Below, piece by piece: positions 1-64,000 of a DNA stretch of 64,000 bases. The translations under genes were made by a program, and so were the position numbers. Each line of letters begins with the position of its first letter. The first letter of the stretch is position 1. A model generated the notes under the pieces. That model was given only the letters and a program-made list of their open reading frames with translations, was not told where the DNA came from and did no database searches. The stretch is taken from positions 24,864,001 to 24,928,000 of the forward strand of contig CM075987.1 of NCBI GenBank assembly GCA_038087875.1. The letters run 5' to 3'. This DNA comes from Malacoraja senta (taxonomy: Eukaryota).

Positions 1-644
1 TATTGAATGGCGGTGCAGGCTCGAAGGGCCGAATGGCCTACTCCTGCACCTATTTTCTATGTATCTATGTATCTATGTATATTTGAACTAAAAGGATGTT
101 TCTACTAGTGGGAGAGTCTCGGACCAGAGGGCACAGTGTCAGAATAAAAGGATGTATCTTTGGAATCTTATTTGTGGAATTCCCTGCTACAGAGGGCAGT
201 GGAGGCCAAATCACTGGATGGAATTAAGAGAGAGTTAGATAGAGCTCTAGGGGCTGGTGGAGTCACGGGATACGGGGAGAAGGCAGGCACGGGTTATTGA
301 TTGGGTTAATCAGCCATGATCGCAATGAATGGTGGTGCTGGCTCGAAGGGCCGAATGGCCTCCTCCTGCACCTATTTTCTATCTTTACTAAAGTGATGAT
401 ACCCTAACCTTATCACAACTGAAATTGAATCTGGCTGATGTAAAATGTAGAAACCAAGACCTGTAGATGCTGGTTTATATCAAAGATAGACACATTGCTG
501 GAGTCACTGAGTGGGTCAGGCAGCATCTCTGGAGAAACAAGTGATTTTGGGATGGAATAGAAGAAGGGTTTTTACCCAAAATATCACCCATCCTTTTCCT
601 CCAGAGATGATGCCTGACCTGCTGAGTTTCTCCAGCACTCTTGT

Positions 645-1042
645 CATAGTCTTCTCTATATCCCGCAGCTCTGCTCTTACTCCTCATCCCCCTACTCGTA
701 ACAAGGACAGAGTCCCCTATGTCCTCACCTTCCACCCTACCAGCCGTCACATACAACAGATAATCCTCCAACATTTTCGCCACCTTCATCGGGATCCCAC
801 CACTGGCCTCATCTTCCCATTCTCCAATTTCAGTGGTTTCTCCCTCCTTCCCCTTCCCAGCTCTCCCACAGCCTACTGTCTCTGCCTTTATCCCGCACCC
901 CCACCCCAACTTCAGTCTGAACAAGGGTCTCGACCTGAAACGTCACCTAATCCTTCTCTCCATAGATGCTGCCTCACCCGCTGAGTTACTCCAGCATTTT
1001 TGTCAACCTTCGATTTTTCCAGCTTCTGCAGTTCTCTCTTAA
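645..1042 (+). mobile_element. Penelope-like fragment, internally deleted
   Basis: NKDRVPYVLTFHPTSRHIQQIILQHFRHLHRDPTT (linker upstream of the GIY-YIG domain) joined to the terminal unit with a hammerhead-like motif at 917-944. Confidence 0.8.
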
Positions 1043-2389
1043 TCCACACGGTGGGCGTGTTGACCACAGATTGGACGGGCCTGCAGTGCAGCAGATCCCC
1101 ACACGGTGGAAGTGTTGACCACAAATTGGAGCGACCTGTTATGTGAATTCACTGCACATTGGGAGCGCTGTCTACAAATTAGATATTGTGCTCTTTACTG
1201 CAAGATGGTTCTTTATTGCTCTGTGACCCTTTACCTTTCCCCGTAATGCACCAATTGCACAGATGCCAAACTTAGTAAAAGCCCTGAAACCAGGGAAGAT
1301 TTGGGATGAAAATCAAGGAACTGCAGGTGCTGATTTACAACAAAAAAAAACACAAAGTGCTGGAGTAACTCAGCGGGTCAGGCAGCATCTGTGGAGAACA
1401 TGGATAGGTGACGTTTCACAGAGTGCTGGAATAACTCGCGTTTGATGCCCATAGTAAGAGTTACAGCATTGGGCAGCTCATTCAGGGAGTTCATTGTATG
1501 TGTGAAGTGTGTCTTTGATATAGCTGGCATGTTGCTGAGCCAGTTTGATTATGAAAATAGACAATGTGTTCTTCTGCCCTGTAGGATTCACTACTGCAGA
1601 CACATTTGAATTTCACTGTACCTTAATTGGTACATGTGACCATAAACTGACCTTGAAACATTGGGCCTAGAGTTATTTTTCCAGACCCTGCCCACCCAGT
1701 GTTTGATATTTTGAAGTGAATGTAGAATCTTCTCACCTGCTGCTGTTTCTCCCTCTACAGTTATTCTACTTGTTTCTGGTTGATGTGCCAAGGTCGTTGG
1801 AGATCTTCTAATGTCCCCAGTTTTCTATGGTTTGTGATAGATGGGCTTTGTCAACTTGCTGTTCCAAGTACTGCTTGTAAATAGAGGGTGTGGTCAAGGA
1901 TGTCAGGAGATTTCAATCATTAAAGTGATTTTATTTTGCTATAACCAAGTCTATCTAATCTAGTCTTTGTGGAGATGATATGAAGATAAGGCCCTTGTTT
2001 AGACCTTCTCGTGGTTTCAATGGGGATAAATCTTTGAGAAAGATGAACAATGTCCTTTCCTAATTGCTTTGTGGTCACGTTCCTTGTATTTCAGGGTGCT
2101 GGAATGTTGAGCAGAAGTGCTGGAGGAACTCTGAGGGTCAGGCAGCATCTGTGGGGAAAATAGACAATGGCATTTTGGGTTGGAAACCTACAGACTGGAG
2201 TTGGGGGCGAAAGATGGAAAGTGGGGGTGGGACAAAGCCTGGCATGTGGAGGTGGGTGGTTGGCAGATGGATGGAATAAGTAACAAAGTCCAGAGGTGAA
2301 AGTGATAAAACATGTTGGATAAGAAGGGTAGAGGTGTGGAAGATGAAGCCAGAGGGAGGTTTATGGGTGAATGGGACATGGGAGGGGAT

Positions 2390-2929
2390 AGTTCAAGTTC
2401 AAGTGAGTTTATTGTCATGTGTCCCTGATAGGACAATGACATTCTTGCTTTGCTTCAGCACAACAGAACATAGTAGGCATTGACTACAAAATAGATCAGT
2501 GTGTCCATATACCATTATATAAATATATACACACATGAATAAATAAACTGATGAAGTACAAATAACATATAATGGGCTATTAATGTTCAGAGTTTTGTCC
2601 GAGCCAAGTTTAATAGCCTGATGGCTGTGGGGAAGTAGCTATTCCTGACATGGATGTTGCAGTCTTCAGCCTCCTGTACCTTCTACCTGAAGGTAGCGGG
2701 GAGATGAGTGTGTGGCCAGGATGATGTGGGTCCTTGATGATGCTGCCAGCCTTTTTGAGGCAGCGACTGCGATAGATCCCCTCGATGGAAGGAAGGTCAT
2801 AGCCGATGATGGACTGGGCAGTGTTTACTAATTTGTGTAATCTTTTCCTCTCCAAGGCGCTCATGTTGCTGAACCAAGCCACGATGCAACCGGTCAGCAC
2901 GCTCTCTAGTGTGCACCTGTAGAAGTTAA
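2390..2929 (-). mobile_element. Rex1/Babar-clade LINE 3' end
   Basis: FYRCTLESVLTGCIVAW..AQSIIG..LPSIEGIY..IIKDPHHPGH..LPSGRRYR; 3' aataaa followed by a cttgaa repeat tail. Confidence 0.85.
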
Positions 2930-3531
2930 AGGCCTGTCTCATGAGTCTGCGGTCATTGGCGGCGAAACGGGAAGAATCTGCCGCCATAGACCGCGCACTC
3001 GTGAGAACGTACAATTCCGGGGCCGTGCGGCGGTGTTCCCAACACCGCACGGTGCTAAAATAAAACCGACAATGTTGAAAACAATAATCTTACCGCACAA
3101 CCTCCACCAGTGATGCACAAGTGCGGCGCGGCCGCCCGCACGGGCCGCCACCAGTGTGGCTCGAGCGCCGTGCCTCAAACCTCCACTGCCACAGCCTCCG
3201 CCAGTGAGGCCGTGCCTCCGCCAGTGAGGCACGTGTGCGGCACGGCCGCAGGCACAGCCACTGCTACAGCGCCACGATCAGGACGGCCGCCGCCACAGCC
3301 GCCGCTGGTGAGTCACGTGCGGCGGGCCGACGTCATCGCAGTCGGCCCGCCCTTTTTTTTACTTACCGCAAGCACGTGGGACCCGCCGTGTTTGAATTAC
3401 TCGGCCCCCGCGCAGCATCCGTGAGGCGCTCCGGTGGATAGGCTCGATGCTCTCGCCGTTGCCGTGCGGTCCCCACTACCGGCGACGCCGCGCTTCACCG
3501 CCGATGACCGCAAACAGGTAAGACAGAGCCT
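2930..3531. mobile_element. PIF/Harbinger-type MITE, diverged
   Basis: TAA flanks; imperfect TIRs aggcctgtctc..gtctgcggtcattggcggcgaaacg versus cgcttcaccgccgatgaccgcaaac..agacagagcct. Confidence 0.65.
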
Positions 3532-3534
3532 TAA

Positions 3535-4988
3535 TATTCAGTACCCATTCATAAGGATCATTGTAGATACCTAAAATTTAACTGGATGGGGCAACTATGG
3601 CAGTATAAAGCGTTGCCTAATGGGTTAACATCAGCCCCAAGACTATTTACCAAGATATTGAAACCAGCCTTGGCAATACTAAGGAAACAAAAACATATTG
3701 TTATGGCATAACTTGATGATATTTTGATTATGGGGAAAACCCTGGAATTAGCTAAATCAGCGGTTTTAGCTACCAAACATCTGTTTGAAACACTGGGGTT
3801 TATCATACATACATCTAAGTTGACACCATCCACAACTATGGACTATCTGGGATTCACAATTAACTCTGTCCACATGTCTGTAACATTGCCAAAGGACAAA
3901 GCAGCAGATTTGGTGGAAGCCTGCAACAAATTGATTGTTACTAATCAACCATCTATTCGACAGGTGGCAAAAGTGATTGGGAAACTAGTAGCAGCATTTC
4001 CAGCTACTCAGTTTGGACCTTTGCATTACCAAAATTTACAAAGGGCAAAGGTGCAAGCGCTAAAACAACATGAAGGTCATTTTGATCGACATATGCAATT
4101 ACCAGCCAAAGCAATTTCGGAGTTACAATGGTGGAGAGAAAACATTTGGCATAGTTCCAGCCCCATCGTTATCAGTAACCCATCATTCACATTACAAACG
4201 GATACCAGTGCTCAGGGCTGGGGAGCAACTAACACTATATCTAGTACTGGTGGTAGATGGAACATACAAGAATCATCACTACTACAGACACTGGGTACAA
4301 ATTACTTAGAAATGTTGGGTGCGTTTTATGGGCTAAAAGCTTACTGTTCAGCTATGCACCATTTGCATGTCTGCCTACAAATTGACAATACCACAGTGGT
4401 GGCTTATATTAATCATATGGGTGGAATAAAATCGATATCGTGTGACGATCTGGTCAGCACAATCTGGCAATGGTGTGTCGACAGACATATTTGGCTATCA
4501 GCAACTTACCTGCCAGGTAAGCTCAATACAGTGGCAGACACCAGGTCACGAAAATTTAATGACAACACCGAATGGATGTTGAACCACAAAGTATTTGCTG
4601 ATAGTACAATGCGGTATGGTACACCTGATATCGATCTCTTTGCATCCAGACTGAATCACCAGTTACCAACATATGTCGCTTGGGAACCAGACCCTGAGGC
4701 AGCAGCGATGGACGCTTTTTCGCTGAATTGGGGAAAATTGTTTTTCTATGCCTTCCCCCCCTTCTGCCTCATCAGTCGGGTCCTACGCAAAATACAAATG
4801 GACTCAGCTTCAGGTATTTTGGTAGTGCCCGATTGGCATACACAGCCATGATTCCCTGTGGTCCTCGACATGGTCTCTGAACCACTCATGCCCATTCCCA
4901 AAAGACCAGATCTCTTGGTCCATCCTGTTACGGGCGAAAGTCATCCGTGCCATGACAGGATAAATCTGTGGCTTGAAGAATTTGAATA
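3535..4988 (+). pseudogene. DIRS pol: reverse transcriptase + RNase H + Dam-like methyltransferase domain
   Basis: YSVPIH..ALPNGLTSAPRLFTK..MA*LDD (YLDD with TAA at 3709-3711), YLGFTI, RNaseH motifs TDTSAQGWGA/NYLEM/IDNTTVVAYIN/NTVADTRSR, MTase-like DLFAS..YAFPPF. A further stop at 4849-4851. Confidence 0.9.
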
Positions 4989-5023
4989 GACCTCTGTTGG
5001 ATCTGGGATAATCGGACAGGACC

Positions 5024-6066
5024 ATGAACATGATCACGGCGGCCTCCCGAGAATCGACTAAGAAGCAGTACCTCTCCAGCATTCGGAAGTGGGAAACGTA
5101 CTGCTCAAGGACTGGGGTAGCATACAAATCAGCTACAATTACCAATGTCCTGGAGTTCCTATCCAGCCATCACTTTGATCTTGTTCTTCTTTTCGTGTCT
5201 TTGAAGCTGGTTGGCTATGACAGTTTCCCATTCCTTTACAATTGACTGCGTTACAGCACAATTAACAGTGCTAGGAGTGCTCTGTCAGCATATTAATGGC
5301 AGGCACCGGGACAGCAGTCCATGGGATCCCACCCTCTAGTTGCCAAACTAATGAGGGGTATCTACAACACCAATCCCCCCAGACCAAGGTACACCCAGAT
5401 CTGGGACGTCAGTGTTGTACTGACATTGCTAAGGGGTTGGTCACCAGCAATGTCCCTGTCCCTGGAACAGCTCACACTAAAAACCGTAATGCTGATGGCT
5501 TTGGTCTCAGCAACTAGAGGGTGGGATCCCATGGACTGCTGTCCCGGTGCCTGCCATTAATATGCTGACAGAGCACTCCTATACAAATTAAGATTGGACA
5601 ATATGAAAACATCAACTGACAAGATAACCTTCCGGATTTTGGAGTTGGTCAAACAGAATAGACCGGGAACTTCGGGACTGAGTTTGGAATTCCGGGCATA
5701 CCCACCTGACCCCCGTTTGTGTGTCATGACACACCTACTGCTTTATCTTAGGAAAACAAAAGCCTTAAGAGGAAGCGAAATGGCATTATGGGTAGCTTCA
5801 AACAGCCTCATGGACGGGTGTCAGTACAGACCATCTCAAGATGGCTCAGACAGGTTCTGGGGGCTGCTGGGGTGCATACTGACATTTTTAAATCTCACTC
5901 CACCAGGGCAGCAGCAACATCGGTGGCCAGAAATATGGAGGTACCAATGGACCATATCCTGGCGACAGCAGGATGGTCTACGGAAAAGACTTTCCAAATA
6001 TGTTATAATAAGCCGATCGCCAAACCTGCAGTGTTTGCAGAAAGAATTTTAAGTTCTGCAATATAA
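5024..6066 (+). pseudogene. DIRS tyrosine recombinase, frameshifted
   Basis: Pieces in ORFs 5024, 5321, 5594 and 5788: YSTINSARSALS, HPLV..LMRGIYN..P..PRY..IWDV, TISRWL..AGV..FKSHSTRAAATS..AGWS..TF...Y. Confidence 0.88.
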
Positions 6067-6264
6067 TTTAGCCCAAGGGAGCATTATTTTCTTTGTTAAA
6101 AAATAAATCGTTATTGTTTTTAAAAATTGATTCATGTTTAATTACGATGACATACTTCCTCCCTTGGGTGACTTCGGCAGTGAGTGAGGCATGGATTTGT
6201 TCCACGGCATGAAATCACACATCTTTAAAATCTTCACGTAGTCACTCACGTAACTCCGAAGTAA

Positions 6265-6554
6265 AATAGTAAGATTAAACGAGAACTTACCAGTTTGAGG
6301 ATTGATCTTTATTTTATGAGGAGTTACGTCGAGGGATTACGTGCCCTCCACGCCCACCCTCTTACAAAGGTCAACTGGTATCCTAGTTCTTCTTATCTAC
6401 TATGTTTATTTCATTACTATTGTGATTCCACACCGCTGCTTTGAAGAATTCGCGCATGCGTGCTGGCGGGGTCTTCACGTAATCCCTCGACGTAACTCCT
6501 CATAAAATAAAGATCTAACCTCAAACTGGTAAGTTTTCGTTTAATCTTACTATT
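6265..6554. repeat. About 79-bp inverted repeat pair (DIRS internal complementary region / right terminal repeat)
   Basis: aatagtaagattaaacgagaacttaccagtttgagg...gagggattacgtg (6265-6343) is the near-perfect reverse complement of 6476-6554. Confidence 0.88.
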
Positions 6555-6878
6555 ATTACCTCTTTAATAATTGACTCCAGCATCTTTCCCACCACCGGTC
6601 AGGCTAACTGGTCTGTAATTCCCCGTTTTCTCTCTCGCTCCTTTCTGGAAAAGTGGGATAACATTAGCTATCCTGCAATCCACAGGAACTGATCCTGAAT
6701 CTATTGAACATTGGAAAATGATCACCAATGCGTCCACTATTTCTTGAGCCACCACCCTGAGGACCCTGGGATGCAGACCATCAGGTCCAGGGGATTTATC
6801 ATCCTTCAGTCCCATTAGCCTACCCAATACTATTTCTCGCCTAATGAAAAATGCTTTCAGTTCCTCTACCCCCTTAGA
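6555..6878 (-). mobile_element. CR1 LINE ORF2 fragment
   Basis: KSPGPDGLHPRVL..ANVIPLFQKG..GNYRPVSLT. Confidence 0.85.
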
Positions 6879-7124
6879 GAGCTAGCTCTCTCTACTTTCA
6901 TTGCATAGGCCTTGATGAGCGTCTTGAATTCTAGAAATGTAGCATTAGTGTATAGTCAAATGCTGTTCATTTTAGGTTATTGATTGTGACATGAAAACAG
7001 CATGAAAGAGAAAGGTGCAAGTACCTTTTGGCTTTTTTCAATCTTGCACATAACATATGGTACAAGAATATTACCAGGAATTTTCAGTGCCATGTTAAAT
7101 CATGATATGTGTATTAATATCCTC

Positions 7125-7900
7125 AAAGGTACACAAAAATGCGGGAGAAACTCAGCGGGTGCAGCAGCATCTATGGAGCGAAGGAAATAGGCAACGTCTC
7201 GGGCCAAAACCCTTCTTCAGACTGATGGGGGGTGGGGAGAAGAAAGGAAAAAGGCGGAGGAGGAGCCCGAGGACTGAGGGATGGGAGGAGGAGCCGGAGG
7301 GCTGAGGAGGGGGAGGAGACAGCAAGGGCTAGCAAAATTGGGAGAATTCAATGTTCATGTCACCAGGATGCAAACTACCCAAGCGGAATATGAGGTGCAT
7401 TTCCTCCAATTTCCGGTGTTGCTCGCTCTGGCCATGGAGGAGACCGAGGACAGAAAGGTAGGATACGGAATGGGAGGAGGAGTTGAAGTGCTAAGCCACC
7501 GGGAGGTCAGGTTGGTAATTGCAGACCGAGCGGAGGTATTCGGCGAAACGATCGCCAAGCCTCCGCTTGGTCTCACCGATGTAGATCAGCTGACATCTAG
7601 AGCAGCGGATACAATAGATGAGGTTGGAGGAGATGCAGGTGAACCTCTGTCGCACCTGGAACGACTGCTTGGGTCCTTGAATGGAGTCGAGGGGGGAGGT
7701 GAAGGGACAAGTGTTGCATCTCTTGCGGTTGCAAGGGAAAGTGCCCGGGGAGGGGGTGGTACGGGAGGGAAGGGAAGAATTGACAAGGGAGTTACGGAGG
7801 GAGCGGTCTTTGCGGAAGGCAGACATGGGGGGAGATGGGAAGATGTGGCGAGTGGTGGGGTCACGTTGGAGGTGGCGGAACTGACGGAGGATTACTTGTT
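7125..7900 (-). mobile_element. Penelope-like retroelement 3' part with GIY-YIG endonuclease
   Basis: ORF 7491-7826: C..C..C..FTCISSNLIYCIRCSRCQLIYIGETKRRLGDRFAE; followed by a terminal unit with a hammerhead-like motif at 7193-7220. Confidence 0.92.
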
Positions 7901-8196
7901 GGGCGAAACTGACGGAGGATTACTTGTTGGGCGAAACTGACGGAGGATTACTTGTTGGGCGAAACTGATGGAGGATTGATTACTTGTTGGGCGAAACTGA
8001 TGGAGGATTACTTGTTGGGCGAAACTGACGGATTGATTACTTGTTGGGCGAAACCGACGGAGGATTACTTGTTGGGCGAAACTGATGGAGGATTGATTAC
8101 TTGTTGGTTGAAACTGATGGAGGATTGATTACTTGTTGGGTGAAACTGATGGAGGATTACTTGTTGGGCGAAACTGATGGAGGATTGATTACTTGT
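7878..8196. repeat. Minisatellite, about 11 units of 28-32 bp
   Basis: Tandem gaaactgacggaggattacttgttgggc, with or without an extra GATT; no spacers. Confidence 0.92.
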
Positions 8197-8610
8197 GTAA
8201 TAACCTCAATGTTGCTTCTTACTTTATAAGGTGAACATTTACAACAATAATGCCAATCTACTCATTATCCAGCTTGACGGTAAAATAAGCTGCAGGTCTT
8301 AATTTGTAACTTTTTAAATGAAAAATGGTATAACCTACTATTTTATTATCAATCTGAAATAGAAGTGGGAGGAAACAAAGCCTGGCAAGTTATAGGTGGA
8401 TACAGGCAAGGAGGTTTTATTGGCGGAAGGGCGGATAAACACAAATAAAAAAGAGACAAGGCTGTCAGATAATGAGAGAAAATGGGTGAAATACAATGCA
8501 GAAGGAGGGAGATAATGGGCTTATATTCACTGGAATTTAGACTGGGCTTATATTCACTGGAATTTCGACCATTCTATTCCTTCCTCCAGTTCTGGGGGGG
8601 GGGGGGGTCC

Positions 8611-8897
8611 TGTGGCGCCAGCTAATACACGGGCCACTTATGGTCGAACCCTCGTCAGTAGGTACGAGGGCTGGCACGTGACGTCATGGGCTAGAGGGAG
8701 TGTCCTGCTACTTAAGGTTATCTCACCTCGAGACCTTAGCAGTCAACAGGTAGCTGAGCCTAAGAGAACAGCCTCGCTCAGCTACAGCAGCAATGAGAAT
8801 ATAGTTAGCGCACCAACCTAACGTGTAGAACCTGAATACACGACTGTTTGAACCTGCCTGACGTCTGGCCTTATTCACCATGTTTGGTGCCGCTACA
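8611..8897. mobile_element. Probable solo LTR
   Basis: 287 bp with TG...CA ends and short imperfect inverted termini tgtggcg / cgctaca; no clean TSD. Confidence 0.5.
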
Positions 8898-10184
8898 GGG
8901 GTAACTTTATCACACAAAGGGTGATGGGTGTATGGAACGAGCTGCCAGAAGAGGTAGTTGAGACTGGGACTATCCCAACATTTAAGAAACAGTTAGACAG
9001 GTACATGGATAGGACTGGTTTGGAGGGATATGGACCAAACGCAGGCAGGTGGGACTAATGTAGCTGGGACATGTTGGCTGGTCTGAGCAAGTTGGGCAGA
9101 AGGGCCTGTTTCCACACTGTATCACTCTATAATCTTTAGAAAATTAAATAGTTCATGTCCAGCATTCAGCTGAATCTGGACGACATTCAGCGTAGACTAA
9201 ACAGTGGCAAGTAACATTCATACACAGAAGAATCAAAGATCAGCTCCAAAAATGGAGAATCGAACCGCATACAGATGATGTTCAATCGCATTAGCATTGC
9301 CAAGTCACACCAACATTCTGGGATCGTCACTGGCCAGAACTCAACTAGATCACACACAATTACTGTGGCTACAAGAGCTGGTCAGGGATTGTAGTAACCC
9401 ATCTACTCATGTCCCGAAGTTTTCAACCAGATGCAAGGCAGGAGCTTGATAGGATTCTATCCATTTGCATCAATTAATGCATCTCCAACAGCATTCCCAT
9501 AGTTGAGATCATTATTCAAAGCAGCTCACCTGTTTTGCATTCCACTGAAACAAGATAGATATTCTTTCCCCACACCTCCATTGTGCTAGGACTAGCTTTT
9601 ATAACTCACTTGCCGGTCAAGAAGTCAACAGGACATTATCACATGTACAACGAGGCAGGTGCTCTCTCTTTAATGAGATGATGAAGGGAGCCAAGAGGCC
9701 ATCTCCACTTAAAAACTGATCTCTGCAGCAATGATGCCTTTCGAAGTTCACTCTAGTGCACAAGTATGCAGGTAAAGTGTGGCACCCAGGGAAGACTTTG
9801 TTCTTAAAAGCAAATAGCATGGAGGAATAATTTATAAGAACCAATAAACAATTGGGAAAATACCACAGCTGAGAAAGGTGGGTATAGGATCAGGAACATT
9901 CAGGAGTTAATATACAAAACCAAAGTATTAAATACAATGGAAGCAGAGGATCATTGGGATTATTTCTACCGCAAAAACTGAAGCCAGAGGGAGAAGAGCC
10001 ATCTTGCTGGAAGTAATAGTCTGCTTTTTAACAAGAAAAAGGTTTTAAAAACCGGTGGGAAGAGTTGCAGTTTTTCAGTATTGCTGATTGTGGAGGCAGA
10101 ACATAAGTGTGAAGCAGGTGTCCGACAGGCTTGTCTGGAGGGGGAGGGGGAGAAAACAAAGCCTGGCAAGTGATCTAAAAGCAT

Positions 10185-10800
10185 TTATTTCAAGAGAATT
10201 AGAATATAAAAACAGGGATGTAATGCTGTGGCTTTAGAAGGCACTGGTCAGACTGCATTTGGAGTATTGTGAGCAGTTTTGGGCCTAAATCTGCGGTGTG
10301 GGCTGGCTGTGCCGACATCCAGAGGTGGTTTACGTGAATGATCCCGGGGACGATTGGGTTAACGTATGAGCGTTTGACCACTCAAGACCTGTACTCACTG
10401 GAGTTTGGAAAGATGAGAGAGGACCTCATTGAAACTTACAGAATAATGATAGGCCTGGATAAGGTGGATGTGGAGAGGATGTTTCCACTAGTGAGATGGT
10501 CTCGGACCACAGGGCACAGCCTCGGAATATAAGGACTTACCTATAGAAAGATAAGGATGCATTTCTTCAGTCAGAGAGTGGTGAATCTGTGGAATGCATT
10601 GCCATAGGTGGCTGTGTAGGCCATGTCATTGTGTATACTTAAAGCAGAGATCGACATGTTCTTGATTAGGAAGGGTGTCAAAGGTTATGGGAGAAAGTAG
10701 GAAAATGGGGTCGAGAAGGAAAGATAGATGAGCCATGATTAAATGGCGGAGTAGACTCACTGGGGCGAATGGTTAAATAAACTCGGTTGACTTATGAACT
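10185..10800 (+). mobile_element. CR1 LINE 3' fragment
   Basis: YERL..LYSLEF..REDLIETYRI..GLDKVDVERMFPL..GHSL. Confidence 0.82.
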
Positions 10801-12053
10801 TGTAAATGCATTTTAAATCGATTACTCAGGAAGGATACAAGTCACATTTACCACTCTGACGGTGACACAAAAACATCTAGGCTTTGCAAGTAAGGCAATT
10901 TGTAATGGGATTATTCGTTTAATGAAAGCAAAAGTGTTTTGCATACTTCTGGCATGAGTATTTTGTGGTATTATCAGATGCTTGTAATCATGGGAAATAT
11001 TAATGCAGTTTGTCACCCATGTTTACATGCAATTCTACAGTAGTTTTTAATGTCCAATGTTCCAATGACAGTCTAGGGTTGTCTACGACTTGTGTCTGAG
11101 TCCTGTCATTGGTTGGAATGACCAGTACCTAAAACCAAGCATTCCACATCACCTCATCAGTGGAATCAATGCTACACTGCACGGTGTGCTACCTTAGCAA
11201 AGGAGCAGGAACAGTAACCCAGCTCTCACCTCTAGAATTGCATGTAAACTAAATGGTACAATTATATGGGGGATGTTGGGACAGAGACCGCTGCAGATGT
11301 ACAAAGGCAATTTTTAACAATTGCAGAACAAGTTGGTTGAGTAGTCAGTTTAAAAAAGGAACACCGAACCTTTGGAACAGAGAAGCAAAGTATAAAAGCA
11401 AGGTATGCTACATTTTTACAAATCTCTTCTGCACAAGTCTGCTCGAGTGCATTAAACAGCAAGAATGGTATCAAGATGAAAGGTTTCACTTACATGAAAA
11501 ATCCAAAGAAAGTGGGATTGTCGTGCTTAGAGAAGGTTAAAAGGAGTGTTCATAGATCAGTCAGGTACATACGGTTCTTGCCAAAGGCATAAAGGTTTCC
11601 AACCAAGGGATACTGATTTACTGAAAAAGAATCAAGGCAATACTTTTGATCTATTACGTGAAATAGCCAGGCATGTGTAAAGTATGCCTGGGAATCGCGA
11701 GACAATCCATTAATAACTTTGCTTGCCAAATTATAATTCATTCTTCATTACAGAAACTAAACAAGCATATGGCAAATTTGTTGTGCCTCAGCATTCCGTC
11801 CCTCCCTCCTGAATATAAAATTATATTCTGTTCCATAAATACTTTTCTATACCTCAATTAGATGATCTGCACAACATCCCTCTTCAAAGCTAAAAGCATA
11901 ATCAATTCAGTTCCTCAAATATTTTTCTTGACATTCAATTAGACAATGACAGAGCAGTACACAGGCCGTCCCAGAGTAACAAATGCCCCACTTACGAGAA
12001 ACCCATACATGCAGAAAAGCTCCAACATTAAATTCAAAAGTCCGATGTACATA

Positions 12054-13666
12054 CAGTGGCTTGCAAAAGTATTCATACCCCTTGAACTTTTCCACATTTT
12101 GTCACGTTACAACCACAAACGCGAATGTATTTTATTGGGATTTTATGTGATAGACCAACACAAAGTGGTGCATAATTGTGAAGTGGAAGGAAAATGATAC
12201 ATGGTTTTGAAATTTTTTTACAAATAAAAAACTTAAAAGTGTGGTGTGCAAAAGTATTCAGCCCCACTGAGTCAATACTTTGTAGAACCACCTTTCGCTG
12301 CAATTACAGCTGCAAGTCTTTTGGGGTATGTCTCTACCAGCTTTGCACATCTAGAGACTGAAATTTTTGCCCATTCTTTGCAAAATAGCTCAAGCTCAGT
12401 CAGATTGGAGGGAGAGCGCCTGTGAACAGCAATTTTCAAGTCTTGCCAGAGATTCTCAATTGGATTTAGGTCTGGACTTTGACTGGGCCATTCTAACACA
12501 TGAATATGCTTTGATCTAAACCATTCCATTGTAGCTCTGGCTGTATGTTTAGGGTCGTTGTCCTGCTGGCAGGTGAACCTCCGCCCCAGTCTCAAGTCTT
12601 TTGCAGACTCTAACAGGTTTTCTTCCAAGATTGCCCTGTATTTGGCTCCATCCATCTTCCCATCAACTCAGACTAGCTTCCCTGTCCCTGCTGAAGAAAA
12701 GCATCCCCACAAAATGATGCTGCCACCACCATGTTTCACAGTGGGGATGATGTGTTCAGGGTGATGTGCAGTGTTAGTTTTCCGCCACACATAGCGTTTT
12801 GCATTTAGGCCAAAAACTTCAATTTTGGTCTCATCTGACCAGAGCACCTTCCTCCACATGTTTGCTGTGTCGCCCACATGGCTTGTGGCAAACTGAAAAT
12901 GGGACTTCTTATGGCTTTTTTTCAACAATGGCTTTCTTCTTGCCACTCTTCCATAAAGGCCCGATTTGTGGAGTGCCCGACTAATAGTTGTCCTGTGGAC
13001 AGATTCTCAACCTGAGCTGTGGATCTCTGCAGCTCCTCCAGAGTTACCATGGGCCTCTTGGCTGCTTCTCTGATCAATGCTCTCCTTGCCCGGCCTGTCA
13101 GTTTAGGTGGACGGCCATGTCTTGGTAGGTTTGCAGTTGTGCCATACTCTTTCCATTTTTGGTTGATGGATTGAACAGTGCTCCGTGAGATGTTCAAAGC
13201 TTGGGATATTTTTTTATAACCTTACCCTGCTTTAAACTTCTCCACAACTTTATCCCTGACCTGTCTGGTGTGTTCCTTGGGCTTCATGATGCTGTTTGTT
13301 CACTAATGTTCTCTAACAAACCTCTGAGGCCTTCACAGAACAGCTGTATTTATACTGAGATTAGATTACACACAAGTGGACTCTATTTACTAATTATATG
13401 ACTTCTGAAGGCAATTGGTTGCACTGGATTTTATTTAGGGGTATCAGAGTAAAGGGGGCTCAATACGTTTGCACGCCACACTTTTCAGTTTTTTATTTGT
13501 AAAAATATTTGAAAACCATGTATCATTTTCCTTCCACTTCACAATTATGCGCCACTTTGTGTTGGTCTATCACATAAAATCCCAATTATATACATTTACG
13601 TTTGTGGTTGTAACGTGACAAAATGTGGAAAAGTTCAAGGGGTATGAATACTTTTGCAAGCCACTG
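12054..13666 (-). mobile_element. Full-length Tc1-family DNA transposon
   Basis: TIRs of about 210 bp beginning CAGTGGCTTGCAAAAGTATTCATACCCCTTG; TA TSDs at 12052-12053 and 13667-13668; internal transposase. Confidence 0.96.
12272..13287 (-). pseudogene. Tc1 DD34E transposase with a stop and frameshifts
   Basis: [70 protein letters not shown] spread over three ORFs. Confidence 0.93.
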
Positions 13667-14394
13667 TACATAAGTTCATTTCTAGGAACGTCAGAACTAG
13701 TTTTGTCTCTTTTAACAATTGTTTCTTCTTGTCAGCATTATGTGCTTTTTAATGCCATTCATTACAAAATGGTAAACAGTGATTTTTGTCTATTTTCTGA
13801 CATGTACAAGAATCAACATCTGTAGAAATGGAATCCATTTGTTAGTCAGGGAAGGTCTGTGCTCAGATTAATTTATGCACATTTGCTCCGAATCCCTCAT
13901 TAACCCTCCCACCAAAATTCCTATCTAACATGGCAGTGAAAGTACCAACTGACCCATAGCATCCTAAAAGCCTTTTGGGGAGAGCGCTCCAGGTTTCCAC
14001 TGTGTTGTGTGAATCAGACGTCTTGCCAGTTTCAAGGAATCGTAAAGTTGGTGACATAGAAGATGGTGTCCGTGCCGGCTGGAAAATAGCTGCCCAAATT
14101 CCAGAACTTGATCCGTAGCCTTTCAGGCAGGCGCACTGTTCATCGTCTTCCAAAATTCCGTAGGTTGCAGAATGGTTCACACAAATTGGAAGAGAGCAAA
14201 TGACACCTCACTATTTCTGGAGAGAGCGAGATAGAAAATGAGGAACTGCAGATCAGTTAGGCTGGCATCAGGATTAGGGAAATGCTAGACTGTGGACTTA
14301 AATTAAAGATATGGTAGCAGGAAACATAAAAACTAAATAATTTAGCAGATGCAGCGCACATTTACAACTAGCACACCAAAGATAAAACATACAG

Positions 14395-17300
14395 CAAGGC
14401 TCGAAATTAATGATTGCCCAGTTGCCAATGGCCACCTAAAGTCCCGCCGGGCAACCTAAAAGCCGTGTCATTTTGCCCGGCTTGATATTGCAGATACTGG
14501 TTTATACCGAAGATAGACACAAAAAAATTGTGTAACTCAGCGGGTCAGGCAGCATCTCTGGAGAAGAAGAATAAGTGATGTTTCGGGTCGAGACCCTTCT
14601 TCAGAAGGAGAAGGAAATACATTCAATTTTCCATTAGCCCTCCAGCTATTCATATTCCGGAGAACCAAAACTTGCACTCTGATAGCAGTAAATTTGATGC
14701 AGTATTTTTTGCAGTGTTATTATTGTGCCCATTGGCTCAAATAGGGAATCTGTGGCCGAATAATGGTGCTCGCAAGCGTTCCCTGCAGCCGATCGACACC
14801 GCAGAACTGCAGCCCGCAGATCCCGTCCCACGCACTGCACTGACGCAAGCCAGTGTGATTTTTTAATATGCAAGCGAGCTACGGTGACATTTTTGTTTGT
14901 TTCAAATGCAGAAGCGAACGGAGATAGTTAGAAATAAAATAAATAAACGGTTAGGTGTAGGAAGGAACTGCAGATGCTGGTTTAAACAGAAGATAGCACA
15001 AAAAGCTGGAGTAACTCAGCAGGTCAGGCAGCATCTCTGGAAAAAGGAACTACAGATGCTGGTTTATACCAAAGATAGACACAATAAGCTGGAGAACTCA
15101 GCCAGTCAGGCAGCATTTCTGGAGAAAAGCAATAGGTGACGTTTCGGACCGAGACCCTCTTTCAGACTGAGAGTCAGGGGAAAGGGAAATTATATCTATA
15201 GATAGTGATAGAGAAATATAGAACAAATGAATGAAAGTTATACAACAAAGTAACGATGATCAAGGAAAGGTGGAGCCTGCAATGGTCCATGGTTTGAGAG
15301 AAGGAATGTGTGACCTTTCTTGTCGAGATCCTTCTTCTCCAGAGATGCTATCTGTCCCACTGAGATACTCCAGCATTTTGTGTCTATCTTCAGTGTAAAC
15401 CAGCATCTGCAGTTCCTTCCTACATACATGGTCCATTGTTGGCAGCGAAAATAGACACAAAATGCTGGAATAAATCAGCGGGACAAGCAGCATCTCTGAA
15501 GAGAAGGAATTGGTCCTCCATCCTATTCTCCGACTAGTTTTACTGTCCTCCTGATTAATTTTAATGTTTGCATACCTCGTTGTCACCTTCCCCTCAGCCA
15601 ACAATGAACACAAAACGCTGGAGTTACTCAGCGAGACAGGCAGCATCTTTGGAGGGTCTGAAGAAAGGTCGCGACCTGAAACGTTATTCATTCCTCTCCT
15701 ATCTATCTAGGGTGGGGGTGGTGTGTAGGAAGGAACTGCGGATGCTGGTTTAAACCGAAGATAGACACCAAATGCTGGAAAACTCAGCAGGACAGGCAGT
15801 ATCTCCGGAGGGAAGGAATGGGTGACGTTTCGGGTCGAGATTCTTCTTCAGACTGAGAATCAGGGGAAAGGGAGACAGAGATATGGAATGTTAAGATGTG
15901 AGAACACAGATCAAAGGGGACTATGGTCAAGGAAGGTTTATTGTTAGTGGAGGGGAAGCTGACAACGAGGCAAACAATCAGTAAAATGTTTTAATCAGTG
16001 AAACTAATCGGAGAACTAGGAGGGGTGAGGCGGAGCGAGGGGGAAACAATGCTTACTTGAAGTTAAATAAATCAATATTTATACCGCTGAATAGATACAA
16101 AAAGCTGCAGTAACTCAGCGGGTTCGGCAGCATCTCTGGAGAAAAGGAATAGTGGACATTTCGGGTCAAGATCCTTCTTCATTCATACCACTGGGCTGTA
16201 AGGTGCCCAAGCGAAATATGATCTGCTGCTCCTCCAATTTACCTTGGGCTTCACTCTGGCAGTGGAGAGTGGACGGAGAGAGAGGGGATGCAAGGGTTAC
16301 TTGAAGGTAGATAAATCAATGTTCATACTTTAGTTTAGTATTTAGTTTAAAGATACAGCACGGAAACAGTCCCTTCGGCCCACCGAGTCCGCGCCGACCA
16401 GTGATCCCAACCAACACATACCGCTGGGTTGTAGGTTGCCCAAGCGAAATATGACGTGCTGTTTCTCCAATATACGTTGGGCCTCATTCACTCTGACAGT
16501 GGAGGGTGGACGGCGAGATAGGGGATGCAAGGGTGAAATCTGAAGAAGGATCTCGACCCGAAACGTCACCCATTCCTTCCCTCCAGAGATGCTGCCTGTC
16601 CTGCTGAGTTACTCCAACATTGTGTGTCTATGCTCGATGCGAGGGCTGCTAACGTGCAGTGAAGGGGGGAAAGCGCGCCACATGGGCGCGGGGTGGTTTG
16701 TAGGCCGGCGCTCGCCGTAGGCCGCGGTTGCCGGGGCAACGGCTATAGTGCGGGGTGACAGAGGGTCGGAGTGAATGACAGGCCCCACACAGCAGTAGCG
16801 GCGGCTCCACCTCCTCCTCCACCCGCACCCCGCCCGTCCTCATAGCAGCCTCTGCGTGCCACTCCGCCAACGGCGATTACCGCTTTCAAAACAAACCCTC
16901 CCGCAGGCCGAGGCCGGGTGGAGAGAGGGAGGGAGGAAGGGGGTGGCCCCCCCTCCGCCGTCTGAAACACCTGCACCGCTCGGCCCCTCACCTTCCTGTT
17001 GACTGGCGGAGGAGAGGAGACGGTGACGAGGAACACCAACTGCCTCACCCTTTGGCTGCGGAACTTGGCGGTGGGCAGGGACGGCCAAGGCAGCGGGGCG
17101 ATGATGCCGGTGTTGTCCGAGGAGCGCTGACCTTCCTTCCTCCCCACCTCCTCTACCCCTTCCCCTCTCTCTCTTGTACGCCCCCTCCACCCCTTATCCT
17201 GGGACCCCTCCTCTCCATCCCGCACTGATCCCCATTCGCGCCTGTATTAAGACCTCCCCATCTACCCACCCCCCCATCTATTCATCCTGCACTGATCTCC

Positions 17301-17655
17301 CTATCCAGCTCACATTGATTCTCCTGCCACCCCCCATCCATCCTACACTGGTCCCGCAATTCATCCTGTACTGACCCCCCTTCCCAGCCATCCTGCACTG
17401 TTCTTCCCATTCATCCTGTACTAATCCCCCATCCATCCTGCACTGCTCTCCCGACCCATCCTGTACTGACTCTCCTCCATTTATCCTGCACCGATCCCCC
17501 CGTCCATCCTGTCGTGATCTACCCATTCATCCTGTACTGAATTTCCCATTCATCCTGCACCGACCCCCCCCCCATTCATCCTGTAGCGACCCCCCCCCAT
17601 TCATCCTGTAGTGATCCCCCCCATCCATACTGTAGTGATCCACCCATTCATCCGG
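14395..17655. mobile_element. Second, longer and diverged copy of the 5-bp-TSD element; right end not found
   Basis: Left end caaggctcgaaatta..ggcaacctaaa..cattttgcccggcttg matches 20040-20130; GC-rich block and ccatcctgtactga minisatellite at 16780-17650 match 20270-21330. Confidence 0.68.
16540..16567 (+). ncRNA. Minimal hammerhead-ribozyme-like motif
   Basis: ctgaagaaggatctcgacccgaaacgtc, in a Penelope-derived terminal unit. Confidence 0.55.
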
Positions 17656-17659
17656 CACA

Positions 17660-19362
17660 TCATTCAAAGGTGTATCAAACTGCATGACCTCAGACCTTCT
17701 ACAGATTGTAAACACGTCCCTTCTCTCAGGTGTCTTCTCACAGGACCTGAAAACTGCTGTTATCAAGCCTCTCTTAAAAAAGAAGAACTTAGACACTTCA
17801 CTACTGAACAATTACAGACCAATATCAAACCTCCCATTTCTCAGTAAAATCATTGGAAAAGCTGTTTTTAAGCAGCTGAACAATTTCATGTTAATGAACA
17901 GCTGTTTTGATGTCTTCCAGTCAGGATTTAGACCACATCACAGCACCGAGACGGCTCTTGTTAAGGTCTTCAATGACATTCACTTAAACACAGACAATGG
18001 CAAAATTTCAGTCTTAGTATTACTAGATCTCAGTGCTGCATTCGACACAGTCGATCACTACATATTACTAGACCGTCTGGAAAACTGGGTGGGACTTTAA
18101 TGCACAGCATTAAAATGGTTTGAATCCTACTTGAAGGACAGGGACTACTTTGTGTCTATAGGTAATTACACATCTGAGCGTGCAAAAATTACACGTGGAG
18201 TTCCCCAGGGCTACATTCTGGGGCTGTTTAACATCTACATGCTTCCACTGGCTCAGATCATGAAAAACATCAAAATATGTTACCATAGTTACGCAGGCGA
18301 CACACAAATCTACATAACAATATCACCAGGAGACTATAGTCCAATACAAGCACTGAGTAGATGCATTGAGCAAATCAACGATTGGATGAACCAGAATTTT
18401 CTCCAATTAAACAAAGAAAAAACTGAAATAATTGTTTTTGGAGCCAAGGAAGAACGATTAAAAGTTAGCACCCAGCTTCAAATGGTAATGCTAAAAACAA
18501 CAAACCAAGCCAGAAACTTAGTAGTCATGGACTCAGACCTGAACTTCAACAGCCACATAAAAACAGTCACAAAGTCAGCCTACTATCACCTGAGGAATAT
18601 ATCAAGGATTATGGGGCTTATGTGTCAGCATGATTTGGAAAAACTTGTCCATGCATTTATCTTCAGCAGGCTCGACTACTGTAACAGTGTCTTTACAGTC
18701 TCCCTAAAAAATCGATCAGACAGCTGCAGTTAATTCAGAACGCTGCTGCTCGAGTCCTTACTAAGAACAAAAAAGTAGATCACATTACTCCAGTTCTGAG
18801 GTCTTTACACTGGCTTCCTGTCTGTCAAAGAATTGATTTCAAAATACTACTGTTGGTTTACAAAGCACTGAATGGTTTAGGGCCAAAATACATTTCTGAT
18901 CTTCTGCTTAGCTACGAACCACCCAGACCTCTCAGATCGTCTGGGACAGGTCTGCTCTGTGTCCCCAGAGTCAGAACTAAACATGGAGAGGCAGCATTTA
19001 GTTTTTATACACCAATATCTGGAACAAACTCCCAGAAAACTGCAGGTCTGCTGCAACTCTCAGCTCTTTTAAATCTAGACTGAAGACTTTTCTGTTTGCC
19101 GCTGCCTTTCAGTAAACAATACCATTTATTAATTACCTATACTGCACTGTAACTTCTATTCCTGGTTTATTCTATTTTAAATATTTTTATTGATTGCTTT
19201 TAATTTTGTAATTATTTTATCTGAATAATCGAATAATCATTTTATATCTAAATGTCATTTTATATGTCTTTCTTTCAAATGCTTTAAATGTTTTATGTAA
19301 AGCACTTTGAATTACCTTGTGGTTGAAAGGTGCTATAAAAATAAACTTGCCTTGCCTTGTCT
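17660..19362 (+). mobile_element. L2-clade LINE, 5'-truncated, RT pseudogene
   Basis: [72 protein letters not shown]; tail aaataaa(cttgc)n. Confidence 0.92.
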
Positions 19363-19865
19363 TACTCCAGCTCCAGCGAGTGATTCTGCGTTGGTTTTCA
19401 GCGGTCACGGCGAGTGGACAGCAATGGCGGCCAGATCTCCCACCATGCAATGGGAGGGAGAAAGTGACCGACGCTGACCAGTTGCAGTGGCAGTGAGCTT
19501 GTGCAGGGCGGCACATGCGCACAACCACGGCCGATGATGCGCTGGCAAAGATCCTCGCAATAGGATCTTTGGTGCTGGTCGTGGTTGTGCGCATGTGTAA
19601 GGCGGCCGGCCGTGCTGCGGATGAGGGGCGGGCGGAGACCAGAGACATGGACACGGGTGGCAGACGGAGATGGAGAGAGAAAGATAGAGAGGAGCCGGCT
19701 CAGAATTAAACGAGAGGTGTCCCTGGTGCTTCGCTCCATAGCTGCTGCCTCACCCGCTGAGTTTCTCCAGCACTTTTGTCTACCACCTATTACATTCAAT
19801 CGTTAGTTAACTTCAGAGTGGTGGCGTTCGTGCGTGCGCACGTGGAGGGCGTGCGTGTGTGCGGG

Positions 19866-21935
19866 CACACAATACTCCAGGTGTGGTCTCACTAGGGCCC
19901 TGTACAACTGCAGAAGGACCTCTTTGCTCCTGTACTCAACTCCTCTTGTTATAAAGGCCAACCGGCCAAAACTGCACACAATACTCCAGGTGTGGTCTCA
20001 CCAGGGCCCTGTACAACTGCTAAAGGACCTCTTTGCTCCCAGGGCTCGAAATTAGCGGTTGCCCGGGTGCCATTGACCACAGAAAGTGCCCCCGGGCAAC
20101 CTAAACGCCGACTCATTTTGCCCGGCTTGGCACACAAATCCTGCTTTATACGGGTAGACGCAAAAAAGTGGAGTAACTCCGCGGGTCATGCAGCATCTCT
20201 GGAGAGTAGGAATTGACGTTTCGGGGCGGCGGCTGTATTCCTCTAGTATCTTTAATTGCGGGTCAAAGATACTGGGTGCGGGGTGACGAAGGGGCGGGGC
20301 GAATGACGGGCCCCGAACAACGGCAACAGCGGCTCCACGACCTCCTCCTCCCGTCCCCTGCCCGGCGGAAGGAGCTCTCCCTGTCCCTCTCCCTCTCCCT
20401 CTCCCTCTCCCTCTCCCTCTCCCTCTCCCTCTCCCTCCCCTCCTCTCTCCGGCCTCGGCGTGAGAGAGGGGGTGTTTTGAAAGCGCCTTTTGCGGATTTG
20501 CCCTATCGCGCTGATAACGGTCGCTGCTTGCAACTCCGCTAAGTATCGGCGCTTTCAAACCAACCCCTCTCGCACGCCAGGGAGGGAGAGGGTCTCCTTC
20601 CGCTGTCTGAAGCAGCTGCACCAAAGATGCTACAGCTATAGGATCTTTCAGCTGCACCGCTCGGCCCCGCACCTTCCTGTCGGCTGGCGGAGGAGGGGAG
20701 GCGGCGGCACTTTGACGTTAGACAGGGACGGCCAAGGCAGTGGGGCGATGTTGTCCGAGGAGCGCTGACCTTCCTTCCTCCCCACCTCCCCCTCTCCCTC
20801 CTCCCCTCCCCCCTCTCCTCTCCCCTCTCCCCTCCCCCTCCGCCCCTCTTATCCTGGGGACCCCTCCTCTCCATCCCGCACTGATCCCCATTCCCTCCTC
20901 TATTCAGTCCTCACTGACATCCCCTGTACTCCCCTCCCCATCTACCCTCCTCCCCAATCCTGCCACCCCATCCATCCTACACTGGTCCCTGAATTCATCC
21001 TGTACTGACCCCCCTTCCGATCCATCCTGCACTTCTCCCCCATTCATACTGCACTGATCCACCCATTCATCCCGTACTGACCCACCCTCCATTTACCCTG
21101 CACCAATCCCCCCATCCATCCTGTAGTGATCTCCACATTTATCTTTTACTGATCCCCCATTCATCCTGTACTGATCCCCTCATTTATCCCGTAGTGATTC
21201 TCCATTCATCCCGCATAGACCCTCCGATCCACACTGTCCTGACCCCCCCCCCCATTTCATCCTGTACTGATCCGTCCATTCATCCTGTGCTGATCCCCCC
21301 CCCCCATCCATCCTGTACTGATCCCCCCATTCAAGAAGAATGGGGGAACAGTCTGAAGAGGGTCACGACCCGAAACATTGCCTATTTCCTTAGCTCCATA
21401 GATGCTGCCTCACTCGCTGAATTTCTCCAGCATTTTGTCTACTCCCATTCATCCTGTACTGAACCCCCCATCCATCCCATACTTCGATTTTCCAGTATCT
21501 GCTGTTCCTTCTTGAACATAATATGTGAATGCTTCATTGAGCATAATTCCGACTGGTAACTACGCACTTCGTCCGAGCACATTATCGCACGCGTCATGCA
21601 AACCGTCTTCAATGACCACCTAAACTGTCATTTGGCAACCTAAAAAGCTGTCAAGGTTGCCCGGCTGGCAACAGGGAAAAAAAGTTAAGCGAGAGCCCCG
21701 GCTCCTGTACTCAACGCATCTTGTTATGAAGGCCAACAGGCAAAACTGCACACAATACTCCACGTGTGGTCTCACCAGGGCCCTGTACAACTGCAGAAGG
21801 ACCTCTTTGCTCCTCGACTCAACTCCTCTTGTTATGAAGGCCAACAGGCCAAAACTGCACACAATACTCCAGGTGTGGTCTCATTAGGTCCCCGTACTAC
21901 TGCAGAAGAACCTCTTTGCTTCTATACTCAAACTC
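19866..21935 (-). repeat. Four tandem copies of a ~108-bp CR1-derived unit, split by a DNA transposon
   Basis: Unit cacacaatactccaggtgtggtctcac..gaaggacctctttgctcc..ggccaaaactg at about 19866, 19975, 21750 and 21858. Confidence 0.8.
20040..21700. mobile_element. Non-autonomous DNA transposon with 5-bp TSD (hAT5-like)
   Basis: Termini cagggctcgaaatta ... ttaagcgagagccccg; subterminal ggcaacc/ggttgcc motifs; TSD gctcc at 20035-20039 and 21701-21705, and removing the element restores the CR1 unit. Confidence 0.78.
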
Positions 21936-22124
21936 TTTCTCAGTTTTCTTTAGTGTCCTTTCCAACAAAGTGAAAACATCTTTTCCACTTTGTGGAAAAC
22001 TCGATGTTTGAATTATGTTCTTCAACCAGTTTAATCCAATTTAGTTTAGAGATACAGTGTGGAAACAGGCCGTTTGGCCCACCGAGTCCGTGACGACCAG
22101 CGATCGCTCATTCACACACTAGTT

Positions 22125-22127
<3 letters not shown>

Positions 22128-22215
<88 letters not shown>
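22128..22215. repeat. (CT)n microsatellite
   Basis: About 44 CT units. Confidence 0.97.
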
Positions 22216-22218
<3 letters not shown>

Positions 22219-24475
22219 AACTTTTTTCAATTTAAAACTTTATTGGCATGATACAAAAAACATAGTTATATTGCCAAAGTATGAAACATGACATACATAT
22301 TTAAGATGCATAAGTATAAATACAAGTATACAGTGCATAGATAGATATGTCCATGTACATACACTCGCAAGAGGCCTATAGCCCTTTATTGATTGCTACA
22401 CGTTCTTGCAGCTGTAAGCAGTACAACAGGATAGCTAATTTAGCAATTCAATATTCATTTCTTAGTGTCAGTTAATGTCAATTAGTGTGTGCGTACATAT
22501 GTGCATATTGGTCATTCACCGTCTCTCAGGTTATGGCATGCGGTTACGTATTGTGCACCAAGATGTGCCGTATTTCCTTCACCAAGGATTATTCTTAGTT
22601 TGATGTATCATCTAGTTCCTTAAAGTCAGGGGTTGCCTGACTGAGTTTGTCAAAGTATGTTTTCCTTGTTTTGTCAAATTTTTTGCATTTTAGGAGGAAG
22701 TGCACCTCTGTTTCAACCTCATCTGTCAAACAGTGGCCACATATTCTGTTTTCTCTTGGTTGCCAGAATCTCTTCTGTCTTCCTTTTTCAACTGCCAAAT
22801 AGTGGTCACTTAGCCTGCATTTGGTGAGGGTCTGTCTCTGTTTTATGTCTCTAACAGTTGAGAGATAGTCTGCCAATTTATAATCTCTTTTTTAGGGCAC
22901 GGTAGCATTCTAATCTGCTTTGGCTTTTGTTTTTTTTATCCCAATGTTCCAAATATGTTTCTTTACATTGTTTGATAATTTGGTTCACTCTAACTGGTGA
23001 TTGGGGATAAGTATTGATCTGAGGCTGGTCAGGATTTAACTGGATAGGGTTTAACTGAATGGGGGTAGTTAGTCTCCGTACCAACTGACACAGGGAACTC
23101 TTTTCTGGGCTCCCCTCTTGTGTTTTATGGGCTTTAAACTGGAGGGTATCTGGTGGGCTAGATTTAAGTGATTCCAAACATTTAGTGCTCTTTTTTGGAT
23201 ATTTATTATCAGTGGGTATCTGCCTAATTCTGCCTACATGCGTTTGTTGGTGTTTTCCTTTGGATGCGGAGGATGTTCCGACAAAATTCCGCATGCAGGG
23301 CCTCCGTTGTATGTTTTTCCCATTTACTATAACTATGGTGCCTGAGCGGCCCCCATACTTCACTACCATAAAGCGCATAGGCTGGATTACACTGTCAATA
23401 TTTTAATCCAGATTTTAATGGGAATTTGGATGTTGTAGAATCTTCTTTTCATTGCATACAGAGCTCTTCGAGCTTTCTCTTTTAGTGCATTCACTGCCAT
23501 ATTGAAGCTCCCCGATGCTGCAACAGTTAGACTAAGGTAAGTATAGCTCATAGTGTGTTCAATAATAATACCATTGAGAGTAAATTTGTATTTATCTTCC
23601 TGACATCTGGGTTTTTTCTGGGAAAATCATGATATTGGTTTTCTTTAGATTTACTGCCAGGGCCCAATTTTGGCAGTACTCATCAAGTAGGTCCAACTGT
23701 TGCTGCAGTCCCTGTTCTGTGGGGGACAGCAGAACCAAGTCATCCGCATAAAACAGAGATTTTAACCTCTCCGTCCAGGAGACAGAGGCCCGGCGCAGTG
23801 CTCTGGTCCAGCTTTATTGCCAAATCATTGATATATAAATTAAACAGTGTCGGGCTCAGATTGCAGCCTTGCGGACACCTCTTCTCTGGGTGAAGAGATC
23901 AGTGCGTTTGTCCCGAATTTAACGCCACATTTATTATTCAGATACATTAATTTGATAAGGTCATATACCTTTCCTCTTATACCACAACAGAGGAGTTTGT
24001 AGTAGAGCCCTTCATGCCAAATAGAGTCAAATGCTTTCTCAAAGTCAATAAAACAGGCAAATATATTTCCATTTTTTGCTTGGTGTACATGTTTTTCAAT
24101 GAGAGTGTGTAGGGTGTAAATGTGGTCAGTGGTACGATGTTTTGGGAGGAAAGCCAATTTGGTTTTTACTGAGAATGTTGTGTTTGTTAAGGAAATCCTG
24201 TATTCTGTTATTTATGATACTGCAGAATAACTTCCCTAGGCAGCTACTTACACAGATGCCGCGGTAGTTATTTGGGTCTAGTTTGTTTCCACTCTTATAA
24301 ATGGGTGAAATAAGCCCTTCGCACCAAATATCAGGGAAATAACCTGAACGTAGTATGATGTTGAACAGCCTAAGCACTATGTCCTGCATCTCCGGAGTGC
24401 TGTACTTGAGCATTTCATTTTAATGCTATCTGGACAACAGGCTTTCTTGGGTGAAGACATTTTATTTTTAAGGTG
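22216..24475 (-). mobile_element. RTE-X-like LINE, RT pseudogene running into an assembly gap
   Basis: DPNNYRGICVSSCLGKLF, QIGF..TTDHIYTL, FIDFEKAFDSIWH, C-terminal RLSDH.LAVEKGR..C..C...ETEVHFLLKC; the 3' end abuts (GA)n. Confidence 0.8.
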
Positions 24476-24675
24476 NNNNNNNNNNNNNNNNNNNNNNNNN
24501 NNNNNNNNNNNNNNNNNNNNNNNNNNNNNNNNNNNNNNNNNNNNNNNNNNNNNNNNNNNNNNNNNNNNNNNNNNNNNNNNNNNNNNNNNNNNNNNNNNNN
24601 NNNNNNNNNNNNNNNNNNNNNNNNNNNNNNNNNNNNNNNNNNNNNNNNNNNNNNNNNNNNNNNNNNNNNNNNNNN
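24476..24675. other. Assembly gap
   Basis: 200 N. Confidence 1.
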
Positions 24676-26302
24676 GTGCTTTTGACATGAATCCCTTTAA
24701 ATGAAACATGAGCATACGGGGACGTTTAAATGCGTAGCAAATTCACGCGAAAGGCAAAATGAGAGTTAGCAGAGAAAAATATTTATGTTTAACAATAGTT
24801 GATGAGGACCTGGGTGTCCATGCACACATATCAATGAAAATTAACATGAGTAGTTTAGTTTGGAGATACAGCACGGAAACAGGCCCTTCGGCCCACCATC
24901 CACGCAGACCAGCAATTCCGCATATTGATACTATCCCACGCACACTAGGGCCAGTTTACACATATACTAATCCAATTAACCTACAAACCTGTACATCTTT
25001 GGAGTGTGGGAGTAAACCAAAGATCTTGGAGAAAACCCACGCAGGTCATGGGGAGAACGTACAAACTCTGCACAGACAGCGCCCGTAGTCTCTGGCGTTG
25101 AAAGTGCTGCAAGGCAGCAACTCTACCGCTGCGCCACCAATTAGAAAGGCAAATATTCGGTTTGTCTTTATTGCAAGTGGATTTGATTGCAACACTTTTA
25201 CACGCTAGAGGCAGGAAACATGTTCCTGATGTTGGGGGAAATCCAGAACCAGGGGGCACAGTTTAAGAATAAGGGGTAGACCATTTAGAACGGAGATGAG
25301 GAAAAACTTTTTCACCCAGAGAGTTGTGAATCTATGGAATTCTCTGCTTCAGAAGGCGGTGGAGGCCAATTCTCTGGATACTTTCAAGAGAGAGTTAGGT
25401 AGAGCTCTTAAAGATAGCGGAGTCAGGGGATATGGGGAGAAGGCAGGAACGGGGTACTGAATGTGGATGAGCAGCCATGATCACAGTGAATGGCGGAGCT
25501 GGCTCGAAGGGCTGAATGGCCTGCTCCTGCACCTATTGTCTATTGATCATTCATTTATACAAACCCCTACTGAGACCATAAATTGAATATTTTATTGGTA
25601 TTGGTTTATTACGAAGGTCATAAGTGATAGGAGTAGAATTACGCCACTTGGCCCATCACGTCTACTCCACCATTCAATCATGGCTGATCTATCTCTCCCT
25701 CCTAACCCCATTCTCCTGCCTTCTCCCCATAACCCCTGACAACCGTGACATGCTATCCAGGCAAGTCATGCTGTACATGAGTACAGCAGGGGAAATAGAA
25801 AGAGTACAGAATCTACTATTAAAGAGAAAGCGCAGATTTTTAAAAAAATTGCAAAGGCTGCAAAGGGGTCAATTGGAAGATCAGAAATTCATCCTCCGTG
25901 CACTGACATCAACAATTCTCATCAGGATAAGCCATTTGTAGAAAAAAAATAACATCTGAATAATAAAGTCTGAAGCAAGGTCTCGATTCGAAACGTTGCC
26001 TATTTCCTTCGCTCCATAGATGCTGCCTCACCCGCTGAGTTTCTGCCATCTGAATAATATATACAGTTTTTGAGGAGCATTTATGGTTGAAAAATACTGG
26101 AGGGACCTGAATCATATTGAGTTTCATTGCTCTTTATGAAAAGAGATGAGTATAATTTACTTTCTTGAAGAATATTACAAGAGACAAATTAAATTAATGT
26201 ATCACACAGTTGGAAAATATAGTTTAAATTCCATTTGGAATATTTTGGAGGACCAAGAAACCAAGAACCAAGATTCTTCTATCTTGTTCCCAGAGAGAAG
26301 TG

Positions 26303-26810
26303 GTGGGGGACGGAGGGGGTGGGGGTCGGAGGAGGTGTGGGTCGGAGGGGGTGGAGGTCGGAGGGGGTGGGGGTCAGAGGGGGTGTGGGTCGGAGGGGGT
26401 GGGGGTCGGAGGGGGTGGGGGTCGGAGGGGGTGTGGGTCGGAGGGGGTGGAGGTCAGAGGGGGTGGGGGTCGGAGGGGGTGGGGGTCGGAGGGGGTGGGG
26501 GTCGGAGGAGGTGTGGGTCGGAGGGGGTGGGGGTCGGAGGGGGTGGGGGTCGGAGGGGGTGTGGGTCGGAGGGGGTGGGGGTCGGAGGGGGTGGAGGTCG
26601 GAGGGGGTGTGGGTCGGAGGGGGTGGGGTTCGGAGGGGGTGGGGGTCGAAGGGGGTGGGGGTCGGAAGGGGTGGGGGTCGGAGGGGGTGTGGGTCGGAGG
26701 GGGTGGGGGTCGGAGGGGGTGGGGGTCGGAGGGGGTGGGGGTCGGAGGGGGTGGGGGTTGGAGGGGGTGGGGGTCGAAGGGGGTGGGGGTCGAAGGGGGT
26801 GGGGGTGGAA
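26303..26810. repeat. G-rich 16-bp minisatellite
   Basis: About 30 copies of ggagggggtgggggtc. Confidence 0.95.
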
Positions 26811-28334
26811 GGGAAGTACAATTGTCCATGGGAGGAAATATGATCCATGGAAATCTAATGAGAATATATCAGCACAAACACATAGGTGCGATCCCATATA
26901 CCGATTGTTTGGCATGGGGCAGCGCGGTGGCGGAGCAGTAGAGCTTACAATGAAGGAATACAATAGAGCTTACTGCCTTACAATGCCAGAGACCCGGGTT
27001 CGATCCTGACTGCGGGTGCTGTCTGCCCTTTCTCTCCGTGACCTGCCTGGGTTTTCTCCGAGGTCTCCGGTTTCCTCCCACGCTCCAAAGACGTACGCGT
27101 CTGTCTATTAATTTGCTTAGTAGAAATGTAAAATTGTCACTCGTGTGTGTACGATGGTGTTAGTGTGCGGGGATCGCTGGTCGGTGCGGACTTGGTGGGC
27201 CGTCATCCTGGTGGGCAAACCTCGAAGAGTGGATCATTGATACACTGGAATTGGGATGAATTCTACCAGATCTCAGTCACAGAATCATAGTGATACGATG
27301 TGGAAACAGGCCCTTTGGCCTAACTTACCCACACTGGCCAACATGTCCCATCTACACTAGTCCCACCTGCTTGCATTTGGCCCATATCTGTCTAAACCTG
27401 TCCTATCCATGTACCTGTCCGACTGTTTCTTAAACGTTGCGATAGTCCCTGCCTCAACCATCTCCTCTGGCAGCTCGTTCCATGCACCCGCCACCCTTTG
27501 TGTGAAAAAGTTACCCCTCAGATTCCTATTAAATCTTTTCCCCTTCACCTCAACCCTATTTAGCCCTGAAAGATGTATAAATTGCTAAATCAGTTCCAGG
27601 CTGTATTTTTCAATTTTAAGCACCAGCTCTTGCCCCAAAATAAGATATAAGTTGTTGTCTGTTTTTACATGCATATATTTGTGTGGACTCAAAAACCCCC
27701 CAACATTAATCTATGCAAAGGAACACTCAACACTCTAGATGGATACAAAAATGCTGGAGTAATTCAGCGGGACTGGCAGCATCTCTGGAGAGGAATGGGT
27801 GATGTTTCGGGTCGAGACCCTTCTTCAGACATAAAACGTCAACCAATTCCCTTCTCTTCAGAGATGTTGCCTCTCCCGCTGAGTTACTCCAGCATTTTGT
27901 GTCTATCTTCAGTGTGAACCAGCATCTGTAGTTTCTTTCTACACTAAACACTCAAATACAGTTTGTCAGACTCACTGTGTTAGAAATCCAACTTCAATAA
28001 AGAAAAATCTCATTCAGTAGGCAGACTAATCTATTAATTTTTTTCTTGTCAAGGTGGCTGTCACATATTTGCTGCATGAAAGTATATTTGTCAGAGTTTC
28101 AGTACGGGCTACTTTGATCAGATTCAGTATCTGACTCAAACTCTCAGTCTGTTGAATAGTGAGTCGGGAGGAACTGCAGATGCTGGTTTAAACCGAAGAT
28201 AGACACAAAATGCTGGAGTCACTCAGTGGGACAGCCATGATCACATTGAATGGCGGTGCTGGCTCGAAGGGCCGAATGGCCTCCTCCTGCACCTATTGTC
28301 TATTGTCTATTGACCAGCGATCCTCGCACACTAA

Positions 28335-28734
28335 AGGGCCTGTCCCACGGGCATGCGACATGCGGCAAGCGCGATTAAACCGGAAGCGGGGGCTGCGCGG
28401 AGCTCGAGTGAGTGAAGTTCGATCGAAGTCCGCGGGAAGTTTGCACGTGATGAATGGCGTCAAGACGCTGCGTACGGCGTCGAGATGCTGCGCACGCCCG
28501 TCGAGGCGGTGTGTACGGCGTCGAGGCGGCTGCGGGCCGACAGGCCGTTGCCGCGCGGAATTTTTCAACTCTCTCAGTTTTTCGGAGCCCCGCGCGATGT
28601 CGGGACCAGCTCCGCACAACTCCATACGGCTCCGGCGATCGAAGTGGGACCGGCCCCGCGAGGCCGTACGGCTCAAGCGACCACGTTGAGGTCGCGCTTG
28701 CCGCATGCAGTCGCATGCTCGTGGGACAGGCCCT
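28335..28734. mobile_element. PIF/Harbinger-type MITE
   Basis: TAA TSD; TIRs agggcctgtcccacgggcatgcgac / gtcgcatgctcgtgggacaggccct; CpG-rich. Confidence 0.85.
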
Positions 28735-31389
28735 TAACATTGTCCTACACACACTGGGCACAATTTACACACACACCAAGCCAATTCACCTACGTACCTG
28801 CACGGTTTTGGAGTTAACATGTTTCTAGATTAACATGCTTCCTCTGGAAAAAGCCTGATCTACACACACAAAGCAACATGCAAACATATGTTGACCCATC
28901 TCCAATGGGTGTTTTTATCGAGTATGAAACAGGGCTGCACAATTACAGCAGTTTTCAAAATGTTTGTGGAGCTAAAAGCACTTCATAAGTTCAGTCATTC
29001 CAGGAGCAGAATCAGGCCATTCGACCCATCAAGTCTACTCTGCCATTCAATCGTGGCTGATCTATCTTTCCCTCTCAACTCCATTCTTCTGCAATCTCCC
29101 TAGAACCCCTGACACCCGTACTAATCAAAGAATATGTCAATCTCCGCCTTCAAAATATCCATTGACTTGGCCTCCACAGCCGTCTGTGGCAATGAAACTT
29201 CTCTTCAAGAAACAAATAAAGGAGGACTGATCTGGTGTCTCAGGTGATGACGGGACATAGATCCTGACTGAATCTGATACAGCTTACACCCTGAACAGCT
29301 AATGGATCCACTCTGGCTGATATGAGAACAGTACTGCATTGACCTCCCACTAAAAGCTATAATTGACACTGCTGCATCAATGATTGTGATTGCAAGCAGC
29401 ACTTATAAGCTATTATCCACCAAAGCACCAATTGTGAAGTCCAGATTGTAGCTTACAGATCTCTAAATCAAGTCAATTTTCTGTCAAAGTGTTCAAAATT
29501 CGCTGTCAAAGCCCAGAAGTGGGCTTGGAAAGCTCGCACCTCGTGCATTAGGACGCGTGATGAGAAATTAAACTGCTCATCGCATTTGTTTCAGCACTTT
29601 GCAACTGGAAATAAATTCAACTCAATTGCTCTGGCAAATCATTTCCAGAGGAAACATATCAATCTGAAAATGGCTTCCTGTCATGGATCACCCTTGTAAT
29701 GCTGACGTGATTTCGGCACTGGGCTGTGGAGAGGGTGTGGAAAGGAACGGCAGATGATAGAACACCGAAAGATAGACACAAAAAATCTGGAGTACCTCAG
29801 CGGGTCAGGCAGCTTCTCTGATGAAAATGGATAGGTGACGTTTCGGGTCGGAACCCTTCTTCAAACTGAAAGCTAGAGCAGGCTAGAACAATACTGGGCT
29901 GGCAACAGATGGCCTTAGGGATGGTGGTGTCCACAATGGCCCAGTGTTGGCTGGGGAAGGTGTGCTAATGGACAGGGATTCAAGGATGGGAACAGTGGTA
30001 CCAGTAGGATGACTAGGGAGTGGGGGAGGAGGGAGAGGTGGAGGGAGGGGGGAGGGGGGGAGGAGAGAAGCGAATTAATTGAAATCAACGTTCATACAGC
30101 TGGGGTATATTCATGTGTATATATTCAGCATTATCAGTATATTGATTCATGTGTGTATATATTTATAGAATGCCTTGTAGTCAATGCCTACTATGTTCTG
30201 TTGTGCTGAAGCAAAGCAAGAATTTCATTGTCCTAACAGGGACACATGACAATAAACTCACTTGACTTGACTTGACTTGACTTGACTTGAAGCTACCCAA
30301 GCCAAATGTGAGGTGCTGTTCCTCCAATTTGTGTGAGGCTTCACTAGGACGGTGGAGGAGGCCCAGGGCGGAACAGCCAGTATGAGAATGTAACACAGGA
30401 CTCGTGTCGTCTCTTGCCCAGAGTAGGTGAATCGAGGACCAGGGGACTCAGGCTTAAGGTGAAGTGGAAAACGATTTAATAGGAATCTGAGGGGTAACTT
30501 TTCCACACAAAAGGTGGTGTGTGTGTGGAACGAGCTGCCAGAGGAGGTAGTTGAGGCTGGGACTAAACCCAGCGTTTAAGAAGCAGTTAGACAGGTACAT
30601 GGATTGGACAGGTTTGGAGGGATATGGGCCAAACGCGGGCAGGTGGGACTAGTGTAGATAGGAGATGTTGGCTGGTATGGGCAAGCTGGGCCGAAGGGTG
30701 TGTTTTCACACTGTATCACCCCATCACTGTAATTGGGCAATTAATAGTTCGCATGGACAAAATTCAGGCAGAAATGCCTGTTTTCATGGTTTGTCTCGCC
30801 ACTGCTCTGTCACAGCACATGCCCCGGATGAAACGCAGCACAATTCCCTTAGACTGGAAGTAAAGCAAATGGGGGGAAACAAATATTTTTGACAATTTCG
30901 AAAAAAAAGTTTGCAGCTTTTTCTTTTCGAGCCGTCATTGTTAATATAACTGCCACCTGCCTCTTGATCACTATTATCACTTGGGAAATTTAGCAGAAAA
31001 ATTACCCGCTGCTAGATCTCGCGGGCAGCAGTGAAATAAAGATGAGATACTCCGTTCCACTGATGTTAGTTGAAAGACAAATACTGAAGAGGGCAGGGAG
31101 AAGGCTTCTCTTCACAATGGTGCCGTTACTGTTCTTCTGAGAGAACAGACGAGACTGCAAAATGTTACGTTTAAGAAAGAACTGTAGATGCTGGAAAATG
31201 GAAGGTCGACAAAAATGCTGGAGAAACTCAGCGGGTGAGGCAGCATCTGTGGAGCGAAGGAAATAGGCGACGTTTCGGGTCTGAAGAAGGGCCTCGACCC
31301 GAAATGTCGCCTATTTCCTTCGCTCCATAGTTGCTGCCTCACCCACTGAGTTTCTCCAGCATTTTTGTCTACCAGCAAAATGTTACTGT

Positions 31390-31855
31390 CGGTTTATAAA
31401 GCACTGAATGGTCCAGGGCCTAAATACATTTCTGATCTTCTGCATGAACCATCCAGACCTCTGAGGTCATCTGCTTTCTGTCCCCAGAGTCCAAACTAAA
31501 CATGGAGAAGCAGCATTTAGTTTTTATGCACCACATATATGGAAAAAACTTCTAGAAAAATGCAGGTCTGCTCCAACTCTCAGTTCTTTTAAATCGGGGC
31601 GGAATACTTTTCTATTTGACGCTGGTTTTGATTACTTTTAAATTAAATTAAATTAAATAATTATTCATTTCTAACACTGCACAATCATTTTCTTTCTTGT
31701 ATTGTATACGCCTTATTCTATTTTAGCTTGTTTTTATTTTCTATGCTCTTTAATGACTTTTTAATTGCTTTTGATTGCTTTTTAATGCTTTGTGCAAAGC
31801 ACTTGGAATTGCCTTGTTGCTGAAATGTGCAGTACAAATAAACGTGCTTGCTTGC
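31390..31855 (+). mobile_element. L2 LINE 3' fragment, same family as 17660-19362
   Basis: Aligns by eye to 18855-19360. Confidence 0.82.
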
Positions 31856-32859
31856 AGTTCAATATGTCAATACAAAGGCATTTCTTCTGGCCGAGATTTG
31901 GGGCTTATTCTTCAGACTGTGGTGAGAGTGCTTCCACTCACTTGAATGAAATCTGAGATAGAAAGTGAAGGATCAGTCAAAAGGAGGAGTAAAATCCTCG
32001 GTCAGCTTGCGAAAGGACAGGGGATCAGGGATGGAGACCGCACAGCCCATCGAGTTTGTGCTAGCCCTTTGTGAGAGCACCATATTCCAGCTCTCATGCC
32101 TTCTCCCCAAGAACATAAAAAAGACTCCTCGCTTTCAGGTGTTCATCTAACTTCCTATTGAACACAGCATTTGAACGTGTGTGTGAAGGAACTGCAGATG
32201 CTGGTTTACACTGAAGATAGACACTAAAGGCCGAGTACAGGCCCAGTGCCGTCAAACGCACATCATATGTTAACCCACTCATTCCTGCGATCGTTCTTGT
32301 AAACCTCCTCTGGACCTTAGATCGACAATTAACGGCACCGGAGTCCCGGGTTCAAACCTGACTACGGGCGCTGTCTGCACGGAGTTTGTACGTTCTCCGC
32401 GTGACCTGCGTGGGTTTTCTCCGAGATCTTCATTTTCCTCCCACGTTCAGTTTTATAGGTTATATAATTGGCTTGCTATAAATGTAAAATTGTCCCTAGT
32501 GTGTGTGGGGTAACGTTAGTGTGCGGGGGGCGCTGGTCGGCGCGGACTCGGTGGGCCGAAGGGCCTATTTCCGCGCTGTATCTATGAATTAAATCCAGAG
32601 TGGAGGAAATGGTAGAATTTAAGAGGAATTTAGACGGACATTAAAATAAGGAAGGCTCAGAGAGATACAGCACTAATCTGAATCAATGGGATCAGTGCAG
32701 ATGGCCATCAAGTTTGGGATGGGTGTGATTTGCTGAAGAGACATTATTTGTGCTGTACAACTCCATTCCTCCACAAATCTATTTGTCTTAATTTTAATGG
32801 CAATGATTCAGGTAGACACATGCATTAATCACTATTAACAATCCATGGAAGGTTTATTG

Positions 32860-33900
32860 TAGCAATGTTACAAAATTTTGAGATTTTAAAAATAAAGTCT
32901 GCAATTTATCCCATCAGATAAAGCATAAAAAGAAGTTTAATTTGACACTTAATTCACTTTCATATCTTCAGTATTAAAAAAGTTATGGCCATTATCATAC
33001 TCAGAAATTAGCATCTAGTTCCCTATTGCTTTTCCATTGACTCAACACAAAAGCTGTGATCGAGGACAGTTAAAAGCCCATAACTTTCTTAAAAATTATG
33101 ATCTGAAAGAAATTTTCAGTTATTATAGATTGAAGCATTCTGAAACAAATATGAAACAATCTTACTTCGAAGACATGAAACTAAAGCATTTAATTAGTTA
33201 GTTACCTAATTGTAGCTAATTACAAAATTCAATTACTAGATCTAAACATCTATCAATTTCTTAAGAATAGATTAACATTTTTAAATAGCCTAAGTGTCCA
33301 AATAACATTCACACAATAATTCACAATATAACATAATTTTTAAATCTAATTTTCATGAATTTACAGGCCAAATGGAAGGAATTGAATGTTTAATACCTGT
33401 AAATTAATGGGCATTTAATTCATCTTGTGAGTGAGGATTTCTGGAACGCGATCTTTTGGAACGTTGATTTGCGGTGAATTTAACCCCGTATTGGCATGAA
33501 AAATACTGCCGTTAATTCGGGGAATAAAATCACCGTGTCGCATGAAAAAATGTGAATTAAAGGCTTCTTAAGAAGCACTTTTATACATTTAAAGAAACCA
33601 CTTTCGTTTACCTGTCCCGTGTGTGAAATCCGTCCCCGTTATCGGCGTTGACGCTTCAGGAGCTGCTTTTAAAATTACTCTAGCGCTGACATTGACGATT
33701 TAATAAAAATAAAAAATTCACAAAACGCCGGTAGGAACGATTTGTCAGCCAAGGCTTGTACTCCAACAAAATATTAACCAGGACAAGGGAGGAGAAACCC
33801 GTGTTTTAACCCCGCCCCCCCCCTTGAAGGCGCCAAAATCGCGCACACGGCCAGTGGCAGAATTACAGCACGACTGAAGGTAAGTTTTGTAACATACCTA
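32860..33900. mobile_element. ~1.04-kb non-autonomous DNA transposon, TAG..CTA termini, 7-bp TSD
   Basis: TIRs tagcaatgttacaaaa / ttttgtaacataccta; flanks tttattg and tttatag. Confidence 0.85.
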
Positions 33901-34767
33901 TTTATAGGTAACGTTTCCTGTTTCATAGGAGGAATATTATCCATCACACTCAGAAATGGGATTGCATCTGGAGCTCCAGATTCAGGGACAGTTCCTTCCC
34001 AGCTGTTATCAGGCAACTGAACCATGCTACCAGCAACCAGAGAGCAGTCCTGAACTACGATCTACCTCATTTGGGGACCCTCGGACTATCCTTGATCGGA
34101 CTTTGCTGGCTTTACCTTGCACTCAACGTTATTCCCTTATTGTGTATCTGTACACTGTAAATGGCTCGATTGTAATCATGTATTGTCATTCTGCTGACTA
34201 GATAGCATGCAACAAAAGCTTTTCACTGCGCCTTGGTACACGTGACAATAAACTAAACTAAACTGAATTTATAGTTTGGGACCAGAAAGTGAACAACAAG
34301 CAAACGTTCGCAAGGTAATTCAAAGCTGTGTCAGAACACTTTAATAAGATTAATTGATTTTCTCTCCTCCTCATCTTCATTCTTCAAGTTCACCAGCATT
34401 TTGCAGTACAGCCCTTGGTACTTAACATTGCTACCTTGACCTTAAAATAGTTTCACTGTAGTTCAAAATAAATGTTGCTGCTCAATTTTCAACTAAATAT
34501 ATATACTTTTTTACCTTAGGCATTGAGTAGATTGCATGAATGTACATCCAAGGATTTTGATGTTAACAGTATAAGTAATGGTGTCATTTGATGTGAGTGT
34601 TTGCCATCACTGACTTCAATGCTAAGAGAAAACAATGTCACTTTCTTGCCAACGATCAGGTTCAGATCAAAACTAACAAAGCCAGTGAATGTTTAGCCTT
34701 CAAACACGATTTTCCACTGGTAAACCTCTTGCAGCTACGGGCAAAAAGCTGCGTGAAAGACAACGTG

Positions 34768-35066
34768 CGGCACGGTGGCACAGCGGTAGAGTTGCTGCCT
34801 CGCAGCGCCAGAGAAGCCAGGGTTCAATCCTGACTACTGGCGCAGTCTGTTACGGAGTTTGGACGTTCTCCCCGTGACTGCGTGGGTTTTCTCCGAGATC
34901 TTCGGTTTCCAAAGGCATACAGGTTTGTAGGCTAATTGGCTTGGAGTATGCGTAAATTGTCCCGAGTGTGTGTGGGGTAATATTAGTTTGTGGGGACCGC
35001 TGGTCAGTGCGGACTCGGTGGGCCGAAGGTCCTGTTTCCTCATTGTATCTCTAAACTAAACTAAAC
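34768..35066 (+). mobile_element. tRNA-derived V-SINE (HE1-like)
   Basis: A box tggcacagcgg, B box gggttcaatcc, V-domain ggagtttg..gttctccccgtg..gcgtgggttttctcc, tail (taaac)n. Confidence 0.85.
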
Positions 35067-38000
35067 AGTTATACCAATGTCATAGGAATTAAAATCAAAC
35101 TGCAGATGTTGGTTTACACCGAAGATAGACACAAAATGCTGGAGTAACTCAGCGGGTCAGGCAGCATCTCTGGAGAAAAGGAATAGGTGACGTTACAAGT
35201 TGGGACCCTTCTTCAGTCTGACCCTTCTGTCCCGACCTGAAACGTCACCCATCCTTTTTCACCAGAGATGTTGCCTGACCTGCTGAGTTACTCCAGCACT
35301 TTGTGTCGATCTTCGAAGTGAAACTCGAGTTTGTTTGTGTGACTCACTTTGACTGGATGCATCTTAGTTTTTAGTTTAGTTTAGAGATACAGCATAGAGA
35401 CAACAGGCCCTTCGGCCCAACGAGTCTGCGCTGACCAATTAACCTACAAACCTGTACGTCTTTGGAGTGTGGGAGGAAACCGGAGCACCCGGGGAAAACC
35501 CACGCAGGTCACGGGGAGAAAGTACAAACTCCGTACAGACAGCACCCGTAGTCAGGATCGAACCCGGGTCTCTGGAGCAATAAGGCAGCAACTCTAGGGT
35601 CGTGAATCTGTGGAATTCTTTGCCACAGAAGGCTGCGGAGGCCGTCAATGGATATTTTTAAGACAGAGATAGATAGATGCTTGGTGTCAGGAGTTATGGG
35701 GAGAAGGCAGGAGAATGGGGTAAGGAGGGAGAGATAGACCAGCCATGATTGAATGGCGGAGTAGACTTGATGGGCCGAATGACCTAATTCTGTTACTTTC
35801 ACTTACGAATTGCTGAACTCTACCGCTGCGCCACTGTGCTGCCCATCTCTAGAACATCCCCCCCCCCCCCCACCCAACACCTTTTTTCAAGATTGTTATC
35901 AACATGAAACCCCCTGCTCTCGACTCCTCATAATGTCGCCACACCAGCAGGAAGGTCCTCTCAAATTAAAACTTAATGTGCCCCATCCGTATCTGTCAGA
36001 AAGGTGCTGAGCTGACTCACATGCCAGGAGTCATTAGCAGGTGATGCTTCAAGCTTCACCCATGAACGCACATCCGATAACCTCCATAATCGACATGTTT
36101 TGTTGAGCAAGTGAGCAGAAATATGTCTGAAAAAGTATTTATTATGTACACAGGATTACATTCTCCCCGCACGACTTAATCTCCTGCCAGTTCTAATCAC
36201 TTCATGGACTGCTGAACACTAATGTACAACACAGTTATTACTGCTAGCTTGTGGCACTGTCTCACTAGTTTAGATTGGCATTCCCACATCAGCCAACTGC
36301 TCTGCCGGGGATTTGAATGGCGCTGAAGTTCTGTGTGTTAATGCTCTCCTCACTATCCAGCATATAATGCAGCATTAGACTGATCTACCGGGGACAAATC
36401 AATTGATTTTTTTCAGCTTTTGTGATGTAATCCGCTGTAGTAAATTACAAGTGTTCAAAATGACCCGTGTGCCGTCTGTAAATTGAACCAGCAGAGTCGA
36501 GCGCTAAATTATTTCAAGGGCAGTGGGAGGGCAATGCGCGAGTAAATTCCGCAAGGCCTCCACTGACTCCTCACCAGAATTAATCGGAAATGAAATATTA
36601 CAAGGCAACGCTAATTCAATGTAAGTTGGAATTACCGAAGAAGGCTGAAATTGCTCCTGCTCTCATATCCCAGCCTGCCCTCGCTGCCTCCCGAGAAATG
36701 GACTAATCAATGTTAATCGACACCGGGTCTTGTTCCGACAATCCATTATGTCTTCCTCACACAACGTGTCAACAAAATCAATCAGCCACAACAAAAGTCT
36801 TGATGAAATACATTTCATGCGCCCAGCTCAGACAGCTGCTGGGACGATTCTCCGCAGATTTCGAGAGCAACGTCATCGGGGGGAGGGGGGGGGGGGGGTG
36901 ACTGGGATCCGATTGAGGGGATGGACGTTTGCAGATGGAGATGAGTGATGGAACAATTTCCAAGAGAAAGGGCAAACGGTAATAAAAGTGGGTTTCTTCA
37001 AAGGCTCGCTGGAGATAGCGCTGCCCTTTGCTGATAAGTTCGTAGGCTCACAAGTCATTGGAGCAGAATTAGGCCATTCGGCCCATCGAGTCTACTGCGC
37101 CATTCAATCATGGCTGATCTATCTTTCCCCCACTCAACCCCATTCTCCTGCCTTCGCCCCGTAATCTTCGACACCCGTACTGATCAAGAACCTGTCAATC
37201 CCATTGACTTGGCCTCCATTGCCGTCTGTGGCGATAAATTCCACAGATTCACCGCCCTCTGACTAAGAAAAATTCCTCCTCATCTCCTTTCTAAAGGTAT
37301 ATCCTTTCATTCTGAGGCTATGCCCTCTGGTTGTAGACGCCATCTGCACATCCATTCTATCCCGGCCTTTAATCGGTACGTTTCAACGAGGTTCCCCCAT
37401 CATCCTTCTAAACTCATGTTGTTAACTCATAAATGTTGATACCCATTAGTCAAACGTCAAGTCTTGGATTACTTGTAACTTCTTCCATTTACACATTTGG
37501 AAGACTATAACTATCACCGCCATTCTCCATAGCCTTACCCGACCTGCGAGAGCTACTATACTGAACGTATCAATCAGGCAACGCTAGATCTGTTGATTTA
37601 CAACTTTCCTCATTTTTTTGTTTCGATTTCAAAAAAGAGCCAATTATTTATGCACCATGGAGCAGTGCTGAACTACTATCTACCTCTTTGATGACCCTCG
37701 GACTATCCTTGATTGGACTTTGCTGCCTTTACCTAGCACTAAACGTTATTCCCTTATTGTGTATCTAATACACTCTAAGCGGCTCGATTATAATCATGTA
37801 TCGTCTTTCTGCTGACTGTTTAGCTCGCAACAAAAAGCTTCTCACTGTACCTCGGTACACGTGACAATAATACCAAACTGAAACTGGACAGAGTCGAAAA
37901 GCCGGCACAATCTAGTAAGACACAAAATGCTGGAGTAACTCAGTAGGCCGGGCAACATCTCTGGAGAACATGAAGATGGACACAAAAATCTGGATTAACC

Positions 38001-38197
38001 AAGCGGGACAGGCAGCATCTCTGGAGAGAAGAAATGGGTGACGTTTCGGGTCTTGACCCTTCTTCAGTCTCTGGAGATCATGGATAGCTGACGTTTTGGG
38101 TCGGGATTCTGTTTTCAGTCTCAAAAACAAGATTCCGATTCGAAATGTCCATGTTCTCCAGAGATGCTGCCTGGCCTGCTGAGCTCCTCCAGCATTT

Positions 38198-38831
38198 TCA
38201 TAGCAAAAGGATTTGCGTATAGGAGCAGGGAGGTTCTACTGCAGTTGTACAGGGTCTTGGTGAGACCACACCTGGAGTATTGCGTACAGTTTTGGTCTCC
38301 TAATCTGAGGAAGGACATTCTTGCCATAGAGGGAGTACAGAGAAGGATCACCAGACTGATTCCTGGGATGGCAGGACTTTCATATGAAGAAAGACTGGAT
38401 AGACTCGGCTTGTACTCGCTAGAATTTAGAAGATTGAGGGGGGATCTTATAGAAACTTACAAGATTCTTAAGGGGTTGGACAGGCTAGATGCAGGAAGAT
38501 TGTTCCCGATGTTGGGGAAGTCCAGAACAAGGGGTCACAGTTTAAGGATAAAGGGGAAATCTTTTAGTACTGAGATGAGAAAAACATTTTTTACACAGAG
38601 AATGGTGAATCTCTGAAATTCTCTGCCACAGAATGTAGTTGAGGCCAGTTCATTGGCTATATTTAAGAGGGAGTTAGATGTGGCCCTTGTGGCTAAAGGG
38701 ATCAGGGGGTATGGAGAGAAAGCAGGTACAGGATACTGAGTTGGATGATCAGCCATGATCATATTGAATGGCGGTGCAGGCTCGAAGGGCCGAATGGCCT
38801 ACACCTGCACCTATTTTCTATGTTTCTATGT
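38198..38831 (+). mobile_element. CR1 (HER1-like) LINE 3' end
   Basis: [42 protein letters not shown]; tail (ttctatgt)n. Confidence 0.9.
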
Positions 38832-40456
38832 GCCTTTATTTGATAAGCCAGCATCTGTAGTTCTTTGTTAGTACAGCAGAATCTAGTACAAGGCTACCGG
38901 GGGGGGGGGGGGGGGGGGAGAGGAAAGGGGTGGTGTCGGGGGAGGGGAATGGTGCTGGGGTGTATGAGGGGAGGTGAGACAAATATGGGCGGTGGGTGGA
39001 TGAGATGCCAGAGGAGGTAGGTGAGGCAGCTACTATAACAACGTTTAAAAGGCATTTGGACAGGTACATGGATAGGACAGTTTTAGAGGGATATGGGCCT
39101 AACGTGGGCAGGTGGGACGAGTGTAGATGGGCCATCTTTTTTGGCATGGGCAAGTCAGGCCGAAGGGGCCAGTTTCCTTGCTATATGACTCTGTGACTCG
39201 ATATGTAAGAGCGGTAAAAGGGGAAAAAAAGGCAAGAATGGTAAGAAGAGACAAAGAAAGGGAGGAAGGAAAGAGAAGGAAATATGCATGAGATGATGGG
39301 TAGGATGATGACGGAGTGAGTTTAGTTTAGTTTAGTTTGGAGATACAGTGCGGAAACAGGCCCTTTGGCCCACCGAGTCGGCACTGACCAGCGATCCCTG
39401 CACACTAACATTACACACACGAGGGACAATTCACATTTATACCAAGCCAAATAACCTACAAACCTGTAATGTCTTTGGAGTCATATGTTCATAAGGTCAT
39501 AAGGAATAGGAGTAGAATTAGGCCATTTGGCCCCATCAAGTCTACTCTGCCATTCAATCATGGCTGATCTATCTCTCCCTCCTAACCCTATTCTCCTGCC
39601 TTCTCCCCATAACCTCTGACACCCGCACTAATCAAGAATCTATCTATCTCTGCTTTAAAAATATCCACAGATCCACCACCCTCTGACCAGAGTGTGGGAG
39701 GAAACTGAAGATCTCGGGGAAAGTCCAGCCATGGGTTACTCCAGCTTTTTGTACCTATCCTTGGTTATAAAGTTTCCACATACGGACACTCTTACAGAGG
39801 AACAAGCTCCCCTAACACTGTATTCAAATGTCTGATGTGTGTGTGTTTTGACAAACAGCAAAACTGGTTTTCTTTCTCATCTTCTACAATTGTTTTTTTC
39901 TGATCAGCCTTTTGTGGTTTTGATGCGATTCTTTACAAGACTGTCGGAGTTATCGTTACCCTATAGAGTGATTTTTGTGTATTTTCCGACATACAGATAA
40001 AATGGTAAAAGCAGAACCCAGAGAAGGCCTGTAATCTTATTTTAATTGAAGACATCTGTACGGAGTTTGTACGTTCACCACGTGACCTGCGTGGGTTTTC
40101 TTCGTGATCTTCAGTTTCCTCCCACATTCCAAAGACGTACGAGTTTGCAGGTTAATTGGCTTGGTAAATGTAAAAATTGTCCATAGTAGGTATAGGATAG
40201 TGTTAATGTGCAGGGATCGCTGGTCCTCATGGACTCGGTGAGCCGAAAGGGCCTGTTTCCGCGCTGTATCTCTAAACTAAACTAAACCTGGCATTGCAGA
40301 TGCTGAAATCTTGAGCCTAAAGTGCTGGTGGAACTCAGCGGGTCAGGTAGCATTTTTAGTTTATTTTCAGTTTTGTTTAATTTAGAGATACAGCACGGAA
40401 ACAATCCCTTTGGCCTACCGGGTCAGCGCCGATCAGCGATCCCCGCACTATCCTAA

Positions 40457-40836
40457 AGGGCCTGTCCCACGAGCATGCGACTGCAAGCGGCAAGCGCGAC
40501 CTCGCGGGGCCGGTCCCACTTCGATCGCCGGAGCCGTATGGAGTTGTGCGGAGCTGGGCCCGACATCACGCGGGGCTCCGGAAAACTGACAGTGTTCAAA
40601 AATTCCGCGCGGCCACGGCCTGCCGGCCCGCAGCCGCATTGAGGCCGTACGCACCACCTCGACGGGCCTGCGCAGCGTCTCAACGCCGTACGCAGCATCT
40701 TGACGTCGTACGTCACGTGCGAACTTCCCACGGACTTCGCCCGAACTTCACGTCACTCACTCGACCTCCGCGCGGCCCCCGCTTCCGGTTTGGTCGCGCT
40801 TGCCGCATGCAGTCGCATGCTCGTGGGACCGGCCCT
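40457..40836. mobile_element. PIF/Harbinger-type MITE, same family as 28335-28734 in inverted orientation
   Basis: TAA TSD and the same TIRs; interior is the reverse complement of the 28335 copy. Confidence 0.85.
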
Positions 40837-42647
40837 TAACACTATCCTACACATTAGGGACAACTTTCAATTTCACCAAGATAATTAGCCTACACACCTG
40901 TACGTCTGTGGAGTGTGGGAGGAAACCAGAGCTACCGGAGCAAACCCACGCAGGTCACGGGGAGAACGTACAAACTCCGTACAGATAGCACCCGTAGTCA
41001 GGATCGAACCCGGGTCTCCGGCGCTGTGAGGCAGTAACTCTACCACTGCGCCACCGTGCCCCATAGCAGTGGAGGGAATGGATTGATGACGATTTGGAAC
41101 AGGAAAAGGGTCCCGATCTTGAACAATGTCGCCTACTCATTTTCTCCATAGATGTTGCTCAACCCACTGAGTTACTTTGCTTTAGTTTTGTTTCTTTTGA
41201 CTTTTCTGTACTTTAGCAGGTTAAAGAAGCAACACCAATGCAGTTTGTTGAACAGCATCTCCTCGTGATGTGATTTTTGCAGACTTTATGAAAACCTTCT
41301 GCCATCTTTTCTCACATTTATGTTCATAGGTTCATAAGGGATAGGAGTAGAATTAGGCCATTCGGCCCCATCAAGTCTACTCTGCCATTCAATCATGGCT
41401 GATCTATCTTTCCCTCTCAACCTCACGCTCCTGCCTTCTCCCCGTAACCCCCAACACTCACATTAACCAAGAATCTATCTATCTCTGCCTTAAATATATC
41501 CATTGACGGCCTCCACAGCCTTCTGTGGCAAAGAATTCCACAGATTCACCGCCCCCTGATTAAATAAATTCCTCCTCATCTCCTTCCTGAAGGAACGTCT
41601 TTCAATTCGTAGGCTATGACCTGTGGTCCTGGACTCTCCCACTAGTGGAAACATCCTCCCCACATCCTGATGAAACTACTGGCGTATTTGCTGGGATGTG
41701 GGCCTATAAATCCAGGTAGCCCTCCTTGAGCCGATCAGGTGAAAGTCTTCGTAAACCGTTTTGCAATAGTAATTCATCACAGGTGAAGCCCGACAGTATT
41801 TACCACTGTGAAAAGCAGGCTCTTTTTTTTTGGTCTTATTTTTTAATTGCTCACATTATCAAATAATAATTTGTTGCAGACATTTCTTGTGAGATCCACC
41901 TTCAATGGACAAACCTTTATTTTGAAACCATGCCTCTGTTTCTAGCTCCCTCCACAATGGGAAAACATCACGCCGTTAGTCAGGAAACCAATCTGTATCA
42001 AAGGCACTGAAAACCTATCTTCAATTTATCCATCGAAATGAGAATGAATAATTTATATAACGTGGGGGGGTTTTTTTGCACCTGAATATGTCCAGACTTT
42101 ATGGCACAGTTTATCACACAGAGAGTGTCAGGTAATGGATAGACAAACTATTTGTCTGAACACTGCCATTCATGCCCAGTGCATTGATTGAGGAATTACA
42201 AATGCCATTTGGAAAGCGAAACAAAATCTCTGCCTGGGAACTGATCACAAAAGAAAGGTTGCCAGCTCCAGGTATAAAGGCTGTGAAGCATTTCTTCCGA
42301 GAAAATGGATCTGTATGCACAGTGCACAGAGCCATGTGCAGACTCTAATCTTTCATCGAGTTTCTACCATTAATACAATCAATCACAGCTCAGCAAGTTT
42401 TGTTTTCAGACAGCTAATCTTGTACCATCAGCTCCTGTTAATAGGTTTCAAGCAATCTATAGGCACACAATGCATCTTTTTTGTCACGGTGAATCGCTGG
42501 ATGCCATTCATTTGTTCTCTGGCTCTCTTAAAGGAAAGGCCACTGGAACCGTTGGCACTCATATCCAATTGTTTGGCTCGAGCAAAGGCGCTTGCAAACG
42601 CTCTCTTCCCAGAAGGTAGACGCAAAATGCTGGATAAACGAGAAATG

Positions 42648-42675
42648 CTGAAGAAGGGTCTCGACCCGAAACGTC
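42648..42675 (+). ncRNA. Minimal hammerhead-ribozyme-like motif (representative copy)
   Basis: CTGAAGA-A-GGGTCTCGACCC-GAAA-CG-TC: CUGANGA box, stem II hairpin, GAAA box, very short helix III and UH site. Helix I is not clearly formed. Confidence 0.65.
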
Positions 42676-43236
42676 ACCCATTCCTTCTCTCCAGAGATGC
42701 TGCCTGAGTTACTCCGGCATTTTTGTGTCTCCCTTTGGTTTAAACCAGCATCTGCAGTTCTTTCCTACACATCCTCTTCCCAGAAGTTGCAATTGAACGA
42801 TCCCACTGTAATGCAATTTGTCCTCGATTTTCTGACGATTTCATTTGTCTGAACGGAAGGGAATTATTGTGTAGGGAGGAACTGCAGATGCTGGTTTAAG
42901 CTGAAGATAGACACAAAGTGCTGGAGTAACTCAGCGGGGCAGGCAGCATCTCTGGAGGGAAGGAATGGGTGACGTTTCAGGTCGGGACCCTTCTTCAGAC
43001 TATTGTTGTTACCTTGGTACTGAAGCAGGATTACAATTAATTATTTTAACACTGATAATGAAAAAAACACTCAACTAAGCACCAAATCCAATTAATCTTG
43101 AGAAAATTAATAATTAATGAAATTCAGAGGTATTCTGAAATAATTACACCTAATATTTCCCATGGCGTATTGCCTTTCAGAGCAGAAATGTCAAAATTCA
43201 TAAATTCTGTCATATTCATTTACTTTAAGAACTAGA

Positions 43237-43522
43237 GGGCGACATGGGTGGCACAGCGGTAGAGTTGCTGCCTCACAGCGCCAGACACCCGGGTTCCATC
43301 CTGACCTCGGGTGCTGCCTGTACGGAGTTTGCATGTGTTTTCTCCGGGTGCTCCGGTTTCCTCCCACACTCCAAAGGTGTACCGGTTTGCAGGTTAATTG
43401 GCTTGGGTAAAATTGTACATTGTCCCAAGTGTGTCAGATAGTGTTAGTGTGCGGGGATCGCTGGTCGGCAGGGACTCAGTGGGCCGAAGGGCCTGTTTCT
43501 GTGCTGTATCTCTAAACTAAAC
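43237..43522 (+). mobile_element. V-SINE (HE1-like)
   Basis: Same A/B boxes, V-domain and tail. Confidence 0.85.
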
Positions 43523-46500
43523 TTTTTTAAAAAGTGCATAGAGTAAACATTGCACTGTCATTGTATGTCATGTTGTCACTTGCGGGCAGAGCACCAAGGC
43601 AAATTCCTTGTATGCTAATAAACTAATTCATTCATTCATTCATTCATTCATTCATTCATTCATTCATACAGTTTAGTTTAGTTTCTCTCAAAACCAAACT
43701 GAAGTGAAATCAGTGTTTTTCCTGAAGTCCCATGTGAATGTGAGAATGGATATGAATCAACGGCTGGGAGGGTTCTGAAAAAATGACATAGGCCTGAGGC
43801 ATTTAAATGTTTTTCTTCTTTCCTCCACATTCCAGTATCTACCATATTTTGCTTTGGTCATCGCATCACAAACACATTGCAGTGAATTGAGAGCGAAGAA
43901 CAATATGGGTGAAATAATCCCACAGAACGCCATCAATTCTGACAAAAGGTTACCACCTTAAAAGGCTGAAGAAGGGCCCTGACCTGAAACGTCACCTATC
44001 CAAGTTCTCCAGGGAAGCTGTCTGACCCATTGAGTTACTCACTGTTTTTTTGTTGCTAACCTAAAAAGCTTACTCTGTGGACTCAAGGAACTGCAGAAGC
44101 TGGTTTACAAAAAATAACACAAAGTACAAGAGTAACTCAGCGTGTCTGGCAGCATCAGAACTTGGACAGGTGACTCTTTGGATTGGGACCCTTCTTCAGA
44201 CTGCTTTAGCCTAAGGCAGAATCCTGAACTGAAAAATCACCTATCCATGTTCTCCAGAGATGCTGCCTGACCTGTTGAGGTATTCCGGTACTTTGTGTGA
44301 TTTAATGTTAACTCTGTTTTTTTATTCTCTACAGACGCTGCCTAACCCACTGGGTGTTTCCAAAATTCACTGTTTTTACTTCAGATTTCAGTACCTGCAC
44401 TATTTTTTGCCTTTCGAAATTGCATACGAATATTTACTTTCTTAAAGATAAAGTGTTGAGCCTTGAGTCTTTATGAGATTTGGATAACTGAGTGAGTGAA
44501 CTAATTCCAACTCAAATTAATCTTCCTTTGCTCCTATCTGGAAGATGTGGAAAGTTTGCAATGGGGAAAAGTGTGGAAATGCAGAACAAGCAGTCATTTC
44601 TCCCCGTGTAGGAAGGAACTGCAGATGCTGGTTTAAACCGAAGATAGACACAAAAAGCTGGAGCGGGACAGGCAGCATCTCTGGAGAGAAAGAATGGGTG
44701 ACGTTTCGGGAAGAAGGGTCTCGACCCAAAACGTCACCCGTTCCTTCTCTCCAGAGATGCTGCCTGTCCCGCTGAGTTACTCCAGCTTTTTGTGTCTATC
44801 TTAAGTTGACCAGGTTTTGATTGAGAATTGAACAGCTGAGCATAAAGATTACGGGACACATCTTGCACAAAGATATATGGAAAGATGAATATAACTGACC
44901 AATGTTACACCACAGGTGAAACAGTTTGATATAAGGGCGATGATATTTGTGATGCATTGTGACACATTAAACAGTGGCTTCATGCCCAGAAGATGCAGAC
45001 AATTTATGTTGGGTTTATGAACAATAGCCTGGAAGATTCAGCTATCTAAAAATTAATCTCTGTTGATCGCAATAAACAGGCAGTAATGTTTTGACACTCT
45101 TCACTCTTCACTCTTCACATTGCCTTTGATGAAACCGAGTATAGAAATGCAGAAAATGCCGCAAGCTGTTTTATAGGGTGTTTAGGGCTACCAACCAAGA
45201 TTAATCTATGTGCACTTTGTTCCCGAGAGCTTGTAGCTTTCTTGAAGACTCAAAAGTCGCAAATCATCAGTCCTGCAATATATTGATCTAAGTTTAGTTC
45301 AGGGATAACGCACGTAAACAGGCCCTTCAGCCCATCGAGTCTGCGCCGACCTGTTCGTTCGCTCGTGTGTCAGATGACGTGTAGCCGGCTATTGGCTTCT
45401 GTCGTTGTCCGACATGTTGACAGAATTGGTCGCCCGACGCGTCACAGAGTGCATCGTGTCGTCGCTTCCGGGGATCGCCACGAGGAGGCTTCTGTCATCA
45501 TCCCGCGCCGACCAGTGATCCCCAAACACTAGTTCCATGCTGCACGCCACGGACCATTTACAACAGAGCCGATTAACCCACAAACCTGCACGGCGTTGGA
45601 GTGTGGGTCGAAACCGGAGCACCCGTAGAAAACCCACGCAGGTCACGGGGAGAACGTGCAAACTCCGAACAGACAGCGCCCATCGCCAGGATGGAACCCG
45701 GGTCTCTGACGCTGTGAGGCAGCAACTCTACCGCTGCGCCACCGTGCCGCCCTAGTATTGCCCCAAGAAAATATAGGCTTTAAGATGGAAGGTAGACACA
45801 AAATGCTGGAGCAACTCAGCGGGGACAGGCAGCATCTCTGAAGAGAAGGAATGGGTGACGTTTTGGGTCGAGACCCTTCTTGTCCCGCTGAGTTACTCCA
45901 GCATTTTGTGTCTACCTTCGATTTAAACCAGCATCTGCAGTTCTTTCCTACACACTAGGCTTTAATATGGATCTATGTTGGCACATTGTGTCTTTGATTT
46001 TCCTTCAATTGTACGGTGAATAATGTTTCTTGAGTATGGAATGGTGGTGTGCATATTTAAGTGGACTATTATGGACTGTTCTGGCCTATTGATCCAGAGA
46101 CATTAGTTAGGATCTCACCACGGCAGCTAGGCAATTTCAATTCTGGTAATTAAATACAGCTGGAATTGAAGATGAAACAATGATCGCGAAGCCACTGGGA
46201 TGTCATTAAAACGCAACTGGTTCACTAATGCATTTCAGGAAAGCAAATCTGCCATCCTTACCCATATTGCCCTTCAATGACTCACAACTATCTCCATGGT
46301 TGTAGACTCTCCCACCACTGGAAACATCCTTCCTCTGCCTCTCATCTGTGATAGTGGAATCGTCCTGTTAGCAGGCGCTGCCACGATCCACCTCCCACAT
46401 GCCACAGGCTTTATTTCAGTTTACTTTTTGAAATACGGGGAAAACAGTCCCTTCGTCCCACCGAGTCCACACCGACCAGCGATCCCCACACACTAACCCG

Positions 46501-47099
46501 GTTGACCAGCGATCTCTGCACATGCACAGGGCGGCGTTCTGGCACAGCGGTAGAGTTGCTGCCTTATAGCGCTCGCAGCGCCGGAGACTAAGGTTCGATC
46601 CCAACCACGGGTGCTGCCTGTATGGAGTCTGTACGTTCTCCCATGACCGCGTGCTTGGGTTTTCTCCGAGATCTTCGGTTTCCTCCCACACTCCAAAGAC
46701 GTACAGGTTTGCAGGTTAATTAGCTGGATATAAGTGTAAATTGTCCCTAGCGTGTGTAGGATAGTGTTGGCGTGTGGGGATCGCTGGTCGGTGCGGACTC
46801 GGTGGATCAGAGGGCCTGTTTCCGCGCTGTATCACTAAACTAAACTAAACTAACACTATCCTACACACACCAGGGACAATTATACATTCATCCCAAGCCA
46901 ATTAACCAGCAAACCTGTACATCTTTGAAGTGTGGGAGGAAAACCGAAGATATCAGAGAAAACCCACGCAGGTGATGGGGAGAATGTACAAACTCCGTAC
47001 AGACAGCACCGGCGGTCAGGTTCAAACCCGGGTTCCTGGCGCTGTAAGGCAGAAACTCTACCGTTGTGCCACGGTCCCGCTTTCTTCCCTCAAAACTAA

Positions 47100-47744
47100 A
47101 GGGCCTGTCCCACTTGGCCGTCATTTACGCAACAGGCCGGTAGTGACTGACGCGCGACAGTCGCGCATGTCATCATGTGTCCGCACAGCCGTCTGGAACG
47201 CATGACATCATTTGAAGATAGACACAAAATGCAGGAGTAACTCAGCGGGACCGGCAGCATTTCTGGAGAGAAGGAATGGATGATGTTTCGGGTCGAGACT
47301 CTTCTTCAGTCTGAAGAAAGGTCTCGACCCGAAACGTCACCCATTGCTTCTCTCCAGAGATGCTGACGGTCCCGCTGAGTTACTCCTGCATTTTGTGTCT
47401 ATCTCCAATCGTCTTGGCCCCGCTCTGGGAAAAGGAGTGGGGGCGGATCTGGATCCGCAACGGCAGTGAGCCCCAGGCCGAGCTCAGCGATCGCTTGCCT
47501 GCTTCTGCGCCGTTGCGCCAGGGTGTGACGTTGCGCCACGCCAGGGTGTCCCACTTGGCCGCCATTTACGCGACAGGCCGGTGGCGCGCGAAGATTTCGT
47601 GCAGAACCAAATCCTGGAGCGCTGCGTGATACCGCGCGCAACTCCACACTCCTCCACGCCACTCCATGCACCCGTCCCACGCTACCCACACGCTACCAGG
47701 TCGCGTAAATGGCGCGCAAATGACGGCCAAGTGGGACAGGCCCT
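47100..47744. mobile_element. PIF/Harbinger-type MITE, related family
   Basis: TAA TSD; 31-bp TIR agggcctgtcccacttggccgtcattt(a/g)cgc. Confidence 0.85.
47311..47338 (+). ncRNA. Minimal hammerhead-ribozyme-like motif, with an inverted copy at 47282-47309
   Basis: ctgaagaaaggtctcgacccgaaacgtc back-to-back with its reverse complement. Confidence 0.55.
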
Positions 47745-48116
47745 TAACAGTGGACATGACAACTCGGGATATTTAAGTCTCCGAGATATTATTCAGCAGC
47801 ACACATTGAACCATCTCTCCAGGAGCCCCATTACGCAAGATGCATTCAGCATTCCGTCAGAATTTATGATCCAGAAATAAAAGCATTTAGTGTGAATTTT
47901 GGAAGCATGTTATTGCAAAAGCAAGGATCCCAGCGAGTGTTATCGCACAGCAGAGATAATAATGATGCTTGGCTAAATAGTAGAAAGTTTCTCCATTTTG
48001 CCGTGGATCACAATATTCTTTGAGAATTGGATCAAATGAACGAAGCGCAAATTTAAAGAAAATTGAAGGGAACATAGTAGGCATTGACTACAAAACAGAT
48101 CAGTGTGTCCATATAC

Positions 48117-49160
48117 TAGGTATGTTACAATACTTACCTTCAGCGGCGCTGCAATTCTGCCACTGGCCGTGCGCGTGATTTTGGCGCCTTTAAGGGGGGG
48201 GCTGGGTTAAAACGCGGGTTTCTCCTACCTTGTCCTGTATTATATTTCGTTGGAGTACAACCTTTTGCTGAAAAATCGTTCCTACGGGCGTTTTGTGTAT
48301 TTTTAATTTTTATTAAATCGACAATGTCAGCGCTGGAGTGAATTTAAAATCAGCTTCTGAAGCCGTCAACGCCGACAACGGGGACGGATTGCACACACGG
48401 GACAGGTAAACGAAAGTAGTTTATTTTAATGTATAAAAGTGCTTCTTAAGAAGCCTTTAATTCATATTTTTTCATGCGAAACGGTAATTCTTTTCCCCGA
48501 ACTAATAGCAGAATGTTTCATGCCGATACGGGGTTAAATTCACCGCAAATCAACGTTCCAAATGATCGCGTTCCAGAAAACCTCACTCGCAAAATGATTT
48601 AAATGCCCATTAATTTACAGGTATTAAACATTCTATTCCTTCCATTTGGCCTGTAAATTCATGACAATGAGATTTAAAAATTATGTTATATTGTGAATTC
48701 TTGTGTGAATGTTATTTGGACACTTAGGCTATTTAAAAATGTTAATCTATTCTTAAGAAATTGATAGATGTTTAGATCTAGTAATTGAATTTTGTAATTA
48801 GCTACAATTAGGTAACTAACTAATTATATGCTTTAATTTCATGTCATCTAAGTAAGATTGTTTCATATTTGTTTCAGAATGCTTCAATCTATAATAACTG
48901 AAAATTTCTTTCAGTTCTCTTAATTTGTAAGAATGTTATGGGCTTTTGACTGTCCTTGGTCACAGCTTTTGTTATTAAGTCAATGGAAAAACAATAGGGA
49001 ACAAGATGCTAATTTCCGAGTATGAAAATGGCCATAACTTTTTTAATACTGAAGATATGAAAGTGAATTAGGTGTCAAATTAAACTTATTTTTGTGCTTT
49101 ATCTGATGGGATAAATTGCAGACTTTATTTTTTAAATCTCAAAATTTTGTAACATTGCTA
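48117..49160. mobile_element. Second copy of the ~1.04-kb element, opposite orientation, inside a Rex1 fragment
   Basis: Perfect TSD catatac at 48110-48116 and 49161-49167; removing it restores the Rex1 3' sequence seen near 2500. Confidence 0.9.
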
Positions 49161-50711
49161 CATATACCATTCTATAAATATATACACACATGGATCAATA
49201 TACTGATAAAGTGCAAATAACAGTTAATGGGTTATTAAAGTTCAGAGTTTTGTCCGAGCCAGGTTTAATAGCCTGATGTAAGGTTAAGTCCAGTAAAGTC
49301 AGGTCAAAGATAGTCCCAGGGTCTTCAATGAGGCAAGTAAAGAGATGCAGAAATCAGTATTGTGGTATATTTTGCTATGATACCGTTATAGAGTTATAGA
49401 TCCCGACTACGGGTGCTGTCTGTACGGAGTATGTACGTTCTTCCCGTGACCTTCGTGGGTTTTCTCCGAGATCTTCCGTCTCCTCCCACACTCCAAAGAC
49501 GCACAGATTTATAGGTGGAATTGTAAATTGTTCTTGGTGTGTGTGGGATAGTATAAGTGTACTGGTCGGCGTGGACTCGGTGGGCCGAAGGGCCTGTTTC
49601 CACGCTGCATCTCTAAACTAAACTAAACTAAAAAGAGATGACACTTTACTGACTCCAGTACAGATATGAAGCAATAGATGAAAACCATGTTCATAAAATT
49701 AATGCGATCTAATTGCCAATGACATCTGCTCAGCTCCTCATGTTTCCGTGCATGAATCTAATCCCCCCCAAGGAACAATACCCTCGTTGCTGAATCAAAT
49801 GTGACAGTGCTTTGCTGATATTAAAATAGCACACATGGAATATATCTTACCTCCTAAATAAACAAACGGCAAAGACAATTTTAATGCAATAACTGTCATC
49901 TTTGATATGCCTTGAAATTTAGCAATATCGAGAGAAAAACTGGCTTGAATTGTAGGACATGGAAGGAATGAGCAACTTGCTAGACATGTTCATATGTTCT
50001 ACATAAGAGCAGAATTAGGCCATTTGGCCCATCAATTCTACCCCGCCATACAATCGTGGCTGATCTATCTATTCCTCCTAACCCCATCTCCTGCCTTCTC
50101 CCACTAATCAACAACCTGTCAATCTCTGCCTTAAAAATCCATTGACTTGGCCTCCACAGCCTTCTGTTGCAATGAATTCCACAGGTTCACCACCCTCTGA
50201 CTAAAGAAATTCCTTCTTATCTCCTTTCGAAAGGTACGTCCTTTTATTCTGAGGCTGTGGCCTCTGGGTCCCAGACTCTCCCACTAGTGGAAACATCCTC
50301 TCCACATTCACTCCAACCAGGCCTTTCACTATTCGGTAAGTTTCAACGAGGGACCCCCACCATCCTTCTAAACTCCTTCACGACATGCATGTCTTGTCTG
50401 AAAGCGTTGCAAATAAGTCAGCTGATTCTCACGTTCGTCAATGGTCACGTGGACAGAGAAAATCAATCTCTCCGCACCTTTTCATGCCAGGAGTCAAGTG
50501 TCCACTTAACGTGGTTACTGCAGATATCTGCTGTTTCAACTGTCCTCTTGCTTGCTGCCAATTCTGAATTTCAATACCCAACGCGTGTTGTGCCTTTCCC
50601 ATGACAGCACGACAAAAATTCTCAAAGACGTTTCCGCAGAGTTCCTGTTGCCACAATATGTTACCAAGAGGCTACAAATTTTCAGAACCCGATTAATGTC
50701 TGCATGTTCAT

Positions 50712-51292
50712 GAAGGAACTGCAGATGCTGGAAAATCAAAGGTAGACAAAAGTGCTGGAGAAACTCAGCGGGTGAGGCAGCATCTATGGAGCGAAGGAAA
50801 TAGGCAAAGTTTCGGGCCGAAACCCTTCTTCAGTGGGGTGGGGGGGGGGGGGGGGGGGGCGGGAAGAAGAAAGGAAGTGGAGGAGCCAGAGGGTTGAGGG
50901 AGAGCTGAGAAGGGGAGGAGACAGCAAGGGCTACAGGAAATTGGAGGATTCAATGTTCGTGCCGCTGGGGTGCAGACTGCCCAAGCGGAATATGAGGTGC
51001 TGCTCCTCCAATTTCCGGTGGTGCTCACTCTGGCCATGGAGGAGGCCCAGGACAGAAAGGTCGGATTCAGAATGGGAGGGGGGAGTTGAAGTGCTGAGCC
51101 ACAGGGAGATCAGGTTGGTTAATGCGGACCGAGCGGAGGTGTTTGGCGAAACGATCGCCAAGCCTACGCTTGGTCTCGCCGATGTAGAGCAGCTGACATC
51201 TAGAGCAGCGGATGCAATTGATGAGGTTGGAGGAGGTCCAGGTGAACCTCTGTCGCACCTGGAACGACTGCTTGGGTCCGTGAATGGAGTCA
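50712..51292 (-). mobile_element. Penelope-like retroelement 3' fragment (GIY-YIG)
   Basis: ORF 51067-51342: SSNLINCIRCSRCQLLYIGETKRRLGDRFAKHLRS; near-identical to the 7125-7900 copy. Confidence 0.9.
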
Positions 51293-51967
51293 AATTTCCA
51301 AATCATAAAAGATGTATCCCGACCTGAAACACAACCATCCATGTTCTCAAGGGATGCTGCCTGATGCAGATGTTGTGCAGATGTTGGTTTGTAAAATAAG
51401 ACACAAAGTGCTGGAGTAAATCAGCGGGTCAGGAAGCATTTCTGGAGGACAGGGAAAGGTGATGCGTTGGGCCATTACCTACCTTCCTTCCTGCTTTCTC
51501 CATCCCCATACTATAATCAGTCTGAGGAAGGGTCCTGAACCGAAACGTCGCCTGTCCATGTTCTCCAGAGATGTGTAGGAAGAAACTGAAGATGCTGGTT
51601 TACAACGTAGATAGGTGCAAAATGCTGGAGTAACTCAGAGGGACAGGCAGCATCTCTGGAGAGAAGGAATGGGCGACGTTTCTCTCCAAGGATTTCGACC
51701 CGAAACGTCACCTATTCCTTTTCTCCAGAGATGCTGCCTGGCCCGCTGAGTTACTCCAGCACTTTGTGTCTATTTTTAGCTGGTAAATGGGATGAGCGTT
51801 GATGAGTAATTGGTGGTCGGCCTAGAAATGATGGCCAAATGAATATGTGCATTCGTCCCTTCAAGTCTACTCATTATTATATTCAGCAACGGTGTGAATT
51901 AAACCCAGATTAGACTACATGTGTAGGAAGGAACTGCAGATGTTGGTTTACACCAAAGATAGACACA

Positions 51968-52358
51968 GTCGCTGCCTCAAAAAGGCTGGCAGCATCATCA
52001 AGGACCCACACCATCCTGGCCACAAAACACATCTCCCCGCTACCTTCAGGTAGAAGGTACAGGAGCCTGAAGACTGCAATGACCAGGTTCAGGAATAGCT
52101 ACTTCCCCACAGCCATCAGGCTATTAAACTCGGCTCGGACAAAACTCTGAACATTAATAGCCCATTATCTGTTTATTTGCACTTTATCAGTTTTATTTAT
52201 TCATGTGTGTATATATTTATATAATGGTATATGGACACACTGATCTGTTCTGTAGTCAATGCCTACTATGTTCTGTTGTGCTAAAGCAAAGCAAGAATTT
52301 CATTGTCCTATCAGGGACACATGACAATAAACTCTCTTGACTCTTGACTCTTGACTTG
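51968..52358 (+). mobile_element. Rex1/Babar LINE 3' end
   Basis: Same sequence as 2390-2760 in the opposite orientation; tail (ctcttga)n. Confidence 0.85.
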
Positions 52359-53265
52359 AATGCTGGATCACTCAGCGGGTCAGGCAGCATCTCTGGAGAA
52401 AGGGAATAGGTGACGTTTCGGGTCGAGACCTTTCTTTAGACAGGCTACTTTAACTGTGGTCAAATAAATCAAATATCAAGGTTTAATAGCTCACGATTTT
52501 TTTTTTTGAGTCATAGAGCGATATAGGATGGAAACAGGCCCTTTGGCCCAACTTGCCCACACCGGCCCGCATGTTGCAAGCTACACTAGTCCCACCTGCC
52601 TGCGTTTGGGCCTGTCGTAGATTGCACAGTTGTAGATACTTGGTCGCTGAGCACTTGATGGATGTGTCCCATCCAGTGCAAACATCTTTGGGGGGAAAAG
52701 AGAAGCAGATGTTTGTGAAGAGAAAATAAAGTTACTGCTTCCTTTCACTTAATCCAGCAGACAACCGTGCAAACTACGAGAGACAACCCTGCTGGTGTAC
52801 ATTCAGTGGAGGAACCAACCCAGCCACCGTGATGTTACACGGAGCTTCCCGTCGAGGCAATGTGAAGCCAATAAACTCTAGATGAGGCACAAAATGCCGG
52901 AGTAACGTTGGGGGACATTTCGGGTCGAGACCCTTCTTCAGACGCTCGACCCGGAACGTCACCCATTCCTTCTCTCCAGAGATGCAGCCTGTCCCGCTGA
53001 GTTACTCCAGCTTTTTGTGTCTATCTTCGGTGTAAACCAGCATCTGCAGTTCCTCCCTGCACAAAGTCTAGATGAGCACAGGAGATGGAACAATTGGACT
53101 GATTCTGTCCATTGTCAACCAGGTTGGTTAGATGGGATTAATCCAAGTCACTTTGTGGCCTCTCGGGCACATCCACCAGTGAAACATTAGTGAGGCAGGA
53201 TACTTGGAGTTTGACTGCGTCACTGATTGTACAAAAAGAATACACTCTGCTGATTCACTGCAAAT

Positions 53266-53588
53266 TAGTTTAGTTTAGTTGAGAGATACAGCGCGGAAAC
53301 AGGCCCTTCAGCCCAGCGAGTCCGCACCGACCAACGATCCCCGCACATGAACACTATCGTACACACACCAGGGACAATTTACACTTACACCAAGCCAATT
53401 AACCTACAAACCTGTACGTCTTTGGATTGTGGGAGGAAACCGAAGATCTCGGAGAAAACCGACGCAGGTCACGGGGAGAACGTACAAACTCCGTACAGAC
53501 AGCACCCCATGGCCGGGATCGAACCCGGGTCTCTGGCGCTGTAAACGCCGCAAGGCAGCAACTTTACCACTACGCCACCGTGACGCCC
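53266..53588 (-). mobile_element. V-SINE (HE1-like), full length
   Basis: Reverse-complement copy with (gttta)n tail. Further copies near 24851, 26918, 32335, 35365, 39320, 40054, 40375, 45290, 46528, 46852, 49395, 54922, 56452, 57170, 57700, 60388, 61603 and 63025. Confidence 0.88.
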
Positions 53589-53766
53589 TTTAGCTTGCAA
53601 TTGAAGCACCACAGTCTTTGCACCATTCCCCAAGAACTCAATTTTAATCGGTCTGGTGATTTTTTGGGGGGGGGGTACTCTATAGATAAGCAGTTCCATT
53701 CAGCGACATCACTCTCTGCACAATATGCATTTTGCACAATGCTGGCATTGAGGAGTTGCAACGTAC

Positions 53767-53917
53767 CACACATCCGGTGGAATCGACCTTCCGATCCGTC
53801 ACACAGCGGTAATTTCTGGTGCAACCTCCATTTTCCCTGGAACAGTCGCGCACAGGACCAAACGAGGACAAGAGGTCATCGGGGGTCTCAAAATACGTGG
53901 ATCTCATGGATTCCTCC
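53767..53917 (-). CDS. ASTN2: Internal coding exon of astrotactin-2 (start of an EGF-like domain)
   Basis: Translates as (R)[50 protein letters not shown]. This matches my recollection of vertebrate ASTN2 ([50 protein letters not shown]) better than ASTN1. Bounded on the minus strand by a polypyrimidine acceptor tttgtcttttcag and a donor gtacgt; 151 bp, phase 2 to phase 0. Confidence 0.93.
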
Positions 53918-56251
53918 CTGAAAAGACAAATTAAAACGTTAGGGGAAAGTCGAACTCCGAATTGACCTTGAAGATACACACAAAATGCTGGAGTAACTCA
54001 GCGGGACAGGCAGCATCTCTGGAGAGAAGGAATGGATGACGTTTCGGGTCGAGTCCCTTTGGTTTAAAGTGACTCCCAACATTAGAGTACAAACACAAAA
54101 CGCTGGAGTAACTCAGCGGGCCAGGCAGCATCTCTGGAAAGGAATGGGTGACGTTTCGGGTCGAGACCCTTCTTCGGTTTAAACCAGCAACTGCGTCACC
54201 CATTCCTTCTCTCCAGAGATGCTGCCGATCCCGCTGAGTTACTCCAGCGTTTTATGTCTACCTTCGATTTAAACCAGCATCTGCAGTTCCTTCACACAGA
54301 TCAAATCGGATGCTGATAAGGAAATGTAGAATGGTTCATTGTTAGCTGAGGGGAAGGTGACAACGAGGCGTACAGTCAGCAATATTTAATCAGGAGGACA
54401 GTAGAACTAGTTGGAGAACTAGGGTGGGGGAGGGCGGGAGATAGATTGACCTTAACAGCGACTAAGCTAAGAAGAAAGATTTTTCACAAAGTGTGCTCCG
54501 AGCTTCATTCATCTATTTCATTGGGCCAGACAACTTGTTAAATGTTACAAATTGTCTAATTCTTCGGAGACTGCCAGTCCAAATTAGACCTTTAAAAATC
54601 ATCGCTACTCATGTGCAAGTTTAAATTCAGCTATCTCCTTAGGGTATACGTTTGTTCAAAATTGACTGCCCTTGGTATTTTTATGAAGCCCAATCTCTTT
54701 CTGTTGACGTGCTTCAACAGAACTCTAAAACCGTTCGAAAGAAAATGAAACGCTAATAAAATACCAGTCACACTATGTGGTCCGATGAATTTGCAATGGA
54801 CGTGGAGAAAAATCCATTAAGTGTTCATAAAGTTGGATCATATATCACCATGGATGGAGGTTTGTTAAAGTACAGGAGACAGGTTGGAGGAATGATTGAA
54901 GACACGGCTTGATGTGATTTGGGCAGCATGGTGGCGCTGCGGTAGAGTTGCTCGCCTTACAGCGCCTACAGCGTCAGAGACCCGTGTTCGATCCTGGCTA
55001 CAGGTGCTTCCCTGTACTGCGCTTGTACGTTCTCACCATGACCTGCGTGGGTTTTCTCCAAGAACTTCAGTTTCCTCCCACACTCCAAAGACGTACAGCT
55101 CTGTAGGTTAATTGGCTTCGTATATCAATGTAAAAAAAAATGTCCCCAGCGTATGATAGCGTTAATGTGCGGGGATCGCTGGTCGATGCGGACTCGGACG
55201 CGCCGTATCTCAAAATTAAAACTAAACATGGGGAACTGCAGATGCTGGAATTTTAAGTAAAACACAATGTGCTGGAGGAACTCAGCTGGCCAGGCGGACT
55301 CTGACTGAGGGATTGCAGAATGGACTGACAAAGTTCTGGGTCCAAATGGCCTCCTCCTGCACCTGCTTTCTATGTTTCTATTTTTCTAATCCAAGTCCAT
55401 CCAACCTGTCCATGCAGCTGCAACCCTCTAATCCAGACGGCATTGTGGTGAACCTCCCCTGCACCCTCTCCAAAGCCACCATATCTGCGTGGTAATTCAC
55501 ATCCTGTCCGCCAGTAAGCTGTAGATTTCTCTGTACTCGTGGTCTGATTAAAAACACAGCATCTTTTGCCAGTGGTTAGTAAAATGATGACTTGAAGAAT
55601 GAATATGGTAACCCCAGTAACACGACACGATACAGGAACTTATTGGGATGGCAGGTTGAACAATTTACTTACCGCAGTGCAATAAGGGCCAAAGTTGTGT
55701 CCTCTGCTTAATTCATATAATTAAACAGGCAGCAACTAGAAACAGGTTCAAATGGCACGCATAACAACTTGATTAAGTAATGCTGCAATAGTCCTTGTGA
55801 GATTAGCTTTTTAAATATTGCTTCACATCTCTAAAGGTTAATTAACTCTGCGTGCACAAGTACACCACAATTCAAACTCGCACAACACGATAGCAACTCC
55901 CAAAGCCGCTTCTGTGGAGTTCCTGTTGCCACGACGTGTTGCCTGTAGCACGCACATTTTCACAACCTGGTCAGTATCAGAATGGATCGGTGTCAACATG
56001 TGGAAACGAGGAACTGCAGATTAATTCATTCATCATCCATTCATCATCGTTGAAAACGTCAGCGACGCAGCGGCGCCGGTTTCCGACGGGAACGGTGACG
56101 GACGCACCACACATCTCCGTCCTCCAGTTCCTGCGGACTTCCGCCGCTGGAAGTTTAGGATTTTGTTGTGTGTGTGTGTTTTATCATCGTTCCTTACAAT
56201 GCCGTGTACGACAGTGATCGCAACTTCTACTGAAGTGTGGATGGCCGTTGG

Positions 56252-56451
56252 NNNNNNNNNNNNNNNNNNNNNNNNNNNNNNNNNNNNNNNNNNNNNNNNN
56301 NNNNNNNNNNNNNNNNNNNNNNNNNNNNNNNNNNNNNNNNNNNNNNNNNNNNNNNNNNNNNNNNNNNNNNNNNNNNNNNNNNNNNNNNNNNNNNNNNNNN
56401 NNNNNNNNNNNNNNNNNNNNNNNNNNNNNNNNNNNNNNNNNNNNNNNNNNN
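56252..56451. other. Assembly gap
   Basis: 200 N. Confidence 1.
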
Positions 56452-56821
56452 AACACTATCCTACACGCACTAGGGACAATTTTACATATTTATAATATAC
56501 CAACTCAATTAACCTACGAAGCTGTGCGTCTTTGGAGTGTGGGAGGAAACCGGAGATCTCGGAGAAAACCAGCGCGGTTCACGGGGAGAACGGACAAACT
56601 CTGTACAGACAGTACCCGTAGCCGGGATCGAACCTGGTTCTTTGGCACTGCAAGCGCTGTAAGGCAGCAAGGTACAAAAGTGAGGCGAAGCCCAGCCAAA
56701 GCTGACAGCTTACAGATTTAGAGTGGTTAAAGGTGATGCACTGCCCGCTTATGTTTGTGATTCCCCACATACCCTCAATTGCTCCTAATTTTTGGCATCT
56801 GTCCAAAAGTAGACACCGAGC

Positions 56822-57138
56822 TTAGTTTAGTTTGTTAGTTTAGTTTAGTTTAGAGATACAGCGCGGAACAGGCCCTTCGACCCACCGTGTCCGCGCCGAC
56901 CAGCGATCCCCGCACACTGACGCTATCCGACACACACCAGTGACAATTTATAATTTTTACCAAAGCCAATCAACCTACAAACCTGCACGTCTTTGGAGTG
57001 TGGGGAGGAACCCGGAGCACCCGGAGAAAACCCACGCAGTCACGGGGAGAACGTATAGACAGCACATGTAGTCAGGATCAAACCCGTGGTCTGTGGTGCT
57101 GTAAGGCCGCGACTCTACCGCTGCGCCATTGTGCAGCC
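56822..57138 (-). mobile_element. V-SINE (HE1-like), within a cluster of at least four copies
   Basis: Full head-to-tail match to the other copies. Confidence 0.85.
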
Positions 57139-57589
57139 CTTCCACAGTTTTTTATAGATTTTAGTTTTGATTTTAGAGATGGGCCAGCGCGGAAATGGGC
57201 CCTTTCGGCCCCCCGAGCGATCCCCACACTATCCTACACACTAGGGACAATTTACATGCATACCAAGCGAATTAACCTGCAAACCTGTATGCCTTTGGAT
57301 TGTGGGAGGAAACCAGAGCTCCCAGAGAATACCCACATGGCCACAGGGAGAACGTGCAAACTCCGTGCAGACAGCACCCATAGTCAGGATTGAACCCAGG
57401 TCTCTGACGCTGCAAGGCAGCAACTCTACCGCTGCACCACTGCGTGTATGCAAAAAGTATCAATTTAATGCGAAATGCCGTGGGATGGAGTCCTGGTTAT
57501 TTATTTCAAGGTTAAAGGTGCAGTTCCCGAGGTCTTCAAAGTGTTCTTTCCAATGTGCTTTGGCTGTCTACCTGTCTTTGATGAGCTCT

Positions 57590-57685
57590 GCCACGCCTGA
57601 CCTACAAGAGGTCATGAAAGCCATATTCCATCTCAAAAATAACAACGCCTCAGGAGGAGACGGAATCACTGCTGAAATCCTAAGC
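57590..57685 (+). mobile_element. RTE-clade LINE fragment
   Basis: PDLQEVMKAIFHLKNNNASGGDGITAEIL, the conserved pre-RT motif. Confidence 0.6.
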
Positions 57686-59879
57686 AGACGGCCAAAGACT
57701 GGCAGCGGTGGAGTAGCTGCCTTACAGCGCTCGCAGGGGCTGAAGACCCGGGTTCGATCCTGACCACGAGTGCTGTCTGTACGGAGTTTGCACGTTCTCC
57801 CCGTGACCTGCGTGGGTTTTCTCCGAGATCTTCGGTTTCCTCCCACACTCAAAAGACGTACAGGTCTTCTCGAACAGCCATCAGGCTATTAAACACGATA
57901 ACACATAAGCTCTGAACTGCAACAGACTATTATTAATATTGCACCATATTTGTTATTTATTGAGATTAAGTATGTGGGCATGTGTATACACACACTGAAC
58001 TTTTTTATTTCTTCTGAGGAAGGGTTTCGGCCCGAAACGTTGCCTATTTCCTTTGCTCCATAGATGCTGCCTCACCTGCTGAGTGTCTCCAGCATTTTTG
58101 TCTACCTTTTGTTTTCCTTCTCCCGTTATGTTCTATGTTTACCTTCTGTTGTGCTGCAGCAAGCAAGAATTTCATTGTTCTATCTGGAACATATGACAAT
58201 AAAATACTCTTGACTCTTGGTATATAAGTTAATTGGCTTGGGTTTGTATACTTGGTATTAGTGTAAATTGTCCCTAGTGTGTGTAGGCTTGTGTTAATGT
58301 GCGTGGATCGCTGGTCAGTGCAAACTCGGTGGGCCGAAGGGCCTGTATCCGCGCCGAACTAAACTAAAACAATGAGCTTTACTTACAAATCCACAAATGC
58401 AGCACGGCAAGAGGAGGATAAATCATGTTCATAAGTGATAGGAGCAGAATTAGGCCATTTGGCCCATCGAGTCTACTCCGCCATTCAATCATGGCTGATC
58501 TATCTCTCCCTCCTAACCCCATTCTCCTGCCTTCTCCCCATAACCCGTGACACTTGCGATTTGTTTATCAGGCCAGCTAGCCACTTTGATTCTCCTTCCC
58601 ATTCACACGCCACCCTGTCTTAGCTCAGCCTCCTCGATTGCTCGAGTGAAGCCATGCGCAAACTGGAAGAACAACACCTCATATTCCACTGGCTACAAAC
58701 AATGGCATGAATATTGAGTTCTTCTCATCCACCCTGCTTTACCTCAACCCACGTCCACAACTTTCTCTCCACTCCCTCCACCTCCAACACAGAGTTCTTT
58801 CTTCCCCTTATCTCATTCCCTTCTTCCGACCATCCCCAAGTGTTTCTACATTTCACAAACCACTTTCCTTCCTGATCATCTTACACCCTTTTTGTCTTCT
58901 CAACTTATCGCCTCCAGCCTTGGTTACTATCCCCACCTTCCCCAGCTGACCCATCGGCCAAACAGCACTGTGCGTGGGAAGGAACTGCAGATGCGGGTTT
59001 ACACCGAAGATAGACACAAAATGCTGGAGTAACTCAGCGGGTCGACAAAAGGAACAGGTGAAGTTTCAGGTCGAGACCCTTCTTCAGCCTCAGGGTATTG
59101 ACCTGAAATGTTAGCTATTCCTTTTCTCCAGAGATGCTGCCTGACCTGCTGAGTTACTTCAGCATTTTGTGTCTATCTTCGATGCCAAATAAGCATTGTC
59201 CTGTCTGGATCCACCTATCACTTACCACCTTCTGCTCCATCCCTTATTCTCACCTCCTCTACTCCATCAGTCCAACGAAGGGTTCCGACCCAAAATAGCA
59301 TCTGTCCATTTCCCTCTCCACGGAGTGACACATGACAAAATAATGGATGTACTGGGCTTGTATTCACTGGAATTTAGAGGGATGAGAGGGAATTTTATAG
59401 AAACATATAACATTCTTAAGGGATAGGACAGGCTAGATGCAGGAAAAATGATCCCGGTGTTGGGGGAAGTCCAGAACCAGGGGTCACAGTTTAAGAATAA
59501 GGGGTATGCCATTTAGGACTGAGAGAGGAAAATGGCCTACTCCTGCACCTTTTTTCTATGTCTCGATGACCCGCTGAGATCGTGCATCAGTTTGTGTTTT
59601 ACGATCCCTTGGGACTCTGTTTTATTGCAAGACGTAGGTTGGCATTTTGGGTACATTTTGAAAAGATTTAAATGATTTTCTTTCAATCTGCTGAGAAACC
59701 GGCACTTGTACTTGAGTCTGGCTGGAACTAGACTATTGTGTATGTCAAGTTGTTTTCATTCATTTAAATCCAGGATCCTCGCAGATGGTGAAGAGGTGTT
59801 AAATGTTCTAATGCTTTTTGAGAAACACTTACATTCAGCAGTAACTATTAGACTCTACCAAGTCATCAGCCTCAGCTAG

Positions 59880-60385
59880 CATTTATTTCGAGAGGGCTTA
59901 TATACAAAAACAGGGATGTAACGCTGAGGCTCTATAAGGCGCTGGTCAGGCTGCATTTGGAATATTGTTAGCAATTTTGGGCTCCATATCTGAGGTTGGA
60001 CGTGCTGGCCCTGGAGTGGGTCCAGAAGAGGTTTACGAGAATGATCCCAGGAATGAGTGGGTTAACATATGATGAGCGTTTGATGGCACTGGGCCTCTAC
60101 TCGTTGGAGTTTAGAAGAATGAGGGGGGACCACATTGAAATGTACAGAATAGTGAAAGGCTTGGATAGAGTGGATGTGGAGAGGATGTTTCCACTTGTGA
60201 ATTCTAGAGGTCACAGCCTCAGAATTAAAGGACATCCTTTTAGGAAGGAGATGAGGAGTAATTTCTTTAGTCAGGGGGTGGTGAATCTTTGGAATTCTTT
60301 GCCACAGAAAGCTGAGGAGGCAGTCATTGGATATATTTAAGGCAGAGATAGATAGATTCTTGATTTGTACAGGTGTCAGAGGTTA
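59880..60385 (+). mobile_element. CR1 LINE 3' fragment
   Basis: ORF 59996-60340: VQKRFTRMIPG..LYSLEFRRMRGD..VVNLWNSLP. Confidence 0.85.
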
Positions 60386-61707
60386 GAGGGCAGTCACGGT
60401 GGCGCAGCGGTAGAGTTGCTGCCTTACAGCAAAATGCAGCGCCAGAGACCCGGGTTCGATCCCGACTACGGGTGCCGTCTGTACGGAGTTTGTACGTTCT
60501 CCCACGTGACCTGCGTGGGTTTTCTCCGAGATCTTCAGTTTCCTCCCACACTCCAAAGACGTACAGGTTTGTAGATTAATTGGCTTGTTTAATTGGCTTG
60601 ATAAAAATGTTAAATTGTCCAATATAGTTGGCGATATGCAGAGTACTGCCCTGCCGACTACAAGGTTCAGAAGGTTCAGAAGGTATAATAATAATAATAA
60701 TACATTTTATTTATGGGCGCCTTTCAAAAGTCTCAAGGACACCTTACAAAGTTTAACAAATAGTGTAGAAACATGTAAGCGGAATGAAATAAATAGCAAA
60801 GACATCACCAGTACACAAATTAAAGACAGAATTAAATCCAAAAACAAAAATCAAAAACACAATATGGAAGAGAGAGCAGCGGCTGCTAAAGCGCGCCAGC
60901 GTCCACTCTCCCTTCCGACCGCCATCTTGGACATAGACTAACATAGACACTACACATTACACACACAATCATCCCCCCACAATGATTACCACTGTGGGGG
61001 AAGGCACAATGTCCAGTCCCCAACCCCAGTTCACCCAAAGTCATGCCTATTGAGGCCTCCACAGTTGCCTCTACGGAGGCCCGATGTTCCTGGGCAGAAG
61101 GTATGGGGAGAAGGCAGGAGAATGGGGTTAGGAGGGAGAGATAGATCAGCCATGATTGAATGGCGGAGTAGATTTGATGGGCCGAATGGCCTAATACTTC
61201 TCCTATCACTTATGAACATGATCTTATGAATACCTCAGAAACAAATGTAGACAGTCAGTAATAGTTGAAAAGTAATTATGCTGGTTTATTGCAAATTTTG
61301 GATTTGGAAATTAAAAGATAGTTTTGAACAGAAATTGAAGGTGAAGAATTAAACTTTTTTTAACATTGGGATCGGGGGCAATAAAGCCTCAGTCATTGTG
61401 GATGGTACAAACATGTGCTCACTTTGAGAACTCTTTCTCCAAGTGTCCGTCAAACTGTTCACTGTAGCGTGAGAGGGAATAGATCTCACACTCTATACCC
61501 TCGGAGCTAAGCTCCTCTATCAACCCATTTCCATCCCCAAAGGTAAAATTGATGACCCCCTGGAAATTCATGACCCCCTGGAAAGTATGAAACATTTTCA
61601 TGTGGCACGGTGGTGCAGCGGCAGAGTTGCTGCCTTACAGCGGCAGAGACCCGGGTTTGATCCTGGCTACGGGTACTGTCTGTACTGAGTTTGTACGATC
61701 GCCCTGT

Positions 61708-62170
61708 TACCAAAAAGTGGTAAATACTGCCCAGTCCATCATCGGCTCTGACCTCCCTTCCATCGAGGGGATCTATCACAGTCGCTGCCTCAAAAAGGCT
61801 GGCAGCATCATCAAGGACCCACACCATCCTGGCCACACACTCATCTCCCCGCTACCTTCAGGTAGAACGTACAGGAGCCTGAAGACTGCGACGACCAGGT
61901 TCAGGAACAGCTTATTCCCCACAGCCATCAGGTTATTAAACCTGGCTCGGACATAACACTGAACTTTATTAGCCAATAATCTGTTTATTTGCACTTTATC
62001 AGTTTATTTATTCGTGCGTGTATATATTTATGCAATGGTATATGGACACACTGATCTGTTCAGTATTCATGCCTACTATGTTCTGTTGTGCTAAAGCAAA
62101 GCAAGAATTTCATTGTCCTATCAGGGACACATGACAATAAAACTCTCTCTTGAACTCTTGAACTCTCTTG
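61708..62170 (+). mobile_element. Rex1/Babar LINE 3' end, inserted in a SINE
   Basis: QKVVNTAQSIIGSDLPSIEGIY..RFRNSLFPTAIRLLN; SINE halves flank it (61603-61705 and 62173 onward). Confidence 0.85.
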
Positions 62171-63344
62171 ACCACGTGGGTTTTCTCCAGGTGCTCCAGT
62201 TTCCTCCAAAGACGTACAGGTTTGTAGGTTAATTGGCTTTGGTAAAAATTGTAATAAACTTAATGTGTGTGGGATAGACAACAGACAATAGGTGCAGGAG
62301 TAGGCCATTCGGCCCTTAGAGCCAGCACCGCCATTCAATGCGATCATGGCTGATCATCCCCAATCAGTTCCCCAATAGACAATAGATAGTGGATAGATAG
62401 TGTTAGTTTACGGGGTGATAGGAGGAGAACTTGGACTCGGCGGGTTGAAGGGCCTGTTTCCAGTCGGGACCCTTTCTTCAAGGAAGATCTGAAGAAAATA
62501 CCGAACCGAGACATCACCTATCCCTGCTCACCGGAGACGTTGTTGCCCTGCTGACTCACACCACCATTTTGTGCCTTTTTTCCTCCAATAAAGCCGTATC
62601 CACTTTACACTTAACATTCAGTGGCGTCCCCGTTACTAAGAACTCACTTTCAAACGCCAGACATGAAACTGAACTGGACCGGATGCACACCAGACACTGT
62701 TTCTACAAGGGGTCAGAGCTATGGACCCTGGAACAAGTAACTCCCTTCCAGAAGGCTTTGCGAGAAGTGTCAGGTGCAAGTCAAGAGTCTGATGGTGATT
62801 GCCTGCTATCCACAGTCTTCACCTCTTGCTTTTGTTGTTCAGTAACAGATATAACCCTGCTCTAAAGGCTCAGCAGGTCAGCACCCAATTTCAAGTGTGA
62901 CTTCTGTGTACAATGCAGAGCTTTTAGTAGCGGTGAAATGAGTGGCGATCTTACCCATGTCTGTATTACTGTTCAAGATTGATGCACACGACATCTCCGG
63001 AGTTAGTTTTTTTCCACCATCTGTTTTTAGTTTCAGAGATCACCCGTACACTAGCAATACCCTGCACGCCAGGACCCATTTACAATGTTACCAAAGCCAA
63101 TTAAACTACAAACCTGAACATCTTTGGAGTGCGGGAGGAAACCGGAGCACCCGGAGAAAACCCACGCGGTCACGGGGAGAACGTACAAAACTCCGTACAG
63201 ACAGCGCCCGTAGTCAGGATCGAACGTGGGTCCCCGGAGCTGCAAGGGAGCAACTCTATCGCTGTGATGCGCTGCCCTAATGCCCCACATGACAATGTGA
63301 AATGACTGGTCTAAAAGCCAAACGACTGCATTTTGGTCAGATGG

Positions 63345-63752
63345 TCAATAGACAATAGACAATAGGTGCAGGAGTAGGCCATTTGGCCCTTCGAGCCAGC
63401 ACCGCCATTCAATGTGATCATGGCTGATCATCCCCAATCGGTACCCCGTTCCTGCCTTCTCCCCATATCCCCTGACTCCGCTATTTTTAAGAGCCCTATC
63501 TAGCTGTCTCTTGAAAGCATCCAGAGAACCTGCCTCCACCGCCCTCTGAGGCAGAGAATTCCAAAGACTCACCACTCTCTGTGAGAAAAAGTGTTTCCTC
63601 GTCTCCGTTCTAAATGGCTTACTCCTTATTCTTAAACTGTGGCCCCTGGTTCTGGACTCCCCCAACATCGGGAACATGTTTCCTGCCTCTAGCGTGTCCA
63701 AGCCCTTAACAATCTTATATGTTTCAATAAGATCCCCTCTCATCCTTCTAAA
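63345..63752 (-). mobile_element. CR1 LINE 3' end
   Basis: FRRMRGDLIETYKI..RTRGHSL..VVSLWNSLPQ; tail (ctattgt)n. Confidence 0.88.
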
Positions 63753-63970
63753 CCCCAACAGCTAAAACCACAGCAAAAACCAGTTATTTGATGACTAACA
63801 GCTGGCGAGTGCTTTTCCAACCTGACTTCTGTGTTACACAGGCACAAGAACATTGTAAATAGGAACAGGAGCCCTCAAAACCTGCTCCACTGCTCAACAA
63901 GGCTGTGGTTGCTCTAATCTTGGCCTCAGTTCATCTTTCCTATCTGTTCAGCATCGTTCTGACTCTCAGT

Positions 63971-63999
63971 CTGAAGAAGGGTCTCGACCCCGAAACGTC
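63971..63999 (+). ncRNA. Minimal hammerhead-ribozyme-like motif
   Basis: ctgaagaagggtctcgaccccgaaacgtc at the window end. Confidence 0.55.
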
Positions 64000-64000
64000 A

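What the first reader, a model, noticed from the sequence alone, without database searches (positions are those of the whole stretch)
917..63999. Dense population of minimal hammerhead-ribozyme-like motifs on short non-coding Penelope-derived units
Seen: the motif CTGA(A/G)GA-A-GGG..CCC-GAAACGT(C/T) occurs on + near 917, 15658, 16540, 21353, 25970, 31281, 42648, 43966, 47311, 51522, 58014 and 63971. It occurs on - near 7193, 14577, 15138, 15825, 16155, 27801, 29837, 35188, 38040, 42971, 47282, 50807, 52412, 52914, 54150 and 59059. Stem II varies while staying paired (GGGTCTCGACCC, GGGTTTCGGCCC, AGGTCGCGACCT). Almost all copies are followed by the same ~100-nt tail ending ccagcatctgcagttccttc, and two sit directly downstream of Penelope GIY-YIG ORFs. 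Established: Penelope-like elements carry minimal type I hammerheads with a very short helix III that can act as dimers. Inference: the ~130-nt unit behaves as a SINE/retrozyme-like non-autonomous element at about one copy per 2-3 kb inside a neural gene intron. Helix I is weak, so activity is unproven.
Basis: partly seen in the sequence, partly recalled or inferred. Interest (0 to 1): 0.75.

Follow-up and report, generated by a model that had tools for sequence, protein, structure and literature searches.

The report
Penelope retrotransposon stubs carrying mini-hammerheads
The repeated motif is the already-described minimal hammerhead ribozyme of Penelope-like retrotransposons, scattered here as short, probably dead-end end-pieces of one hugely amplified element family: a known kind of thing in unusual abundance.

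Summary
The motif is real. All 28 listed sites are copies of one repeat; 24 match at up to 1 mismatch against 0.04 expected. It shows the sequence hallmarks of the metazoan Penelope-like-element (PLE) minimal hammerhead described in 2014: CUGANGA and GAAA boxes, an extra base after A9, G10.1-C11.1, and a loop-less palindromic helix III (ACGU). It lies about 105-120 nt downstream of RT/GIY-YIG ORFs.

The "unit" is the stretch from the hammerhead to the element's two alternative 3' ends, at about position 97 or 131. This is the known PLE "tail" signature. Copies are solo stubs, 5'-truncated PLE ends, or head-to-head inverted pairs (32 against 6 tail-to-tail). There are no tandem arrays in the window.

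Stem II shows no covariation beyond chance. Helix I is 2 bp. Rfam models find nothing. The dimer fold is energetically poor. Catalysis is therefore unproven.

Elsewhere in the genome the same family forms full tandem PLEs, retrozyme-like 254-384-nt arrays, and two arrays whose monomers begin at or within 1 nt of the predicted cleavage site.

Verdict: new member of a known kind, remarkable mainly for abundance (102,633 intact descriptors).

The parts
917..1047 (+). Unit copy, model positions 1-131 (long tail). Hammerhead box at 917-944 with 1 core mismatch. An older PLE ORF remnant lies upstream at 649-840.
7123..7220 (-). Unit copy 1-97 (short end), the 3' end of a 5'-truncated PLE. Hammerhead box at 7193-7220.
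7332..7901 (-). PLE ORF remnant matching aa 1056-1245 of the L038 ORF at 93% identity. It holds the CX4CXXC linker and the GIY-YIG endonuclease (with a frameshift). It ends 112 nt upstream of the hammerhead.
14487..14604 (-). Solo unit 1-116 that starts at the hammerhead edge
14952..15165 (-). Two same-strand fragments (41-131 and 1-121). Hammerhead at 15138-15165 with C-rich pLTR sequence upstream.
15296..15851 (.). Nest of six fragments on both strands, including hammerheads at 15658+ and 15824-. These are inverted and interrupted copies.
16091..16181 (-). Unit 2-91 (short) beside a weak PLE ORF remnant at 16169-16267
16540..16639 (+). Solo unit 1-99 (short)
21353..21521 (+). Unit 1-132 (long) with a 1-nt deletion in the box, preceded by a 23-nt C-rich tandem array at 20966-21333
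25970..26046 (+). Solo unit 1-76 flanked by a 13-bp target-site duplication, CATCTGAATAATA. Four bases (AAGT) lie between the duplication and the box.
27737..27945 (.). Head-to-head inverted pair: minus arm 1-93 (short), plus arm 16-129 (long)
29736..29863 (-). Unit 2-127 (long) with TTCAGT upstream
31165..31374 (.). Head-to-head pair: minus arm 15-132 (long), plus arm 1-93 (short)
35088..35319 (.). Head-to-head pair: 1-127 (long) and 11-100 (short). It scores as a miRNA-like hairpin in the Rfam E-value scan.
37901..38198 (.). Four fragments. The unit at 37972-38067 (1-95) is inserted into an older unit, with a 10-bp duplication TCTCCAGAGA.
42648..42772 (+). Solo unit 1-130 (long); the box is identical to the consensus
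42865..42998 (-). Solo unit 1-132 (long), with AGT before the box and then unrelated flank
43966..44399 (.). Cluster of four fragments, including hammerheads at 43966+ and 44172-44199-. It contains tail-to-tail and head-to-head junctions.
44601..44815 (.). Head-to-head pair (17-133 and 3-108)
45783..45957 (.). Head-to-head pair (4-100 short and 48-132 long)
47209..47409 (.). Near-perfect head-to-head pair, both arms from position 1 (1-100 and 1-98). As RNA it folds into a hairpin about 96 bp long, -169 kcal/mol, z -27.6.
50701..50833 (-). Unit 1-133 (long), the 3' end of a truncated PLE
50937..51297 (-). PLE ORF remnant (aa 1125-1244, 83-85% identity; GIY-YIG) ending 104 nt upstream of the hammerhead
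51310..51996 (.). Cluster of six fragments, including hammerhead 51522+. That copy is cut at position 52 by an inverted long-tail copy.
52352..52438 (-). Solo unit 2-89 (short)
52908..53065 (.). Head-to-head pair (1-34 with an internal deletion, and 13-131)
53965..54301 (.). Three fragments: a same-strand pair (7-100 and 3-89) plus an inverted arm 10-130
58014..58114 (+). Solo unit 1-100 (short) of the GGGTTTCGGCCC/GTT subfamily
58971..59185 (.). Head-to-head pair (1-129 long and 8-100 short)
63971..64000 (+). Unit start with a 1-nt insertion, cut off by the window end

Best explanation
The motifs are copies of the minimal, loop-less-helix-III type-I hammerhead that Penelope-like elements (PLEs) carry in their pseudo-LTR. 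[quoted passage not shown]

In the tandem master arrangement (L039) the order is: ORF stop; a 116-nt C-rich spacer ending in TCAGT; the hammerhead (unit positions 1-28); about 70 nt; a first 3' end near position 97; an optional tail of about 35 nt to position 131; the 5' UTR; an in-frame ATG at 164-166; the ORF.

Reverse transcription is target-primed and starts inside the RNA at either of two neighbouring sites. Every insertion therefore ends about 97 or about 131 nt after the hammerhead start. This step is inferred here from the 3'-end classes and was shown in vitro for an Anolis PLE.

Most cDNAs are short. They either run on into the spacer or ORF as ordinary 5' truncation, or they stop within about 4 nt upstream of the hammerhead core. 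My preferred reading of that stop, which is an inference, is that a transcript starts at the A of TCAGTCT. That sequence fits the initiator consensus as I recall it. Priming at the first downstream start site would then give a 100-134-nt 'strong-stop' stub.

Priming on both nicked DNA strands (shown in vitro for the Anolis element, inferred here) gives head-to-head inverted pairs, usually with the tail on one arm only.

The window's copies are dead on arrival, because they lack the RNA downstream of the start site that the propagating derivatives keep. The hammerhead itself could act only as a dimer between two copies on tandem transcripts. Whether it cleaves in vivo is open.
For: Motif features. 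Each of the following is listed by Cervera & de la Pena 2014 as emerging beyond their search descriptor, and each is present in the consensus CTGAAGA-A-GGGTCTCGACCC-GAAAC-GTC: the extra base between positions 9 and 10.1, G10.1-C11.1, and a palindromic 15.2-16.2 with no loop.

PLE linkage. There are 4 ORF remnants directly upstream of 4 of the 28 sites. L038 is a copy of about 3.9 kb bounded by a 14-bp target duplication. Its stop-to-stop frame is 1245 aa, with RVT_1 at residues 729-897 and GIY-YIG at 1149-1182 (both under Pfam's cut-off), and the hammerhead lies about 120 nt after the stop. A tandem array with a period of about 3.87 kb shows the full order of parts.

Tail signature. Of 156 fragments, 68 end at model positions 84-104 and 62 end at 116 or later. 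This matches the 'optional 30-40 bp tail' and the two adjacent start sites reported.

Inverted pairs. There are 32 head-to-head, 6 tail-to-tail and 9 same-strand neighbours (p = 2.4e-5 for 32 against 6). In 16 of the 20 classifiable head-to-head pairs one arm is long and the other short (p = 0.006). [quoted passage not shown]

Discrete 5' end. In 50 of 75 copies homology stops within 3 nt of the box. One solo copy has a 13-bp target duplication, then AAGT, then the box.

Abundance. The exact 28-mer occurs 18,728 times. The descriptor CTGANGA-N13-GAAACGTH occurs 102,633 times against 27 for the reversed control. The endonuclease query gave 65,557 first-look candidates, and the 150 scored were 94-100% identical.
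Against: No hammerhead family of Rfam matches, at gathering score or at E up to 10, in the window or in the 801-nt L039. This is expected for a loop-less helix III, but it is still a failed test.

Helix I is only U-A plus G-C, paired in 70.5% of cells. There is no covariation in any helix.

The core boxes (about 0.93-0.96 identity, inflated at the alignment edge) are no better kept than three tail blocks at positions 42-56, 66-79 and 104-118.

The hammerhead-dimer conformation scores -6.1 kcal/mol against -33.5 for the dimer MFE. In that MFE, GAAGAAGGGU pairs with the pyrimidine stretch after the cleavage site. The monomer fold has z = -0.62.

Only 2 of 156 fragments start at position 29, the predicted cleavage product.

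Target duplications of 7 bp or more were found for only 2 of 18 solo copies (shuffled mean 0.18, maximum 2).

The transcription-start reading has no RNA evidence behind it. A polypyrimidine tract followed by CAG at the same place could instead be a 3' splice site, as in D. virilis Penelope.

The Pfam hits for RT and GIY-YIG are below the curated cut-offs.
Confidence: 0.8

Rival explanations
1. The ~130-nt unit is a self-propagating non-autonomous element (SINE- or retrozyme-like) with its own master copies. PLE enzymes mobilise it, and the hammerhead processes its transcripts.
For: The unit has a discrete 5' end at the hammerhead edge in 50 of 75 copies. Stubs outnumber ORF-bearing copies: about 33 motif copies per 200 kb of random sample, and only 4 of 28 window sites have an ORF remnant. 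The same family does give tandem, ORF-less, hammerhead-bearing arrays elsewhere, with monomers of 254-384 nt (L042, L044-L046). A 2026 preprint argues that animal retrozymes derive from PLE pLTRs and leave dispersed monomers.
Against: The window has no head-to-tail array of the unit (TRF; 9 same-strand neighbours against 32 head-to-head). All four hammerhead-bearing tandem derivatives keep unit positions -34 to +220. The stubs end at position 97 or 131 and so lack that part. ARAGORN finds no tRNA-like head. Stub subfamilies (GTC and GTT types) are the same as those attached to spacers and ORFs.
Confidence: 0.12
2. The conserved 28-nt block is not a working ribozyme in this lineage. It hitch-hikes or serves another role, such as a core-promoter or leader element, or part of a stem that the PLE protein recognises. 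Its hammerhead likeness is then an inherited relic.
For: Helix I is 2 bp, there is no covariation, and the dimer energy is poor. Only 2 of 156 copies begin at the cleavage site. In the Anolis PLE, hammerhead mutants did not change insertion in vitro, and no RNA-seq reads began or ended at the site. PLE clades without hammerheads proliferate well, and 'HHRs may simply parasitize PLEs'. In vitro activity of metazoan PLE hammerheads is low.
Against: Two of the six tandem arrays examined have monomers that begin at unit position 29 (L041, exact) or at 28/29 (L043, 1-nt ambiguity). That is the predicted 5' product of cleavage. Their 3' boundaries differ (166 and 193) and each junction type occurs at one locus only. 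With about 390 possible positions, my rough estimate for 2 of 6 within 1 nt by chance is about 1e-3. The box and TCAGT stay the same across PLE subfamilies whose spacers are unalignable (listing).
Confidence: 0.35
3. The inverted pairs are foldback or MITE-type DNA transposons, and the solo units are their halves.
For: 32 head-to-head pairs form long hairpins; 47209-47409 folds at -169 kcal/mol.
Against: The outer ends of the arms coincide with the two PLE 3'-end classes, and the arms are unequal: 16 of 20 pairs are long plus short, and the inner arm is truncated by 1-65 nt. The same sequence is colinear with PLE ORFs and tandem PLEs. No fixed target duplication was found. Inverted 5'-truncated copies are a described PLE feature.
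Confidence: 0.02

Closest known systems
Minimal hammerheads (min-HHRs) of metazoan Penelope-like elements (Cervera & de la Pena 2014, PMC4209133; main text parts 1-2 read)
   Same: Type-I order of boxes. No helix III loop, with a palindromic 15.2-16.2. An unpaired base between positions 9 and 10.1. G10.1-C11.1. Location in the pLTR after the RT-EN ORF. Mostly solo copies 'probably related to truncated PLEs', with some pairs on opposite strands.
   Different: Helix II is 4-5 bp here, against 6-8 bp in their S. mansoni and D. virilis examples. Helix I is 2 bp (theirs is 4-5 bp, and 2 bp only in D. virilis). Copy number is far higher: 102,633 exact descriptors here, against about 4,000 in coelacanth and about 9,000 in Xenopus by their own, different, descriptor.
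Poseidon PLE of Anolis carolinensis, PAc (Mob DNA 2024, PMC11167929; passages read)
   Same: Hammerhead close to the start of the element's coding part. Two adjacent 3'-end or start sites roughly 100 nt downstream of the hammerhead, giving an optional tail of about 35 nt. Tandem organisation. Extension of both DNA strands would explain the inverted pairs seen here.
   Different: In PAc the start sites lie 111-118 nt inside the ORF and the ORF begins within the hammerhead. Here the two ends (about 97 and 131) lie upstream of the in-frame ATG at 164-166. The linker CX4CXXC suggests the Neptune-like clade rather than Poseidon; this is my inference from the motif named.
Non-LTR retrozymes of animals (Cervera & de la Pena 2020, PMC7229834, abstract seen in the listing; Li, Clavereau & Pollet 2026 preprint, abstract and Results part 1 read)
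   Same: The same genome holds head-to-tail arrays of ORF-less monomers (254, 260, 275 and 384 nt), each with spacer, hammerhead, tail and 5' UTR, derived from this PLE by internal deletion.
   Different: The window's copies are solo or inverted, not tandem. No circular RNA evidence was obtainable.
Penelope of Drosophila virilis (Schostak et al. 2008, PMC2377424, passages; Cervera 2014)
   Same: An internal TATA-less promoter in the pLTR. An intron whose 3' end abuts a 2-bp helix I. Here a polypyrimidine tract plus CAG lies directly before the box.
   Different: No transcription start or splicing data exist for this family. In D. virilis the start lies 46 nt plus a 75-nt intron upstream of the hammerhead, not at its edge.
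Sm-alpha / Sj-alpha SINE-like hammerhead elements of schistosomes (named in the review PMC6765202, passages)
   Same: Short, dispersed, very abundant units carrying a type-I hammerhead with a weak helix III
   Different: According to that review, those elements have their own promoter ahead of the hammerhead and are canonical hammerheads. No promoter head was found here.

Membership tests
Metazoan PLE minimal hammerhead (min-HHR) | Conserved core CUGANGA ... GAAA in type-I order, with the cleavage triplet (GUH) directly after | tested here: met
   The consensus of 61 aligned copies is CTGAAGA-A-GGGTCTCGACCC-GAAAC-GTC. There are 102,633 exact descriptors in the genome against 27 for the control. 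In 17 of 28 window sites the 10-letter core is intact.
Metazoan PLE minimal hammerhead (min-HHR) | [quoted passage not shown] | tested here: met
   Column 16 (A) is at least 90% conserved. The feature is named.
Metazoan PLE minimal hammerhead (min-HHR) | G10.1-C11.1 closing pair of helix II | tested here: met
   The pair of columns 17 and 28 reads GC in 42 copies, GU in 10, AU in 1 and other in 8, of 61
Metazoan PLE minimal hammerhead (min-HHR) | No helix III loop; palindromic 15.2-16.2, so that two copies can pair | tested here: met
   ACGU: the A-U pair is kept in 57 of 61 copies and the C-G pair in 36 of 61, with U-G in 9 from CpG decay
Metazoan PLE minimal hammerhead (min-HHR) | Helix I of 4-5 bp (2 bp in the D. 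virilis variant) | tested here: inconclusive
   Only U-A and G-C pairs are possible, paired in 70.5% of cells. This fits only the D. virilis-type variant.
Metazoan PLE minimal hammerhead (min-HHR) | Lies in the pLTR of an RT + GIY-YIG element | tested here: met
   L038, L039, L040 and window sites 7193- and 50807-
Metazoan PLE minimal hammerhead (min-HHR) | Compensatory changes within consensus families | tested here: not met
   2 double-change cells of 549, below the shuffled mean of 6.2. The copies derive from very few, nearly identical sources.
Metazoan PLE minimal hammerhead (min-HHR) | Self-cleavage as a dimer | not testable with these tools
   Only indirect evidence is available. Two arrays have monomers starting at position 28/29. 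The predicted dimer energy is poor.
Rfam hammerhead families (covariance models) | Score at or above the gathering threshold | tested here: not met
   No hammerhead hit at gathering score or at E up to 10, in the window or in L039
Penelope-like element, EN+ (Neptune-like) | Single ORF with an RT followed by a C-terminal GIY-YIG nuclease | tested here: met
   RVT_1 at residues 729-897 (27.0 bits, cut-off 29.6) and GIY-YIG at 1149-1182 (19.2 bits, cut-off 22.6) of the L038 frame. Both are below the cut-offs, but the order is as required.
Penelope-like element, EN+ (Neptune-like) | DKG motif, and a CX2-5CxxC linker before the EN | tested here: met
   KPADKGG and CNRKRCNTC were read by eye in the translation. 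The motifs are named.
Penelope-like element, EN+ (Neptune-like) | Optional 30-40-bp tail; tandem or partial-tandem pLTRs; an adjacent inverted 5'-truncated copy; heavy 5' truncation | tested here: met
   68 short against 62 long ends. Tandem array on contig C1122. 32 head-to-head pairs. 65,557 EN candidates against 9,121 N-terminal candidates.
Non-LTR retrozyme | Head-to-tail arrays of short hammerhead-bearing monomers | tested here: not met
   Not met in the window. Met elsewhere in the genome for the same family (L042, L044, L045, L046).
Non-LTR retrozyme | Circular RNA of monomer length | not testable with these tools
   No RNA holder is listed
SINE | Pol III-type head (tRNA, 5S or 7SL) with an internal promoter | tested here: not met
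   ARAGORN finds 0 genes in the window. No Rfam tRNA, 5S or 7SL hit overlaps the unit.
MITE / foldback DNA transposon | Terminal inverted repeats with fixed-length target duplications | tested here: not met
   The arms are unequal and end at the PLE 3'-end classes. There is no consistent duplication.

The most novel reading that the evidence does not exclude
The PLE transcript begins about 3 nt upstream of its own hammerhead core, at the A of TCAGTCT, an initiator-like site. The ribozyme is then the capped leader. Dimer cleavage at position 28|29 would shed a 31-nt capped leader and leave a 5'-OH RNA.

Reverse transcription from the first internal start site on uncleaved RNA gives the 100-134-nt stubs. 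From cleaved RNA it gives units that start at position 29, as in the two arrays L041 and L043.

Priming on both strands turns many stubs into near-perfect hairpins of about 100 bp. From 16 pairs in the 200-kb random sample I estimate on the order of 1.5e5 such loci in the genome. Many would lie in introns, making a very large built-in source of double-stranded RNA.
Probability: 0.15. Interest if true: 0.6.

Novelty: new member of a known kind. Interest (0 to 1): 0.33.

Why it matters
What metazoan PLE hammerheads do, and whether they cleave at all in vivo, is still open. This genome offers an unusually rich natural test bed within one young family. It holds more than 100,000 intact cores, full tandem PLEs, ORF-less retrozyme-like arrays, and two arrays whose monomers begin at or within 1 nt of the predicted cleavage site. 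It also holds a large population of stubs whose 5' end sits at the ribozyme's edge.

The stub and hairpin load matters for annotation. The repeat covers about 4% of the random sample and 9.7% of this window. Its hairpins give miRNA-like false positives, it invites assembly errors, and it may yield double-stranded RNA from introns.

For the scan itself, the finding is a correct recognition of a known motif class, not a new one.

Tried and rejected
Rfam. The gathering scan gave 0 hits. The E-value scans of the window and of L039 gave no hammerhead family. The best hits were miRNA-like hairpins that coincide with inverted pairs.

Covariation on 61 copies: none.

Conservation of the boxes against the flanks: not distinctive. 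It is also uninformative, because the copies decay neutrally.

Target-duplication scan of 18 solo copies: only 2 hits of 7 bp or more.

Direct junction of the short 3' end to the 5' end of L038: the pattern had 0 matches. L038 proved to be simply 5'-truncated. The shared start of the 39 other matches at query position 1238 only marks L038's own end.

Ten loci fetched for the ORF N-terminus were 97-99% identical over their whole 3.4 kb. They are copies of one larger duplicated block, not independent insertions, and they held no unit.

L027 held a frame of 820 aa but no hammerhead within reach, because the spacer is expanded into an array of at least 1 kb.

RNA evidence. No RNA holder is listed. 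The four runs laid were contigs only and cannot show RNA ends, strand or expression. Parts without cover are not interpreted.

Earlier scan notes: none found.

Literature. No paper in the library holds the 20-mers of the motif. Lunse, Weinberg & Breaker (RNA Biol, PMC5785218) is not held; I know it only from its title in a reference list and from recall. A search for PLE-driven SINEs or hairpins found nothing specific. Supplements of the papers cited, including the min-HHR alignments of the 2014 paper and the family tables of the 2026 preprint, were not read. They may already hold this family.

Genome-wide rates are therefore extrapolated from 200 kb plus pattern counts.

'Neural gene intron': not tested.

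Full report
**Observation**

The pattern CTGARGA-N13-GAAACGTY has 24 matches in the window at up to one mismatch, against 0.04 expected. A profile built from nine long copies finds 67 fragments of one repeat in the window. They cover 6,237 bases, or 9.7%. Four of them escaped because of an indel or more than one mismatch. Ten core letters are intact in 17 of 28.

The statement that almost all copies carry the same ~100-nt tail is only partly right. Eleven of 28 reach '...cagcatctgcagttcc...'. Twelve stop about 35 nt earlier, and five are cut or interrupted.

**What the unit is**

Four PLE ORF remnants lie directly upstream of hammerhead copies: 649-840+, 7901-7332-, 16267-16169- and 51297-50937- (translations).

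In the window's own genome (1.94 Gb) the endonuclease piece has 65,557 first-look candidates, and the 150 scored are 94-100% identical.

One copy, L038, is bounded by a 14-bp target duplication. Its stop-to-stop frame is 1245 aa. By eye it holds a DKG motif and a CX4CXXC linker, and Pfam finds RVT_1 and GIY-YIG, both just under Pfam's cut-offs. Its hammerhead lies about 120 nt after the stop codon, and the copy ends about 92-97 nt after the hammerhead start.

A head-to-tail array with a period of about 3.87 kb shows the master order:
- ORF stop;
- a 116-nt C-rich spacer ending in TATCAGT;
- the hammerhead (unit 1-28);
- the short end near position 97;
- the tail to about position 131;
- the 5' UTR;
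- an in-frame ATG at 164-166;
- the ORF.

The 'unit' is therefore the stretch between the hammerhead and the 3' end of PLE insertions.

**Comparison with what is in print**

Cervera & de la Pena 2014 defined metazoan PLE 'min-HHRs'. They list, as features not imposed by their search, an unpaired base between positions 9 and 10.1, G10.1-C11.1, and a palindromic 15.2-16.2 without a loop. All three are present here.

They also report that most motifs are solo, 'probably related to truncated PLEs', that some lie in pairs on opposite strands, that D. virilis has a 2-bp helix I abutting an intron end, and that in vitro activity is low and needs dimers.

Craig et al. 2021 describe heavy 5' truncation, partial tandems, an adjacent inverted 5'-truncated copy, and a 30-40-bp tail that is often present at one end only.

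The 2024 Anolis study shows that reverse transcription starts at two adjacent internal RNA sites, which explains the tail. It also shows that the protein nicks and extends both DNA strands, that hammerhead mutants do not change insertion in vitro, and that no RNA-seq reads end at the cleavage site.

**Quantification on 264 kb**

The sample is the window plus twenty random 10-kb stretches. It holds 156 fragments, of which 89 lie in the random 200 kb (4.0% of the bases).

*3' ends.* They fall in two classes: 68 at model positions 84-104 and 62 at 116 or later.

*Neighbours.* Within 60 nt there are 32 head-to-head, 6 tail-to-tail and 9 same-strand neighbours (32 against 6, p = 2.4e-5). In 16 of the 20 head-to-head pairs whose arms can both be classed, one arm is long and the other short (expected half; p = 0.006).

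*5' ends.* Of 75 copies that hold the hammerhead start, 25 continue upstream through at least 4 letters of ATCAGT into C-rich spacers of several unalignable kinds. The other 50 show 3 or fewer consecutive matches. By eye, about 7 of those 50 are mutated TCAGT. More than half therefore end within about 4 nt of the core. Only 2 of 156 fragments start at position 29, the predicted cleavage product.

*Target duplications.* They were found for 2 of 18 solo copies. One is a 13-bp duplication followed by AAGT and then the box.

*Tandem arrays.* Tandem Repeats Finder finds no array of the unit in the window.

**Ribozyme tests**

No hammerhead model of Rfam matches, even on 801 nt at E up to 10.

On 61 gaplessly aligned copies, helix II is paired in 90% of cells, the ACGU palindrome in 84% and helix I in 70.5%. 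Changes on both sides occur in 2 of 549 cells, fewer than in shuffles.

Core letters are about 0.93-0.96 conserved. Three tail blocks are equally conserved. The most variable stretch is positions 29-41, just after the cleavage site.

The dimeric hammerhead conformation evaluates to -6.1 kcal/mol against -33.5 for the best dimer fold. In that best fold, GAAGAAGGGU pairs with the pyrimidine run after the site. A single unit is not unusually structured (z = -0.62). An inverted pair is a hairpin of about 96 bp (-169 kcal/mol, z = -27.6). This explains the miRNA-like sub-threshold hits.

**Beyond the window**

The descriptor CTGANGA-N13-GAAACGTH occurs 102,633 times in the genome, against 27 for the reversed control.

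A 31-mer spanning the tail and the 5' UTR occurs 633 times, partly in short-period arrays. I read six of these arrays.

Four arrays are head-to-tail arrays of ORF-less monomers that keep spacer, hammerhead, tail, 5' UTR and the ORF start:
- unit -128 to 263, period 384;
- unit -57 to 223, period about 275;
- unit -35 to 220, period 254;
- unit -34 to 226, period 260.

These four fit the description of non-LTR retrozymes as PLE derivatives.

Two arrays lack the hammerhead box. Their monomers begin at position 29 (L041, junction ATG|ACCT) or at 28/29 (L043), with different 3' boundaries (166 and 193). Each junction type is confined to one locus, with 11 and 4 identical copies. Two of six junctions landing within 1 nt of the predicted cleavage site is unlikely by chance; my rough estimate is 1e-3. 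This is the only hint here that the site is used in vivo. It stands against the 2 of 156 result for dispersed copies.

**Other organisms**

Contigs of runs labelled with three other coded organisms cover the unit at 85% likeness or more. Their flanks diverge just upstream of the box and after about unit positions 85-94 and 129-131. These contigs say nothing about expression. No RNA holder is listed.

**Interpretation**

*Shown.* The motif class, the PLE linkage, the two 3'-end classes, the head-to-head bias with unequal arms, the discrete 5' end at the box, the lack of covariation, and the abundance.

*Inferred.* The stubs are by-products of PLE reverse transcription that starts at the first internal site on RNAs beginning at the A of TCAGTCT; I recall the initiator consensus as YYANWYY or TCAKTY. 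The inverted pairs come from priming on both strands. The stubs are dead on arrival, because they lack unit positions 132-220, which all four propagating derivatives keep.

*Open.* Whether the hammerhead cleaves, and what fixes the 5' end. The candidates are a transcription start or a 3' splice-site-related process, as in D. virilis.

**Verdict**

This is a correct spotting of a known motif class on Penelope-derived sequence. It is a new family member, notable for copy number and for the variety of derivatives in one genome.

Noticed in passing
window 12272-13006 (-): Tc1/mariner-type transposase remnant: DDE_3 (E = 2e-11) and HTH_Tnp_Tc3_2 (E = 1.9e-13) in two adjacent frames.
   Followed up: no
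window 17330-17653 and 20966-21333: Two arrays of a C-rich 23-nt repeat (CCCCATTCATCCTGTACTGATC-like). The first lies just before RT-bearing frames at 17639-18733+ (RVT_1). The second lies just before the hammerhead copy at 21353. They may be an expanded PLE spacer of another subfamily.
   Followed up: no
window 26302-26806: A 16-nt G-rich tandem array, GGTGGGGGTCGGAGGG x 31.6, 92% matches. It explains the many overlapping open frames there.
   Followed up: no
window 15350-15488, 35164-35270, 44667-44766: Sub-threshold Rfam hits to miRNA precursor families (E = 2e-4 to 0.06). These are simply the hairpins of inverted repeat pairs and would give false miRNA calls.
   Followed up: partly
L027 (G000:C353:14000-19000): In this copy the spacer between the ORF stop and the hammerhead is expanded into at least 1 kb of proline-rich-reading tandem repeat. 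A smaller version lies at window 7256-7318 and 7874-8186.
   Followed up: no
L028-L037: Ten loci on small contigs are 97-99% identical over their whole 3.4 kb, including 1.2-1.5 kb upstream of the PLE frame. This is a larger duplicated or satellite-like block that carries a PLE copy.
   Followed up: partly
window 3712-4851 (+) and 23840-24211 (-): Further reverse-transcriptase fragments (RVT_1, E = 0.009 and 2e-7) that did not match the PLE frame. They probably come from other retroelements.
   Followed up: no
window (whole): The window holds 400 N, that is, assembly gaps. They were not located.
   Followed up: no
unit positions 3-12 and 29-40 (e.g. window 42959-42998, minus strand): The purine half of the hammerhead box (GAAGAAGGGU) is complementary, with two bulges, to the pyrimidine run right after the cleavage site. 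This gives the predicted monomer fold, which competes with the hammerhead fold.
   Followed up: partly
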